A stretch of 64,000 nt of DNA from Azolla caroliniana (lineage: Eukaryota > Plantae > Polypodiophyta): positions 11,284,001 through 11,348,000 of the forward strand of contig JBHGNT010000001.1 in the NCBI GenBank assembly GCA_043228905.1. The letters run 5' to 3'. Shown here piece by piece: positions 1-64,000 of the stretch (within the stretch, counting starts at the first letter, position 1; every line of letters begins with the position of its first letter). The notes beneath the pieces are model-generated. The model ran no database searches, was not told the origin of the DNA, and saw nothing but the letters and a program-made list of their open reading frames with translations. The position numbers and the translations under genes are program-made.

Positions 1-1247
1 AAATTGCAAACCTCCAGAAGTCGATGGAGGACGCACGCAACCGTTGCTAGGCCATCATAGACGACGTGCATATCCTTCTCCAAACAAATCGGGAGAGGTT
101 CACAGCGTAATTGAAAATAGCGTTGGACAAAGGATGGATGGCGTGGGCAACCCAGGTAGCGGAATTGCACGCGTATCGTGCGGATTGGGAGAACCGGCGA
201 AAAGATGGTCGAGGTTTCTATAAACTAAATGAGGAGAGCATTGCGGCCATACGAGAGGACCTTGCGCTAGCTCTTAGACGATTTTGGTGAAAGCCAGGAG
301 CAGCTATTTCAACAGATCACACAAGCCGGCAACACGCGAACAAATGAGGAATCCAGCGCGACGCCAATTCCAGGCATGGCAGAAGAACAGGAACCTCATG
401 CCAAATCACCAGAAATTACAATGACGGTGAACAACGCGGACCGACGAGCGGAGTCCCCCACAGTACCAGACAGCGAAACCACTACCCAAGAGGAGGTTCA
501 TCCGCACGAGCCCACACTATCATCGGACCACACGGAGAACGGTGCGGTCTAGGCGGAATCGCAGCCCCACTCCCCGGAACGTACAAAGACGGCCGACACC
601 GCGGAGGAAGTAATGATTGAGACAACGTCGCGGCCGACCGCAAGCACGACGACGGTGGAGCCCAACCCACTAGCTCAAGAAGAGCCCACCGTACCCGGAC
701 CGACCACACATGATGATTGCGACATCGGGAGAAACCATTCCGACCAAATAGGGGAGCCCCACCACGATGCACCTACACCCTACGTCGCCTCCGGACGCGG
801 ACACCGCAGCAGAGCCAAACATCCGGGCCATTTTGGAAAAAGATTAACGGGATGGGTTCGACGTGCCAGGGCACTGTCCCACATGCGTGCCAGGTGTTGT
901 CCGCCGGAATAGTAACCGACGGACAAGAGCGTAGGAATAAGAAATAATATAAGATCATAACGCATGTAACGGCTCACGTAGGAAGCGTGAATGGCTAAAT
1001 AGACCCTGCGTATATAAAGGGCAGAAAACCTCTGATAGAGGGAGTGTGTAATTTTGGAATGTAAAGGAACGTATCATAATAGAATTCTATCTGCTCTGAA
1101 AGTCTGTGTATAGCTACGGCTAATCTACTGTATGTCTGGAATACCAGAGCATGTAAGAACGTAAGTGTAACCATTGCTAAGGAGTCGGTTGTAGCCGTCT
1201 CCCTTATACACTGATAGGTTACAGGGAACATTCCCCTACGCATTACA
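1..1247 (+). mobile_element. Probable 3' end of an LTR retrotransposon (decayed extra ORF plus LTR-like end)
   Basis: A GC-rich reading frame interrupted by TAG/TAA stops (1-290) is followed by Pro/Thr/Glu-rich sequence, then a TATATAAAG-containing LTR-like tract ending ...CATTACA near 1247. No domain recognised; boundaries uncertain. Confidence 0.35.
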
Positions 1248-1569
1248 CATAGATGCCTATTCGTTGTTCCACAACCACTTGGAGGTCTAGGTCGAAGGAC
1301 TGACCGCAGACCGTGTTCCTAATTGGTAACACTTGGACACGTGCATAATCACCACCTCACATTCATACATGATCACCACTTGGCCTTCATACAAGTATGA
1401 CATTTACAAATCATGCATCAACACATGTATTTGTACTATTATGTGTGTGGCTTAGATATGTACAATGGAGGTTCAAATCCCTCGATGTTTTTTTTTTTTT
1501 ATGTCATGACATGGTGTCTATGGTATTTTGTACATACATCCATGATAACCAACACCTAATTAGATGCCC

Positions 1570-1712
1570 AAACTTGACAACCAATATTTGGAGGCAGTAA
1601 ACACCAACAATTAGAACAAAATCACCACCAATATTTGGAGTCACTAAACACCAATGATTAGAACAAACTTGACCACCAATATTTGGAGGCACTAAACACC
1701 AATGGTTAGAAG
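1570..1712. repeat. Tandem minisatellite, about 47-48 bp x3
   Basis: Three copies of ...ACCAATATTTGGAG.CA.TAAACACCAA...TTAGAA. Confidence 0.85.
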
Positions 1713-2149
1713 ATAAGTGTGCTAATAGTGGAATATAGTGACACCCCCATTCGGAATCTATGATTTGTGCGCTATCTCATTCTCCCCAAGAATTGAAGCA
1801 TGTCGTAAACACATAGGAAAAGAAGATACCAAACCAAATTAAGTAGATTTACCGCACCATTTTAACTAGTAGCTTGCCTTCATCCATAGGGTGAAGAAAT
1901 CAATCTAGGCGGTACTAGTAACCCTTGGCAGACCTTCATATTAGTTGATATGTCACATTTAGAAGAGTCCATGCTAATATACTTGTTATATTACACACTC
2001 AAGGATGTGTTTGCTTTGACCTATGCAAACATGAAGTGCATGCCACCACAGTAGTAGTGATGCACACCATTCCTATGAAGGAGGGAGTGAAACATGTTCA
2101 ATGACTTCCTTGATCTATGAACCCCTACTATGCCCAAAAAGTAAAAGAT

Positions 2150-2823
2150 TGTTGGGATTACGGTCCCTCCGGATGGGATGTCCGGAGACGAATGACGGCA
2201 AGCCCGGTTGCGGTTACGGAACCGGAGGATGAAGAGTACCCGGCATGAAGCCGGATGACGAGTACCCGGATGCGGATCCGGATGATGAAGAGTACCCGGC
2301 ATGAAGCCGGATGAAGAGTACCCGGATACGGATCCGGATGATGAAGACCCCGGTTACGGAGCCGGATGACGAATGTACCCGGAGAGAGATCCGGATGCGG
2401 GGACATATTTGTGAATATGTTTGCTAAGAGCCCTTGAGGCTATATTTGTAAATTGCCCGAAAGTCATATGTGTATAAATATGACTTAGGGCAAACAGTTT
2501 AAAAGTTTTGGTTGCTCATTCGTATGCGAAGTGAGAGCAGCCGAGAGAGAGAGAGAGACGAAGAGGTCGTTGCCTCTGTGTATTACCGCCGCCTGTGGCG
2601 AAGACAGTGAGCTCAAGGTTGTTGCCTTGTAGCTTCACCATTGTACACCTCTGTTTATAGTGATAGTTGGAGTTTGAGGACTCCCGTGGTTTTTCCCATT
2701 TAGGGTTTTCCACGTAAAACATCCTGTGTACCTTTCTCTCTGTTGTCTTCGTGCATATTGTATTTCCCGTTTTCTGTGAGTTGATCCTATTCCTCGGTTG
2801 TGGCCGAGCACTGTTTTTCAACA
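2150..2823 (+). repeat. 5' LTR of copia A
   Basis: Matches 6940-7617 except two G/A substitutions and (GA)8 versus (GA)10. CCGG-rich tandem repeats in U3; TATAAAT near 2473. Confidence 0.97.
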
Positions 2824-2854
2824 AATTGGTATCAGAGCGACGGTAACACAGAAA

Positions 2855-5374
2855 ATGGAAGGCGGCGGTAGTGGGCCTCCGGGCATGATGGTGTTGAACT
2901 CACAGAACTACGCCGATTGGAAGATAAAGATGGAAGACCTTCTCATCGTCCGAGACCTGTACGAACCGATCGACAATGCCGAGGTACCCAAGGGAGTAAT
3001 AGAGTCGGAGTGGAAGCTCCTGAACCGGAAAGCCGTAGCGACGATCCGGCAATATGTCGATGTAAGCGTTCTACAACATGTGGCGAACGACACCAACGCA
3101 TATGAGATGTGGAAGAAGCTGTCGGGCCTCTACGAGAGGAAGAATGCGTTGAACCGGACCTCCCTGATGAGGAAGATTGTGAACCTCAAGTACCGGGACG
3201 GCGAGAATATGGTGGAACACGTGAGCACGTTCATGGGATTCGTGAACCAGCTTGCGGCGATCAAGTTCCCGTTGGAGGATGCAATGCAAGCCATCATTCT
3301 GATGTGTACATTGCCGGAAAGCTGGGAGAACTTGGTGGTGACTCTCAGCACCTCCTGCACCGAAGATAACTTGTCTCTACAAACGGTAAAGTCAAGTATC
3401 TTGAACGAAGAAGCACGTCGGAGAGATAAAGAACCGGCCTCCGACTCGAAGGCGCTGCTTACCGAATCGGAACGGGGAAGACACTGGAACCGGAGTCCGC
3501 AAAGACGGGAGAAGTCGGGGACCCGGTCGCAGTCAAGAGGAAGACCCACCTGCTTCCACTGTGGGAAGCCGGGGCACTTCCGGAAGAATTGTCGGCATTA
3601 CCGAAAGGACAACGGTGCCGACGACACCGATTCGAAGAAGTCACCGGAGAGAAACGGTGCATACCGGGGAGCCACGGACCGGAGAGGTCCGGATCGGCGA
3701 GGGCAGGACCGGAAAGGAACGACAGCACTCGCAGCAAGTGAAGAAGAGATAATGCTCATTACCGAAGAGAGGGAGCTGAACCTTGCCGGTGAAGAGATGA
3801 CCTGGGTGGTCGATTCCGGAGCGTCGTTCCACCTGACCCCGGAGAAGAAATACTTCTCATCCTACACAGCCGGTGAGCACGGCTGTGTCCGGATGGGAAA
3901 TGAAGGTACGTGCCGGATAGCCGGCATAGGAGACGTGTGGCTGATGACATCAACCGGATGCAAGATGCTGCTGAAGGATGTGCGACACGTTCCGGAGGTT
4001 CGATTGAACCTGATTTCGGCCGGGAGGCTAGACGATGAAGGCTACACAGGTAGCATCCGGAATGGCGTAATGAAGTTCAGCAAGGGGAGCCTGATAGTGG
4101 CTCGGGCCCGGAAAGTCAACACACTGTACCTGATGAATGCCCGGTTATGTCCGGAAGAGCTGAATGTGGCAGCCGACACTGCCGGTGAGCTGTGGCACAA
4201 AAGACTGTGCCACATGAGTGAGAAGGGGATGAAGAGGCTTGCAGAAGACAACCTTATTCCAGTGAAGCATGTGCACCTGGAGAAGTGCACCGACTGTCTG
4301 GCCGGTAAGCAAAACTGGACCTCCTTCCACTCAAGGCCACCGACGAGACGTAGTGCACCATTAGAGTTGGTGCACACTGACGTGTGTCAAGTAGAAACGA
4401 AGTCACATGGCGGAGCCCAGTACTTCGTGACATTCATTGATGACCACAGCCGGAAGCTGTGGACGGCACCGTTGAAGACAAAGGACCAAGTATTGTCCGT
4501 CTTCAAAGAACTCAACGCGAGAGTGGAAAGAGAATCCGGCAAGAAGCTGAAAGCGATACGAGCGGATAACGGAGGGGAATACCGGGGACAGTTCACGGAG
4601 TACTGTCGCTCGAAAGGAATCCGGCTCGAGTTTACTGTGCCGAAGACGCCGGAACTGAATGGGCTGGCCGAGAGGATGAACCGGACCATAATGGAGAGGG
4701 TCCGGAGTATGCTGGCGCATGCGAAATTACCCAAGGGGTTTTGGGCTGAGGCAATGTCGACGGCGACATACGTGATAAACAGATCACCCTCAGTACCTTT
4801 GGACGGAGACACGCCGCAGAAAGTGTGGACCGGTAAGGAAGTGTCCTACCGGCATCTGAAGGTGTTCGGGTGTCTCGCATACGTGCATGTGGCAAAGGAC
4901 CGGAGAGGAAAGTTAGATCCAAAGACCCGGCCATGCATATTCCTCGGTTACGGCGACGATGAGTTCGGCTACCGAGTATGGGACCCGGTCGACAAGAAGA
5001 TATTCAGGAGTCGAGATATCGTCTTCATGGAGGACAAGACACTCGCCGACTGGGAGTCAGAGAAGAAGATGAAGAGCTCCAAGTCGACCGGTGAGGATCA
5101 ACTCTACGAGGAGCAGTCCCGACCGGCAAGGGACCGGTTAGCACTCGAGGATCCGGCCGAAGACGGTGAAGAAACAGAACCGGCCGAAGAAGATGAAAAT
5201 GAAACCGGAACCGGCCCCGATCCCGAAATGGATTCGGATGAAGAAGAATCGGAAGAACCGGTTACCGAAGCTCCGGAACGGAGATATCCTCTAAGAGAGA
5301 GAAGGGCCCCCCCGGAGATTTCCGGAACCAGAGCACGTGCTGCTAACCGACGAGGGGGAGCCGGAGAGCTTTGA
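2855..5374 (+). CDS. Copia A Gag-protease-integrase ORF
   Basis: ATG at 2855. CCHC knuckle CFHCGKPGHFRKNC, protease WVVDSGAS, integrase HHCC plus VHTD / RADNGGEY / NGLAER. The frame ends after a C7 run at 5307-5313. Confidence 0.92.
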   Translation: MEGGGSGPPGMMVLNSQNYADWKIKMEDLLIVRDLYEPIDNAEVPKGVIESEWKLLNRKAVATIRQYVDVSVLQHVANDTNAYEMWKKLSGLYERKNALNRTSLMRKIVNLKYRDGENMVEHVSTFMGFVNQLAAIKFPLEDAMQAIILMCTLPESWENLVVTLSTSCTEDNLSLQTVKSSILNEEARRRDKEPASDSKALLTESERGRHWNRSPQRREKSGTRSQSRGRPTCFHCGKPGHFRKNCRHYRKDNGADDTDSKKSPERNGAYRGATDRRGPDRRGQDRKGTTALAASEEEIMLITEERELNLAGEEMTWVVDSGASFHLTPEKKYFSSYTAGEHGCVRMGNEGTCRIAGIGDVWLMTSTGCKMLLKDVRHVPEVRLNLISAGRLDDEGYTGSIRNGVMKFSKGSLIVARARKVNTLYLMNARLCPEELNVAADTAGELWHKRLCHMSEKGMKRLAEDNLIPVKHVHLEKCTDCLAGKQNWTSFHSRPPTRRSAPLELVHTDVCQVETKSHGGAQYFVTFIDDHSRKLWTAPLKTKDQVLSVFKELNARVERESGKKLKAIRADNGGEYRGQFTEYCRSKGIRLEFTVPKTPELNGLAERMNRTIMERVRSMLAHAKLPKGFWAEAMSTATYVINRSPSVPLDGDTPQKVWTGKEVSYRHLKVFGCLAYVHVAKDRRGKLDPKTRPCIFLGYGDDEFGYRVWDPVDKKIFRSRDIVFMEDKTLADWESEKKMKSSKSTGEDQLYEEQSRPARDRLALEDPAEDGEETEPAEEDENETGTGPDPEMDSDEEESEEPVTEAPERRYPLRERRAPPEISGTRARAANRRGGAGEL

Positions 5375-6929
5375 AGAAGCAAAGCATGACACCCAGAGCC
5401 GCAGGTGGTTGAGTGCCATGCAGGACGAGATGGATTCCCTGCATGAGAACCACACATATGAACTTGTGGAGTTGCCGAAAGGAAAGCGGGCACTTCGAAA
5501 CAAGTGGGTGTTCAAGCTGAAGCCGGGAGATGCCGGAAACCCCCCGAGATACAAAGCCAGGATCGTGGTGAAGGGGTTTCAGCAGAAGAAGGGCGTCGAC
5601 TTCGACGAGATATTTGCCCCGGTAGTGAAGATGACCTCCATCCGGACGGTGCTGAGCATAGCGGCAAGCATGGACCTCGAGGTAGAACAGATGGACGTGA
5701 AGACGGCATTCCTTCACGGTGACCTCGAAGAAGAGATCTACATGCAGCAACCGGAAGGATTCGAGAAGAAAGGGAAGGAGCACCTGGTATGCCGGTTGAA
5801 GAAGAGCCTTTACGGACTGAAGCAGGCTCCCCGGCAATGGTACCGGAAGTTCGACTCTTTCATGACCGACGAAGGGTACCACAAAACGCAGTCCGATCAC
5901 TGCGTGTTTGTGAAGAAGTTCGAAGGAGGAGACTTTCTAATACTCCTCTTATACGTGGACGACATGTTGATCGTCGGACGGGACCAGGTCAAGATACGGA
6001 TGCTCAAGAAGGCTCTTCACCGAACCTTCTCAATGAAGGACCTGGGTCCGGCGAGGCAAATACTAGGGATGCACATCATCCGGGACCGGAAGAAGAAGCA
6101 ATTGTGGCTGTCACAGGAGAAGTACGTGACAAAGGTGCTTCACCGGTTCAACATGTCGGAAGCAAGACCGGTCGGGTCAACTCTCCCGGCAAACTGCAAG
6201 TTGTCCAGCAAGCAAAGCCCCAAGACAAAGGCTGAGAAGGAGGATATGATGAAAGTACCATATGCCTCTGCCGTCGGAAGCTTGATGTACGCAATGGTGT
6301 GTACAAGACCGGACATTGGATATGCAGTCGGAGTGGTGAGCCGGTACATGAGCAATCCCGGCAAAGAGCACTGGAACGCGGCCAAGTGGATACTCCGATA
6401 CCTGAAGGGCACGGCAAACGTGTGCCTCCGATTCGGCTCCGGTAAGCCCGAACTCGACGGCTTTACCGATTCGGATATGTCGGCTGATGCAGATACCAGC
6501 CGGTCCACATCAGGGTATGTGATGACGTATGCAGGGGGAGCTGTTTCGTGGCAGTCGAGGCTGCAGAAGACGGTTGCGTTGTCAACCACGGAGGCGGAGT
6601 ACATGGCGGCTGTTGAAGCCGGCAAGGAAATAATATGGATGAAGGACTTCATTAGAGAGCTCGGTATCCGGCAAAAGGAGTACCTACTCTACTGCGACAG
6701 TCAGAGTGCCATCCACCTTGCGAAGAACGCGGCCTATCACTCCCGGACGAAGCACATCCAGCGAAGATATCACTGGATCCGGGAAAGGATAGAAGACCAG
6801 GAGTTCGTGCTGACGAAGATCCACACGGACGAGAACGGGTCAGATATGCTGACCAAAGTGCTCACACCCGACAAGCTGGAAGCATGCCGGAAGAGGATCG
6901 GATTGGAGAGACATCCCATGCCGAAGTGA
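5337..6929 (+). CDS. Copia A reverse transcriptase-RNase H (frameshifted continuation of pol)
   Basis: Motifs YKARIV, QMDVKTAFLHG, SLYGLKQAPRQW, LLYVDDM and RNase H TDSD...STTEAEY...DMLTK. Confidence 0.92.
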   Translation: MLLTDEGEPESFEEAKHDTQSRRWLSAMQDEMDSLHENHTYELVELPKGKRALRNKWVFKLKPGDAGNPPRYKARIVVKGFQQKKGVDFDEIFAPVVKMTSIRTVLSIAASMDLEVEQMDVKTAFLHGDLEEEIYMQQPEGFEKKGKEHLVCRLKKSLYGLKQAPRQWYRKFDSFMTDEGYHKTQSDHCVFVKKFEGGDFLILLLYVDDMLIVGRDQVKIRMLKKALHRTFSMKDLGPARQILGMHIIRDRKKKQLWLSQEKYVTKVLHRFNMSEARPVGSTLPANCKLSSKQSPKTKAEKEDMMKVPYASAVGSLMYAMVCTRPDIGYAVGVVSRYMSNPGKEHWNAAKWILRYLKGTANVCLRFGSGKPELDGFTDSDMSADADTSRSTSGYVMTYAGGAVSWQSRLQKTVALSTTEAEYMAAVEAGKEIIWMKDFIRELGIRQKEYLLYCDSQSAIHLAKNAAYHSRTKHIQRRYHWIRERIEDQEFVLTKIHTDENGSDMLTKVLTPDKLEACRKRIGLERHPMPK

Positions 6930-6939
6930 AGGGGGAGTT

Positions 6940-7617
6940 TGTTGGGATTACGGTCCCTCCGGATGGGATGTCCGGAGACGAATGACGGCAAGCCCGGTTG
7001 CGGTTACGGAACCGGAGGATGAAGAGTACCCGGCATGAAGCCGGATGACGAGTACCCGGATGCGGATCCGGATGATGAAGAGTACCCGGCATGAAGCCGG
7101 ATGAAGAGTACCCGGATACGGATCCGGATGATGAAGACCCCGGTTACGGAGCCGAATGACGAATGTACCCGGAGAGAGATCCGGATGCGGGGACATATTT
7201 GTGAATATGTTTGCTAAGAGCCCTTGAGGCTATATTTGTAAATTGCCCGAAAGTCATATGTGTATAAATATGACTTAGGGCAAACAGTTTAAAAGTTTTG
7301 GTTGCTCATTCGTATGCGAAGTGAGAGCAGCCGAGAGAGAGAGAGAGAGAGACGAAGAGGTCGTTGCCTCTGTGTATTACCGCCGCCTGTGGCGAAGACA
7401 GTGAGCTCAAGGTTGTTGCCTTGTAGCTTCACCATTGTACACCTCTGTTTATAGTGATAGTTGAAGTTTGAGGACTCCCGTGGTTTTTCCCATTTAGGGT
7501 TTTCCACGTAAAACATCCTGTGTACCTTTCTCTCTGTTGTCTTCGTGCATATTGTATTTCCCGTTTTCTGTGAGTTGATCCTATTCCTCGGTTGTGGCCG
7601 AGCACTGTTTTTCAACA
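6940..7617 (+). repeat. 3' LTR of copia A
   Basis: Direct repeat of 2150-2823, preceded by the PPT and followed by the TSD. Confidence 0.97.
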
Positions 7618-9419
7618 AAGATGAGGCAGATAATATGTGATAAGGAAACATAGTTTGCCTCATTAAGCCTATCACTTGGGTGGCACCTATCATGGTAGTT
7701 CCCCTAGAATTTTACAAGATTAAAAAATGCACGGGATTTTGGAAGTTAAATGAGGCCACCATCTTCGATAATTACATAGTAAGCTTTAATAAATAGATTA
7801 TAATTTTACATGTATTATTTATTATAATTTTTTCATAGATGATACTGGTTATAAACGTAACATCATGAGATGTCGTGACCTCATAGAGGCTACTGCATGG
7901 TCACCAAATGGCATGCTTACATGAATGCATACTGGTGATCATGGACGTGAAGTGGCAAACGTGCATAGGTCTAGCTATTGTATATAAGCATGTGCTTTTT
8001 GTTGTTAATGAACCACTCCGGTTCAATGCCAATATTCTTTGGTGCATTTATATAATCTTGTTTAAAAAGGAGCATGTTATTCTTGTTAATATAATTACAT
8101 TTCTCTTATTTCTCTTTTATTTTCTTGTTCTCAATTTCCATTTATATTGTTCTTGACTAGTTCTTGAGAATATATGGGCTAAACACGATGTCATGTTACG
8201 AGTCACGACACATTGAATCCAAAGGTGCCATCTTTATGGATGAAGTTTAAGTCAATCTAATCCTTGAAATGCTCCATCCCAAGGTTGAGAAACAACATCG
8301 AGTATTCATGATATATGCTAGTTGTTGTAGGAGATTCATGAAAATCTTCACTGAAGAAACTCAATCCCTCTATGGGTTGTTAAAAGATGTTTTGGAATGA
8401 TGAGTGCATGACGCCTTTGACAATACAAAAGAGTGCTTAGCAAATGCACCTATACTTATGTCTCTTGATTGGGATCACAAATTTCATGTCTATATTGAAT
8501 CGTTATCATTGGCATGGTGCTAGCACAACTAAGGGATGACACGTTGAATTTCCCCATCACATCCACTAGCTACCAAATAAATCAAGTTGAACAAAATTAC
8601 TCAAAATCACGAGAACTATTAGCCATGATATATGGAATTAAAAATGTTCAAACATTACCTTATGGCTTGCCATTTCTCGCTCTCCATCAATCAAACGCAC
8701 GTTGTTCTTAAAATCAACAATATTAGTTATGTTGGGAGAATATCCCGTTGGATCGTCACACAACTCAAGTTTGACTTCAAGATCATTGTGCAAGATTGGA
8801 AAGATAACGTGTTCATAGACCATTTTGACAGACCAAAGATTGGAGAAGACCTTTTAGTATTGATAGAGAGGCTCAATATGTGATGCTTTTCATGATAGTC
8901 GCGATACTTGGGTGGGTACAACGCATAGTTAGCACATAGAAGCAGGCGATTCAAAATCGGCCCGAGGGTGACCGAATTATTTGGTAAGACGATGTTTCAT
9001 TTGTGTTGAAATTGTCGGAAGAAACTCGTGTGATCATTTCTAGAGGATAGATCGTACCTCCTACGAGTGGGAGAATGTGATAAGAAAAGGTAAATATGTT
9101 GGGCATTGAGACATTCTTTTCGTTCCAATCTATAGGGGCATAGTTATAATTTTGTGGAAAGAAGTGATCAAATTAAAGAGTTGGAATCAATATGAGATCT
9201 ATTAACTATGGAGAAACATAGTAAGAAAAGATCGGAGGTAAGACTATTGGCTCTGTAATCCTTCAAGTTAAGCAGAGGTAGCTATTTCCGAATGCAATGC
9301 CAAGGTATTCTTTCATTTGTGTGTGTGTGTGTGTGTGTTTTATCTGCAGCTAGCTTTTTGCATTCTTTGTAGTATTTTTATTCTGTATATATTGGATTGA
9401 TCAAATTAGAAGAAAATGT

Positions 9420-10380
9420 TCAGTGGTCGAGGGCGATCTTGCTTGTGTGAAAGAGCACAGAAAGCGTTGAAGAAGTTGGCGATGAATGTTTTGCTGATTG
9501 GAAGAGATCATGAAAATGAGCAATGGAGATTTTGTGTGTTTGATAGAGATCATGAGATAGACGATTGGAAATTTTCAGTTGGTGAAAGAGATAAAGAAGT
9601 AGGTGATGGAGATTTTTCATGGTGAAAGAGCTAAAGAATTAAGTGGGCAATGAAGGTATTGTGGGAGTGAAAGAGATTAGGATTAAGTGAGCGACCTTAG
9701 TAGGCAAAAGAAAGAAAGATATATTAATGTCTTCTAAGACCAAAATTGGCCCCTGATTAAATGGGCTACGAAGAACTTCAGTGGGTATTGAAAGAAATAA
9801 TGGTTAAGTGGGCGATGTAGATTCTTAGAGGCTGAATGAAATAGAAAATGAGCTAAAGCAAACGTGACCGGGTGAAAGAGATTACGAAGTGGATGATGGA
9901 GAACTTGAGTGGGTACTGATAAAGATTAGAATTAACTGGGCATTGGAAACCTTTAGTGGATGGAATAACCGAGCAAATGGATGCCATTATCTTGTGTAGG
10001 TGAGAGAGATAAGAAAGTTGCCTATGCCAATATTTAAAGGGTGAAAGAGATAAAGGTTTAAGTGAGTGATAGAGAGCCTGAGCATGACTGAAAGAGTTTA
10101 GGATTAAGTAGGTCACAGAGGTCTTAAGTGGGTACTTGAAGGAGAGTATGATTAAGAAACAAATGGTTTATATAAATCTTTTGTTGAAAGTGGGCTATGG
10201 AAGTCGTTGATGGGTCAAAGAGATGAATGATAATATGGGAGATTAGGATTGATTAGATGAAAGGAAACAAATAGGCTATGGTAAGATTGAGTGGGTTAAA
10301 GAGATTGTGAAGTGGGTCATGGTGATTTTTAGAGGATGAAAAAGATAAAGGATTCCGGGGGTGAAGAGCTTAAGTGGTTA
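9420..10380. repeat. Degenerate purine-rich minisatellite-like tract upstream of the ORP gene
   Basis: Recurring GTGAAAGAGAT and AAGTGGG words at irregular spacing of about 40-90 bp; strong G/A strand bias. Confidence 0.5.
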
Positions 10381-10453
10381 AGTCATTAACTAATTACAGA
10401 ATATTTCCCTGAGATCTCTTTCATTCATCTCAGAGGTGATTGTTTCCACTCGC

Positions 10454-13400
10454 ATGGAAGGGACCCAGCATCATTATCAAACTTCACAAATGCAACAAAG
10501 AAGAAAACACCGCTCATCGAGTCGAGCTCCAAAATACCCATCTTTACATGCATTTAGACCATCTTCTCACAAACGTCTTTATGACCCACGAAGATGGCAT
10601 AAACACAAACACAGTGATAAAAAGAAGAGTTCCGATGGTTGTCAACCTCCGGCAGGATGGGTTCTGGTTTGGGCAGGACGTTTCAAGAGATGGAGGCGTA
10701 GATGGTTTGTGGCCCACTCTCCGGGACTTCTTCTTTACTATAAGAATTCGGATCAACTTGGTCGCCCTGGTTGCATTAACTTGCAGGTATTCTTCCTTGA
10801 AGAAATTGATTGTTATTCTGTATGTGATTTAATAATTGGAGGTCAATCAATCAAAATGGCAGTGTACCTTACCAAAGGTCTGATAAATACAACTCAAAGC
10901 TCACCGAATTCTGAGAATACAACAAAATGATATGTATTAAATTTATTATTGAGATTATGCTTTTTTTCAATGATCGGATTAATTCTCTTTAGAAAATTTG
11001 AATCTTAACCTTCACCATTTTTGCGAATCATTAATTAATGTCTGATAATTAAATTCTCTAAACAGTTGACAAGAAGAAGAAGAAAGCTTTTTTGTTTCTG
11101 TTTTGGCTTTGTTACTCCATTCTTGTGTGTAACATCTGTGTTTATGGCATTATTTTGTGGCATTCTGAGGTATTTGGTGAACTTGAGTGGCATTTTGGGA
11201 ACAAAATTAAACTGGAATGGCGTTTTTGTAATTTAACCATAATTTGGTATTCTCAATTTTGAATTGCATCTGATTGAGCTTCAATGTTCATTAGTGTGCA
11301 GAGGTAGGTCTCATAGCAGGAAAAGAGAGGCAGTTCAAGATCAGAAAAGGTTCCAGAGTTTTCCATTTCAGAACTCTGAACAAAGAGAACCGACAGGTAA
11401 AGACATTAAGCATAAGTACTATTCATATAGTACGTAGGACATTTCAGCCAATGCTTTAATTTTTTGGGGTGAGGTTAACAGCAGAGGAGTATCAGTCCAA
11501 GGAGTCTTTGTGCTAAGTAAATATATACTGGTGGACATTGTATGAATCCTTCATTTATCCTTTGAACTGATTTCAGGCGTGGCTAGAAACAATCAAAAGA
11601 TCAATTGATATATATGAAAAATCTCGGGAAATGGCTGGGATAAAGTCAAGCCCATTATTTGTGCAGCAAACTGTGCCACCTGTAAGCTGGCTTATGCTTA
11701 TGATATCCACTTCTCTGGCTTATGATACATATTATATTTAATGTATCTAACAGTCTTTGGTTTTGTTTGCTTAGTATCTAGCAAAAGAATGGAAAGAGCA
11801 AGAGAAAGAAGTCAACCTTAGGTTGGCTGAAAAAATGCAAGAACTAGAGCCAATGAAGCAAGGTAAACTAAAAGATATCTTATTTAAAAACTAGAAGAAC
11901 ATGGGCTAATGTTGATTTTCTTATTGACTGATATTTGCTTAACATTGTTCATCTACCTCTATAAAGGAACAATCTCCAAATTTTGCAGCCTTTTTACAGG
12001 AATTACAGACACTTCAACATTCACTTTCACTTGTTTCTGACGCTCTTGGATTCACATGCCAGTTAGACACCAACAAAGTGGTACCTACAACCCCCAGAGT
12101 AGATAGGGAAATTTCACCATTGAATCAGCATCAAATGAATATTGGGTATAGTTCAGAGGAAAGAACATCTCCAATGAATAATCTGCGTGGAAAGTTACCA
12201 CCTGCACACACATCCAAGAAAGCTGGAGAATGTTCCAATCAATTGTCTCTTGTGGCATCAATATTGGAGCCTACTTACACTGAAAAATCTAGGAATGTTT
12301 TGAATGAGCAGAAAGTGAAGGGTCAACAACATGAGAGTGTTGGACCTTCTAGGGTCGAAGAGCATGAGTTTCTAACAGAAAATGCAAATTGTATAGGAAT
12401 GGATATCTTTCGGCGTCGACGTGGCAGTTTGGATAAAGGACACTCATCTGATACAGAGATTTTGGATTCAAAGAAGTCAAATAGGCCACCTTTATATGCT
12501 CAAAAGACCACAAAAAAGAAACTCAAGTTTCAACCAGAGTCACCACTGAACATGTCTCCTTATCATCCTGAGAAAGAGATATTTCCAGTAGGCAGAAGCA
12601 GATCTCCTTTTAGTTCCCCTGGTGATCTTTTCGAGAAACAAATCGTTGTCACATCTATCCGTAATGGAGCCTCTCAGGAACTTAGTAAGAAAGAAGAGAT
12701 CAACTCTTTCAAGGAACAGCAAAATTTTAGAGCAACCTCAGATTCAACATGCCAAGGCATACCAGGAAGACTTCGTGTTGCTTGGAATGCAATGCAGGAT
12801 ACTTTCACAGAGGTATCTGATTGTTTATGGCATAATGGATGTTATATTGGGTTTAGAATTATTGGCATTCTTCAGGTAATGCTAACCAAACTGGTGATGG
12901 GTTTGGATATTAGATTTTGAAAGGAGAGATCCAGAGAGTGATTGAGTTAGAAGCAGAAAATGCAATCTTACAACAATCTTTGGCATCATTACCACAACTG
13001 CAGAAAGACCGAATAGACCTGTTAGATCTTAAACAGTCAATTCAGGTGATCATATAAACTCATATGTTCTCGAGTAATACAATGTATTCCCATGTAGATT
13101 CAAAAGCCTATGTTTACTGTCCTTTACAAACTGGGTTTCTAAGTGAACGATATTATTTTTAACATGAGAGACTGTTCTCGTGTTCAAGATGTTATAGGGC
13201 TGTATGGGATAAATTATATTAATGTTAGTTTTCCCTTTTTTAATGTTCATATTTTGATTTATCTGCAGTGCAGGAAACTATGAAAGAATATCATTGAAAA
13301 CGAGTAGGGCACATGGTAAACTTATTTCTATTGTAAAAACATTAAATGCACATACCAGGAATGAACAAACACCAGTGTTTGATCCTAATGAGGCCATGAA

Positions 13401-16400
13401 TAGAGGAATTTCCCTAGAAGAACACTTAAATAGAGATGCTGAGTATGTAGGAGAAGTAATAGGATATGGAAAATATATTTCTTGTTTTGGTTTGTACTCA
13501 TGGACTGGTAAATTACAATCGTTTATTCTAATGGACAAGATCAGAACCTATTTAGTGGGATTTCCATCTGCTATACTTGAAATGAGAGAGCTTACAAGAA
13601 TACTATTTTGTGTTGATCTAATTGATTGGCAGCAGACCTTGTATAACTATGATTTGCCTATGATAATAATCAAACTAGACATCCTAGATACCAATTCATT
13701 TAAGAGGCAATTGGTATACGTAAATCTCATTGCAAATTGGCCAATTAGTGTTGCATTTTTCGGTAACAAAGAAAAAATGATCTGAAGAATTTCTTGCAGA
13801 CAAAAGGTGAACATTTGTGAAGCTAACCAAATTTGATCAGATATTTTTTAATCAATCTTATCATCTATTGTAGTTGCGAAGAGACGGGGTATGCGAAAGT
13901 AATGATGTACATCGAGATATTAATGGTGAATATGAGTTTGACAACAATGATAATGATGACATGGAGGATGAAATCTCATTGGTTCACTCTGAGGTTTGAA
14001 ACCTTGATAATCTCAACTTTCTAATCTTCCTTTCATGGGTCTTGTAGTTGTTTCATCATGTTGGTTGTTTGAAATTGATTGTTCTTATGTCGAAGGATTA
14101 TTTTGAGGCTTTGGAAGTACTGAACCAACATGAATTTATAACGAAGGCAACATCCCCTGAAGAACTGGAGATTCTTGCTGAGCCAACTGAATTTTCTCAA
14201 GGTCCTCCGGAAGAAGGGGGTCTCTCTGAACCTGAAGACGAGGATGATGAGCAACAACCTCGAAATAGGTAAAAGTCCAATCTTATTAAGTCTTGTATCA
14301 CACAGTCTTTGTTGTGTCAAAGCTGTCTTACAACTTATATGAATCCATGATCTATATAAAGATAGAATAAGGTGGGATGTGATCTCACTGTAGGCTCTCC
14401 ACTTTTGAGGCCTAGATATATGGTGCACGCAGTGTTTCATGCTCACTGGATCATTACATTTTTTGAGTTTTGTAATTACTTCATAGATGTCCAAAACCTT
14501 TCCAAGGTGTTTATGCCTGCAGAGCTGGTAGTGGCACAGAATGTTCAATGGCTTTAGCTGTAGTTTCTCAACTTCTAAGCATATCTCTGTTATGTATCAA
14601 TGAAATTGGCAAAACGATTGTGTATGAATTAATCTGAAGGAAGTGTTGTTTGCATTGATATGATATCTATAAATTTAATAAAAAACTGAATTATTTTGTG
14701 GCAATTGATTTGTCGTCATGAAAATTGGATACCTTCACAGGCAAGCATGTAACTCCCAGTACAGGAGTCTGTTTTGTCACATACATGAACTTGACTAGAG
14801 TCAGAACTGGAGCTAGGGCTCAAAAAGATTATAGATTATGTTTTATTAATGTTAATAATATCTATTTTGCTTGTGAGTTTTCTTAAGACAACTTGACTAT
14901 GCACAGTGTACAATTTTTATAAATGATCCATTGTTACCATACGCTACGTACTCCCAGGCCTTTACCGAGAGGCTTTAAGCCTTTGGAATGTGTTGAAGAA
15001 TGCCATCAGAGCTTGACTATGCACATTGTATGATTTTTATAAATGATCCATTGTTTCCATAGGTTACCTGCTCCAAGGCCTTTATCAAGAGGCTTTAGCC
15101 TTTGGAGTGTCTTGAAGAATGCCATCGGAAAGGACTTGAATCGTATAACTATGCCTGCCACTATAAATGAGCCACTTTCAGTTCTTCAACGCTCTGCGGA
15201 GGAATTACATTTTAGGTGAGGAAGGAAATGTCTTACCATATCTCGAGATGATTACTCACATGTGTGTATATAGATATATAAGATCTATTTTCATCCCTCT
15301 ATTGCATTGAATTAGGCACTTGATCGACGAAGCCTCAAAATTCAATGATTCAATTGAGAGGCTGGCTTGGGTCTCTGCATATGCATGTGCAGTATATCAT
15401 GGGACACCGCATAGAGATGCAAAGCCTTTCAATCCATTATTGGGTGAAACTTATGAGTGGCAGGGGTTAGATGGTAAATCACACTTTATTGCAGAACAGG
15501 TGTGATACTCAATAGGGCCCATTTGTCATATGTAAGATGAAGAGAATTCTATCTTTAAAAGTTATAAATGGTTCAATTTCAATTTGCAGGTAAGCCATCA
15601 TCCACCTATATTGGCTTACCACTTTGAAAACATGCTTTATGGTTACACAATGTATGGAGAAGCAGAGATAAAGAACAAGTTCTGGGGCAAGAGTGTTGAG
15701 GTGATTATATTTAGTGCTGGTTTCTTGACTATATATAATGTATAAGGTGTATGTATGTATGCACGTATATTCTTAAATTTTCTATATGATTCATATTTTA
15801 TTTTTTATTTTTTATTTTTTGCAGGTTGTTCCTGCTGGTATTGTGCATTTACGTATGGCAAGGTTTGGAGATCACTTTACCTGGAGCAAAATAACTACCT
15901 GTATTCATAATGTTGTTGTTGGAAAACTATGGATCGACAATTATGGAGAAATTGTCATTAGAAATCATTCAACTGGTGATATTAGCCGAATCCGAATCCA
16001 TAAGGCAAGTGGCAAGGAGCAAGGTCAACTTAATGGAAAGGTAAAGCATTTTCAGAGGGTTTTTTTTTCACAATTTTTTAGAAGTGAGATATTGTAATTT
16101 GGAAAGTATTTCATTATTCCCACATGTTGTGTGCCTTTCAGGTATTTGATAAACTAGGGAATCCTCAATGTTCCATTCATGGAAACTATATGAAGGAAAT
16201 ATTTTTATGCCCAGAATCAACTTGGATCAGTAAAAAGAAGTATGGGCAGTCGAAATGCATATGGAAATGCCCTGATAAACCACAAGACTATGAGCAACAA
16301 TATTGCTTCTCTAGTTTTGCAATCACACTGAATGGTACAAGGAACAAAAGCCTGTTTTGCGATGCTCTTACTCATGTTAGCTATGCCCCTATTAGTAGAT

Positions 16401-17319
16401 GTATTATTAATTTGATGTTTTTATGCAAGGGCAATGTTGATCAAGTGGTTTTTGATCTTAAAGAGTAGGTTTTTCTCTATTTGATTTTTGACAGAGCTAA
16501 CACCAAAGCTGAGGGATAGTTTACCACCCACAGATTCTCGCTTCCGGCCTGACCAGCGTGCATTGGTATCAATATTCTTGACCTGTATGCTTTTGTATTT
16601 TCCCCATGTGCTAGTATGTCGAGGAAAGGTATGTTTTGAATCGATATTTATTTTCGTTGTGTTAACCTGGCAAGAAAAGGTGCCTTGAATTAAAGTGGCG
16701 TGACGTGTTAAAAGTGGTAAATGAGAAGATCTGAAGAAAATCTACTCTTTGTTTATCATGTGGTAAATGTGGCAAGGAAACATAGCCCTGGAAATTGATA
16801 TATTTATTGCCATCACGTGTTTATTGAAGTGGTAATAAAATTATGTGATGATTTCTATGTTTATTCTTGTTGTCAGGTGTTGACATGGTAATTTGAAGAT
16901 GTGTTGATTTTTATTTGTATGTTTTATTGCCATCTTTTTGTGTTAATAATATGGTGATGACATCAGGAGGATGGTGATTTGGAAAAGGCTACTCCCGAAA
17001 AGCTCCGCCTTGAAGAGAAGCAACGAGAAGCTCGACGACGACTCAAAGAAGAAAGGAGAGAATGGGAATGCATGTGGTTTGAGCCAGTGAGAACACATCA
17101 ATGCTGAATTTCCTCGAAAAGAGTAATGGGAAGAGAAAAGGTTCTATAACATGAATTTATTTCTGATGTGTTTTTCTTGTACAGAGAGTTGCTGGTGTGA
17201 CGCAAGTAAAGTGTACAGTCGACGACGGTGGCGATATAGAGCCCTCATGGGTGTATAATGGAAAGTATTGGAATATGCGTGGACAACGTGGTTGGGAAAT
17301 GTGTCCAGACATCATGTAA
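10454..17319 (+). CDS. Oxysterol-binding protein-related protein (PH + coiled region + FFAT-like + ORD), about 17 exons
   Basis: PH domain (GWVLVWAGRFKRWRRRWF...LLYY; AWLETI), FFAT-like SEDYFEALE, ORD motifs SLWSVLKNAIGKDL, KPFNPLLGETYE, EQVSHHPP, LPPTDSRFRPDQRALE, KLRLEEKQR, and C-terminal W..CPDIM*. Approximate GT-AG exons: 10454-10786, 11295-11396, 11577-11681, 11775-11861, 11989-12811, 12925-13046, 13268-~13463, 13873-13993, 14096-14268, 15063-15215, 15316-15499, 15590-15700, 15825-16040, 16142-16333, 16495-16565, 16967-~17091, ~17184-17319. Confidence 0.92.
14892..15128 (+). repeat. 120-bp tandem duplication of an intron end plus exon start; the upstream copy is a pseudo-exon
   Basis: 14892-15011 repeats 15012-15128. 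The upstream copy has CATAC instead of the CATAG acceptor and one extra base. Confidence 0.88.
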
Positions 17320-18484
17320 ATATATGGCTTGTGGAAATTTTCGTTTATGTTCACAGCATTTTGAAGAATACTGGTGAGTTCCAATATCTATACGTAAGGA
17401 CATGGTACAACATAGAAAATATCTTATGAGAATGCATTGATATGACAGCTTTAGTCCTAATAGTTTTGACCGAAAAACAGCTACTTTGGTGGTGAATTAT
17501 GTGTATATATATGGGAAACATTTATATTCATTTTTCCCAAAATATTCATTTTTGTTTATGTTTTTGGCATTGTTAAAAGCAATAAATTCTTTTGGCCAAA
17601 AACAGCACTTTTTGGCGGTGAATGCATCTGATGGACTCTTTCATTTTTGCTCAAAAGCTCTGGTTTTTACTCAAAAAAGAAGTCATTGATCTTGTGTTGT
17701 TCTCCATGTTTGTGCCAATACTGGGCAACATTACTACTATCAATTGTATGTTAAATGTAAAGTTTCTGTCAACGGTTCTTCTGTATTTTTATAATGCTCA
17801 ATTATTGTAATATACTGTAGTCTCTTGTATTTCCTTTGTGCAAGGAACTGGAAGGATTGATACGGTAGATGTTATAACGCTTACGATGCCTTGATAAAAC
17901 GTTGATTTATTTCTTTGATTTGCAGATGCAAAACCTTGTTCGCGATTATTGTAGTCAATATGCTTGTTACCAGTGATGTAATGCCTTACATTTCCTCACC
18001 CTCTTTAAGGGCTAGAATGTATTCCTGCCTTTTGAAGTGATATATTTCTTGCCTATTCAAAGATGTAAACTTAACATTCCTTTCTTGTGCTTGCTATTGA
18101 AACTTTTTACTGGTACTAATATAGGTATGGCATTGTTGATGTTCATTATTGTCTTGGAAAGATTCTTAGTATATATATTAAAAATTCATATTTGTTTTGT
18201 TAAGATTGTGATGTTACATAAATTTTTATGGGTTTCTTTTAGCTAAGATCTAAATATACCTTTTGCATATATATTTTAGAAGCTCATTTTCATTATTTAT
18301 TGATTTATATTTAAAGAATCTGGTATTCGTCCATAATGTGTAATGTGAATAGGCTGCTTCAATAAATGCTAATTTTGAATAATTATTGTGGTATTTTTAC
18401 ATGGCTTCATCTCCTTTGAACTAAACAGATTGAAGGTTCATTCTGGATCATGTAAGGGAGATAAAACCTAACATTGTAACACTT

Positions 18485-18665
18485 ACCTGATTTGGTGGTG
18501 ATGTTTCTTAGCCAAGGCATTCGAACACTACCTGATTTGGTGGTGATGTTTCTTAGCCAAGGCATTGTAACAATTACTGATTTGGTGTTGATGTTTCTTA
18601 GCCAAGACACGCTCACAAGAGATCTAATTATTGTAACATTGATTTGGCATTTATGTTTCTTAGGC
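18485..18665. repeat. Tandem repeat, about 45 bp x3-4
   Basis: Unit TGATTTGGTGGTGATGTTTCTTAGCCAAGGCATT... Confidence 0.85.
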
Positions 18666-18741
18666 AACACATGCTCACAAGATATCCATCTATATTATAA
18701 ATGGGTTTTAGAGGGTGTGTTTATATGATATTCACTGTATA

Positions 18742-18821
18742 TCCACATTGCCATTAAGTGCCACATGTCCAACCTTATAACTCCACATTGCCATTAAGTG
18801 CCACATGTCCAACCTTATAAC
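18742..18821. repeat. Exact 40-bp tandem duplication
   Basis: TCCACATTGCCATTAAGTGCCACATGTCCAACCTTATAAC x2. Confidence 0.92.
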
Positions 18822-19389
18822 TCGTGTACTCCCACACTCCATTCTTGAACTCCAAAGAAATTGTTACAATTGTCGTTGGTGGGTCGTTATCCTTAACTTG
18901 ATTTATCACTCATCTTTGCATTTTGATTGGATGTGTGCCACCTGATTGACCATCTCCACTCGTGTGGAGAACCACTCATGTTTGCATTTGCATGGTTTCT
19001 GTTGTGCTATGGCTACTTCCAAATGAAAGCCCATGACATGATACCAAAGGCAATGTGGTTTCCTCTATATTCCTAGTAAAATTACATATGCATAGACGAA
19101 AATCATATGTATACTTAATTATAAATTATGAGGCTTATCATTGCATAGATGAAAATCAAACGTATACCTCATAAATTTTAAGGCTTATCATTATTGTTAC
19201 AAATGCATTGGATATATTATATTATTACTTGGTGCAGTAATAAAATGCATGGGTTTTGCATCATCTCAAGTATTGAACATTCTTAATTTCAATAATCATT
19301 TGGCATCTCCTTAATGAGAAAACCATGCACAACTAAGGCTTTTTCATTATGCAAACTTCAATTTAGAACTAACACAATAGAGACTCAGA

Positions 19390-19506
19390 ATATTATTGGA
19401 TGTTTCACATCCAAAAAACCGGAGATGCAGACTCCTCGACAGCAACAGCATATTATTGGATGTTTCACATCCAAAAAATGGACATGTAGACTCCTCAACA
19501 GCAACT
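19390..19506. repeat. 60-bp tandem duplication, each unit containing a small hairpin
   Basis: Two units, each with TTGGATGT-TTC-ACATCCAA (8-bp stem). Confidence 0.85.
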
Positions 19507-19786
19507 TCTACTACTAGTTTACTCCATGAATCAATTTCCATTATGCAATGAGAGTTTTATGTACAAATCAAATTTACATTACAGGAGTTGAAATCTAATT
19601 CAAACTCGTTTGGGACAAGACAATAAATACATGCCAAAAGGGAACCTCTACAGATGGGTTATTTATATACAGCAATAACATAATGTGCATGTACACCTGC
19701 AAATGTGAGAATGCACGCAATAAATATTATCTGCAATGGGTTGGGTGTCTGTTTTCCAAATTTCCAAGTTGATGGTTTCCAATTTT

Positions 19787-21940
19787 CTAATGCAAATCCT
19801 CCTTTGCTAGAAGAGCCATGATTCCGCCTCCATGGACTCTTCGTTCCAATGATGGGAAGGAAAACATTGACATATCATTTGAAGGTGGTGATATTAACAA
19901 TGACGTTTCATTTGAAACCATATTGTGAGTGCTGTAGCTTCTATTACTCTTCTGGAGGAGAGGTTTGTGCACCAGAGGTAAATTCACCTTCTTGTTGGAG
20001 AAAGTCTTTGGAAGAGTCATTTTCTGATGCATTTGAATGGGGTTCAGATCAATGCCATTCGATGGTGGTATAACAGAATCAACAGCATCAAGCTTGTATT
20101 CTACTTTCTCACTATCACATTGCATAGAACTGGAATGTGAGGCAGAAAATTGGAATTCACTACCTTTTGATGATGATTCAGACTTGGATGGTTGATCTGA
20201 CACTCCATGACCCGAAAAAGATGCTGGCGTAGGCATTATATTGCAATATGTAGGAGGGTTCATACAACCACTTCTCTCAATAAGCTGCTGCATAAAGATG
20301 CTATGAGAAGCACAAACTCCTGATGATTTACTTCTAGCAAATTGATCCAAAAGTGCATTTTCATCACTATGAGCTTCATACACTGAGCCTTCTCTACACC
20401 AAAAGCATCTTTTCCCACCACCATGAGCTTTACAGAAATCTGTACTTCCTTGTGCACTTTTGTCACAATTGTCAAATTTGCAACGCTTTCCACCTCCATG
20501 CTTCACACAACAATCAGTTCTTCCCCTTGCACTTTTTGTACAACCGGGGACTGAACACCTTTTACCACCACCATGAGCGACACAAAATAAAGTGCCACCA
20601 TGAACACTTTTCGTGCACGTATTGCCACCAAAAGTGCATCTTTTTCCGCCACCATGAGCTTTGCAAAGCGACGTGCTTCCTTCTGCACCTTTTGTACAAC
20701 CTTCAAAAATGCATCTCTTACCACCACCATGTCCTTTACAAAACAAAGTGCTTCCTTGTGCACCTTTACTACAATCTGGAAATTGACATCTCCTTCCTCC
20801 ACCATGAGATATGCAGAGCCCTGATATGCCTTCAGCACTTTTAATACACCCTTCCCTCTGACATCGCTTGCCACCACCATGTCGGATGCATTTGCCAGTC
20901 TTTCCTCTGGCAGCTTTTGTACAACCTTCGTATCCACATCTATGACCTCCACCATGAGCAATGCAAAAGTCTGTCCGTCCTTCAGCACTTTTAAGGCATC
21001 CTAAGCTCTGGCATCGAGGACCACCACCATGAGTCTTGCAAAAGTTTGTTCGGCTCTCAGCACCTTTTGTACAATTAGGCCTCTGGCATCGCCTTCCTCC
21101 ACCATGTGTAATACAAAGACCCGATGTGCCTCTTGCACCAGTTTCACACCCAGGAAACTTACATGTCTTCTTAGACCGAACACCAATGCCAGATGATGGA
21201 GACAGTTCACTACTAACAAACGAGCTACTAGAACAAGATTTTATAGTGTTTGGTTCATCAGCTTTTTTCACCAACCTTTCTTCAGTTTCAGCTAGTGAGA
21301 ATTTTCCGTTGGGTTGAATTGGCCAAAGACCAACATCATGCGAACTAACTACATCATGATTCCTTCGCTTCATCCTCTTTGCAGCACTTGTGGAGCCTTC
21401 ATCTAACATAGCATTTACTTTCTGAGGTGTATTATGGATATTAAAGTCATTATACCACATTCCTGTCACACTATCTGAATCATCTGAAAATGAATTCCCA
21501 GCCAATCTCAGCTGTGAATACACAACTTCATTCTCTACACTAGAAAATGACAGTCTCTGGTTCCTAGAATTTGTAAAGCTTTTCAATCTGGATTCATTGA
21601 GAAAATCGGATTGTCCAGAAGGAATCAAGTTCAAATTTGTTGAAGAACGAGAATCATAACCTCGGTGCTCTGATAAGCCATGATGTTTAAATCCAAGGCT
21701 TAGCTCTATCGGCATGCAATCTTCATTTCTATTCACTTCCCATGACATACTACTATAAGTAAGCTCACTATGGACACTTTCAGCTGTAGTGCTCAAACCT
21801 AGGACTAGCTGAAGATCATCTCTGTCGATAAGTTTGCCACCATTTCCATTTTGGCCATTATCCTTTGAGTGATCAAAAGGGGACATAGATTCATCAATAC
21901 TTTCCCTAGTTGCCCATTGATGGGGTAGTGTAGGCTTCAT
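19787..21940 (-). CDS. WRKY19-like zinc-finger repeat protein (C-x4-C...C-x2-HGGG repeats; no WRKY domain), single coding exon
   Basis: Ten repeats such as RCQFPDCSKGAQGSTLFCKGHGGG plus a degenerate 11th, and the family-typical C-terminal ERRVHGGGIMALL. First in-frame ATG at 21940. A probable 5' UTR intron runs from about 22053 to 23037 (CAG|GTAAGG donor on the minus strand). Confidence 0.9.
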   Translation of the reverse strand: MKPTLPHQWATRESIDESMSPFDHSKDNGQNGNGGKLIDRDDLQLVLGLSTTAESVHSELTYSSMSWEVNRNEDCMPIELSLGFKHHGLSEHRGYDSRSSTNLNLIPSGQSDFLNESRLKSFTNSRNQRLSFSSVENEVVYSQLRLAGNSFSDDSDSVTGMWYNDFNIHNTPQKVNAMLDEGSTSAAKRMKRRNHDVVSSHDVGLWPIQPNGKFSLAETEERLVKKADEPNTIKSCSSSSFVSSELSPSSGIGVRSKKTCKFPGCETGARGTSGLCITHGGGRRCQRPNCTKGAESRTNFCKTHGGGPRCQSLGCLKSAEGRTDFCIAHGGGHRCGYEGCTKAARGKTGKCIRHGGGKRCQREGCIKSAEGISGLCISHGGGRRCQFPDCSKGAQGSTLFCKGHGGGKRCIFEGCTKGAEGSTSLCKAHGGGKRCTFGGNTCTKSVHGGTLFCVAHGGGKRCSVPGCTKSARGRTDCCVKHGGGKRCKFDNCDKSAQGSTDFCKAHGGGKRCFWCREGSVYEAHSDENALLDQFARSKSSGVCASHSIFMQQLIERSGCMNPPTYCNIMPTPASFSGHGVSDQPSKSESSSKGSEFQFSASHSSSMQCDSEKVEYKLDAVDSVIPPSNGIDLNPIQMHQKMTLPKTFSNKKVNLPLVHKPLLQKSNRSYSTHNMVSNETSLLISPPSNDMSMFSFPSLERRVHGGGIMALLAKEDLH

Positions 21941-24900
21941 GATTAAAAGACAATAATACTTGGTAACAACAGGATCAATGAAGCTGATCAATTTGACTCG
22001 AGGGATATTCCAAACTTGGTTAAATATCCCTATTGATTAGAATATCAAACAGCCTACACCATTATGTTTATATATGATTCATCCCAATAATCAGTGTGTC
22101 GTCAAATTTCTGAGCATCGAATGAATGTGCCGAACCTTCTTTACCCGTGGCATGTTGTTCTTCCATTCAGCAGTGAAGAGTCAATAATCAACTTCCCAAA
22201 CAAAGAGTAAAGAAAGAGAACACGCCTTCAATACATGTGGAAAACTATATTTGTTTACAGCATTATAAAAACAATAGAGATAATAATCAGCATCCGAAAA
22301 GAGTAAAAACAATAGATAATTGTATTACATGTGGAAAACCATATTTTTACAAAATAAACAATATAACTACATGAACTGCAACAAAACAATTAGTACATAG
22401 TCTAATTACGTAATTGGCATCAAAACAAATGGTATGACATAGCTAACATTGACACAATAAGTTATACATTATATATTTACATAGTTGACATCAAAACAAA
22501 GCTTACTACATAGTCAACATCAAGGCAGTAAGTACAACATAATACATAATATAAGTACATAACCAGCATAAAAAAGGGTATTACATAATATAACTATATA
22601 GCCAGTATAAAAAGGAGTAGTATATACCAATAAGTGAAAGAAAAATAAAAGCAAAATTATGCTCAATCTTAGTGTCTGTTTATATGTATATGTATATGTG
22701 TTTGTATGTGTATATGTATGTGTTTGTATATGTATATGTATACGTATATGGATTGATGTTATTCTAGCAACATATAAACAGATACGACAACAAATAAATC
22801 AGAAAAAAAACGAGAGTAAAATAGAGGAAGGAATTTAGAATGACAAAATTCACGCGAAAGAAATTAACTTTTCTCTAGATAAATGAATGGAAATTCTGTG
22901 CTTTAAGAATGAAGATACATCCACAAGAGTACAAATATCGAATGGAAAACGATGCTGCGCAAGATAAACATACCCAAAATGTGAAGGAAAAGGAATTCAA
23001 AAGAAAAGATGCAGCAAAGGAGAAAACAAGAACCTTACCTGATATTATCCACGTTTTAAACAGCTCCAAGAGAAGGCAAAATCTATGGCTATCTCTGTTT
23101 TACACTCTTTTTCCTCTGAGTGCTCTGTTTCTGCACTCTGTGTGTACTTCGAAACCCTAGATCTGGAATCTTCAAAAGCCTCCAATGAAAGGGGTGGGGG
23201 TTTTTTTCATAAATACTTTACGATTTTATTTCATGATGATGAATCATGATATGTATATCATTTATGGCCTCCTCCTCCATTACTATGCTCTCTCTCTCTC
23301 TATCTCATATGTTAGAACCAACCAACTCTTAGCCAAAAGAAAGAAAAAAGGAATCAAGTTTCTCCATGATATTGGTTGGTTGATTGATTGATAGGAGAGC
23401 TTGATCACACATGAATTGAATTGAGCACATACACTACTACCTCTACCTATTTCTGCGCCCATTTCTTATGTGACGATAAGCTTGTTATTGTCCCTTGCCC
23501 CTGGGCATGTAATCTCGACACGTAATTTGTTTCTAATGTGTTGGTAATAGGTATCGATGTGTTGCCTGACTCATCTCAACTCCTCCCTTTTGCATTTTTG
23601 GATCAACGTGTTTGTATCACACCACCCACGTGATCGTCGTGATTTCGCTGCCGGCTCCTTACTTAGAACTAATGGGGTGTTTTTTAGGTATGCCGTTTTT
23701 TGCCTCTTATGTGCATTAATTTTGTCGTAAAACATTCTCTTATGCTTGTTTTGCTCTCCCTTCAATGCATGACTAGAAACGCTCACTCGTTACTATTCGA
23801 CAAACATTCCATGTACCATCTCGATTGTACAACTTTTTATATTATTGTTGTGTGCAATGAGATCGCAATTAAACAACATCACCCTTATGTTTGTTTTCGC
23901 ATACATGTTCTATTGTTTTGTGAATGCGACAAGATCCCCGAAAAATTGGTTTGCTATTGGTTTATTGCATTAGTTGTGATTCGTGAATGAATAAACATGT
24001 CACCATTTTATTTTGATTAAATGATACAAACCGACATGACTTTATGGAAATGTTTTTATGTTCTAAACATGCACATCATGAAACCAATTATTTATACAAA
24101 TAGTTATAGGTTTCATACTTCATAGTCTTGCATTTTGTCATGTTGTCTCATCATTCATGTAACCGATTGGCCCCTCTCAAAATGATTGATTACGTGCAAG
24201 AAGAGAATGGAAGACGATTATTTTGGTTTTTCAAGCCATCCCAACAACAGTTTGGACGTTGCGCTTAACTAGCCTGAATCATATGTCTATTACACATCAT
24301 GTCATATGCACATGTGAACTATGCATAATGTACCTGTTTGTGTGTTTGTGACACATGTCAATATCTAGGTACACTCTGATTAAATGGAATGACATTGTAT
24401 AAATCTAGAGGTCTTAATGGGTGTGCTTTCTTTGAGTATATCTACATTAAATTATTTATTAACATCTTTATTAAAAAGTGTGTTGTGATCAGATGTCATG
24501 GTTGCAATTAAATGATGCAAACCAACATAACTTGAGCAAATGTTTTTTTATGGCCAATGGATGATGGCATCATGAAACACGCTCAACTTTGAGGATGCTT
24601 TCAGGTTATTCAATGCACATTGTATATAAGTTATACATATACATACACATGTCACTCGTGGCAAATGATGTCAATGGTAAATGCCATGTTAGAAAAACTT
24701 AACCTTGTTAACTTAATCCCATTGATTTAGCAAATAATGCATAATTAATTAGTATGACAAAAAATGGAGCTATAAAATCATTACCTTATGTAGGTCCTCT
24801 GCTTAGGATTTCTGCTCAAGTAGATATTCATTTCATTACACAGAATAATTTTTGTTACACAAACAATGAGGTAGAAACTACTTCAAAAGTTGAGCCCATA

Positions 24901-25249
24901 TATTTTGGATAATGCAATTACTTTACATGCCACCGTGCCTAAGAACTAGTGTTTTAATGAGAACAAGGTAATAGATCCTCCCGCAAGATAGAATAACAAT
25001 TTATTTACTTCAATGCATGGTAAGTGTATGTGCACACATTCACACACCGACTCCATATAAATAGTAATTACAAAATGTATAATGATAGTGGATGAGGTGC
25101 AATGTCTAATGAATCCCATCCAATTCTCCAATGTCTCCCTCATCACTTAATCTCCGCATGGACCTATTATGTCATGTTGCCTAACGACCAATACGAATGG
25201 TGAACATGATTTCCTATATTAGACCTACAAACATCTAATTGATCTTGGC

Positions 25250-27600
25250 TTGATCTTGAAGCCTCCAACAAGGAGAACTACCATACAAATATGCCTTTTA
25301 AGCAACGAACATGTCGTTGAACTCTATATTAGGCATATAAATAATAAAACAAGGGGATTCTACTACACCAATTATGCCATCATATCCACTGCCAAAAAAG
25401 CAGTGATTGTGTTCCTCTACAATTATACAAAAATAACACATGCTCGAAGCAACTCTTAGAGGTTACCCACTTGCCAAATGAAAACCTTTGTAGTGTTGTC
25501 ATCCTAATAGCATCACCCTCTGCCACCACTACTAGACCTAGTGATTCCCCAATATTTGCTAATAAGCTCTAACATTAATGCATGTATACTAATAGTATGG
25601 TGGTAAAAATAATTTCTTATACCTTTGGCTAAGCTTTTACAACCCAAAATGACTAATCCTTGTCCTAGACATCATAGATGTCTACATGATTCTTTCTTGT
25701 GATTCTAGTGTGGCAATTGAGATACATGATTAAACTGTGCTTGAAGAGCTTGTTCACACTCGCATTACATCGAACAAGATTTTGCCAACACCGCAAATTA
25801 CAAAGAATTTGGGTTTCTTCTTTCTAGTGGAGGGGGCCACATCAAATACTCCAATATACTCTACCATGAACTCACTAGATAGAGAATAATCGTTGAGGCA
25901 ACAAATTTGGTTGGCCCATTGCTATTAACCACATGCCACCAAGAGATTGGAAACTTCATCTTACTATGTTGGATATGTAGTATTTCTCTATAAAAAAACT
26001 CAACAATATTTGTCCATGGAAAGTTAGCCCTCAAATATGACCATGACAAAATTGGGGCATTGTGTTGTAACGTTAACATGATGTTTGTATGTCTTGTTAA
26101 ATGCTACATTTCATATGCAACGCTAAACATCGCCTAGCAATAGCTACACACAATGTTGCACTCAATTAGCTCTCTTGTTTTGTAGTTCTCTCTCCCATCG
26201 ACTATTTTGCTCTCTCTTCAATCTCACACTCTCCCATTCAACCTTTAACTCTTGAGCTATATCTATCACACACTCTGTCTATGACGTTTTTTTCTCTCTT
26301 GTTTGCTCAACAACTCTCTTGATCGATTAACAATTACACACAAATTATGTCAATTATGTAAAAAACTCTTTGAATTGAATCATATTTTATTGGATTGTAC
26401 AAAAAGTATGATATATATATTGTAACATACCCAAAATATAGAAGATGACCCAAAGTATGACCCCCCAGTCATTTCCTTAGTTTCTATTTATAATACTTTC
26501 AGTTACAACTTTATGTTCTTGTTGTTTCTCCTAACTAACTAATCTTACTAATCTTGCTCCACTACACGACACTTCCATCTTTTTGAAAAAGGGGTGCTAT
26601 GGCTTATCATGAAACTCCCCCCCTCCCTTTTTGAAAAAAAAGGGGTTTATAGTTAACGTAGAGACAAACAAGAGGAACATTGGTTGCATAATCAAGAGGA
26701 ATGACATCATTCCAACAACAACACTGGAGTCATCAACAGGAACAACATCGGGGGAGTTATGTGATCCGATCATCAACTGGCAGCTTGCGGCCTGCATCGG
26801 GAGTAGTTATAGGTACGCGTTTGATTCAACATATTGAGCTACCGTCTCAAAGGAATTCGATGGTATGTCTGTGGTCCGATTTGTGCCAAAACCATGTAAG
26901 GACCTAACCATCTATGCATGAATGATAAGTAGAGTCCTACCTTGTGAATCGGGTAGTATACTCTAACTATTTCTCTGATTTCGACGTATGAGAAGCGTCA
27001 AAATGCTTTTTCTGTCGTTGTTGGGCCATGCGCAGGTTGTGTTGGATTGCTTGTCGCAATAGTGGATGATTCGTTTGGAGGTGCAACCACCATTCGGTTG
27101 CATCAATGTGGCGAGTTTGGGCTTTTGAAGGAATGTATGTCCGATGGCAACCTTGGATCGCGACAATACAATGCCCTAAAAGGGCTAATGCGAGTGCATT
27201 CCTGTACTGAGGTATTGTATGTGTTGAGGATCAAACTCAACTTCCCTAGTTTGGGAACACAACTAAGAAATACCCAAATGTGGGAACATCCCACCTCCTT
27301 GTATCATAACTAGATGTGTCATAGAAGTTAAATCCTATGACACATATTTAGTAGGTAGTTAAGTCCCCACATCTTTCCCAAGATGTAGTTGTAGTGTTGC
27401 CTATTATTCTTGTTAATACAGTTTTACTATTTTCTGTATACTCTGGCTTTAGACAAGCCTTCTCCACTATTGACCATATCTTCACACTTAGATGCTTAAT
27501 TGACTAGGTGAAAGCTCACAAGAAGAAACTATATTGTTGCTTTGCTTTGACACAGTTCCTAGGGAGTGGTTGTTTGATAGGTTTAAAATCTTGGAGATAC
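25250..27600 (-). pseudogene. Degraded Ty3/gypsy pol fragments
   Basis: Integrase-like YNTSVQECTRISPFRALY.RDPRLPSD (27103-27294, minus strand) and a PPT-like G run at 26614-26627 on the minus strand. The rest is weak. Confidence 0.45.
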
Positions 27601-28197
27601 CAAATGATATGCTTTGGGCCATCTATGCTCTATATGAGCAAGTCTCTGGGAGTGAAAGGTAGGGTTGGACCATGCAAGTAACTGTCCAACGGGCATGCCA
27701 AGAGTTAGCCGGTCAGCTACCCGGGATCATGTTGAGCGACAAGCTCAACCGGAGCCGGATCGGCTGAATAAGCCTGAGCCGGTAAGCGAGAGGAATCAGT
27801 ATGCCGGTGAGCAACTGAGCTGGTAAGCAGTAAGGAACCCAAACCCAAATTTGGCCTTAGAAGACATTAATATATCTTTCTTTCTTTTCTTTTCTTTCTC
27901 TCTCTGTTATGATATGGCAAGACTCAAACCCATGACCTTATACTACATGGGTCAAGCTCTCGACCATTAGACTATACATTGTAATACATAGAATATTATT
28001 TTCATTTATGTTTTATTATAGAAAATTAATGTATATTCCAAAATTCTCTGGAACATTCTAGAAACTTCAAGAGTATTCCTTAGAACACTATAAAAGGAGG
28101 CAGAAGGCATTATTTCGAACCAAATCGGTTCAACGCCAATCTTAAGCCTCCTAGCTATTGTACATTTTCTTCACATAATATATATCTTTTCTTATCA

Positions 28198-28251
<54 letters not shown>

Positions 28252-28529
28252 CCTCCCTCTCACTCACTCTTTCCTTCTCTCGAGAGTTCTTCACCTCTCT
28301 TAGTACTAATACTTCTTTTAGTACTAATTCCTTCTCTGTCTTAGTACTGTTCCTGACAGTTTGAACCGATTTTCCTACCTTCTGTCTCTCTCATTTCCTA
28401 CTAATCTCTTATTCCTCTTTTCTTTCATCCTATGGCCACTATTAGCGCTGAAGAATATCAATATGTTTTCTCGGAATTTCAATGCTTGAAAGAGAAGTTC
28501 CATGCTTTGGAATAAGAAAACCAACGGTT

Positions 28530-29582
28530 GATGGGGGATCTTCAACAAATCTCCTTAGAAAAACAGCAAACGCAACAACAGCATGGGGAACTTGCGTTAC
28601 GCGTGCAACAACTTGAAGCAACCATCGTAGCGATGCAACAACAAGGGCCCGGAACACAAGGGATTCATAAAGAACCCAAGATTGGCCTTCCCACGAAGTT
28701 CGATGGAACGCGATCGTAGTTTAGAGGGTTCCTTAACCAGGTACGATTAGTTATTCAAATGCATCCTTCCTGGTATCCCACCGATGCATCACGAGTGGGT
28801 TTAGTAGGCACTTTGTTAAGTGGCTCAACGTTGGCATGGTTCGCTCCACTATTAGAAAAGGAATCCCCGTTACTCAACAATTTGAAGAGTTTCTAGGTGA
28901 GTTTAAAGCATGTTTCGGAGATACTGACAGCATCAGGACCGCAATCAACAAAAATCGGCGATTACGCCAAGGTGACCGTCTAGCCTCCGCATATGCTGCA
29001 GATTTTCGCCTACTCGCCGCTGATATCCCTTGGGATGATCAAGCGTTGATGGAGCAATTCCATTATGGTTTACGCAACGACGTCAAGGATTTACTCTTGA
29101 CCTTCCCCGAAGAGCCAAAGTCCTTAACAAAAGCAATCAGTCGTGCGGTGAGATGTGACAACCGCCTCTTTGACCAACGTTCGGAACGACAACTACAGAT
29201 GCTGAGGGCAAGATCAGAGCCCACCTACGCCTCAGTGGTAGAAAGACCTCTTCCGAGGGAGTCATATAATGCGCCTCCAGCGAATACTTCGACTCCGATG
29301 GAGATTGACACTACACGTCGTCGAGGGCCATTATCCGAAGAAGAAAAGCAGCGACGCCGTACAAATCGACTATGTCTTTACTGCGGTGGACCAGGACATA
29401 TTGCAATAAATTGCCCCCATAGGCCAAGAAGACAGGTAAACCAAATAGTCGCTAGTTCTAATTGTACTAAACCCGAGCCTATTTTAGTAAGGATATCTGA
29501 TAGTCCTAATAGTACTAATAGCCCAGATCTAGCAAACAGATTTGATGTCCTTAGTCAGTTAGAAGAAGAGTTAAACGACTAA
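28530..29582 (+). pseudogene. Chromovirus gag (stop codons and frameshifts)
   Basis: KEPKIGLPTKFDGTRS, LRQG...YAADF, TPMEID and a CCHC knuckle. Confidence 0.88.
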
Positions 29583-29604
29583 GTCTAGCCAAAATAGGAG
29601 CCGT

Positions 29605-30675
29605 TGTCGTGAAGATCTGTCACTACGCGCGGATCGTGAGGCGGAACCGCCGGGGTTCTGGACCGGAAGGATTCAAAGTCGATACAAGCTTTGGCAAGAA
29701 AGTACTTAAGATAGATTGGGAAAGAGAGAAGTTGAGATTAAACGATTGAGAAAGATTGATTGAACTTTTAACTTTAGATTTAAGAAATAAGTTACACGAT
29801 CAATTTGATAACGAATTTCCTCCTCTTAATTTTCATAAAAAAAAACCGTGTTTTTTCTCCTCCCCCTTCCCTCTTTTATAGATGCTCTCATGCATATGAT
29901 GCATGTGAGGGTACAAGACATGCATAAATTGCATGTTTGCCATTTGGCGCTTATGTATTACATGTGGTGCATGATAACCATGTCACTCATTTTAGTTCTC
30001 ACGTATGAGAATTTACATGTAAAAGTACAATGATAGAAATATAATTTCAACTAAATAGCATGGCTTAATGGTAAACCAATTGACTCCTAACTTAGAGGTG
30101 CAAGGTTCGAATCCTTACTTGCCCTCCTTGTATATGTAAATATGTAAATATATTTATATATTTATTTATCTAGTTGCAGGACGTCGGTTAGCTGGATGCC
30201 GTCGGTTACCGGTGCCGTCGCCGGATACCGTGGGTTACCGGTGCCGCCGTCGGATGCCGTCGCCGGATCACCGGCTCCATCGCCGGTCCGGTTTTGGTTG
30301 GCCAAAACCCTTTACGAGTAGCTAGCCCACCTCCACTCTTAGTTCAAGTTACCTTGAACTCTCTATGCTCCACACATAGACACAAAGATAATATCTTTTG
30401 CTCCACCTTATATATGATGAGAGCTGTATTTGTCGTGCCTATGTGGGATATCTCACAATTTTCTCCTTTCCTTTTACAAACTTTATACCCTCATATCTTG
30501 ACATTTAGTTGTCCGTTTCTCGTGTAATAAAGTGCATTCGAAACCTCCATCATTTTGTACTTAGATATTAAATCTATTTAAAATGTTATCTTCACAATTA
30601 TTGTACTACGTGATTCATACTCGATTTCGTACGTTTTATAGGATTTTCACACTATTGGCGAAAATCTTCACGACA
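29605..30675 (-). mobile_element. Solo LTR 1 (gypsy; TGTCGTGA-type terminus)
   Basis: Perfect 12-bp terminal inverted repeat TGTCGTGAAGAT/ATCTTCACGACA; 4-bp TSD CCGT (29601-29604 / 30676-30679). TATA on the minus strand at 29874-29880. Termini resemble the LTR at 61263-62214. Confidence 0.88.
30054..30122 (+). promoter_or_regulatory. tRNA-like Pol III A-box/B-box module inside solo LTR 1
   Basis: A-box TGGCTTAATGG at 30061-30071 and B-box GGTTCGAATCC at 30104-30114 in a T-arm-like stem AAGG/CCTT; tRNA spacing. Confidence 0.75.
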
Positions 30676-30679
30676 CCGT

Positions 30680-33600
30680 TTGGTTGGACAGCCCTTGATC
30701 TGTGCAGCCCATTAGTGGTTCCATTCCCTCTAAGCAAGTTAGTGATGTGTTCGTAGCCCAAGTAATAGTTAGTACGAAAAGTACCCCTCAAGTACATGTC
30801 CTAGCACTCCTAGATTCTGGAGCTAACTCTTGCTTTATGGATAAGAAATTTGCTCAAGCTCATAAGATATCCCTAAGAAAACTCCAGTGTCCAGCCTCTG
30901 TAGTAGTCATTGATGGACGTCCCATTGCTTCTGGAAATGTCATAGAAGAGTCAGAGCCCATTAATATTGTCCTAGATAACTTAGCATGTGTAGTATCATT
31001 TAATATTATTAGTATCCCAGAACATCCCATAGTTTTAGGATTACTGTGGTTCGAGTTACATAACCCAGACATAGATTGGAGAACAAGAGAAATCCAGTGT
31101 CGACAAACCCAAGGGTCAACTCAGAAGATGGCAACCATTTCGCTACGTCGGTTGTGTAAAGAAGGGCACAAGGAGGAAATGTTCCTCTTTGCAATATCAG
31201 TAAACCCCTCCAACACCACTAAAGAAGGATCCACCGTTCAACTTCCCGAGAAGTATCGTCATTACGCCGATGTGTTCGATAAAGTACAAGACAACACACT
31301 TCCTCATCATCGAGCGTACGATTGCCCCATCGATTTACAACCGGGAAAAGAGCCACCATGGGGACCGATCTACAATTTGTCACCAACTGAGCTGGAAGTC
31401 TTTCGGGCCTATATAGAGGAGAATTTGGAAAATGGTTTCATTCGGCATTCGAAATCTCTAGCCGGCGTGCCCATTTTCTTCGTCAAGAAAAAGGATGGAT
31501 CGCTTCGTCTTGTTGTAGATTACCGTGGCCTGAATAAGGTTACAATGAAGAATAGGTATGCTCTTCCCCTTATCTCAAATATTTTAGAATGGATCAATGG
31601 TGCTAGGTTCTTCACGAAGATCGACTTACGGGGAGCATATAACCTCGTATGGATCTGACCAGGAGACGAATGGAAGACCGCGTTTCACACCAGATATGGG
31701 CACTTCGAGTATACGGTCATGCCGTTCGGCCTCACTAATGCACCGACAATCTTCCAGCACATGGCTAATGATATATTCCGAGATCTATTGGATGATTGTT
31801 TGATCATCTATTTGGATGATCTACTGGTTTATTTAAAGACCCAAGAAGAACATGATTCTCATGTACTATTAGTACTAAAACGACTTCGAGAACATGGTCT
31901 GTATGCAAAGCTGCAAAATGTAGTTTTGGGTGCAACCAAGTGGAATTTCTCGGCTACATCATTTCGTCAGAAGGCATCTCCATGGACCTAGCTAAGGTCA
32001 AAACGGTGGTAGAATGGCAGACTCCACGTTCGGTGCGGGATGTGCAATGCTTCCTAGGCTTTGCCAATTTTTACCGGAAGTTCATACAAGATTACTCAAA
32101 GATCGTTCTACCTCTCACACAACTTACCAAGAAGGGACAACCGTTCATTTGGTCTGAAGAAACGGACGTGGCTTTCGAGAGTCTTAAAAAGGCATTTACA
32201 TCGACTCTAATTCTAGCTCATGTCGATACGGAAAAACCATTCATTATCGAAGCTGACGCATCAGATTTTGCATTGGGGAGCATTCTGTCACAACAGGGGA
32301 ATGATGAGAAGCTACATCCTGTGGATTTTCACTCACGCAAGTTTGACGCCGCCGAAATCAACTACGAAATTAATGATAAGGAGCTATTGGCAATAGTGGA
32401 TTCTTTTATGCAATGGAGGCATTTTCTGGAGGGATCCTCTCATCCGGTCACCGTATTTAGTGACCATAAGAACCTTGCCTACTTTCAGGATGCTCGTGTG
32501 TTGAATCGACGTCAAGCTCGGTGGGCCCACTTCCTCACGCGTTTCGACTTCAAAATTACATATCGTCTGGGGAAGCACCAAGGGAAGGCCGATGCATTAT
32601 CACGGCGTTCGTACCTAGCACCCCGTCCCGGCGAGCCAACTTTCGATAACCAAAAACAAGTCATCTTGGGACCGGCAGGACTACAAGAAACAAAGATCTT
32701 TGACATGCCCATGGATTCCCGCGTTATCGATACCATACGCGAAGACTTGAAGACAGATGAGTTCGCCCAAGCTATACTAGCACAAATTGATCCCTCTCGA
32801 GCGTCGTGTTCACAGTCGCAACCACCAGGTACGGACTATCGGCAATTCAAATACCATGATGGATTACTCTTCTTTAAAGAACTTTTGTATGTTCCTAATG
32901 GTTCTTGCCGCCTTCAAGTAGTACAAAACTGTCATGACACATATACAGCTGGGCATTTTGGTAGTACTAAAACACTACATTTAGTACAACGATCATTCTG
33001 GTGGCCCTGTATGCGACAATTTGTCGAGGATTTTGTTCGGACTTGTGATACATGCTGTAGAGCAAAAATGCCAAGGCATAATCCATATGGTTTATTAGAA
33101 CCATTACCAATTCCAAGCAAGCCGTGGCAATCCATTGCTCTAGACTTCATCACAGATCTTCCAGTCTCTAAGGGGTTCAATGTGATTCTAACGGTGGTCG
33201 ATCGATATACGAAGATGGCTCATTTCTTGCCATGTACTAAGGAGATCTCCAGTGAAGACACTACCGAAATTGTCATGCGTGAAGTATGTCGGCATCATGG
33301 ACTTCCTGATAGTATCATCAGCGACCATGGACCCCAGTTCGTGTCAAAATTCTGGAAGCACCTTTTTAACATGCTCAAGGTCACTTGTAACCTCTCCTCC
33401 GGCTACCACCCACAAACTGACGGCCAAGCCGAACGAACCAATCAAACGCTGGAGCAGTATCTACGGTGCTTTCTCAGCTATCATCAGGATGACTAGGCAG
33501 ATATTCTCCACTTCGCCGAATTTGCCTATAACAACTCTATCCACGCATCCACGAAAGTTACGCCATTTTATGCTTATACGGGATGTCACTCCTGGTGGTG

Positions 33601-34230
33601 TGTACTTGAAACCCCAGAGGTGTCCACAAATCCTTGTGCAGAGGATCATTTGGAGAGGTTACGCAAGATACAAGCGGATTTATCTACTCATCTCCAACAA
33701 GCTCAACAAACACACAAGGTTTATGCGGATCGTCATCGACTCCCATCTAGTTTTAACTTTGGAGATCGGGTATGGCTACTCCGACGACACATCAAGACTA
33801 CTCGCCCATGCGAGAAGTTGGATTATCGGCGATTAGGTCCTTTCCATATTATCGGAAAGATTAATGATGTCGCTTTTCGTCTTGATCTACCTCCACAACT
33901 TCGGATACATCCGGTGTTTCATAGTTCTCTCCTCGAACCCTATCAAGAAAGCACCATCCCAGGACGTATTACACAGCCTCCACCCCCGATCGAGCTTGAA
34001 GATGGACCTGAGTACGAGGTTGCCGCCATCCTTGATTCCAAGCTTGTTCGCAACAAGCTCTACTATCTAGTCGACTGGCTAGGATATAGTCCCAGCGAGC
34101 GTACTTGGGAACCGATAGAGAATGTCACCAATGCTCGTGCTCTTCTTGAAGACTTCCATCGTGAATATCCAGACAAACTGGGTCCTCAATCGAAAACGAC
34201 TTGTTACACTCGTCGTTTTAAAGGGGGGAT
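30680..34230 (+). pseudogene. Chromovirus pol: PR-RT-RH-INT-chromodomain (stops and frameshifts)
   Basis: ORF pieces 30702-31658, 31719-31991, 31940-33496 and 33620-34312 carry the canonical motifs. Confidence 0.93.
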
Positions 34231-34244
34231 AGTGTCACGATATG

Positions 34245-34302
34245 GCAAGACTCGAACCCATGACCTTATACTACATGGGTCGAGCTCTCGACCATTAGAC
34301 TA
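34245..34302 (-). promoter_or_regulatory. tRNA-like A-box/B-box module at the U3 end of the chromovirus LTR (also 27917-27974, and 63439-63492 on +)
   Basis: The minus strand reads TAGTCTAATGG...GGTTCGAGTC with the T8-to-G53 offset of 45 nt. Confidence 0.7.
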
Positions 34303-34762
34303 TACATTGTAATACATAGAATATTATTTTCATTTATGTTTTATTATAGAAAATTGATGTATATTCCAGAATTCTCTGGAACATTCTAGAAACTTCAGGA
34401 GTATTCCTTAGAACACTATAAAAGGAGGCACAAGGTATTATTTCGAACCAAATCGGTTCAACGCCAGTCTTAAGCCTCCTAGCTATTGTACATTTTCTTC
34501 ACATAATATATATCTTTTCTTATCATCACTCTCTCTCTCTCTCTCGATCTCTCTCTCCCTCCCTCTCACTCACTCTTTCCTTCTCTCGAGAGTTCTTCAA
34601 CTCTCTTAGTACTAATACTTCTTTTAGTACTAATTCCTTCTCTGTCTTAGTATTGTTCCTGACACACACACACACACTCTCTCTCTGTGTTGTTCTTTCT
34701 AACGCTTCCGCAAGCAATCTTTAACATGGTATCAGAGCGCCTGGGTCATACAAGATGCACCA

Positions 34763-37700
34763 ACTACGCATCTTGGTCATACAAGATGCACCAGTACCTA
34801 CTTGGGCATGGCTACTGGAGTTATGTCGACGGAGTGAACGACTCAGCACCGGAGACGACACATAAGGACTTCCCAGTGTGGGAACAGGCAGCAAGTAGGG
34901 TGATGTACTGCTTCGCGTCCAGTGTCGGTGACCAGCTGCTCAGCCATATCCGTGACGCCAAGACACCGAAGGATGCTTGGGGAAACTTGAAAAAGGTTTT
35001 CTCCGCAAGCACCACTGCCCGGAAGCTGCAACTCAGACAAGAGTTGAGCAATGTTCGACAGAAGAACATGTCGGTGGCAGATTACACAGCCCGGATCAAA
35101 GGGATCTGTGACTCACTTGCCTCTATTAACGTCACCATAGAGGAAGACGAGATGGTGCAGGTCTGTCTTGGAGGCATGGTGTCCAAGTTCGGAGCTTTCC
35201 GGACTGCGGTTTGTACAAGGGAGAATACGCCCTCATTTTTCGACTTACAGTTGATGCTCCTTGTAGAGGAGAACCACGCTGGTGCATCTACCAGTGCATC
35301 CCCAGACAACCGGATGCTGTACACGGGAGCAGATCGGTCCCGTGGGCATGGTGGATGAGGCAGGTCGGCACACAATGGAGGTGGCCGGCAAGAGCAGGAA
35401 CGAAGGCACAATGAGCGTGCCGACAACAGTTCTAGGACTTCCACAAGCAGAGGGAGTCAAGGTGGTGCCGGAGGCTGGCAAGACAAATCCGCTACGAAAT
35501 GCTGGCACTGTGGCAAAAAGGGCCACAAGGAAAGCGAGTGTTGGAGAAAGCGTGCCGATTCGGACAAATCCGGATCCAGCAAGACCAGTAAGGAAGGACG
35601 GCAAAGCTTGCACTACGCAAATGGATCGGGAAGATCCAAGAACGGTAAGGGGCCAGCCTTGGTGATGAAGCACAAGGCAAACTCAATGAAGAAAACCACT
35701 TCCAAATCGGAGGAAGTGTGGTACGTTGACTCCGGCGCATCAAACCACATGACGAGCCACGAGGAGTGGTTCTCCTTTTTGGAGAAGCCGGATCAACCGG
35801 GAGTTGTCGAAACCGGAGACGACACTCCCCACTCGATCGTGCATGTCGGAGAAGTCCCTTTGAGCCACGTCGGACAGAGGGGGAAGTTGATGAATGTATT
35901 ACATGTTCCGACGATCACGAAGAACCTGGTGTCGGTCGGACAAATCGTCGACCAGGGGATGCAGGTGCGGTTTACGCACCTCAGGTGCTTCATTGAGGAT
36001 GAGGGTGAAGTTATTGCGCAAGGGCGCAGAGATGGGAGGAAGTTTATCCTCAACACCAATGATGTCGGCACCGCACTGTTTGCCAAAGGACAGAAGGTCG
36101 AGTCGGATATCGACCTATGGCACAAGCGGATCGGCCACGTCAACTACCAGAGGCTTCAAGACCTGCAACCGGAACAAGTCGTTTTCGGTTTGCCGAAGTT
36201 TAGCGGCCGGAGAGCCCAGATTTGTGAAGCCTGCCAACTCAGGAAGCAACACCGGCTTCCATTCCCCACTGAAAGAAATCGAAGCCGTAACAAGCTCGAT
36301 CTTATCCATTCGGATGTGTGGGGACCGGCACAAAATGTTAGCATTGGCGGGAGTCGATATTTCGTCTTCTTCATCGACGACTACACGCGGCATACGTGGA
36401 TCTACCTCATTGAGCGGAAGAGCGAAGTCTTCGAGTGTTTCCGGAGCCTCCAGAAGATGGTGGAACGGGAATCAGAGAGGAAGATCAAATGCCTACGGTC
36501 GGATGGCGGAAAAGAGTACTTTTCCGGCCAATTCAACAACTATCTGCAACAAAAAGGAATTCGGCGAGAATTCGGCTGCAGATACACACCACAACAGAAC
36601 GGTGTGGTCGAAGGAAGAATCGGTCGCTGATTGACGCGACTAGGGCAATGCTGGAGGAAAAGAGCATGCCCAAGTTCTATTGGGCGGAGGCGGTCCAAAC
36701 GGCCGTTTACATCCAGAACCGGATTGGGGACAAGGTGTCAGCTCACGAGCTGTATTTCGGGCGCAAGCCAAATTTGAGACACCTCCGGATATTCGACAGC
36801 TTAGCCTATGTACATGTGCCGGATGAGAAGCGGAGAAAGCTGGATGCAAAATCGGAAAAATGCATCCTAGTTGGCTATGCTCAAGAGCAAAAGGGGTATA
36901 AGTGTTATAACACCCGGACGAAGCAGGTCCGAGTCAGCTGAGATGTCGAGTTTGATGAATCGGCATCGTGGTATTCTTTACCAACTCTGACTTCCGATCC
37001 CGACCTGATGTCGAAGGATGGGGCTTGTGAGCCCGAACCGGCCCAGGTAGAGAAAGATGAAGCCGGGACTCAAGATGAGAGCTCGGAATCATTCCAGTTA
37101 AGCGGATTGAATGAGAGACTGGAGTCCAACCAGTCGGATGATGAGACGGCGAGTAGTGGAGACTCTGTCGTGCTCTCCCCGTGCAAGGAACCGAGGAGAC
37201 GGTTCACACGCAAAGAGAAAGGGAAGCAGAAGATGCCGGAATTCGAGACTGGCAATGATGAGTCGGATCGGTGCGTATATGACTTATGCAAGGACATAGG
37301 CAGATCTTTAGGAACGAAGATCGAACCGGCCAAGAAGGGTCTCATACTGGGTAACGGTGAGCTACGCCGGTCCACCCGCCAGAAGGATCTCGTTAAACGG
37401 TACAGGTATAACGAGTACATGGCACATCATTATGCGTACATGACCAAGGTCGCGGAAGTGCATGAGCTGTAGAGCTACGCAGAAGCGGCGAAGGACACAA
37501 ATTGGCATGCCGCTATGGAGGAAGAAATGCGGGCACTAGATGCCAACGGAACTTGGGACCTGGTTGACCCTCCCCATCACTGTAAAACTGATCGGATGCA
37601 AGTGGGTGTACAAGGTAAAGTACAATGCCGACGGTACAGTTACCCGGTACAAGGTTCGGTTAGTGGCGAAGGGATATGCGCAGACCCACGGAATCAACTA

Positions 37701-39306
37701 CGATGAGACCTTCGCTCCTGTAGCAAAGATGACGACGGTTCGTGTGGTACTGGCGGTTGCTGCGGCAAGGGGGTGGCATCTTCATCAGATGGATGTGAAG
37801 AATGCCTTCCTTCAAGGAGATCTTGAAGAAGAAGTCTTTATGACTCAACCCCCCGGATTTCAATCGGAGGTGAACAAGTCGGCGGTATGCCGGCTGAGGA
37901 AGTCGTTGTACGGCTTGAAGCAAGTCCCCCGTGCTTGGAATGCTAAGATCATGCACCGGTTGCGAAAGATGGGGTTTGGTGCCTCTAAGTCGGACTCTTC
38001 CCTGTTCATCCGTCAAGGCTCAAATGGTCCAGTATGTATCTTACTCTATGTTGATCATTTAGTCATCACCGGCCCAGGTCTTTCGGAAATCAACCGCGTC
38101 AAGTCCCAGTTTTCAGACACATTCGATATGAAGGACTTGGGGGACCTTCATTATTTTTTGGGGATCGAGGTCATCCGCACCCCCGACGGCATATTGCTTT
38201 CTCAACGCCATTATGTGTTGAATATACTGTACAAGTTCGGCATGACGGAATGCCGACCTGTCTCCACACCCCTGGACCGGAATCAGAAGATCTGTCCCAA
38301 CTCCGGACAAGCCTGCGATGAGAAAAGGTTTCGACAAATAGTCGGAAGCCTGATCTACTTGACCATCACCCGACCCGACATTAGCTATCCGGTCGGAGTG
38401 GTAAGACAATTCATGCAGAAGCCGACCGTGGAGCACCTTCAGTGCGTGCAACGAATACTGAGGTATGTAAGCAGCACTAAGGACCGGGGGCTCTTATACC
38501 AGCAAGGTATAACCGAAGAGCTTGTCGACTACACGGATGCTGACTGGGCTGGTGATGCAACGGATCGTCGCTCAACTTCCGGCTTTATGTTTTCTCTTGG
38601 GAGCGCGGCTGTTGCGTGGAGCAACAAAAAGCAGCCAATAGTGGCTCTATCCAGCACTGAGGCTGAATATCGGGGCGCAACCGTTGCCACCTGCGAAGCC
38701 ATTTGGCTTCGGCGACTACTGCAAGACCTAAGGATCGAGGTACCGACCTCGATCCTTATCTACTACGATAACCTCAGCAACATGCAGCTCGCCAAGAACC
38801 CTGTGTTCCATGCTCACACAAAGCACATAGAAGTGCATTATCACTTCGTGTGTGAGCGGGTCCTGAGCGGTGAAGTTGAACTACGGTATGTTCACACGGA
38901 TCGGCAAGTTGCCAACATCTTCACCAAACCGCTTGGGTCGGACAAGTTGCAGCACTTTACCGAAATGCTTGGTGTTCAGCATCTCGACATGCCGCACTTG
39001 AGGGGGAGACGCAAAGGCAAAAAAACTATTGAATCCGTAGGTAAGAGAAGAACCGGTAGAGGTGGCGACAAGAAGAAAAATGAAGCCGAGTCGACGAAGG
39101 AAATCGGCACATCCGAACAGGTCGGAGTGAGCGGCTGTGAAGAAGAAGTGTACACTCAGGAAGAGAAGTGCATGCTATGCGGAGGTCATCACGATCGTAA
39201 TGGCCATGATGCGGAGTCGAATGAAGAATTCGACTTCGGTGAACCGGCTGAAGAAGCCAAGGGAAGCACGGAGAAGGCCAAGACCCGGACGGGTGCGATG
39301 TGGTGA
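34763..39306 (+). pseudogene. Copia C gag-pol (stops and frameshifts; gag start lost)
   Basis: NYASWSYKMHQYL gag, CWHCGKKGHKESEC, WYVDSGAS, IHSD / RSDGGKEY, RT with mutated YVDHL, RNase H TDADWAG. Confidence 0.92.
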
Positions 39307-39701
39307 GAGGCCTGAAGCCGAAAATCGAATCGGAGGATACCAATTTGGACAAGAGCTGGAACGAGTCGGAGACAGCCGATTCAGATCAACAGACGGATCC
39401 GGATGAGTTGGATCAATGAGAGGCCAAGGAGACACGGACGCAGCGGAAGTCAATGCCATCGCGGAGGAACCGACGGATCGGCAAGCGCCGGAGTCATAGC
39501 AGCGAAGGAGCTAAGATGGGCCTATTGAGCAGACATGCCGAAGGTCGAGGCGCGCAGAACCAAAGGGGTCGCGGCAAACGGGACCGGACTGGACAAGGAG
39601 CGCGAGCAAGGCGAAGCGACGCCAGGAGAAGTCGGTTGGATGAACCGGCTGCCACAAAGGTTGACACTACGACCCTACCTCAGGTTGAGCTTGAGGGGGA
39701 G

Positions 39702-40038
39702 TGTTGAGCGGCAAGCTCAATCGGAGCCGGATCGGCTGAATAAGCCTGAGTCGGTAAGCGAGAGGAATTGGTATGCCGGTGAGCAACCGAGCCGGTAAGC
39801 AGTAAGGACCGGTGAGCTGGGGAGCCGGTATGCCGGATCCAATCCGTAATTGGTAGCCTAGTATAGGTTAGACTACTAGGCAGTTATAGTCTCGTAGTTA
39901 GTGTCTGATGCTCGTGTGAGCATTGAAGTACACCGTACTTCTAACAGTCCTGTGTGGACTTGTATAAATAGCGTTGATGAGCGCGTTGTAGATACAGAGC
40001 ACAAAGTATTCATATAATTTTTGAAAATAGTGTGTCCT

Positions 40039-40072
<34 letters not shown>

Positions 40073-40109
40073 CTGTTCTTTCTAACGCTTCCGCAAGCAA
40101 TCTTTAACA
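39702..40109 (+). repeat. 3' LTR of copia C
   Basis: TG...CA; matches 27730-27836 and 34677-34726. Confidence 0.93.
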
Positions 40110-40639
40110 GATTAGAAGGTTGGAGTCAGACAAGTGTGGAAACAAGTCGGAGTCGGACAAATGTGAAAGAGTCGGAGTCGGATTACAGAAGGAAATATAA
40201 TATGTTTTTTGCCAAGTAGAAAAATAGAATTAGTTAAAATAGATTTGTTGTAGTTCTTGGCGAACAAGGCAAGTGTAAATCTTGGTAGAGAGACTCTCGA
40301 ATCACCTATAAAAAGGGATTGAGAGCATTGTAATTTTATCATTCTATTTTGGTTTAATATAAGTCTTCTACCTCTCGTAATAGGACTTAAAGAACCGAAA
40401 CCACATATGTAGGCACCGAAACATAGTTTATTGTTAACATTTTTTTCGTGTATAAACTATTCATGACGTGAACATACATGGTTGAGCCTCGGGGAGCCGC
40501 CATGAAAAAATCGATATAGAGATCATGGAAAGACATTAAATTGTCACCCCCATGGTTTTTAAAACACCTTTGTGTTACCATAGTAACCTCATCTTGAACC
40601 TCATCTCATATGTCTAGAGGGGTATTAACGTGAGATCAT

Positions 40640-43600
40640 GATATCGATTAATATTTGCCCATGATATGTTTACATCACGACATGATGTTATGACTATCTC
40701 TCTGATCTTATCCTATTTCTTTTCCAGAAATAATCATTTAATGGCTCAAAATGACGACCCGATGTCATCCGCTCAAGCGGAAGGAACTCAAGGAAATCCT
40801 CCTGGACAAATGCCCATTGAGATGTATTTTTCGCAAATAACCCAATACCTTAGTTTCACCGCTCAATAAATGACAAAACTTCGGCAATTTCAAAGTGCTC
40901 TCGAGGCACGTGTCATTAGTCTACAACGTGAGACTAATAGACCTGAGGAGCGACAAGGTGAACCATCGTTTGTCGTTAAGCCATTTGCGGGAGACAAAAA
41001 GGAAAGAACCAAAGAAGTAATCTGCAAGTGGTTGGGCCAATGGGAGTCTCATTTTGAGCTTTATCCCACGCTAGATAGTATAAAGATTGCATATGACGGC
41101 CGAGAACTAAGGGGTAAGGCCGCCGCCTGGTGGCGTGGGCTCCGTACTTTGGGGAAATTGCTCGATACCTGGACAGATTTTGTCATAGTTTTCAAGGGCC
41201 AATTTCTGCAACCTCCCTCTCGAACCGAGGCAGCACAAGCTTTAATGAACCTCTCTAGTCGGAAATTTTCCTCGCTAGAAGACTATGTCCACCATGCTAG
41301 AACCCAAATCCCAAAATTGGGTCTAGAAGGGGACAACTGGTTAATAGTTTGTTTTGTCAATGGCATCTCCAATTTGGACTATCATTGGATAGTGCATGAT
41401 AAGGATCCAAAATCCTTCGAAGAGGCCGTTGAAATAGTTCTTCGCTATCAACACACTTCGAAGAAGGACCACAACAAACCCAGCGAAGCGCCCGGGACTA
41501 AGAAGTCGCAATTCGTTGGGAAACGCAAGACACCCAACGAATTCATGGATCGCGATTGTTAGCGACAACATCCTTTTTGCGTATTCTGCAAAAAGAAGGG
41601 TAATACAAAAGAGCAATGTCGAAAGCTCCAACGGAAAGAGCACGACAACAAAGCTAAAGTTGCAGACCATAAAGGTCAGATTCCTAATGTCCTTCAGGTC
41701 TATACACATCATTTAAGTAATTGTCAATGTTCTTTCCCTCATTATGTATTGGGTCCCAATGATTTACTATGTGCAAACGGGTATATCAATTGATCTCTCG
41801 TACAATTTTTGTTTGATTCGGGAAGCTCACAAAACTTTGTGAATGATCGTTTGGTTCAGATATGAGGAATCCAACCCACCATAAGTGATCACACCTACAC
41901 GGTGCACTTGGCTGATGGAAGAGTACAATACATCAACGGGGCAATTAATTCATTAGGAATTTCTATTGATACTTATATAGAGGAACTAGACTTCCATGTA
42001 ATGAATCTTTGTACCACCGATATAATATTGGGTTATCCCTGGTTTTATAATAAAAACTCTTCTTTATCTATTGATTGGGTTCATCATTCAACAACTTTTG
42101 TACTGAACGATTGTACTCATTTTATTCAATGTGTCAAAAAACAATCCCTCTCGATTGTTTCCTCGTGTCCATCAATATCTGATTTGTCTTGTTCTACTCT
42201 ATTTTATTGTGTACTTGATCCGAACATTCACGTTTACAATATTGATAATGTCTCAGTTCAATTAACATATTTTGAACAACAACAACTTGATGAAATCTTA
42301 AATTATTTTCGTGATGTTTTTCCGAGTGAACTACCAGATGGGTTACCTCCTAAATGTAATATAGACCATTGTATAGATATTGTACCTGGCGTTGCACCAA
42401 TAAGTATACCTCCTTATCGCTTAAGTCGATCCGAAGAGGATGAGGTATCAAAGCAACTCAAGGACTATTTACGAATGGGTTATATACGTTATAGTAAATC
42501 TCCATGGGGTGCACCAATTCTCTTGGTTAAAAAGAAAGAGGGCACATGGCGTATGTGTATTAATTACCGACGCTTGAATAAAGTGACGATCAAGAATTCG
42601 TATCCATTGCCCCGGGCTGACGATCTAATTGACCGTCTCTAGGGAGCTCGGTATTTTACGAAACTTGATCTACGTACTGGCTACCATCAAATTCGTATAA
42701 GTGAGGACGATGTTCCTAAAACGGCCTTTCGTACACGCTATGGCCATTATGAGTTTTTGGTTATGCCTTTTGGTTTGACCAATGCTCCGACTACATTTCA
42801 ACAAGAAATGAATGACATTTTCCAAGAACAACTTGGAAAATTTGTCGTTATTTTCTTGGATGATATTTTAGTTTATAACCGTACATTACAAGAACATGCT
42901 AAACATGTCCACTTTGTTTTACAAACATTGCGTGACAAACAATTTTACACGAAGATCTCAAAATGTGAGTTCTTCAAGAAATCAATTACTTATCTTGGAC
43001 ATCTCATAACCGAACGAGGAGTTGAAATTGATCCTTCTCGCATCGATAAAATCAAGCTTTGGCCCACTCTTCGGAATATTCGAGAAGTTCGATCATTCCT
43101 TGGTTTTGTCAGGTTTTTGTGAAAATCCCTTTGTAATTACTCCCAATTGACGATGTCGTTTACTGATCTTCTAAATGGTCAAACACGTAAGTCTACAAAA
43201 CCTATTGTGTGGAATGCTACACTAGACCTCGTCTTTAAGGAAGTCAAGGACCTGGTGTGCAAGGCTCCTTCACTTCTTTTACCCGATCCTTCAAAACCTT
43301 TTGAGGTTGAAACCGATGCAAGGAATTATGCTATTGGTGTTGTCTTATATCAAGATGGTAAACCAATAGCATTCGAGAGTAAGAAACTTGATTCTGCTCA
43401 ATGTCGGTATACCCTTCAAGAAAAGGAATTATTTGCAGTTATACATGCGCTCAAAACATGACGCCATTATCTTTATGGAAATCGCTTTGTGGTAACTACG
43501 GACCACGAGTCCTTGAAATATTTTTGTGACCAACAAGACCTAAAAGGTCGTAAGGCATGATGGGCTGATCTCATCTAAGACTTTGATTTTTCCATACGAT

Positions 43601-45594
43601 ATCGTAAAGGTTCCATGAACACTGTCGCTAATGCACTAAGTCGCATCCGTGAAGTTAACATGCTTAGCTTCATTGAAATATCATCAGATCTTTATGATCA
43701 CCTTCGAGGAAAATATCCTGATGACAGTTATTTCGCAAAATGCTGGGCAAGAGTTGAGTCTGGAACAAACACCACCACATCCTCGAAGGAATACTTCCAC
43801 ATTGCTAATGGTCTGCTCTACCGTAATGGGAAGGTTTGTGTTCCAGATTTGCCTGAGGTAAAAAAGAGAATTCTTTTTCAATTCCATGATGCACCCTCAA
43901 CAGGGCACCCTGGAATACATCGTACACTCGTTCTCATCTCCACTCAATTCTATTGGCCTAAGATGCGCCCTGATATACATAATTATGTGACTAAATGTCA
44001 CCAATGTCAGGTTAACAAAGCCGAGCGACTTAAAGCCACATGACTTTTACATCCCTTGGACATTACCAATAATAAGTGGGAAAGTATATCCATGGATTTT
44101 ATTGTTAGCCTTCCTCGCACCCAAAAAGGTCATGATGCCATCTGGGTTGTGGTTGATCGACTAACTAAAATGGCCAGATTTATTGCTACTAAAACCACAG
44201 TAACAACTCCTGAATTGGCTTACCAATTCGTTGACGAGTTATTTCGTTTAATGGGTTACCGATAGATATCGTGAGTGATCGAGATCCAAAATTTACTAGT
44301 GATTTCTGGACGCAAGTCTTTAAGAAGTTAGAAACTACGTTGAGCATGAGCTCCACGGATCATCCTCAATCTGATGGACAAACAGAACGAGTAAATCAAA
44401 TTATTGAGGACATGCTTTGACCATATGTTGGTGCAAAACCAACAAAATGGGAACGTTATCTCCCAATTTTGGAGTTTGCTTATAACAGCTCCAAGCATAC
44501 GTCGACGGGATATAGTCCTTTTATGTTGATGTATGGTTTTCAACCACGAGCCCCGATTGATGTTAATATACATCATGATGAGTTGCGAAGTATGCAAAAA
44601 TTTCTTCAGGATATGCAAGATATGTTGCATATTGCACGAGATAATATAACAACAGCTCAAGATAGAGCGCGTTTTTATGCCGATCATCATAGGCAACCTC
44701 GTGTATTCAACCCTGGACAGAAGGTATTTTTATGTGTACCTCACAATTCTAAGACATTGTCTACGGGTAAGTGCGCTAAGTTAGCCCCACGGTTTTGTGG
44801 ACCTTTTATAGTCCTCAAACGCATTGGGTCATCAGCCTATTGTCTCGCTCTTCCCGATGGTGTTGGAATTCATCCAGTCTTTCATGCGAGTCATCTAAAA
44901 GAACTTCTAGGTTCTAGCCGCAATACAGTTACAATTGAAACTCTGGTTACTTCTGAAGAATTATCTTCTAAACCACATGTACCAGAAAGAATTCTCGATG
45001 TTAAAACAAAAAAATACGTACTAAGGAAATCCGAGAATTTAAAATAAAATGGATGGATAAATCAATAAAAGATGCCACATGGGAACGCGAAAATACTGTC
45101 AGAACTAACTTCCCTAACTTTCCATTCCAAGAGTGCAATGTTTTAAAGAGGGGGAGTATGTTACGGGCATGACCATCTAATATCCTGTGGTTAGAATTTA
45201 CCATAGTATCCTATACACGTGGATAAGTGTGGGGCTTAAACGAGAGTATAAAGAAGGGGATGATTACTTTTAATCCTCGGGATTGAGACAACCCATTAGG
45301 CCAAGTGCGAACTTGCTTGGGGGCCTTGGGTATTGCTATAAATAAGAGGCCTAGCTACCCTCATTTGATCATCTTGTTGACTACATCGAGACTATGTCTT
45401 GTGGTGGGTCAACTCTTGTAGCGAGCGGGCCAACACCAGGTACGACTCGACGCCACAACGGTGGTATAGGACGCCGATCGAGGCTCGAGTCCATCTTGAT
45501 CCCTTTGCTCGGGGGTGGTCGAGTGGATCGACACCCTTCTTTCTCTCTCTCCTTTCTATCTAGATCTATATTCTATCCTTATCTAATGCTTACA
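40640..45594 (+). mobile_element. Second, decayed Ty3/gypsy chromovirus
   Basis: Gag 40741-41560, PR FDSGS, RT FLDD, RH ETDA, INT GHPG / SMDF / PRFCGPF, chromodomain-like PERILD...KW...ATWE, PPT AAAGAGGGGGAG. 3' LTR runs from 45159 to about 45594; no matching 5' LTR seen. Confidence 0.85.
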
Positions 45595-45599
45595 TTAGT

Positions 45600-46305
45600 C
45601 TATATCTCTAATAGACTTCTTCAAGTTGGGCCGAATGACGGCAAACAAGCGAAGCACTTCGCCCCTGAACGAGTTCAACATGGACGACTATGATGGGGAG
45701 TGGCTTCTGATCGGAAGATTCCTGAGCACGATGACGACGGACGTGTCATGGATGAAAGAAGAAGCAAGTCAAATCTAGAAGAAAGATTGCAAATTCTTCC
45801 TACGAGGCAGGAATATCTGGCGGCATCTGAAGAAGTTGAACGACGCACCACTCCAGGTGGTGACATAGGAAGAAGACCAATCAGTGTTGAAGACAGAGTT
45901 CCACGAGAGTCCTTGGTCCGGACATCGGGGGACATGGGCCATGTTCGAGAAGCTAAAAGAGAAGTATTGGTGGCCGGGAATGTATAAGGATGTGCACCAC
46001 TTCGTGTCGACGTGCGAAAGCTACCATATGCACTCAGTGATTCGACACCGCAGTGAGCTGCACCCGACTTACCCGCCAACCATACACTTCAAGTGGATGG
46101 TTGAGTTGGTGACAATACCAATGGGAGTAGGGCAGATGCGGTACCTAGTGCTAGCAAGGGAAGATCTAACAAACTAGGTGGAAGGCCAAGCATTGACGAA
46201 CAAGACAACTACGGCCGTATGCAAGTTCCTAATAGAGGCTGAAGAGCTATTTGGCCGACTAGGGATCAAGTTGGTCCTCACGATGATGTACAATCCAAAG
46301 GCGAA
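45600..46305 (+). pseudogene. Gypsy integrase fragment (non-chromovirus)
   Basis: FHESPWSGHRG...YWWPGMYKDV..FVSTCES, KWMVEL, LAREDLTN; cut at YNPKAN. Confidence 0.8.
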
Positions 46306-46355
46306 TGTCAGGAACAGTACTAAGATAGAGAAGTACTGTCAGGAACAATACTAAG

Positions 46356-49169
46356 GTCTTCAAGCACTTCGTCTTTGAACTTGATGGAGTATGCCCAAAC
46401 TTTCCGTGTACAATCATCTACGAATGTGATGAAGTACCAGGAGCCTCCTAGTGATGGATTTGGCATGGACCCACATATGTCTGTGTGCACGAGCCCTAGG
46501 GGTTGTCGTAACATCTCATAGTGGAGAGAGTGCGGACTTCGGGTATGTTTCCCATATCGACAATGGTCACAAAAGTCCTTCTTTGCCTGGAGTTTCGGAA
46601 TGTAGCCAACCAACATCAGCCGATCAAGTCCGGCTTGAGACATGTGGCCAAGTCGGCCATGCCATAAGTTTGTGTCGGTTTCCTCGGCTATGTTCACGGC
46701 CCCTTCAAGGTTGATCACCATCAATGGGTATAGATTATTATACTTATGCTCACTACCGATTTTGAGGTTTATGGCTATCTAGCACTCTTGCCCGTTTTCC
46801 AGTCAGACTGTGCCATTGGCATTGGCTGAATAGTTCAAGAACCATTCGATGTTGGGGGTCGTGTGAAATTTGGCGCCAGAGTCTAGTAGCCATGTGTGTG
46901 CAACTTGTGCACTGTAAAGGACTTCTCCGATCATTGGGTCCTCTAAGGAGAGGATTTCTCCAGATCGGGTGGCCGACTGGAGAGTGGTCGAAGTCGGAAC
47001 GTCCCGATTCCGCTCGGATCGTTGACCACTCTCTTTTCTTTTCATTGACCAACTGTCGGAAACATTGTGGCCAGCTTTCCTATAGTGTGTGCAATACTCA
47101 CTTGATTGGACCATTTTCGACTTCGACCGTTGTCGGTCACCCCTTGTTTTCGATCGGTTGTAGCGTCGATCGATGTCGTGAGGAATGTGCTTCATGATAT
47201 AAAAATGAGCTTATGTATTGTATTTAGTAGTATTTGAGAAACTTGAATCCACAACCTTATAAACCAAGCACAATGTATATACCACTGGGGTAGGCTATTT
47301 GGTTTTAGAAATGTTATGAAGAATGTGCTTCACTATATAAGAATAAACTTAAATATTATATTAAGTAAAATTGAGGAACTTGAACCCTCAACCTTGTATA
47401 TCAAGCACAAAGCATACACCACTAAGCTAAGTTATTTGTTTTAAGTATCCATCATTGTACTTATCCCATATATATTTTCATACATGGCAGCTCAAATGAG
47501 CATGAAGGCTATCATGCATCACATGCAATGCAAGTGCGCCAAATGGTGATCATGCATCACATGTAACTCATGCATTACATGCATGCCATGCTCCTACACG
47601 TTACCATATGCATAGCAATACTTATAAAAACAGGGGAAACAACAAAAGGAAATCAAGGAAGAGAAAGTTTGAGAATCAAACCCGAATCAAACAAATAAAT
47701 TAGCTTGTTGGTGAAGAGGCTCGTGTTTCCAAGTTGGAGTCAAGGGTTCGAATCAAGAGTTAGCAAAGAAAGAGTTCATCTTGCTATCAAGCGTTGTACA
47801 ACTGGTAAAATCATGTATTTTTAATATAAAGTTTGTTCTTATCATACCATTTCGATTCTTCAATCATACATCGTCTCTGTCTCTTATTCTTGCTCGTCTC
47901 TCTCTCGTACAATACTTTCAACTTTTGTTCTTGCTATGCTTAATCTTTGTGGTAAAATATTATCTTCTTAATATAAATCATGTTAATATCATATACTATT
48001 GCTTCTTGAGTCATATATTGTCTTTGTCTCTATTCTACGCTCGTCTCTTTGTCACACAATACTTCTAAACTCTTATTCTTCTTATCCTTAATCTTCCTAA
48101 CATTTGTGCGCAAGCCTTATAAAAGTTCCTTCAACTCTCCTTAACCTTAGTCCCTGCGACTTCGCCGTACGAACCACAACTACCTTGGCACCGATTCTGT
48201 CGGCTTGTTCGTTCATTCGACTCTGTCGGTCGAACGACTCGATCGAGTGATGGGCTTCTGCCGACTCATCGATTTTCGCCTGATGTCCTCTGTAAGGACT
48301 TGGCCGATTGTTTCGTCCAAGTTTAGGATTGGTCGACTATTGGCGTATGTCGTGCAAAATACCTCCCAACTCATTGGCAAGGTCGACAGGAAGGCAAGGG
48401 CTTTCACTTCTTCTTTGAAGTTGATCCCTTGTGACGAGAGCTCAGACAACACTCGACTGAAGGTGTTGATGTGGGAGGTCGCCGAATCAGTCTTTTTCAT
48501 CTTCATATTGAATAGTTGTTTGATCAAAATTAATTTCGAAGATGAGGACTTGTTCTCATAGACGGCCTGTAGTTTCTCCCACAATGAGAACGATGTCGTC
48601 TGTTTTGCCATGCTGAAGTTGACGTTTTCGGCTAGGTGCATTCAGATGGTGGATCATGCTATTTTGTCCACTGATCTCCACTCTTTTGCTGTCATCGAAG
48701 CAGGCTTTTCGTTGTGCCGAATGGCTTCAACTTGTCTTCAGATGATCAACACATCCTGCATCATCTCCTTCCATAGGGCATAATTTTTGTCATCGAACTT
48801 TCTGATTTCAACTCATGTTTCGGATGTTGAAGCCATATTCCTTTTATGAAAATAAGATTTCTAACCTGGCCTTTTCCTCTCAGCTTCTTCTGTTGTCTCT
48901 TGCCGCCGTGCAGCAAGGTCACTCTGATACCAGTTGTGGATGCATAGAAAACAACACACACAGAAAATACAGTGAATCGAGACTTAGATAGTAAATTGAG
49001 CTTTAATGGAAAGCTTCTTATTACTTCGTTCTCTCTCAGAGATACAATACTCTTCTCGTCATCAATCATTACAATGTTAGGTATTCACTTAAATACTAAG
49101 CCCTAACTTATTAATGAGTTCACACTCGAACGGATACCATTTGGGAGGAGTCGGCCTTTTATGCCAACA
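46356..49169 (-). mobile_element. Truncated Ty1/copia element D (5' LTR, PBS, gag, PR, part of INT); related to E
   Basis: LTR at 48935-49169 begins TGTTGGCATAAAAGG as in E. PBS at 48922-48932; WLLDSGA; LWHGRLGH; VHTD. Ends abruptly at 46356. Confidence 0.88.
47174..48190 (+). mobile_element. Solo LTR 2 (TGTCGTGA-type) inserted in copia D gag
   Basis: TGTCGTGA...CA ends with a 4-bp TSD TCGA/CCGA; removing it rejoins the gag frame (RIGRRYNRS). TATA at 47623. Same internal layout as solo LTR 1. Confidence 0.78.
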
Positions 49170-49639
49170 AACGGGTGCGTAACCCAATACGTAGATTGGG
49201 TGTGTAAAACCGTACGCAAAATATGGCCGTGGCAGTGTTTAAACCAAGAGGCCGTTAGAATGCTATTCCTCGTAAGGAATATTTTTGGGGGTTAGTATAG
49301 AAGGCTCATTTATGAGCGGTCAAGTACTGTCAATACTTGTGTCAGCCCAATAGTCAGGGCTTGTATAAAAGGTGCTCACTGAGCACAAAATATGTACAGA
49401 GAACATACAAAGAATTATTTTTGAATATATTTTTGGTGTTTCTGCCCTCTTTGTCTCTCCCTCTCCTTCTCTGTGTTTCATTGAACTCTCGTACTTCCGA
49501 ACCGGGTACTCTATGTTCTTACGTATACGCATCCGCACACGTATTCTTTTACAGAAAGTATCTAGATATCTTATTCGTGTACTAAAACCTAACTTCGAGA
49601 AGTGCAAGAAGTGTTCCTTATAGTCCAACATTTTAGATG

Positions 49640-50100
49640 GGAGTGGCTCGCGTGGGGTGATCCATGTATATCGAGTGTAAATTTGTCATATTTCTTGGCG
49701 TATTACTTTATTACGGTCTTCATGAGATATTAAAGTTTGATCAATCCCATGGTTGTACTTACGGGGAGGTAGGTTATTAATGTCTATGCCATTTGCAAGT
49801 AACCAACTCACTACAGTGTTATACCAAGAGCTATTGTCTCCAGATGCATATAGGGATCGGGATGCCTCAAAGGCTCGACGGGAGATCCTATCTTGTGCTT
49901 GGCTATGTATCCGATGAATAAAAACTACCACTTGGAAAAGTGCTTCTACTAACATCGGGGGCAAACTGAACTCTGGTCTAATAATGTCATGTGGTATTAT
50001 CGATTTGCTTTGGAGTTGACGTGATAACATCATCACCAAAGGTCTCCCTAATTGCGTCCACGTGAAAGATGGTAGACCTAGAGCCCATACTACTGATATC
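49640..50100 (-). pseudogene. Probable non-LTR (LINE) ORF2 post-RT fragment
   Basis: SVVWA...PHDIIRPEFSLPP...SWY resembles LINE C-terminal regions; recognised from memory only. Confidence 0.45.
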
Positions 50101-50331
50101 GAGGTCGTTGCCTCAGAGTTTCATATTGTACTTCCTCTCATAATAGTGATCTGTTTGGAGTTTGTGGACTCCACATCCTTTTGCCCCTTTTTGGGTTTTC
50201 CACGTTAAATATCCGTGTCTCGTTTGTGAGTCTTGCATTTCTTCTTTTTTCTTGTCTGGGCATTTTCTTCTTTTTTCTTTGCACTCGAATAAGTACACGA
50301 GAAACCGGTTATGGTCGGTCATGATCCTAAC
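50099..50331 (+). repeat. R-U5 fragment of an LTR related to copia A/B
   Basis: Shares GAGGTCGTTGCCTC, ATAGTGAT, TTGGAGTTTG.GGACTCC and GGGTTTTCCACGT with the A/B LTRs; ends ...AACA. Confidence 0.7.
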
Positions 50332-50403
50332 ACTTTACCCACCCCATTCCACTATTGTTCTTCGGAAACCCCTTGCCCTCCCTTCACCGGCCACTTGAAC
50401 TAA

Positions 50404-51440
50404 ATGCCAATGGGCTTTGTAGTTCGCCCAAGTCGAATGGCTGGACCCCGTTCCTTCACAGACCTTGACATCCCCACAGCCGACACAAACAAGGGCCAGG
50501 CCTCCAAAATTTCGAAAGATACCAGGCTAACTTTTCCGAATCTGCCAATAGAGGCTTTTGAGCTCGGTGCCATTTTGCGGCACGACACTTCCTACGAGCA
50601 CATCGACCTCCTCACCCGATTACAAATAACGGCCATAGCGTGCATGACCGAAGAGCATGCAGATAGGGCAATGGTTCAGAGGGCTATCACCAGTGAACTA
50701 GAGTTTGATGAAGAGGCAGCCATGAGAAAATCAGCTGAAAATGATAGAAGAGGAGCAGCCACCTCCTCATAGAGCTACCCGAGTTAAACACGACCCTGGT
50801 AGACGTTTACTGGGAACTGGAGAAAAGGACCCGGGCGGTTAAAGATATGGCTTCAAGCAGTAAACAAGTGTGCAAGCAAGCAAAAAAGGCCACAAAGATC
50901 TAACAGGCTTCAGAAGCCCGAGTGGCGGAGCTCGAATGGAAGCTCTAGGAAATAGGAAGCTTTGGCCAAGTCGACCATCTCACCCTCCCCGCTCCCTACA
51001 CCGATTACGCGGACGGAAACCACACCGAGGAAATTTAGCCCTCAGCTACAACCACCAACCATGAGACACCCCTCCCCACCGACACGACATCGGCATCACC
51101 ACCAAACTACAAAGAAGAATTGGAAGCCTGGAAGGCGATTGCCGAAAAGGCCAAACAACGGTACCAGGAGGCCAAGGAGGAAATCCACCGACTACACGAG
51201 CAAGCTCAGAAACACGAAGCCGAACTACAACAAAACCTCGACTCCTAGACGACTGAATATAAGCACAACCTCCAAGAAACGGAAGCGAAGGCTGCAGTAG
51301 CTCTTCAAGCCGCCAACGACGAATCGTCTGCCAAACTCCAAGAAATGGAAGCAAAGGTCATGGTAGCTCTTCATGCCACCAACAACGAATCAACTGCCAA
51401 ACTACAAGACTTGGAAGAAGGGTACCAACGAGCCTAGTGT
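50404..51440 (+). pseudogene. Decayed ORF of unknown TE-like coiled-coil protein
   Basis: Coding-like stretch with stops and E/A/K-rich heptads, and a duplication of about 66 bp at 51296-51415. No domain recognised. Confidence 0.3.
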
Positions 51441-51613
51441 ATTAAGAATGATGAACTACTTACTCTCCAATGTGAGTGTTGGCATGAAAGGCTGACTCCT
51501 TCCATTTTGTACCGTGGTGTGAACTCGTCCATATAGTTAGGGCTTAGCACATGCGCGATAACCTAACATTGTAAAGAGGGGGTTTTTTCGCTTGATCATT
51601 CGTGTACAGAGTC

Positions 51614-51666
<53 letters not shown>

Positions 51667-52253
51667 AGAAATAAAAGAGCTTCCATTACAGCTTCATTTG
51701 TGTATCTAACATCTGTCTATATCTTCTTGTGCTCCTTTTGTGTTGTTTGCTAAGCATAACAAATAGGTTCTCACATATGTTTCGGCATATTTGTCCATTA
51801 ACTGGTATCAGAGTAATCCGCAGCTCGGCGACAACAAATAGCAGAAAAAGCTGAAAGGAAAAATACCAAGTTAGCAAATCTCACTTTCAGAAGAATCATG
51901 GCATCTGTTGGGATTACGGTCCCTCTGGATGGGATGGTCAGATGTCCGGGAATCGGGAATGAAGACCCCGGCTACGGAGCCGGATGATGAAGACCCCGGC
52001 TACGGAGCCGGATGATGAAGACCCGGTTCCGGATCCGGATGATGAAGACCCCGGCTACGGAGCCGGATGACGAATGTACCCGGAGAGAGATCCGGATGCG
52101 GGGACATATTTGTGAATATGTTTGCCAAGGGCCCTTGAGGCTATATTTGTAAATAGCCCGAAAGTCATATGTGTATAAATATGACTTAGGGCAAACAGTT
52201 TTGTGGTTACTCATTTTTCTGGTTTTTTCACTTAGAGAGAGCTAAGTGAGCAG

Positions 52254-52308
<55 letters not shown>

Positions 52309-52603
52309 GAAGAGGTCGTTGCCTCTGTGTATTACCGCCGCCTGTGGCGAAGACAGTGAGCTCAAGGTTGTTGCCTTGTAGCTTCACCATTGTACATCTC
52401 TGTTTATAGTGATAGTTGGAGTTTGAGGACTCCCGTGGTTTTTTCCCATTTAGGGTTTTCCACGTGAAACATCCTGTGTACTCTTCTCTCTATTGTCTTT
52501 GTGCATTTTGTATTTCCTGTTTTCTGGGAGTTGATCCTATTCCTCGGTTGTGACCAAGCACTGTGTTCAACAAAGTGGTATCAGAGCGACGGTAACACAG
52601 AAA

Positions 52604-54883
52604 ATGGAAGGCGGCGGTAGTGGGCCTCCGGGCATGATGGTGTTGAACGCACAGAACTACGCCGACTGGAAGATAAAGATGGAAGACCTTCTCATCGTCC
52701 GAGACCTGTATGAACCGATCGACAATGCCGAGATACCCAAGGGGGTAATAGAGTCGGAGTGGAAGCTCCTGAACCGGAAAGCCGTAGTGACGATCCGGCA
52801 ATATGTCGATGTAAGTGTTCTGCAACATGTGGCGAACGATACGAACGCCTATGAGATGTGGCAGAAGCTGTCCGGACTGTATGAGAGGAAGAATGCTCTG
52901 ACCCGGACCTCCCTGATGAGGAAGATAGTGAATCTTAAGTACCGGGACGGCGAGAGCATGGTCGAACACGTCAGCACGTTCATGGGATTCGTGAACCAGC
53001 TTGCGGCGATCAAGTTCCCGTTGGATGACGCAATGCAAGCCATCATGCTGATGTGTACCCTTCCGGAGAGCTGGGAGAACTTGGTAGTTACTCTCAGCAC
53101 CTCCTGTAAGGAAGAGAACTTGTCTTTACTAACGGTAAAGACAAGTATTCTAAATGAAGAAGCGCGTCGGAGAGATAAAGAACCGGCCTCCGACTCGAAG
53201 GCGCTGCTTACCGAATCGGATTGGGGAAGACAACGGAACCGGAGTCCGCAAAGACGGGAGAAGTCGGGGACACGGTCGCAGTCGAGGGGAAGACCTACAT
53301 GCTTCTACTGTGGGAAGCTGGGACACTTCCAGAAGAACTATCGGCATTTCCGGAAAGACAACGGAACCAACGGTACCGATTCGAAGAAGTCACCGGAGCG
53401 AAACGGTGCATACCGGGGAGCCACGGACCGGAGAGGTCCGGATCGGCGAGGGCATGACCGGAAAGGAATGACGGCACTCGCGGCAAGTGAAGAAGAGATA
53501 ATGCTCATTACCGAAGAGAGGGAGCTGAACCTTGCCGGTGAAGAGATGACCTGGGTGGTCGATTCCGGAGCGTCATTCCACCTGACCCCGGAGAAGAAAT
53601 ACTTCTCATCCTACACAGCCGGTGAGCACGGCTGTGTTCGGATGGGAAATGAAGGTACATGCCGGATTGCCGGCATAGGAGACGTGTGGCTGATGACATC
53701 AACCGGATGCAAGATGCTGCTGAAGGATGTCCGACACGTTCCGGAGGTTCGATTGAACCTGATTTCGGCCGGGAGGCTAGACGATGAAGGCTACACGGGT
53801 AGCATCCGGAACGGCGTAATGAAGTTCAGTAAGGGGAGCCTGATAGTGGCTCGAGCCCGGAAAGTCAACACACTGTACCTTATGAATGCCTGGTTGTGTC
53901 CGGAGGAGTTGAACGTGGCAACCAACACTGCCGGTGAGCTGTGGCACAAGAGACTGTGCCACATGAGTGAGAAGGGGATGAAGAGGCTTGCAGAAGACAA
54001 CCTTATTCTAGTGAAGCATGTGCACCTGGAGAAGTGCACCGATTGCCTGGCCGGTAAGCAGAACCGAACCTCCTTCCACTCAAGGCCACCGACGAGACGT
54101 AGCGCACCATTGGAGTTGGTGCACACTGACGTGTGTCAAGTAGAAACGAAGTCACATGGCGGAGCCCAGTACTTCGTGACATTCATTGATGACCACAGCC
54201 GGAAGCTGTGGACGGCACCGTTGAAGACAAAGGACCAAGTGTTGTGCATCTTCAAAGAACTCCACGTGAGAGTGGAAAGGGAATCCGGCAAGAAGCTGAA
54301 AGCGATACGAGCGGATAACGGAGGGGAATACCGGGGGCAGTTCGAGGAGTACTGTCGCTCGAAGGGAATCCGGCTCGAGTTTACTGTGCCGACGACGCCG
54401 GAACTGAACGGGCTGGCCGAGAGGATGAACCGGACCATAATGGAGAGGGTCTGGAGTATGCTGGCGCATGCGAAATTACCCAAGGGGTTTTGGGCTGAGG
54501 CAATGTCAACGGCGACATACGTGATAAACAGATCACCCTCAGTACCTTTGGACGGAGACACGCCGCAGAGAGTGTGGACCGGTAGGGAAGTATCCTACCG
54601 GCATCTGAAGGTGTTCGGGTGTCTCGCATATGTGCATGTGGCAAAGGACCGGAGAGGAAAGCTAGATCCAAAGACCCGGCCATGCATATTCCTCGGTTAC
54701 GGCGATGACGAGTTCGGCTACCGAGTATGGGACCCGGTCATGCATATGGGAGCCGGTTACCGAAGCTCCGGAACGGAGATATCCTCTAAGAGAGAGAAGG
54801 GCCCCCCGGAGATTTCCGGAACCAGAGCACGTGCTGCTAACCGACGAGGGGGAGCCGGAGAGTTTCGAAGAAGCGAAGCTTGA
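52604..54883 (+). CDS. Copia B Gag-PR-INT ORF (truncated by an internal deletion)
   Basis: Near-identical to the A protein up to RVWDPV; the knuckle's last Cys is mutated to Tyr. Confidence 0.88.
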   Translation: MEGGGSGPPGMMVLNAQNYADWKIKMEDLLIVRDLYEPIDNAEIPKGVIESEWKLLNRKAVVTIRQYVDVSVLQHVANDTNAYEMWQKLSGLYERKNALTRTSLMRKIVNLKYRDGESMVEHVSTFMGFVNQLAAIKFPLDDAMQAIMLMCTLPESWENLVVTLSTSCKEENLSLLTVKTSILNEEARRRDKEPASDSKALLTESDWGRQRNRSPQRREKSGTRSQSRGRPTCFYCGKLGHFQKNYRHFRKDNGTNGTDSKKSPERNGAYRGATDRRGPDRRGHDRKGMTALAASEEEIMLITEERELNLAGEEMTWVVDSGASFHLTPEKKYFSSYTAGEHGCVRMGNEGTCRIAGIGDVWLMTSTGCKMLLKDVRHVPEVRLNLISAGRLDDEGYTGSIRNGVMKFSKGSLIVARARKVNTLYLMNAWLCPEELNVATNTAGELWHKRLCHMSEKGMKRLAEDNLILVKHVHLEKCTDCLAGKQNRTSFHSRPPTRRSAPLELVHTDVCQVETKSHGGAQYFVTFIDDHSRKLWTAPLKTKDQVLCIFKELHVRVERESGKKLKAIRADNGGEYRGQFEEYCRSKGIRLEFTVPTTPELNGLAERMNRTIMERVWSMLAHAKLPKGFWAEAMSTATYVINRSPSVPLDGDTPQRVWTGREVSYRHLKVFGCLAYVHVAKDRRGKLDPKTRPCIFLGYGDDEFGYRVWDPVMHMGAGYRSSGTEISSKREKGPPEISGTRARAANRRGGAGEFRRSEA

Positions 54884-56423
54884 CACCCATAGCCGCAGGT
54901 GGTTAAGTGCCATGCAGGAGGAGATGGATTCCCTGCATGAGAACCACACATATGAACTTGTGGAGTTGCCGAAAGGAAAGCGGGCACTTCGAAACAAGTG
55001 GGTGTTCAAGCTGAAACCGGGAGATGCCGGAAACCCCCCGAGATACAAAGCCAGGATCGTGGTGAAGGGGTTCCAGCAGAAGAAGGGCGTCGACTTCAAC
55101 GAGATATTTGCCCCGGTAGTGAAGATGACCTCCATCCGGACGGTGCTGAGCATAGCGGCAAGCATGGACCTCGAGGTAGAACAGATGGACGTGAAGACGG
55201 CATTCCTTCACTGTGACCTCGAAGAAGAGATCTACATGCAGCAACCGGAAGGATTCGAGAAGAAAGGGAAGGAGCACCTGGTATGCCGGTTGAAGAAGAG
55301 CCTTTACGGACTGAAGCAGGCTCCCCGGCAATGGTACCGGAAGTTCGACTCTTTCATGACCGACGAAGGGTACCACAAAACGCAGTCCGATCACTGCGTG
55401 TTTGTGAAGAAGTTCGAAGGAGGAGACTTTCTAATACTCCTCCTGTACGTGGACGACAAGTTGATCGTCGGACGGGACCAGGTCAAGATACGGATGCTGA
55501 AGAAAGCGCTTCACCGAACCTTCTCAATGAAGGACCTGGGTCCGGCGAGGCAAATACTAGGGATGCACATCATCCGGGACCGGAAGAAGAAGCAGTTGTG
55601 GCTGTCACAGGAGAAGTATGTGACAAAGGTGCTTCACCGGTTCAACATGTCGGAAGCAAGACCGGTCGGGTCAACCCTCCCGGCAAACTGCAAGTTGTCC
55701 AGCAAGCAAAGCCCCAAGACAAAGGCTGAGAAGGAGGACATGATGAAAGTACCATATGCCTCTACCGTCAGAAGCTTGATGTACGCAATGGTGTGTACAA
55801 GACCGGACATAGGATATGCAGTCGGAGTGGTGAGCCGGTACATGAGCAATCCCGGCAAAGAGCACTGGAACGCGGCCAAGTGGATACTCCGATACCTGAA
55901 GGGCACGACAAACGTGTGCCTCCGATTCGGCTCCGGTAAGCCCGAACTCGACGGCTTTACCGATTCGGATATGTCGGCTGATGCAGATACCAGCCGGTCC
56001 ACATTAGGGTATGTGATGACGTATGCAGGGGGAGCTGTTTCGTGGCAGTTGAGGCTGCAGAAGACGGTTGTGTTGTCAACCACGGAGGTGGAGTACATGG
56101 CGGCTGTTGAAGCCGGCAAGGAAATAATATGGATGAAGGACTTCATTAGAGAGCTCGGTATCTGGCAGGAGGAGTACCGACTCTACTGCGACAGTCAGAG
56201 TGCCATCCACCTTGCGAAGAACGCGGCCTATCACTCCCGGACGAAGCACATCCAGCGAAGATATCACTGGATCTGGGAAAGGATAGAAAACCAGGAGTTC
56301 GTGCTGACGAAGATCCACACGGACGAGAACGGGTCAGATATGCTGACCAAAGTGCTCACACCCGACAAGCTGGAAGCGTGCCGGAAGAGGGTCGGACTGG
56401 AAAGACATCCCATGCCGAAGTGA
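54753..56423 (+). CDS. Copia B RT-RNase H (separated from INT by a frameshift)
   Basis: Same motifs as A, with substitutions such as YVDDK and FLHC. Confidence 0.85.
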   Translation, partial: PVTEAPERRYPLRERRAPRRFPEPEHVLLTDEGEPESFEEAKLDTHSRRWLSAMQEEMDSLHENHTYELVELPKGKRALRNKWVFKLKPGDAGNPPRYKARIVVKGFQQKKGVDFNEIFAPVVKMTSIRTVLSIAASMDLEVEQMDVKTAFLHCDLEEEIYMQQPEGFEKKGKEHLVCRLKKSLYGLKQAPRQWYRKFDSFMTDEGYHKTQSDHCVFVKKFEGGDFLILLLYVDDKLIVGRDQVKIRMLKKALHRTFSMKDLGPARQILGMHIIRDRKKKQLWLSQEKYVTKVLHRFNMSEARPVGSTLPANCKLSSKQSPKTKAEKEDMMKVPYASTVRSLMYAMVCTRPDIGYAVGVVSRYMSNPGKEHWNAAKWILRYLKGTTNVCLRFGSGKPELDGFTDSDMSADADTSRSTLGYVMTYAGGAVSWQLRLQKTVVLSTTEVEYMAAVEAGKEIIWMKDFIRELGIWQEEYRLYCDSQSAIHLAKNAAYHSRTKHIQRRYHWIWERIENQEFVLTKIHTDENGSDMLTKVLTPDKLEACRKRVGLERHPMPK

Positions 56424-56809
56424 AGGGGGAGTTTGTTGGGATTACGGTCCCTCCGGATGGGATGGTCAGATGTCCGGGAATCGGGAATGAAGACCCCGGC
56501 TACGGAGCCGGATGATGAAGACCCCGGCTACGGAGCCGGATGATGAAGACCCGGTTCCGGATCCGGATGATGAAGACCCCGGCTACGGAGCCGGATGATG
56601 AAGACCCCGGCTACGGAGCCGGATGACGAATGTACCCGGAGAGAGATCCGGATGCGGGGACATATTTGTGAATATGTTTGCCAAGGGCCCTTGAGGCTAT
56701 ATTTGTAAATAGCCCGAAAGTCATATGTGTATAAATATGACTTAGGGCAAACAGTTTTGTGGTTACTCATTTTTCTGGTTTTTTCACTTAGAGAGAGCTA
56801 AGTGAGCAG

Positions 56810-56844
<35 letters not shown>

Positions 56845-57064
56845 GAAGAGGTCGTTGCCTCTGTGTATTACCGCCGCCTGTGGCGAAGACAGTGAGCTCA
56901 AGGTTGTTGCCTTGTAGCTTCACCATTGTACATCTCTGTTTATAGTGATAGTTGGAGTTTGAGGACTCCCGTGGTTTTTTCCCATTTAGGGTTTTCCACG
57001 TGAAACATCCTGTGTACTCTTCTCTCTATTGTCTTTGTGCATTTTGTATTTCCTGTTTTCTGGG

Positions 57065-57089
57065 TTTAGGGTTTAGGGTTTAGGGTTTA
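57065..57089 (+). repeat. Interstitial telomeric repeat (TTTAGGG)3TTTA
   Basis: Perfect Arabidopsis-type repeats directly after the LTR ...TCTGGG. Confidence 0.95.
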
Positions 57090-60000
57090 ACCGACGCCAA
57101 CATCACAGTCTAACTAGGCAACAGGCAGGAGTGCAAAATCGCAGGGACCGGAGAAGTTCCTATCTGATTGCCCGATGGCAACATGATCACCCTGCTCCGA
57201 GTTCGGCACATACTTAATCTGAAAAGGAGTTTGGTCTCCATCGGCATGCTAGCCGAACACGGGTACAAAACGACTCTAGGTGAGTCAATATGGATGATCA
57301 GTCGAGGAAACCTAAAGATAGGAGGCGGGCACAAGTACAATAACTTGTACCCAATGATGGAGATCAATCCAAAATGGGTCGTGAACGTAGCCGGAAAGAC
57401 CAACCCAAACCTATGGCATGGTAGATTTGGCCATATGTCTCAAGCCAAACTTGATCGACCGATGGCGGTCGGCTACATCTCGAAACTCCAAGCAAAGAAG
57501 GACTTCTGCGAGCATGTCGATACGAGAAATAGACTCGAAGTCTGCACGTTCTTCAGTACGAGATGGTTCGACAACCCCTAGAGCTCGTGCACAGAGATAT
57601 ATGTGGGCCCATGCTAGAGCGATCACTAGGAGGCTCTCGGTACTTAGGTCCAAAGATGAAGTGCTCGAGGTCTTCACTCAGTGGATATCTGAAGTGGAGA
57701 ATCGATCGGGATACAGAGTGAAGATACTCAGATCTGACAACGAAGGAGAATATACCTCCAGAGCCTTCAAGAAGTACCTTTTCATCAAAGGGATCCAACA
57801 TCAAAAGACCGCTCCCTACACACCCATGCAGAATGGAGTGGCAGAATGGATCAACCGAACGATCCATGAGAGAGTGACGGCAATACTCCAACAAGTTGGA
57901 CTGAAGCTGGAGTTCTGGGCTGAGGCATTGCAGACAACAATATACTTGGTAAATCTATCACCGACGAAGGAAATCAGGCTCAAAGGGCCACAGGCACTAT
58001 CGTCAGGCAAACAACCGACCTACATTAGGCTCCGTGCATTTGGATGTGAAGCCTACGTGTTCATCCCCAGGGAGAAAAGGACCAAGTTGGCACCCCATGC
58101 GACGAAATGCATATTTCTTGGTTATGGAACCGATGGGGACTTTGGCTACCGGCTATGGGACCCTGAGAACCGGAAACTGATCCGGAGCAGTGACGTAGTC
58201 TTCAATGAAGGCTCTATCTTCTCTCAATAGAACCAACAAAAAATAGTTGGTAAAAAGGTATCCTTCAAAGATGACAACGACGTCATAGAAGGACCGACCC
58301 ATCGGGCTGACTTAGAGATTCGACAAACAGTCGAACTCGACCAAGCTGACAACATACCTATTGACTTCGAATTGGTAGGAAGTCCACTAGTCGAATTCGA
58401 AGACAAAGCCATCAAAGACAGAGCCGATTCGACAAGAGTCGAAGAAGGCAAAGTCAACAAGATGCTAGTAGGAAACAAAACCAAGTCGATAAAGTCCATA
58501 GGGGAGGACAACGTGACACCACCGAAATCCCAACTTGGGGGTGGGTCACCTAACAAGACTCCTAACACAAATGGTTCAACAAATACCGATCGCCCAACAG
58601 AGCTGATCAAAAAATCCGAACCACTTATCTTCGCACCCAGGAGATCTGGACGAGCTCGAAGACCAACAAAGTTTTTTCAATCAGGCCTCGACTATGTTAA
58701 CTACACCGATGCAAACAAACCAAGCAGTTATGAAGAAGCTATGGCTGCAACGGATGCCGATACATGGCTAAAATCCATGAAATCCGAAATGGACTCTATT
58801 CACAAGAATGAGACATGGGAGCAAGTCGAACTACCAATAGGAAGAAAGACGCTACCTTGCAAATGGGTTTTCCGATACAAATATGTATCTGACTCAGAGA
58901 AACCCAAGTACAAACCTCGGCTTGTCAAGAAAGGGTTGAAACAAGAACATGGGGTTGACTACGACGAGATATTCTCACCACTAGTCAAGATGACGACCCT
59001 CCAACTCTTACTAGGAGTCGTGGCGATAGAAGAACTAGTGTTAGAGCACCTAGATGTAAAGAAGGCATTCCTACACGGAGATATGGAAGAAGACATCTAC
59101 ATGTCTCAACTAGCAGGCTTCATGGCGACGCGGGCATAAAGTCACCTCGTATGTCGACTAAAGAAAAGCCTCTATGGCTTGAAAGAAGCGCTGAGGATGT
59201 GGTACCAAAAATTTGAATCCTACATCAGGCAACTTGGATACAGCCGATCCGAGTTCGAATCATGCATGTATATTTGGCAACTGGCCGACCAGTCTAGGAT
59301 TTATTTGATTCTATATGTCAACGACATGTTGATTGCAAGAAGCAATCAAGAAGAGATCGGAAAGTTGAAGTGGAGCCTTCACGACAAGTTCGCGATGAAG
59401 GAACTCGGACAAGTCCGTCACATACTGGGCATGAGGATCGAGCGAAATTGTACGACCAAGACTCTTCGACTCTCCCAGTTCGACTATTTCTGGAAGGTGT
59501 TGAGGTGCTTCAACATGCAGAATGTGAAGCCAACACCAACACCGCTTCCAACATTGATCCGACTATCGGACAGACACTCTCTTCAACTGACAAGAAGAGA
59601 GAGCTTAATGGAAAGATGTCATACGTATTAGCCGTAGGGAGTATCATGTACGCAATGGTGGCGACCTGACCTGACCTAGCCTATGTCGTAGGGGTGTTCA
59701 GTCGGTACATGTCAAATCTAGGACGAAAGCATTGGGAGGCCGTCAAGCACATCTTCAGGTACCTGAGAGGGACCGAAGATACACAACTGACTTTCAGTTT
59801 GACAACCTCATCCGAAGGCGAAGGCTACACTGACTCCGACTAAGCCAGAAATACGGACAATCAGAAGTCAACATCGAGCTATATTTTGACCTATGGTGGC
59901 GGTGTGATATCATGGAGGTTGAAGCTTCAGGAATGCGTGGCATTGTCAACCATAGAGGCCGAGTACATAGCAACATCGGAGGCAGCGAAGGAAGCGATTT

Positions 60001-61262
60001 GGCTACACCGACCGTGTGCTACCTTCTCAACTACAAGCCAAATCGACCAACCAGCGCCGACCATCTATTGCGACTCACAGAGCGCAATTCACCTCATTAA
60101 CAATCCCGTCTATCATGGAAAGATGAATCGCATTGAGGTACGATATCATCACATCCCGGAGCTCATGACTTAGAAGAGGCTCAAAGTTCGGAAGATCGAC
60201 ACTGAGGTGAACATCGTCGATTGCGTGACCAAGCCACTCCCAGATCAATGCTTCAGAGCACTAAGGACAAAGATGGGACTACGACAAGCGACCGAGCAGA
60301 AGAAAGCCAAACGAGGAGCAGAAGCTAAGAGTCAATCGAATCAATCATGATAATGAGCCATGCCAGGCTCGACACGGACCTCACCTTTGCCGACTTGACT
60401 ATATGCTGATCAACTTATAACATAACTTCATATTAGTGTTGTAATCTAGGTTTACCGGGGAGACAACCCCAAACACATGTACATGTATGAAAGAGTAGTC
60501 CTTTTACGGGTGAGTTTGTTGGCATAAAAGGTTGACTCCTTCCACTTTGTACCCTAGTGTGAACTCGCCCATATAGTTAGGGCTTAGTATATAAGCGATA
60601 ACCTAACGTTGTAAAGAGGGGGATTTTTTGCTTGATTATTCTTGTACAGAGTCTCTGAGAGAGAGGAGAGAGAAAGAGAGAGAACAGAAATAAAGAATGC
60701 TTCCATTAAAACTTCATCTGTTTATCTAACATCTGTCTATATCTTCTTGCCCTCCTTTTGTGTTCTTTCCTGAGCATAACTGACAAGTCCTCACATACAT
60801 TTCTGTGCCTATCGGTCCATTAGTGAGCACACGAAATGCAACGAGACTTCGGTCGCGAAAACCAGTTGTTGTTCGAGATACAGAGCGAAAAGAAGTACTC
60901 CCTTCAACTTTCGTAGATATGCTTTGTCTCCATGTTGACCATCAAATATAAAAACATTGCCGATTCAATGGAGCAAAGATACAAATTAGCAAGTACTAGA
61001 AGCAACTTACCCTAGTGGTAAATCATTACACTACAAGCATTATGCCTTGGGTTCGAGACCCAGCTGTTCCTTATTTTCCCTAGGGTTTTCTACTTTGGTC
61101 TTCTTCACCCTATTTCTCTTTAGGGTTTTGTTGGGGTCTTCTTCCTCATCGTCGTATGGATTGAGTCTTTACATCAGTCAAGGGTTTAGTTCGGTAAAGA
61201 GCTCATATGTCCTAGGGGGTTTCGCTTCTGCTCTGTCTCCTATGCAATACCTTGGTCGGCGT

Positions 61263-63052
61263 TGTTGTGAAGTTATTGCTTCACGATGTCAAAACAATGT
61301 GAAAAATCTATAGCGGGAAATTTTCTATATGGAGCTTGTGACGAGGAGCATGTGCAAATTTTCTACAAGCTTCGGAAGGATTAATGTTACTCGGGACACA
61401 AATGTAATTATGTCAAAAGGGGGAGTCAAAATTAAATGAGGGTTATTTCTATAAATTTTCAAATGTACAACTACAAAATTGAATTTGTAGAATCAATAAA
61501 TATAAATAATAGTAAATATAAATAAATAAATAATAATAATATATAAATAAATACCAACCGCCTACATGAGGCGGTTTGTCAACCGCCTCAAGAGGGTGGT
61601 AGGGCGGTTGACCACCCTATATAAGCCATGCCCATGGTGGCTAAAGAGGGGGGAAGAAGGAGAAGGGGAAGAAGAAGAAGAGGAAGGAAAAGCGAGTGAA
61701 GAAGCTCGTGTGGGTGTGGGATGTAGAGCTCACCAAAGAAGATGGTGGCCTGAATAAATCATTTAAAGAAGAGTTAAAGAAAAGAAGGAAAATACAAGAA
61801 AAGGAAGAAGTTGAAGTGGTGTATCTTAGATGCCTCTTTGTAAACAAAAGGTTGAAAGTTTGAATCCTTTTAGAACAACTTCTTTTGGTAATCAAATTTT
61901 GTAATATAAATATTCTATATATAAAGTGAAAGACAAAGACAAATAAATAGAAACCAAAGAGATTGAAGTGGTCTATCTCAAACGCTTATACTCAAATAGA
62001 GTTCATGAGTTCAAGTCTTGCGAAGTAACTTTTGGCAAATAAATATTGTAAGTGGTTGTTTTACAAATAAAATTCTTTTCGCGACAACGTCGCATCTATC
62101 TTGCCTTCTCGGCTTCTTGTCATTGCACCATTTGTGATTAAATCTTGTCACCCCGATCATCCCCGAGTCACAGAATCCCAATATTTGCGACACACAACCA
62201 CAATCTTCTCGACACAAATTTGGTGAACCCGACGTGAAGTGTCGCTAACAAGGGGAGTTTCAGAGTTGAAATTTTCAAATAGAAGGGCAGAAAATCAAAG
62301 AAAATGGCGGATAAAGGTGCCAACACAGACATGGCAAATAAGGGCTTCAATGCAGAGATAGCAAGTTTCATGATGACGATGATAAATCCGATGCTTCAAG
62401 TGCAAAGTGCAATGAACCGGATGGAAAGTGAGTTAACGCTTGCCATACGAATGGTTATCGAAAGGATAAGGAAATTTAATGGCAAGGACGTCACTCGGTT
62501 CCTTGAGGTCTACAAATACGAGATGGCCAGTAGAGGGGCAACCGGGGTACAAATGGTGTCACATATCAACCGGGTTTGCACACTTGATGTCCAACTGAGG
62601 GTAACGGAATTATCAGAGAAATTCTGTAAAGATTGGGCCAGGTTCCATCAAGCATTGCTTGATGAATATATGTTAGACGACCGGACCAGAATGTCAAAGA
62701 AAAGCTTTCTCGAATGGACCGAGAAAGGAGGTAAAGGACTCTCAATTTCAGAATTGTTGACAGAGTTTGAGAAAAGATATAATGAGTTCTCAGTGAAAGC
62801 CCGAGAACTATTACAGTTAGAAAAGGTGGATTTATTCGTCCGAGCGGCAAATAAATCTTTTAGAAAAGATATCACCATCCTTCTAGAAGACCGGACAAGC
62901 ACAACCGGTTTGGTGTCCGATTGGGCGGAAGTACTCGAGTCTTGTCGAGTATTAAGAAGGAGGGTGCTAAGGATGGAGGATGGCTATGACAATAGAACAA
63001 AGACAACAGCCAGAGAACATCCAAAACAAGAATCAGGAACTCAAACGGATGT
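61263..63052 (+). mobile_element. Ty3/gypsy element with tRNA-Trp PBS: 5' LTR and gag N-terminus
   Basis: LTR about 61263-62214 (TGTTGTGAAG...CTTCTCGACA); PBS TGGTGAACCCGACGTGAA at 62221-62238; gag ATG at 62304 (FNGKDVTRFL..Y), interrupted at 63052. Confidence 0.82.
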
Positions 63053-64000
63053 TGTTAGGAATAGTGTTGAGACAGAGAAGAAATTAGTACTAAGAGAGAA
63101 ATATTACTACTAAGAGGAATAGAGGGTGTAGAACACTCGAGAGAAGGAGGGAGGGAGAGAGAGAGAGAGAGAGAGAGAGTGAGTGAGTGAGAGATCGAGG
63201 GAGAGAAAATGATGATAACAAAAGATATATATTATGTTAAGACAATATAAAATAGTAGCTATGAGGCTTAAGACTGGCGTTGAATTGATTTGGTTCGAAA
63301 TAATTCCTTGTGCATCCTTTTATAGTGTTCTCAGGAGTAGTCCCGAAGCTTCTAGAATGTTCCAGAGAAATATGGAATAAACATTAATTTTCTATAGTAA
63401 AATTTAAATAAAAATAATATTTTACGTATTACAATAGATAGTGCAATGGTCAAGAGCTTGACCCATGTGACATGAGGTCATGGATTTGAGTCTTGTCATA
63501 TCATGACACTATCCCCCCTTTAAAACAACGAGTGTCACAAGTCGTTTTGGATTGCCGTTTAGCTCGTTGGGACTATATCCTAGCTAATCGACTAAATAGT
63601 AGAGCTTGTTGCGAACAATCTTGGAATCAAGGATGGCCGCAACCTCGTACTCAGGTCCATCTTCAAGTTCGATCGAGGGTGGAGGTTGTGGAATATGTCC
63701 TGGGATGGTGTTGTCTTGATAGGGTTCGAGGAGAGAACTATGAAACACCAGATGTATGCGAAGTTGCGAGGGTAGATCGAGACGAAAAGCGACATCATTA
63801 ATCTTTCCGATAATACAGAAAGGACCTAATCGCCGATAATCCAACTTCTCACATGGGTTAGTAGTCTTCATGTGTCGTCGTAGTAGCCATACTTGATCTC
63901 CAATGTTAAAACCAGATGGAAGCCGATGAAGATCCGCGTAAACCTTGTGTGTTTGTTGAGCTTGCTATAGATGAGTAGATAAATCTGTTTGTATCTTGCA
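63053..64000 (-). mobile_element. Second Tcn1-like chromovirus copy: INT C-terminus, broken chromodomain, PPT and 3' LTR
   Basis: LTR 63053-63508 is a diverged reverse complement of 34233-34664; KLDYRRLGPF and EYEVAAILDS are present. Runs off the window. Confidence 0.93.

Follow-up and report, generated by a model that had tools for sequence, protein, structure and literature searches.

The window analysed here, 64,000 nucleotides of Azolla caroliniana DNA, contains LTR retrotransposons and host genes (Table 1). The element of interest, copia A, shows the domain order gag-PR-IN-RT-RH flanked by LTRs and a 5-bp target duplication (AAGAT), as in Ty1/copia, and its two LTRs show 3 mismatches in 680 bases. 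Named homologues, at 63-68% identity, carry TNT 1-94-like labels, and placement in the Tork clade is tentative. There is a frameshift in the IN-RT linker, near 5300-5340, and the primer-binding site is presumably of the tRNA-Met type. Neither an env-like ORF nor a multi-polypurine-tract linker precedes the 3' LTR, the pol stop lying at 6929 and the LTR start at 6940, and no VANC-like protein is encoded by copia A itself. Of the families measured, this one has the highest abundance, at ~5% of the genome sample, and is one of the youngest. A second member, copia B, has a shorter IN-RT linker than copia A, and its 3' LTR ends early at TTTAGGG repeats.

Table 1. Features of the window and their CCGG content (x/y, two expected values)
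Feature	Position	Strand	Remarks
Athila-like gypsy, 3' end	1..1300	+	CCGG weakly high, 22 vs 14/19 expected
Copia A, full-length Ty1/copia, Tnt1/Tork-like	2150..7617	+	111 CCGG in total
5' LTR U3 repeat array	2150..2400	+	16 CCGG, 64 per kb; second array 6940-7190 with 15 CCGG
TATA/R/U5 segment of LTR with (GA)n tract	2401..2823	+	0 CCGG
Primer-binding site TGGTATCAGAGC	2827..2838	+	presumably tRNA-Met type
gag-protease-integrase frame	2855..5374	+	CCGG 10-31 per kb, peak in low-constraint linkers
RT-RNase H frame	5343..6929	+	25 CCGG
3' LTR of copia A	6940..7617	+	
Host WRKY19-like zinc-finger gene	19787..22036	-	negative control, 1 CCGG; as a marker, places the host among ferns
Cluster of 6 CCGG in copia C LTR	27709..27807	+	
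CCGG-rich repeat patch, dispersed LTR-like insertion	30181..30292	+	7 CCGG; relatives L111, L127, L094
Copia C coding region, distant family (RT identity 40%)	34663..39306	+	CCGG 34 vs 24/24 expected
Copia B, same family as A	51906..57064	+	coding CCGG 61 vs 32/44 expected

The first-pass annotation had described the U3 repeats as built from CCGG pairs, and many of the CCGG in 2150-2400 indeed stand in dyads such as CCGGAT-N4-ATCCGG, the commonest spacer across copies being 8 bases. The TATA/R/U5 segment is unenriched in CCGG rather than clearly depleted, with 2 CCGG per 796 CG across 37 related, non-independent copies.

Size and specificity of the CCGG excess

The counts originally given for 3421-4023 (CCGG 20, GGCC 2, GCGC 1, CGCG 0) proved exact, against a base-composition expectation of 4.1 CCGG. 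The excess in copia A survives all codon-preserving and Markov nulls, and its true size is 1.3-1.8-fold, not 5-fold. The 4,020 coding bases hold 78 CCGG, compared with 42.3 expected from synonymous shuffles (z 9.1), 56.5 from shuffles preserving codon-junction dinucleotides (z 6.4) and 59.1 from a second-order Markov model (z 4.5); 78 was reached by 0 of 1000 shuffles under either shuffling null, and CCGG ranks first among 256 tetramers under each of the three nulls. Codon or amino-acid bias is excluded as the cause, since the excess beats the shuffles and spans non-coding U3 as well as all three reading frames (24/17/37).

General GC or CpG richness was likewise eliminated: 22 copia loci of the G046 type, with GC ~0.55 and CG ~85 per kb, gave z values from -1.3 to 1.7, so the excess is not common to all GC-rich DNA of this genome. 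GCGC and CGCG, also GC palindromes, are scarce in copia A, and other abundant element families make no use of CCGG. Host genes, as the first-pass annotation had stated, are not CCGG-rich (WRKY19-like gene, 1 vs 1.3 expected; PH-domain gene, 2 vs 1.4). The flanks of CCGG show little preference past the four bases, and no fixed spacing was found between coding-region CCGG. Along the lineage of copia A the excess climbs stepwise, with a gradient on both lineages, while CG density goes from ~20 to 71 per kb and GC3 increases together with CCGG. A tendency to avoid CWG, or methylation in general, is thereby ruled out, as CWG is not avoided and CG density has increased.

Elsewhere in the window, the CCGG-rich patch at 30181-30292 is present as first described, and copia C, also listed as CCGG-rich, does carry an excess, though only a mild one. 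Gypsy families unrelated to copia A favour the same word, a convergence that the first-pass annotation had missed: gypsy L095 carries 112 CCGG against 74/91 expected (rank 1 of 256) and a DUF4100 gypsy carries 70 against 48/55. Locus L307 was excluded from these counts, its data including a copia A frame.

Fate of CCGG in inserted copies and in replicating lineages

In LTR pairs, the inner CG of CCGG had changed at 28/1331 sites, compared with 73/2994 for comparison CG, and its post-insertion rate is 0.96 of the mean CG rate. The outer C mutates at 0.69, compared with 1.14 for CWG (~40% less), a reduction that is equally strong at CCG outside CCGG. All four cytosines of CCGG are hypermutable in inserted copies, as though methylated. 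The suggestion that handling by MET1/CMT shelters CCGG therefore found no support, the inner CG decaying as other CG do and the outer-C effect being general to CCG; the normal inner-CG rate excludes methylation shelter at the word. Since mutation at CCGG in inserted copies looks like that of methylated sites, protection, if any, would have to be rare or transient. Three DRM-like and two CMT-like methyltransferase loci were detected; MET1 was not found in shallow searches that missed even the CMT BAH domain, a result that carries no inference.

The clean evidence on post-insertion mutation is this LTR-pair test, not copia B. The six CCGG to CTGG/CCAG differences reported between B and A are there, but they are weak evidence for mutation after insertion because 6/6 alter an amino acid, only 3 are private to B and the LTRs of B differ at 1 of 603 bases. 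Nor was support obtained for TCGG, CCGA and TCGA in older elements as decay products of CCGG (elements D, E and F are lettered here by position, and the letters may differ from those first used). A TCGA excess is absent from the two gypsies in the window (z 0.3 and -0.4); in copia F, TCGA is mildly high (24 vs 16 expected) and CTGG/CCAG, the main expected decay products of CCGG, are not in excess. A young copia without CCGG excess carries TCGG/CCGA at 10.7 and 14.5 per kb, more than any of these elements.

That active lineages hold CCGG against decay, on the other hand, was borne out by silent occupancy, comparison with neighbouring words and subfamily substitution rates. Silent positions are occupied in 41/42 cases for the inner CG of CCGG, in 96/199 for DCGH and in 440/662 for CHH, and CCGG outnumbers each of its 12 one-base neighbours at silent sites (CCGG:other, 115:12 for transitions, expected fraction 0.65; 216:19 for transversions, expected 0.58). 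A pooled control set, which included the mildly CCGG-enriched L085, tilts to CCGG at transversions too (165:79, 0.68 vs 0.57). Arginine codons are CGN rather than AGR at 45:4 following C and 20:32 elsewhere (p 1e-8; controls not significant), which rules out transition-only processes as the source of this preference. Silent changes in the A1 and A2 lineages numbered 3/118 at CCGG, compared with 23/158 at other CG and 46/505 at CHH (p 0.0006 and 0.013). The two subfamilies have 53 CCGG sites in common, with 8 A1-only and 14 A2-only, a turnover at steady density.

Within-family polymorphism backs selection on CCGG only partly. The inner CG had 0/63 inherited silent losses, compared with 33/303 (p 0.003), but amino-acid-changing losses were no scarcer at CCGG (9/194 vs 10/423), and silent and non-silent losses pooled gave 9/257 vs 43/726 (p 0.15). 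In the gypsy, inherited silent losses at CCGG were not in deficit (2/53 vs 8/303). Gains of CCGG were not significantly fast, with 5 changes in 26 opportunities, 4 of them creating CCGG (p 0.37). Silent-site preference and low subfamily substitution point to weak selection for the word; near-complete silent occupancy together with normal post-insertion loss implies that it is the replicating lineages that are likely under such selection. Its strength would be similar to that of codon bias, with S about 2-4 per site.

A candidate reader of the word and competing explanations

We infer that a protein reading CCGG is the best remaining explanation. A candidate is offered by an extra ORF of gypsy L095, to which the extra ORF of the window gypsy, a broken copy starting just upstream of the window (L301:7897), is homologous. 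The predicted L095 domain, N-terminal in the ORF at about residues 95-290 (pLDDT 88.5), was searched against 48,161 chains specifically to test the VANC lead; the top match was VANC21-DNA (9lnk_A) at Z 6.7, below the clear-match level of the tool (Z 8), and the runner-up reached Z 2.9. The alignment covers 172 of 196 residues with an rmsd of 3.8 and 9% identity. Foldseek with the gypsy domain gave no match in PDB or BFVD, no Pfam match was obtained among 109 homologues of the domain, and no sequence match was obtained either; an atlas lead (0.87) connects the ORF to the PF20167 and PF03078 clusters. The domain is kept at the protein level, 39 of 60 identical residues differing silently; in L095, and in 2 of 20 additional copies, the frame that contains it is 975-1011 residues long.

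Our tentative preference is that CCGG is the dense target word of a predicted VANC-like anti-silencing system, which copia A uses without encoding it. Dense CCGG would recruit a sequence-specific anti-silencing protein to element DNA, the candidate being the predicted VANC21-fold product of this genome's CCGG-rich Athila-like gypsy, and copia A would be a free rider on this gypsy protein, with putative binding, removal of methylation and benefit. Target specificity would arise from density: the elements carry 12-20 CCGG per kb and U3 reaches 64 per kb, whereas AT-rich genomic DNA has 0.42 per kb. It is possible, if doubtful, that fern LTR retrotransposons share an anti-silencing network, in which a gypsy VANC-fold protein would read CCGG and copia and gypsy families would have been recoded to ride on it; such codon-by-codon recoding would cost them the burden of the genome's most mutable tetramer.

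Selection could also be real and the reader a host protein (a methyl-CG reader, a demethylase recruiter or a transcription factor that binds CGG...CCG dyads), exploited independently by the families. Every selection result on CCGG fits this too, and several unrelated families converge on the word; we nevertheless regard it as unlikely, as CCGG is not in excess in host genes and is ignored by many families equally exposed. LOB-domain proteins may bind a CCGG-dyad motif and the genome has 18 matches to LOB-domain genes, but the literature search gave no support for an LBD-CCGG link, and coding CCGG, unlike dimer sites, shows no preferred spacing. Also in favour, the U3 dyads resemble Sirevirus motifs proposed as cis elements (PMC2829016), and CCG methylation shows a special MET1/CMT coupling in the available parts of two reports (PMC6453930, PMC5221884).

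That the copies which replicate mutate or are repaired in a context-biased way, for example through unmethylated source CCGG or biased mismatch repair, and that no selection acts, is improbable. The mixed polymorphism tests and the joint increase of GC3 and CCGG would fit it, as would a mild genome-wide context effect, CG mutating at 0.91 of the mean rate after a pyrimidine and 1.17 after a purine. Against it, silent change is slower at CCGG than at CHH (2.5% vs 9.1%), transversion neighbours are as depleted as transition neighbours, inserted copies give CCGG no shelter, and families matched for GC3 lack the excess.

Still less probable is action at the RNA or cDNA stage, in packaging, reverse transcription or stability. 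The folding of copia A is more stable than that of shuffled versions (z -4.5), locally 33 of the 71 CCGG are base-paired to a second CCGG, and the palindromic word leaves the strand undecided. However, the extra stability remains with CCGG frozen, copias without CCGG excess fold as strongly (z -3.5 to -5.0), the CCGG-rich gypsy L095 has no folding excess, and both the scarcity of GCGC and CGCG and the lack of CCGG in R/U5 tell against this stage; RNA folding was set aside as the cause, the folding excess not being tied to CCGG. Least probable is self-restraint, whereby CCGG, packing four methylatable cytosines, would bring firm silencing, less host harm and persistence: the hypermutability of all four cytosines agrees with it, but other CG, likewise adding two methyl sites, lie under the CHH baseline (48% vs 66%), CWG lies near it, and the copia A family is abundant and young.

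The finding bears on how plant retrotransposons escape DNA methylation and on the role of Athila-like extra ORFs: a four-base word is measurably constrained within gag-pol, in opposition to the chief source of mutation, and a candidate reader can be named. Even with a host reader, a tetramer selected via coding sequence in several unrelated families would constitute a chromatin signal, of which our literature search found no description.

Relation to known systems

CCG methylation is described as lower and MET1-dependent in the accessible portions of the relevant studies (PMC5221884, PMC6453930), which matches the lower outer-C mutation seen here; the effect covers all CCG, leaves the inner CG unprotected and does not explain family specificity. 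Athila/Tat gypsies carry extra 3' ORFs (Transposase_32 / ATHILA ORF-1), and the gypsy here similarly has a sense ORF downstream of integrase (PMC6317226, PMC7264820). As excerpted, those reports assign the ORFs no DNA target or anti-silencing role, a link that newer VANC papers may make, whereas in the present case the ORF comes with a candidate word.

Copia composition shaped around plant methylation contexts is also seen in ONSEN, the LTR of which is given as free of CG and CHG in the sections at hand (PMC3907296). Copia A is the opposite case: the most methylatable tetramer has been gained and CWG is not avoided. Sirevirus LTR motifs have a CGG-CCG core, for example CACCGGACTGTCCGGTG in Opie/Ji (PMC2829016, PMC4728375), and, as far as the extracts go, Sireviruses resemble copia A in having CCGG-containing dyad arrays in the upstream LTR half, ahead of the TATA box (PMC2829016). 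Those motifs are called Sirevirus-specific and are non-coding, whereas copia A is Tnt1-like, has no env and carries most of its CCGG singly inside gag-pol.

In Arabidopsis, the VANC proteins of VANDAL elements provide sequence-specific anti-silencing through non-coding motifs of 8-9 bases (PMC5735166, in part). VANDALs are Mutator-like DNA transposons, compared with LTR retrotransposons here, and, unlike a VANDAL with its own VANC, copia A has no such protein. The word also differs: it is palindromic, has 4 bases and is a CG/CHG target in its own right, lies mostly in coding sequence rather than being restricted to non-coding tandem repeats, and is written by synonymous choice. In both systems a short word piles up in a family, partly in tandem repeats, and the words of relatives differ (PMC5735166): L095, which encodes the domain, has accumulated CCGG, and in L101/L302, a relative with a diverged domain, the CCGG excess is absent (rank 191-202) and TACG ranks first. 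The unrelated element AT9TSD1 has the same word as its benefactor and is a free rider on VANC6, a cross-family precedent in the consulted part of that study (PMC5735166); here, likewise, a CCGG-rich family encodes a predicted similar fold on which copia A may ride.

CCGG in copia A and other element families

Copia A is a full-length Ty1/copia element with gag, protease, integrase, RT and RNase H, LTRs that are 99% identical and a target duplication of 5 bp; its named homologues are labelled Tnt1-like. The first-pass annotation had described CCGG enrichment in this family and an absence of it from host genes, and its tetramer counts proved exact on recount. In the 4,020 coding bases of copia A, 78 CCGG were observed against 42.3, 56.5 and 59.1 expected. 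CCGG was the top tetramer under each of these three nulls, was present in all reading frames and numbered 78–121 per copy in 39 of 39 fetched copies. The enrichment is genuine and family-specific. General GC richness was ruled out as its cause: among 30 copia RT loci, 22 from a GC-matched family showed no excess, seven from family C showed a mild one and one lacked a long frame. No excess was found in young chromovirus loci (n=30) when the null kept codon junctions, nor in the host genes examined; a gene with a PH domain exon served as control.

Copia A belongs to an abundant, young family. In an even sample of 600,000 bases from the host genome (523 Mb, 22 large contigs), 32,228 matched A at ⩾85% and contained 583 of the sample's 1,966 CCGG. 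Median LTR divergence was 0.27% in subfamily A1 (n=39 copies), a sample biased to young copies because mostly best matches were picked, and 2.27% in its sister A2 (n=13 copies). We also grouped 80 relatives from metagenome contigs by RT identity. CCGG density was 0–3.3 per kb at 56–68% identity, 1.2–7.3 at 76–78% and 5.8–14.7 at 84–92%, compared with about 18.5 in A and A2, and GC3 climbed alongside it. Judged from these sequences, CCGG richness is a derived, graded trait of the lineage.

Gypsy families converge on the same word: excesses were found in an Athila-like gypsy, L095 (112 CCGG, with 74 and 91 expected, first among 256 tetramers), and a DUF4100 gypsy (70 versus 48 and 55), and were absent from the relatives L101/L302 and L127/L306 and an L122-type copia. 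In the L095 lineage, density falls from 12 per kb to 2–4 per kb at 66–68% identity. CCGG clusters were present in several LTR families; very dense stretches lie in unassigned elements at L101:722-914 (17 in 190 bases, GGAACCGG repeats) and L310 about 5001-5500 (23 in 500 bases). The GC-rich copias L067 (of the GC-matched G046 family), L122 and L301:2-2680 have no CCGG excess; CCGA/TCGG stood at or near top rank at their silent sites, and TACG ranked first in the gypsies L101/L302, L301 and L085. Each family may favour its own CG-containing word.

Within the window, the 3' LTR of copia B ends early and is followed by about four copies of the plant telomere repeat (TTTAGGG), a junction that resembles a healed break. 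The WRKY19-like neighbour of copia A was placed in a fern clade (support 100/99) on a long branch, marking the host as a fern.

Features of the window
Feature	Position	Strand	Remarks
Copia A	2150-7617
Host gene	10394-12920	+	PH domain exon
WRKY19-like zinc-finger gene	19787-22036	-	Nine Pfam-matched repeats, 75-base spacing; long branch among fern homologues
Nested elements	27700-39808		Copia C contains chromovirus D (27905-34664)
LTR-like insertion, 1.1 kb	about 29600-30680		Inside chromovirus D
Copia B	51906-57064
End of copia B 3' LTR	about 57055-57090		Junction with telomere repeats
(GA)n or (CT)n tracts, varying length	2544-2558, 7334-7352, 52256-52307, 28202-28245		LTRs of copia A/B and gypsy D

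Loss and retention of CCGG

Paired LTRs can differ only through changes after insertion. In them, 28 of 1,331 inner CG of CCGG and 73 of 2,994 other CG had changed (p 0.59), so the proposed sheltering of CCGG through MET1/CMT handling was not borne out after insertion. Changes affected 14 of 1,319 outer C of CCGG, 38 of 1,290 CWG and 31 of 9,301 CHH. When rare changes were pooled over four families, the observed/expected value at the inner CG of CCGG was 177/185; the outer C of CCG gave 243/354 and CHH 459/1,668. These patterns suggest methylation of all four CCGG cytosines in inserted copies, weaker at the outer ones, like the CCG methylation reported for angiosperms (PMC5221884). All four cytosines mutate as if methylated, which makes this tetramer very mutable, and in old copies its loss outpaces that of other CG. 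Methyltransferase loci found (G000, L040-L045) comprised three DRM-like single-exon catalytic domains and two CMT-like loci, and shallow searches of the host genome (G000) gave no match to MET1.

That active lineages keep CCGG against decay, as first proposed, is upheld by high silent-site occupancy and low silent change between subfamilies. At sites whose inner CG hinges on a silent transition, CCGG was found in 41 of 42 cases, compared with 96/199 for DCGH and 440/662 for CHH. At silent sites it outnumbers each of its 12 one-base neighbours (transitions 115:12, transversions 216:19, counts that share sites and are not independent). Arginine codons following C were 45 CGN and 4 AGR, against 20 and 32 in other contexts, a shift not caused by deamination or T:G repair because no transition joins these classes. 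With changes polarised by outgroup copies, silent changes on the A1 and A2 branches numbered 3/118 at CCGG, 23/158 at other CG and 46/505 at CHH. There is turnover of CCGG sites: 53 were common to both subfamilies, eight were A1-only and 14 A2-only. Under standard weak-selection formulas, the occupancy log-odds (1.6–3.8) and the six-fold lower loss rate at CCGG both fit an S of about 2–4 per site. We consider it likely that CCGG in copia A is selected.

Polymorphism gave mixed results. Inherited silent losses at the inner CG numbered 0/63 for CCGG versus 33/303, amino-acid-changing losses were not rarer at CCGG (9/194 versus 10/423) and a combined test gave p 0.15. The gypsy family showed no deficit of inherited silent losses at CCGG (2/53 versus 8/303), and CCGG gains were not significantly accelerated. 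These results would also be compatible with a lineage-level bias of mutation or conversion; weak selection predicts such a mixture as well. In copia B, all six CCGG to CTGG/CCAG differences alter an amino acid, four of them Arg to Trp, and one also occurs in nine A1 copies that form a group, which suggests mobilisation in trans.

Candidate uses and comparison with known systems

Tentatively, the most likely use of CCGG would be in anti-silencing, the word acting as a dense tag on DNA whose predicted reader, and leading candidate, would be a protein of L095-type gypsies. The extra ORF of L095 encodes 988 residues, and the window start falls within a broken homologue of it. Its N-terminal domain has 195 homologues, no Pfam match and an atlas lead of 0.87 to Transposase_32/ATHILA clusters. 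The predicted model (pLDDT 88.5) had no Foldseek match in PDB or BFVD; its best VIA-align match among 48,161 chains was DNA-bound VANC21, with a middling Z of 6.7 (rmsd 3.8, 172 residues, 9% identity; next row Z 2.9). Such a modelled fold would not by itself show a function. A host protein ranks next as candidate reader and is less likely.

A role in RNA folding was rejected, since the stability excess of copia A stays with CCGG frozen, recurs in copias without the word and is missing from a CCGG-rich gypsy. Dimer sites in the coding region were rejected too, spacing showing no preference and flanks being weak.

Searches of open-access main texts, with VANC work covered in its earlier papers, revealed no published case of selection for CCGG within the coding sequence of retrotransposons. 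Copia A does not avoid CWG or CG, in contrast to ONSEN (PMC3907296). The U3 CCGG dyads upstream of its TATA box resemble repeated motifs of Sirevirus (PMC2829016), making the U3 array the part of the pattern that has known parallels; copia A differs from Sirevirus in lacking env or linker. Arabidopsis VANC proteins bind short words accumulated in their own families and strip methylation; VANC6 acts in addition on AT9TSD1, an unrelated element that carries the VANC6 word (PMC5735166).

What the first reader, a model, noticed from the sequence alone, without database searches (positions are those of the whole stretch)
27905..63508. LTRs of two different gypsy groups carry tRNA-like Pol III A-box/B-box modules, mostly pointing outward in U3
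Seen: A-box and B-box pairs at tRNA spacing (T8-to-G53 offset 44-45 nt) occur in the chromovirus LTRs (TAGTCTAATGG...GGTTCGAGTC, 34302-34249 minus; also 27974-27921, and 63439-63492 decayed). They also occur in solo LTR 1 (TGGCTTAATGG...GGTTCGAATCC, 30061-30114) and solo LTR 2 (TAGCTTAGTGG...GGTTCAAGT at 47429-47378 minus, a tandem decayed copy at about 47235-47295, and a sense copy TAGCTTGTTGG...GGTTCGAATC at 47701-47754). Weaker traces lie at 61808-61868. The sequence between the boxes differs and no cloverleaf forms, yet the boxes and spacing persist. Known: A/B boxes bind TFIIIC, tDNAs act as chromatin barriers in yeasts, and Cassandra elements carry 5S Pol III promoters in their LTRs. Inference: these LTRs have co-opted tRNA-type promoters, possibly convergently, as insulators protecting the Pol II promoter or as sources of outward/antisense RNA. 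I know of no description of this but cannot search.
Basis: partly seen in the sequence, partly recalled or inferred. Interest (0 to 1): 0.85.

Follow-up and report, generated by a model that had tools for sequence, protein, structure and literature searches.

The report
tRNA promoter boxes in retrotransposon ends
Two distantly related groups of protein-coding jumping genes in a seedless plant carry the two promoter boxes of a tRNA gene in their end repeats, mostly facing backwards next to their own promoter, and keep these boxes while the tRNA shape is lost, so they likely recruit the tRNA-gene factor TFIIIC to help keep that promoter usable.

Summary
The modules are real and family-wide. A strict A/B-box pattern has 3,337 genome matches against 0 for its reversed control. 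Hosts are Tcn1-type chromoviruses and Phygy-type non-chromoviruses. In samples chosen without the module, 84 of 100 Tcn1-type LTR starts (controls 0-3) and 30 of 30 LTRs of one Phygy sublineage (controls 0) carry it antisense in U3. Between families, box positions are 82-95% identical and spacers 35-55%. tRNA stems are lost, and a terminator is mostly missing. Copia LTRs lack it (23 of 24 pairs; the exception is a nested Phygy piece). Some Phygy families carry it in sense or lack it. Best reading: a TFIIIC docking site kept by selection (inferred; no binding or RNA data). Against: 132 of 451 exact-flank matches in one family have the invariant B-box C mutated, some in both LTRs. Closest known: Helenus TRIMs (Kojima 2024), which are short and non-coding. 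Ten paper searches found no report for these autonomous lineages. The scan noted LTR-borne tRNA-like modules before in fungal and animal genomes.

The parts
27905..28358 (+). 5' LTR of a Tcn1-type chromovirus (family F1), inserted in the 5' LTR of a copia element; TATA at 28088; self-primer at 28122-28133
   Evidence: LTR pair 92% identical; 12-nt complement of the PBS lies just downstream of the TATA
27921..27974 (-). A/B-box module, antisense, at the U3 end of the 5' LTR; this copy has C56 changed to T
   Evidence: score 24.0
28359..28376 (+). Self-priming PBS (complementary to the element's own R region, not to a tRNA)
   Evidence: Tcn1 self-priming per PMC6317226 passages
28737..34232 (+). 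Tcn1 gag-pol with chromodomain, broken by stops/frameshifts and by solo LTR 1
   Evidence: Pfam gag, protease, RT, RNase H, integrase, SH3, Chromo
29605..30675 (-). Solo LTR 1 (Phygy-type family F2), 4-bp TSD CCGT, TATA at 29881
   Evidence: 37 of 40 insertion ends are NCGN; full elements have RT, RNase H and integrase but no chromodomain
30061..30113 (+). A/B-box module, antisense to F2, in U3, T8 180 nt upstream of the TATA
   Evidence: present in all 29 other copies aligned, one with an A-box deletion, 9 with C56T
34233..34664 (+). 3' LTR of the Tcn1-type element
34249..34302 (-). Intact antisense A/B-box module; B box ends 17 nt from the LTR end, T8 about 113 nt upstream of the TATA
   Evidence: present in 29 of 29 other close copies
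47174..48190 (+). Solo LTR 2 (Phygy-type family F3), TSD TCGA/CCGA, TATA at 47622, inserted in a minus-strand copia
47241..47293 (-). Second, tandem antisense module (weaker A box, C61 lost); part of a ~136-nt duplication shared by the family
   Evidence: recognisable in 27 of 29 other copies
47377..47429 (-). Main antisense module of F3; anticodon and T arms can still pair; T4 run follows the B box
47701..47754 (+). Sense module downstream of the TATA (predicted R/U5)
61008..61059 (+). Further A/B module outside the F4 LTR; host element not assigned
   Evidence: score 21.5; not part of F4 copies
61263..62214 (+). 5' LTR of a third Phygy-type family (F4), TATA at 61617, followed by a tRNA-Trp PBS at about 62221-62237
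   Evidence: PBS matches the 3' end of this genome's tRNA-Trp genes
61809..61866 (+). Degenerate sense module 1 of F4 (weak A box, spacing 48)
61961..62017 (+). Degenerate sense module 2 of F4 (spacing 47-48); scored >=11 in 19 of 24 other copies
63053..63508 (-). 3' LTR of a second, older F1-type element on the minus strand, with a decayed antisense module at 63439-63492
   Evidence: score 17.4

Best explanation
Tcn1-type chromoviruses and part of the Phygy lineage carry a tRNA-derived A-box/B-box pair as a fixed part of the LTR; it likely works as a DNA docking site for TFIIIC that would help keep the element's own Pol II promoter accessible in heterochromatin, and is likely kept by selection on the elements. 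Shown: the module's presence, position (outer U3, about 110-195 nt upstream of the TATA in the families where a TATA was found), mostly antisense orientation, conserved box positions and spacing, loss of tRNA structure, and in Tcn1 the lack of a terminator. Inferred: (1) origin by capture of tRNA or SINE-head sequence, at least once per lineage; read-through copying of a tRNA during reverse transcription would give the antisense orientation. (2) TFIIIC binds the B box. (3) With an antisense module, TFIIIB would sit on the AT-rich stretch between the module and the TATA, making a head-to-head promoter pair and a barrier at the element's outer edge, as tDNAs and ETC sites do in yeasts. (4) Any Pol III transcript would be a by-product. 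The benefit is predicted to be quantitative, since copies with a broken box still transposed.
For: Module-blind Tcn1 sample: the first 100 listed of 2,315 PPT+LTR-start matches. Antisense score >=12 in 84 and >=15 in 67, vs 3/0 sense and 0/0 for both reversed controls. Exact B box in 70 of 100 vs 0, 0, 0 and 1 in controls; B box with <=1 mismatch in 17 of 19 sequence clusters. Full modules occur on both sides of the deepest split of the integrase/chromodomain tree, down to about 50% identity. Phygy: first 30 listed of 1,418 anchor matches all score >=19, controls 0. Between family representatives, identity is 0.88-0.95 (Phygy) and 0.82-0.83 (Tcn1) at the 11 core box positions, vs 0.52-0.55 and 0.35-0.46 in the spacer. 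Spacing stays at 43-44. Acceptor, D and anticodon pairing is near shuffled levels. G57A, which promoters tolerate, is fixed in many families; C56T is not the commonest state in any Tcn1 cluster of two or more copies. Several Tcn1 clusters keep only the B box, as ETC sites do (PMC3395662 introduction). A sense-oriented U3 module in family F5 has a spacer like the antisense F2 spacer (z 6-7; 25 identical columns of 33), which fits an orientation-tolerant DNA element.
Against: No binding, chromatin or RNA data. In F2, 132 genome matches carry C56T vs 319 intact. Some elements have it in both LTRs (on contigs C1-C5, pairs up to 17 kb apart: 16 intact/intact, 2 mixed, 2 mutant/mutant), so box-dead copies transposed. 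The F2 B-box CpG is decayed in 10 of 30 copies vs a 10% mean at 50 other CpGs, so inserted copies show no protection. The within-family test is weak: shared vs singleton variants in core vs other columns, p=0.07; B core vs spacer, p=1.0. The between-family identities use modules located by score (86 of 100 and 38 of 40 kept), which inflates core identity somewhat. Four of 7 Phygy LTR pairs, both pairs classed as G2 gypsy and 23 of 24 copia pairs lack the module yet are intact, many with near-identical LTRs. The Phygy anchor came from module-bearing families. tRNA spacers can reach z about 6 against each other, so F2-F5 homology is likely, not proven.
Confidence: 0.5

Rival explanations
1. The modules are working Pol III promoters and the RNA is what matters: outward or antisense read-through RNA (from the 3' LTR back over the PPT and the integrase end) would tune the element or feed small-RNA pathways; sense copies could make Helenus-like transcripts.
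For: Both boxes and tRNA spacing are kept in most families, with AT-rich DNA upstream. The F3 main module and 30 of 30 F5 copies have a T4 run within 40 nt of the B box. Foamy viruses make Pol III RNAs from U3 (PMC3993851 passages).
Against: A T4 run lies inside the LTR in only 5 of 67 Tcn1 modules, so 5'-LTR transcripts would run into random flanks. There is no conserved fold or spacer sequence. Orientation and position vary within Phygy. The strand bias in C>T is no stronger in the module than in the rest of the LTR.
Confidence: 0.2
2. Neutral passenger: a tRNA or SINE head was captured once in each lineage and is carried along in U3 with no effect.
For: Frequent C56T, some inherited through transposition. 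Weak within-family signal. Many intact families lack the module. Primer read-through would explain the antisense bias without function (inference).
Against: Boxes and spacing persist across families whose integrase C-termini are about 50% identical, while spacer and flanks have fallen to 0.33-0.46 identity. No TSD or tail around the modules.
Confidence: 0.13
3. RNA-level role in reverse transcription: on the genomic RNA the antisense module is complementary to tRNA D and T loops and would help a tRNA bridge the RNA ends for minus-strand transfer, as proposed for a tRNA-like motif in HIV-1 U3-R (recalled, paper not seen).
For: Antisense orientation in U3 is what this model needs. Phygy is tRNA-Trp primed, and its spacing of 43 equals that of tRNA-Trp.
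Against: Tcn1 is self-primed yet has the module most consistently. Phygy spacers are no closer to tRNA-Trp than to Lys, Ile or Arg (mean 0.40 vs 0.40-0.44; only 7 tRNA types compared). Sense copies could not anneal.
Confidence: 0.08
4. Integration role: TFIIIC bound near the cDNA end, or at resident LTRs, would steer or attract insertions (landing pad).
For: In Tcn1 the B box ends 7-54 nt from the LTR end. Other AI notes describe LTR-borne landing pads in fungal genomes (unchecked).
Against: 3 modules in 36 kb of F1/F2 insertion flanks vs 3.7 expected. The distance to the end is not fixed, and in Phygy the module is 250 nt or more inside.
Confidence: 0.07

Closest known systems
Helenus TRIMs (TRIMp3; Kojima 2024, PMC10886601; parts 1-4 of 6 of the text and searched passages read, supplements not seen)
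   Same: tRNA-derived sequence inside the LTR, conserved at boxes A and B, no functional cloverleaf, probably several origins. The paper also remarks that 'not a few' Repbase LTRs hold tRNA-like parts.
   Different: Helenus is non-coding and 311-1,263 bp long, its box pair is proposed to be the element's own promoter, and its only plant case is Selaginella. The paper analysed only TRIMs and argues that autonomous partners must use Pol II. Here the hosts are 5-7 kb gag-pol elements with a TATA promoter, and most modules are antisense and upstream of it.
Cassandra and Ajax TRIMs (as described in PMC10886601)
   Same: Pol III internal promoter captured in an LTR; Cassandra is a plant element.
   Different: 5S-derived (type 1) promoter, non-autonomous, drives the element's own transcript.
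Foamy virus U3 Pol III miRNA cassettes (Kincaid 2014, PMC3993851; passages read)
   Same: A/B-box Pol III units inside the LTR of an autonomous retroelement, alongside a Pol II promoter.
   Different: They have terminators and hairpins and make defined small RNAs. Here hairpins are not conserved and Tcn1 lacks a terminator.
ETC sites, S. pombe IR B boxes and tDNA barriers (PMC3395662; introduction read)
   Same: B-box sites that bind TFIIIC and can insulate or block heterochromatin, often between divergent promoters.
   Different: Fixed host loci in yeasts and mammals, shown by experiment. Here the site is mobile, in thousands of copies, in a plant, and untested.
Tcn1 and Phygy clades (Neumann 2019, PMC6317226; Novikova 2010, PMC2864245; passages read)
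   Same: Chromodomain plus self-priming (Tcn1); no chromodomain, compact, NCGN target (Phygy).
   Different: The passages read mention no tRNA-like boxes in the LTRs of either clade.

Membership tests
Helenus / TRIMp3 | tRNA-derived A and B boxes inside the LTR | tested here: met
Helenus / TRIMp3 | Short, non-coding element (about 0.3-1.3 kb) | tested here: not met
   Hosts encode gag-pol; LTR pairs 5-7 kb apart
Helenus / TRIMp3 | Box pair placed to transcribe the element itself | tested here: not met
   Main modules are antisense and upstream of a TATA; only the secondary F3/F4 copies and F5 are sense
tRNA gene | Cloverleaf with acceptor stem | tested here: not met
   ARAGORN 0 genes; best Rfam 23.8 bits, below 29; stem pairing near shuffled levels
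SINE insertion | Own TSD and tail, copy-specific, also found free-standing | tested here: not met
   Longest flanking repeats 7-8 nt, within shuffle range; module shared by whole families. An ancient SINE origin is not excluded; no SINE library was available
Type 2 Pol III promoter / ETC site | A box and B box at tRNA spacing | tested here: met
Type 2 Pol III promoter / ETC site | TFIIIC binding, with or without Pol III transcription | not testable with these tools
   needs ChIP or EMSA
Type 2 Pol III promoter / ETC site | T-run terminator (for a discrete transcript) | tested here: inconclusive
   Inside the LTR in 5 of 67 Tcn1 modules; present in F3 and in 30 of 30 F5 copies
Tcn1 chromovirus (F1) | Chromodomain at integrase C-terminus | tested here: met
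   PF00385 E=2.7e-14
Tcn1 chromovirus (F1) | Self-priming instead of a tRNA PBS | tested here: met
   12-nt complement at 28122
Tcn1 chromovirus (F1) | Placement in the Tcn1 clade by RT phylogeny | not testable with these tools
   No REXdb reference set on hand; the name rests on the two features above
Phygy (F2-F5) | NCGN 4-bp target, no chromodomain, compact coding region | tested here: met
   F2: 37 of 40 ends NCGN; no Chromo hit in F2/F3 ORFs; F3-F5 share PPT/PBS type and gag or integrase similarity
Phygy (F2-F5) | Placement in the Phygy clade by RT phylogeny | not testable with these tools
   No reference set on hand

The most novel reading that the evidence does not exclude
Autonomous plant LTR retrotransposons have twice turned a tRNA promoter into a portable TFIIIC barrier that shields their Pol II promoter inside heterochromatin, scattering thousands of TFIIIC sites, more than the likely number of real tRNA genes, through this genome.
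Probability: 0.35. Interest if true: 0.85.

Novelty: new variant of a known kind. Interest (0 to 1): 0.62.

Why it matters
If TFIIIC binds these sites, it would be a host-factor route by which heterochromatin-dwelling retrotransposons stay transcribable. It would also give a ready test of whether TFIIIC barriers, shown in yeasts and animals, work in plants. Over 3,300 strict matches would be a large mobile pool of TFIIIC sites that could affect chromosome folding and compete with tRNA genes. It extends tRNA-box capture from miniature non-coding elements to protein-coding ones, which the Helenus paper did not analyse. Such modules may also inflate tRNA-gene counts in seedless plants: a review reports over 7,500 for one fern (PMC13578239 passage). 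I did not test that link, and ARAGORN calls none of these modules.

Tried and rejected
Expression: no RNA holder listed. Contigs of four runs (three coded organisms, not on record as RNA) cover parts of the F2 LTR, some including the module, at 95-99%. This shows relatives share the family and says nothing on transcription. Only part of the LTR was laid, so the outer U3 was not compared. A third, copia lineage with the module: rejected, since the one copia pair holds a nested piece of Phygy family F5. A free-standing SINE donor: the best candidate turned out to be the F5 LTR. Donor tRNA: not identified among 7 tRNA types; most types were not fetched. Module-specific strand-biased C>T as a trace of Pol III transcription: rejected, the bias is LTR-wide. 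Landing pad: no enrichment. Conserved RNA fold: none, apart from a 51-63 pair in Phygy (0.92 vs 0.46 shuffled; relatedness not controlled) and weak signals at 52-62 and the acceptor in Tcn1. Literature: ten searches listed no description for Tcn1 or Phygy LTRs. Passages of PMC7466625, PMC2864245, PMC6786969, PMC12859917 and the P. patens T2T preprint gave none either. Subscription journals and Repbase entries were not searchable, and the Helenus and REXdb supplements, which may list such LTRs, were not seen. The HIV-1 U3-R paper was not held, so that rival is recalled. The host plant group was not determined.

Full report
Setting. The window is a nest of LTR retrotransposons in a 523-Mb plant genome. 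The element at 27905-34664 has gag, protease, RT, RNase H, integrase and a chromodomain. Its PBS is complementary over 12 nt to its own LTR just downstream of the TATA, the self-priming that Neumann et al. give for the Tcn1 clade of mosses and club-mosses (passages). Solo LTR 1 (F2, 29605-30675, minus), solo LTR 2 (F3, 47174-48190) and the LTR at 61263-62214 (F4) belong to compact gypsy elements with no chromodomain hit. F2 has NCGN at 37 of 40 insertion ends, and the PBS of these families matches this genome's tRNA-Trp 3' end. That fits Phygy. Clade names rest on these features, not on a tree with references. The host group (moss, club-moss or fern) was not determined.

Observation. Every module listed is present, with T8-G53 at 44-45 nt. 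A strict pattern gives 3,337 genome matches and 0 for the reversed control. In 784 kb of repeat-rich sequence, partly chosen around pattern hits, a box score of 21 or more was reached 66 times, vs 0 reversed and 0, 0 and 1 in shuffles. ARAGORN finds no tRNA in the window. Rfam gives one sub-threshold tRNA match, on the F3 module.

Family-wide or copy-specific? The module is in all 29 other close copies aligned for F1, F2 (one A-box deletion) and the main F3 site (one A-box deletion). No target-site duplication flanks it. To avoid choosing by the module, I took the first 100 listed of 2,315 matches to a PPT+LTR-start pattern. An antisense module scored >=12 in 84 and >=15 in 67; the sense control gave 3 and 0, and both reversed controls 0. 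An exact B box lies in the first 80 nt in 70 of 100 (controls 0, 0, 0, 1). With one mismatch allowed it is in 89 (controls 19, 10, 1, 3) and in 17 of 19 clusters. Seventy-five of the 100 have an integrase/chromodomain hit upstream, and 59 of those score >=15; the other 25 look non-autonomous and 8 score >=15. Full modules occur on both sides of the deepest split of the tree (24 rows, at most 3 per cluster, only hits of 140 residues or more). For Phygy, the first 30 listed of 1,418 matches to an upstream anchor all score >=19 with controls at 0; of 10 more, hand-picked as divergent, 7 do. That anchor samples one sublineage only. Among LTR pairs in the 784-kb sample, modules scoring >=19 were in 8 of 9 Tcn1, 3 of 7 Phygy, 1 of 24 copia, 0 of 2 classed as G2 gypsy, 0 of 3 other gypsy and 0 of 6 unclassified. 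The copia case is a nested piece of another Phygy family, F5.

What is conserved. Between representatives (86 of 100 Tcn1 and 38 of 40 Phygy copies kept, score >=11), the 11 core box positions are 0.82-0.83 and 0.88-0.95 identical, the spacer 0.35-0.46 and 0.52-0.55, and the flanks 0.33-0.52. Locating modules by score inflates the core figure somewhat. Acceptor, D and anticodon pairing is at or near shuffled levels. The exceptions are pair 51-63 in Phygy and weak signals at 52-62 and the acceptor in Tcn1, with relatedness not controlled. Several Tcn1 clusters have lost the 5' half of the A box but keep the B box. Among Tcn1 copies the B core reads TTCGA in 39, TTCAA in 35 and TTTGA in 3 of 86. 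No tRNA of the seven types compared stands out as donor, and the F1 and F2 spacers are unrelated (z 0.6-0.7).

Layout. In Tcn1 the B box ends 7-54 nt from the LTR end, and T8 lies about 110-170 nt upstream of the TATA where one was found, with AT-rich DNA between. A T4 run follows inside the LTR in only 5 of 67. In F2 and F3 the antisense module is 180-195 nt upstream of the TATA. F3 adds a tandem antisense copy and a sense copy downstream of the TATA. F4 has only two degenerate sense copies downstream. F5 has a sense copy in U3, with a TATA 100-170 nt downstream in 25 of 30 copies and a T4 run in 30 of 30. Its spacer resembles the antisense F2 spacer (z 6-7), which suggests the module was inverted, although two tRNAs can also reach z about 6.

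Results against a function. In F2, 132 genome matches carry C56T vs 319 intact, and mutation of that C abolishes TFIIIC binding in tRNA genes (introduction). Some elements carry it in both LTRs, so box-dead copies moved. In 30 close F2 copies this CpG is changed in 10 (at least 7 separate changes), against a 10% mean at 50 other CpGs. The within-family comparison of shared and singleton variants points the right way (0.18 vs 0.49 shared variants per column in core vs other columns), but the ratio test gives p=0.07, and 1.0 for B core vs spacer. Many intact families lack the module. Insertion flanks are not enriched for modules (3 vs 3.7 expected). Why C56T (132) is so much commoner than G57A (9 of the first 100 intact matches listed) is unexplained.

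Mechanism. The conserved positions are those TFIIIC reads, while RNA structure, spacer, terminator and orientation are free. I therefore favour a DNA docking site for TFIIIC (0.5). With the usual antisense layout, TFIIIB would sit between the module and the TATA, forming a head-to-head pair and a barrier at the outer edge, by analogy with ETC sites and tDNAs. The benefit would be quantitative. Binding, barrier action and benefit are inferred, not shown. Rivals are a functional Pol III RNA (0.2), a neutral passenger (0.13), tRNA annealing during reverse transcription (0.08; Tcn1 needs no tRNA primer) and integration steering (0.07).

Comparison with what is known. Helenus TRIMs have tRNA-derived, box-conserved, non-cloverleaf LTR sequence. 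They are short and non-coding, and the paper set longer LTRs aside while noting that 'not a few' carry tRNA-like parts. Foamy viruses have Pol III cassettes in U3 that make defined RNAs. These elements fail the size and coding tests for Helenus, so they are not members. Ten searches listed no description for Tcn1 or Phygy LTRs; Repbase, subscription journals and supplements were not seen. Earlier AI notes of this scan describe LTR-borne tRNA-like modules in fungal and animal genomes. The look-ups on this genome showed 8 of 45 and 8 of 20 fitting notes, none on this feature, and the sequence look-up found nothing.

Verdict. Observation confirmed and extended genome-wide; interpretation partly supported. 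New variant of a known kind, interest 0.62.

Noticed in passing
window 29605-30675 and loci L032-L060: Phygy-type F2 inserts almost only at NCGN (37 of 40 ends), a CpG-centred 4-bp target; already described for Phygy.
   Followed up: yes
F2 B box, genome-wide; tRNA-Ile cluster in L183: At the B-box CpG, C56T is several-fold commoner than G57A although other F2 CpGs decay evenly (70 TG, 64 CA). Three of seven tRNA-Ile(TAT) copies in one cluster show the same C56T. Unexplained.
   Followed up: partly
G000:C1:16632427-16639501 (L406, L407): A copia element carries a ~0.9-kb piece of a Phygy F5 LTR, module included, in both of its LTRs: a snapshot of how a module could pass between superfamilies.
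   Followed up: partly
L263, L279, L360, L269, L342, L278: Non-autonomous Tcn1-type elements with an internal tandem-repeat array in place of integrase; their A boxes are weaker than in most coding families.
   Followed up: partly
G000:C1:14506392-14515651, 16684089-16691125, 17153147-17167375: Gypsy elements with a TGGCACG-type PBS-like site facing both LTRs and no obvious PPT; other notes of this scan treat this as dual tRNA priming.
   Followed up: no
window 19787-22036 minus: 749-residue open frame with ten WRKY19-type zinc-finger repeats (PF24906), encoded by 75-nt repeats.
   Followed up: no
L420 (G000:C2:18736659-18737054): Four head-to-tail ~99-nt copies consisting of the F5 module alone.
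   Followed up: no
G000:C8:17801960-17818951 and C16:4989495-5105637; C5:17988000-18019000: Tandem arrays of tRNA-Trp-type 3' ends (about 1.2-kb period on C8) and of tRNA-Lys genes.
   Followed up: no
window 1447-1500 plus: Shortened A/B-like pair followed by a long T run, SINE-like.
   Followed up: no
L124 (G000:C12:14168000-14173000): 3-kb gag-only derivatives of Phygy F3 that keep full LTRs.
   Followed up: no

Follow-up and report, generated by a model that had tools for sequence, protein, structure and literature searches.

A short tract of plant telomere repeat in Azolla caroliniana is the filler of a deletion junction between two nested copia retrotransposons, a young element (B) and the older host element (E) that contains it. 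We regard an origin of this tract as repair filler as highly probable, and the reading that we favor for its synthesis, at a probability of about 0.6, is that telomerase extended a broken end finishing in GGG and that end joining then sealed the far end. The locus lies in the window, the 64,000-nt stretch analyzed here (G000:C1:11284001-11348000, from an assembly of 523 Mb). Its perfect telomere-repeat run comprises 28 nt including the GGG (57062-57089, detected with TRF) and is situated 11.3 Mb into the 37.3-Mb contig C1; arrays of this repeat are found where contigs begin. An earlier sequence-only reading had proposed that telomerase acted on an internal break that was subsequently re-ligated. 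The deletion junction in this proposal is borne out, but the attribution to telomerase is less firm, given that overlaps are equal at both ends and no filler derived from telomerase RNA was found. Likewise, the anatomy that it described was right, but it overlooked a TTTAGGGTTT motif that this LTR carries 70 bp upstream of the break. The tract itself is likely a functionless scar, with no evident function.

Both B and E display the hallmarks of copia elements, namely LTRs, a PBS, a PPT, and the order protease-integrase-RT (Table 1). Within B, the internal region matches the Pfam families Retrotran_gag_2, Pol_BBD, gag_pre-integrs, rve, SH3_retrovirus, and RVT_2. The element entered E at 51906, eight bases into the gag frame of the host and immediately after GCATC. 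Its two LTRs are identical at 602/603 aligned bases up to TTTTCTGGG at 57064, and the pair also differs by a 28-bp tandem-unit indel and a 20-bp difference in (GA)n length. At a plant substitution rate of 1.3e-8 per site per year, which may not fit this lineage, B would be ~0.06 Myr old (95% range 0.002-0.36) compared with ~5 Myr for E; because the rate of the lineage may differ, only the order of ages, with B younger than E, is firm. The single mismatch nevertheless agrees with the earlier view of the event as recent. The LTR termini of E read TG...TA rather than TG...CA, and its GTGAG duplication is clean. The window additionally contains a second, complete member of the B family, element A (2150-7618), whose LTRs differ at 2/675 bases, are flanked by the 5-bp TSD AAGAT, and carry GTG at the position where B has GGG. 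On the minus strand, 19787-22036 hold a host frame in which a WRKY19-type zinc-finger repeat of 75 bp occurs nine times.

Table 1. Features of the nested copia locus, in window coordinates.
Feature	Position	Strand	Remark
Left TSD of E (GTGAG)	51472..51476	+	Identical 5-mer at 60823-60827
5' LTR of old host copia E	51477..51800	+	38 mismatches in 303 aligned bases against 3' LTR
Start of E gag (ATG + GCATC)	51898..51905	+	E relatives run on here without B
GCATC, left target-site copy of B	51901-51905	+	Right partner absent
Complete 5' LTR of young copia B, 667 bp	51906..52572	+	GGG at 52526-52528, as at the junction
B internal region: PBS, gag-protease-integrase and RT frames, PPT	52573..56433	+	Pfam domains
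3' LTR of B, 44 bp short	56434..57064	+	From LTR-LTR alignment
TTTAGGGTTT motif in B 3' LTR, family-wide	56985..56994	+	Possible local template, situated 70 bp upstream
GGG common to LTR and tract	57062..57064	+	3-nt in-register overlap, private to B
Telomeric filler (TTTAGGG)3TTTA	57065..57089	+	Last 1-4 nt may belong to E; exact in X1 contig
Rest of E pol: C-terminal part of protease, integrase, RT, RNase H; several stops	57090..60516	+	
3' LTR of E, then right TSD GTGAG (60823-60827)	60517..60822	+	

The junction was resolved by comparison with paralogous copies, which serve here as empty sites in place of orthologous alleles. As the sequence-only reading had described, the 3' LTR of B tracks the 5' LTR to 57064 and then passes directly into the telomeric tract, with exactly 44 bp missing after the GGG. 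On the far side, the sequence from 57090 onward corresponds to Pol_BBD positions 27-81 of 81 (E 2.6e-10); the start of the protease domain was therefore lost in addition to the gag region, whose near-complete absence had been noted correctly. In 6/6 E relatives measured, the distance from the B insertion site to the position matching 57090 is 1006-1018 bp, and the total loss consequently amounts to ~1,060 bp (1,055-1,067) when an inferred second GCATC is counted. The left GCATC indeed stands without its partner, as had been pointed out, and the former existence of that partner is deduced rather than seen.

The bases bordering the tract were examined in the same relatives. At the position of the junctional GGG, 28 other B-family LTRs have GTG (26/28) or GCG (2/28) and never GGG (0/28), while GGG occurs in both LTRs of B. 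The GGG is thus host sequence that predates the event and lies in register with the tract, in agreement with the original observation. At the right edge, E relatives read TTCA in 21/29 copies and TTTA in 5/29, so that the last A or the whole TTTA may be E's own and the added part measures 21-25 nt. Microhomology accordingly amounts to 3 nt on the left and 1-4 nt on the right. The tract was found in 0/28 B LTRs and 0/29 E copies, nor is it present in B's own 5' LTR, which rules it out as a family feature of either element and answers a question raised by the sequence-only reading. The possibility that it pre-existed in the lost part of E was also rejected, as no telomere-like 6- or 7-mer occurs there in 6/6 relatives. 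The left-junction 26-mer has only one other genomic match, at an unrelated place (L226) with a different flank. The chance of a perfect 21-mer of this kind in the window is ~3e-7. Across the 523 Mb, (TTTAGGG)3 occurs 19,476 times, mostly in terminal arrays, against a single occurrence of a reversed control pattern.

The same signature was found at many other junctions in a genome survey of the kind that had been suggested. Two edge-defined patterns gave 70 and 217 genome matches, and the set examined comprised most internal matches of the first pattern together with the second-pattern matches listed up to C14. These 289 sequences, totaling 1.69 Mb, contained 130 tracts of 20 nt or more, of which 123 were independent and 102 of these clean-edged, the latter mostly 22-29 nt in size; 32 tracts had a tract-free homologue on at least one flank. 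Left out before counting were 8 telomere-rich loci, 7 duplicated tracts, any tract less than 220 bp from the edge of its locus, a further 21 tracts whose context is degenerate and telomere-like, and 70 clean tracts that had no usable homologue. Overlaps of at least 2 nt between tract and empty site were found at the G-strand 5' end in 19/25 cases (p 8e-11) and at the 3' end in 14/25, and overlaps of at least 3 nt in 11/25 at each end, compared with chance levels of 16% and 5%, respectively, in a simulation that permits chance matches on both sides of the cut. The result holds with the B/E locus left out (at least 2 nt in 18/24 and 14/24); these counts draw on empty copies of which many are just 80-90% identical, and they retain a satellite-array case (L208) whose empty site is ambiguous. 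For 14 tracts, both flanks are covered by a single empty copy, and the net change ranges from a 4-nt duplication (L252, flanks 98-99% identical) to a 451-nt loss, the losses being 3-43 nt (34 nt at L172), 221 nt, and 451 nt, with one satellite case ambiguous. Taken with the overlaps, these changes relative to the empty copies indicate that the tracts mark repaired junctions rather than slow microsatellite growth. Contig C1 holds 24 internal tracts (20 independent) and, counted at 24 nt or more, 20 (16 independent) in 37.3 Mb; estimated from this density, the whole genome probably carries several hundred. Because the class is common in the genome and its kind is known from mammals, the single B/E locus is less surprising than it appeared in isolation.

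Several individual loci illustrate the range of contexts. In a near-identical B-family copy (L172:5040, G000:C6:14734245; flanks 97-99% identical), a 30-nt tract replaces ~34 bp of gag on the antisense strand. A 34-nt tract in the 3' part of the 5' LTR of a related copia family (L125/L097, G000:C1:19062927) is accompanied by almost no host loss, and a tract of ~50 nt that includes one TTTAGGGG unit interrupts the integrase region of a gypsy element, where TTATA is apparently duplicated (L130/L100, G000:C1:23047643). On the minus strand at L185:5018 (G000:C10:13029655), a tract among local copies that are 97-99% identical sits at an apparent tandem-duplication junction with 4-nt overlaps at both ends. 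Amplified tracts were also observed: a satellite array near a contig start (G000:C16:135830-193565; L208, L209) carries a 25-nt tract in about ten amplified units, and four identical 621-bp tract-bearing segments in both orientations occur within 120 kb (G000:C1:9541373-9658099; L087-L090), reflecting either recent segmental amplification or assembly duplication. Four separate short tracts in the same orientation are located within 3 kb at L198 (G000:C15:18451600-18461599). Finally, independent tracts at L165 and L173 share one site in a gypsy-like family, with ends no more than 1 base apart, and may mark a recurrent junction.

The favored course of events would begin with the insertion of B into E, followed by a double-strand break near the 3' end of B and by resection. 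The exposed 3' GGG could then pair with the template of the telomerase RNA at its C run and be extended by about three repeats, too few to seed a stable telomere. The new 3' end would anneal to the protease region of E through 1-4 nt (A or TTTA), whereupon fill-in and ligation, likely by Pol theta-type end joining, would complete a repaired allele that was subsequently inherited. The genome carries long TTTAGGG arrays at the starts of contigs C2, C6, C7, C8, C11, and C14, and a TERT RNA-binding domain (PF12009; the single domain checked) scores above the Pfam cut-off at G000:C3:6343811-6344510, the nearest named relative of this fragment being a fern protein with 70% identity over half of the query. 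The G run is the starting point of 28/41 tracts selected by their 3' end (p 9e-4 against 3/7) but the finishing point of only 25/55 selected by their 5' end (p 0.40); the difference is supported by a Fisher p of 0.04, a modest test on pattern-selected sets. This polarity fits a G-ending primer that pairs with the C run of the template. Overlap lengths do not differ between 5' and 3' ends (Mann-Whitney p 0.82), a symmetry also predicted by Pol theta templating or capture. No preferred stopping phase was detected at 3' ends (chi-square p 0.69), where a template boundary might produce one. A comparison of flank words among the 123 tracts found no shared non-telomeric filler of the telomerase-RNA type, and the available text of PMC8287931 did not yield the telomerase template sequence for this plant lineage.

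The main rival to telomerase is a telomerase-independent route in which Pol theta copies or captures telomeric single-stranded DNA, or reverse-transcribes telomeric RNA, in trans during microhomology-mediated repair; a G-overhang, a t-circle, or a fragment could be the source. Equal overlaps at both ends and the lack of a stopping-phase bias are what this route would leave, Arabidopsis Pol theta fillers can derive from other molecules (PMC10923293, in the text available), and in human tumors 79% of telomere insertions show microhomology, such insertions being commoner in ALT-type than in TERT-type tumors according to the portion accessible of 10.1101/157560. However, the G-run bias is confined to the G-strand 5' end, while copying from a G-strand or telomeric-RNA template would be expected to prime from the other side, and we consider this route unlikely. 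A local source was also weighed, in which the GGG end slipped repeatedly onto TTTAGGGTTT and three to four rounds of Pol theta synthesis built the tract. The motif (10 nt) belongs to B's own LTR, its background rate within 100 bp is just 0.8%, and the majority of Pol theta fillers whose source can be identified come from close to the break (PMC10923293, same text). Nevertheless, it is absent within 100 bp of 100/102 clean tracts and within 150 bp of 96/102; being near only two at the shorter distance, one of them the B/E locus, and six at the longer (background 1.1%), it cannot explain the class. Its presence here is moreover expected, as it occurs in all four family LTRs in the window (2699, 7493, 52449, and 56985). 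Several error-free switches that spared the flanking LTR bases would be needed, and no single stretch of flank matches the whole filler, leaving local templating improbable.

It is also conceivable that insertion and deletion were one event: the 5' end of B cDNA would have integrated normally, while its 3' end, trimmed by 44 bp and telomere-extended, was joined to resected E. The small loss from B and the missing right TSD agree with such one-sided integration, which would leave the same structure as a later deletion. However, the tract of L172 is internal to a B-family copy, and the other resolved tracts do not lie at element ends as a rule, so that later breaks suffice and one-sided integration appears very improbable. 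Finally, a chimeric assembly or a polishing error could have joined unrelated pieces through a telomeric word. Of 20 public runs listed, X1-X4 and X14 were examined and those with small shares set aside, with at least 31 letters on each side as the standard for a contig bridging a join, and no public contig extends that far into the LTR side. An X1 contig of 102 letters nonetheless reproduces 57060-57160 with 0 differences at a depth of 8.1, including the whole tract, 71 bases of E, and only CTGGG (5 letters) of the LTR side. As it spans the tract into E with 30 letters on the short side, one fewer than that standard, the tract-to-E join is supported, while the LTR-to-tract join is weakly supported outside the assembly; the check on reads across the junction that the sequence-only reading had in mind thus holds for one side, as far as these contigs reach. 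Both sides of the junction, moreover, belong to one E element with matching LTRs and the TSD GTGAG, and the class recurs elsewhere with biological signatures, which makes an artifact barely credible. A second X1 contig ends at 57060 and differs in the sequence leading up to that point; it could be assigned to no genomic position. X2, X3, and X4 contain E-specific pieces with 0-2 differences; neither the filled nor the unfilled form of the site is crossed by a contig from these runs or from X14, and no orthologous undeleted or empty allele was recovered from the five runs, whose contig gaps are uninformative. At 57161, the last letter of the X1 contig is unaligned, and most public contigs have C where the window has T, a mismatch indicating that X1 may be another individual or that the base is private to the assembly.

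Earlier work by Nergadze et al. reportedly described short ITS at sites of double-strand-break repair. The human genome measures ~3.1 Gb, and relative to 229 human loci in a genome of that size the density of C1 tracts of at least 24 nt is about six- to sevenfold higher, a ratio that takes genome size from general knowledge and sets together counts made under different criteria. The available text of Santagostino et al. (2020; PMC7215372), from which the 229 human short ITS loci are taken, reports s-ITS inserted where double-strand breaks were repaired in primates, rodents, and equids; in the horse, in-register bases are present at 31/40 loci, deletion is the commonest change, and telomerase-RNA-derived inserts are rare (1/66). 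Like these mammalian loci, the Azolla tracts are short and perfect, have empty counterparts at homologous sites, show 1-5 in-register nt at the 5' end of the G strand, and come with deletions or short duplications at the site, and the anatomy of the B/E tract is that of a short ITS at a repaired break. In contrast to the mammalian loci, the repeat is the plant heptamer, the empty sites are paralogous retrotransposon copies rather than orthologues, the 1.06-kb loss at the B/E locus exceeds the short deletions described, and no insert derived from telomerase RNA was found.

Related processes resemble the Azolla tracts in part. Neotelomere formation likewise relies on priming by a few template-pairing bases, and the accessible part of a preprint on this process in humans states that a short extension made by telomerase would likely become an interstitial insertion through end joining (10.1101/2022.10.31.514589); break healing in wheat and Luzula is reviewed in PMC9498494. 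At the B/E locus, however, the chromosome continues and a new telomere was not formed. Plant fillers made by Pol theta (TEBICHI) share the combination of deletion and insertion, microhomology at both ends, and a size of tens of bases (PMC10923293), whereas the tracts described here are pure telomere repeat and mostly lack a local template; a search of the main text of that article gave 0 matches for telomeres. Plant telo boxes (AAACCCTA) are proposed to have spread through telomerase activity at free 3' ends and subsequent repair (PMC3022908), but they comprise about one unit, are concentrated in 5' gene regions, and are discussed in the text available under a model that makes no empty-site comparisons. 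Interstitial telomere repeats in plants are mostly interpreted as relics of fusion or amplification, with break repair as a possibility (PMC8621592), and an origin through break repair or telomerase is offered as a proposal in the accessible portions of PMC8621592, PMC3022908, PMC9498494, and PMC6410037. In a literature search covering mainly openly accessible articles, we found no plant study that set sites filled by short TTTAGGG tracts against their empty counterparts. The short ITS described here are of a kind known from mammals, for which we found no sequence-level report in plants.

Owing to the empty sites supplied by high-copy retrotransposons, insertion at a junction can be demonstrated base by base in a single genome and dated by LTR divergence. 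We tentatively suggest, as a reading short of even odds, that telomerase routinely takes part in ordinary double-strand-break repair in this plant. It would extend broken ends finishing in G by a few repeats before the ends are rejoined, and the retrotransposons would bear several hundred datable scars of such events, a density several times that in humans. Within this frequent class, the B/E locus is a recent case with a clean resolution and is of little consequence alone. With such loci, telomerase action at internal breaks in the plant germ line becomes testable, and deletion with telomeric filler adds one route to the erosion of retrotransposons.
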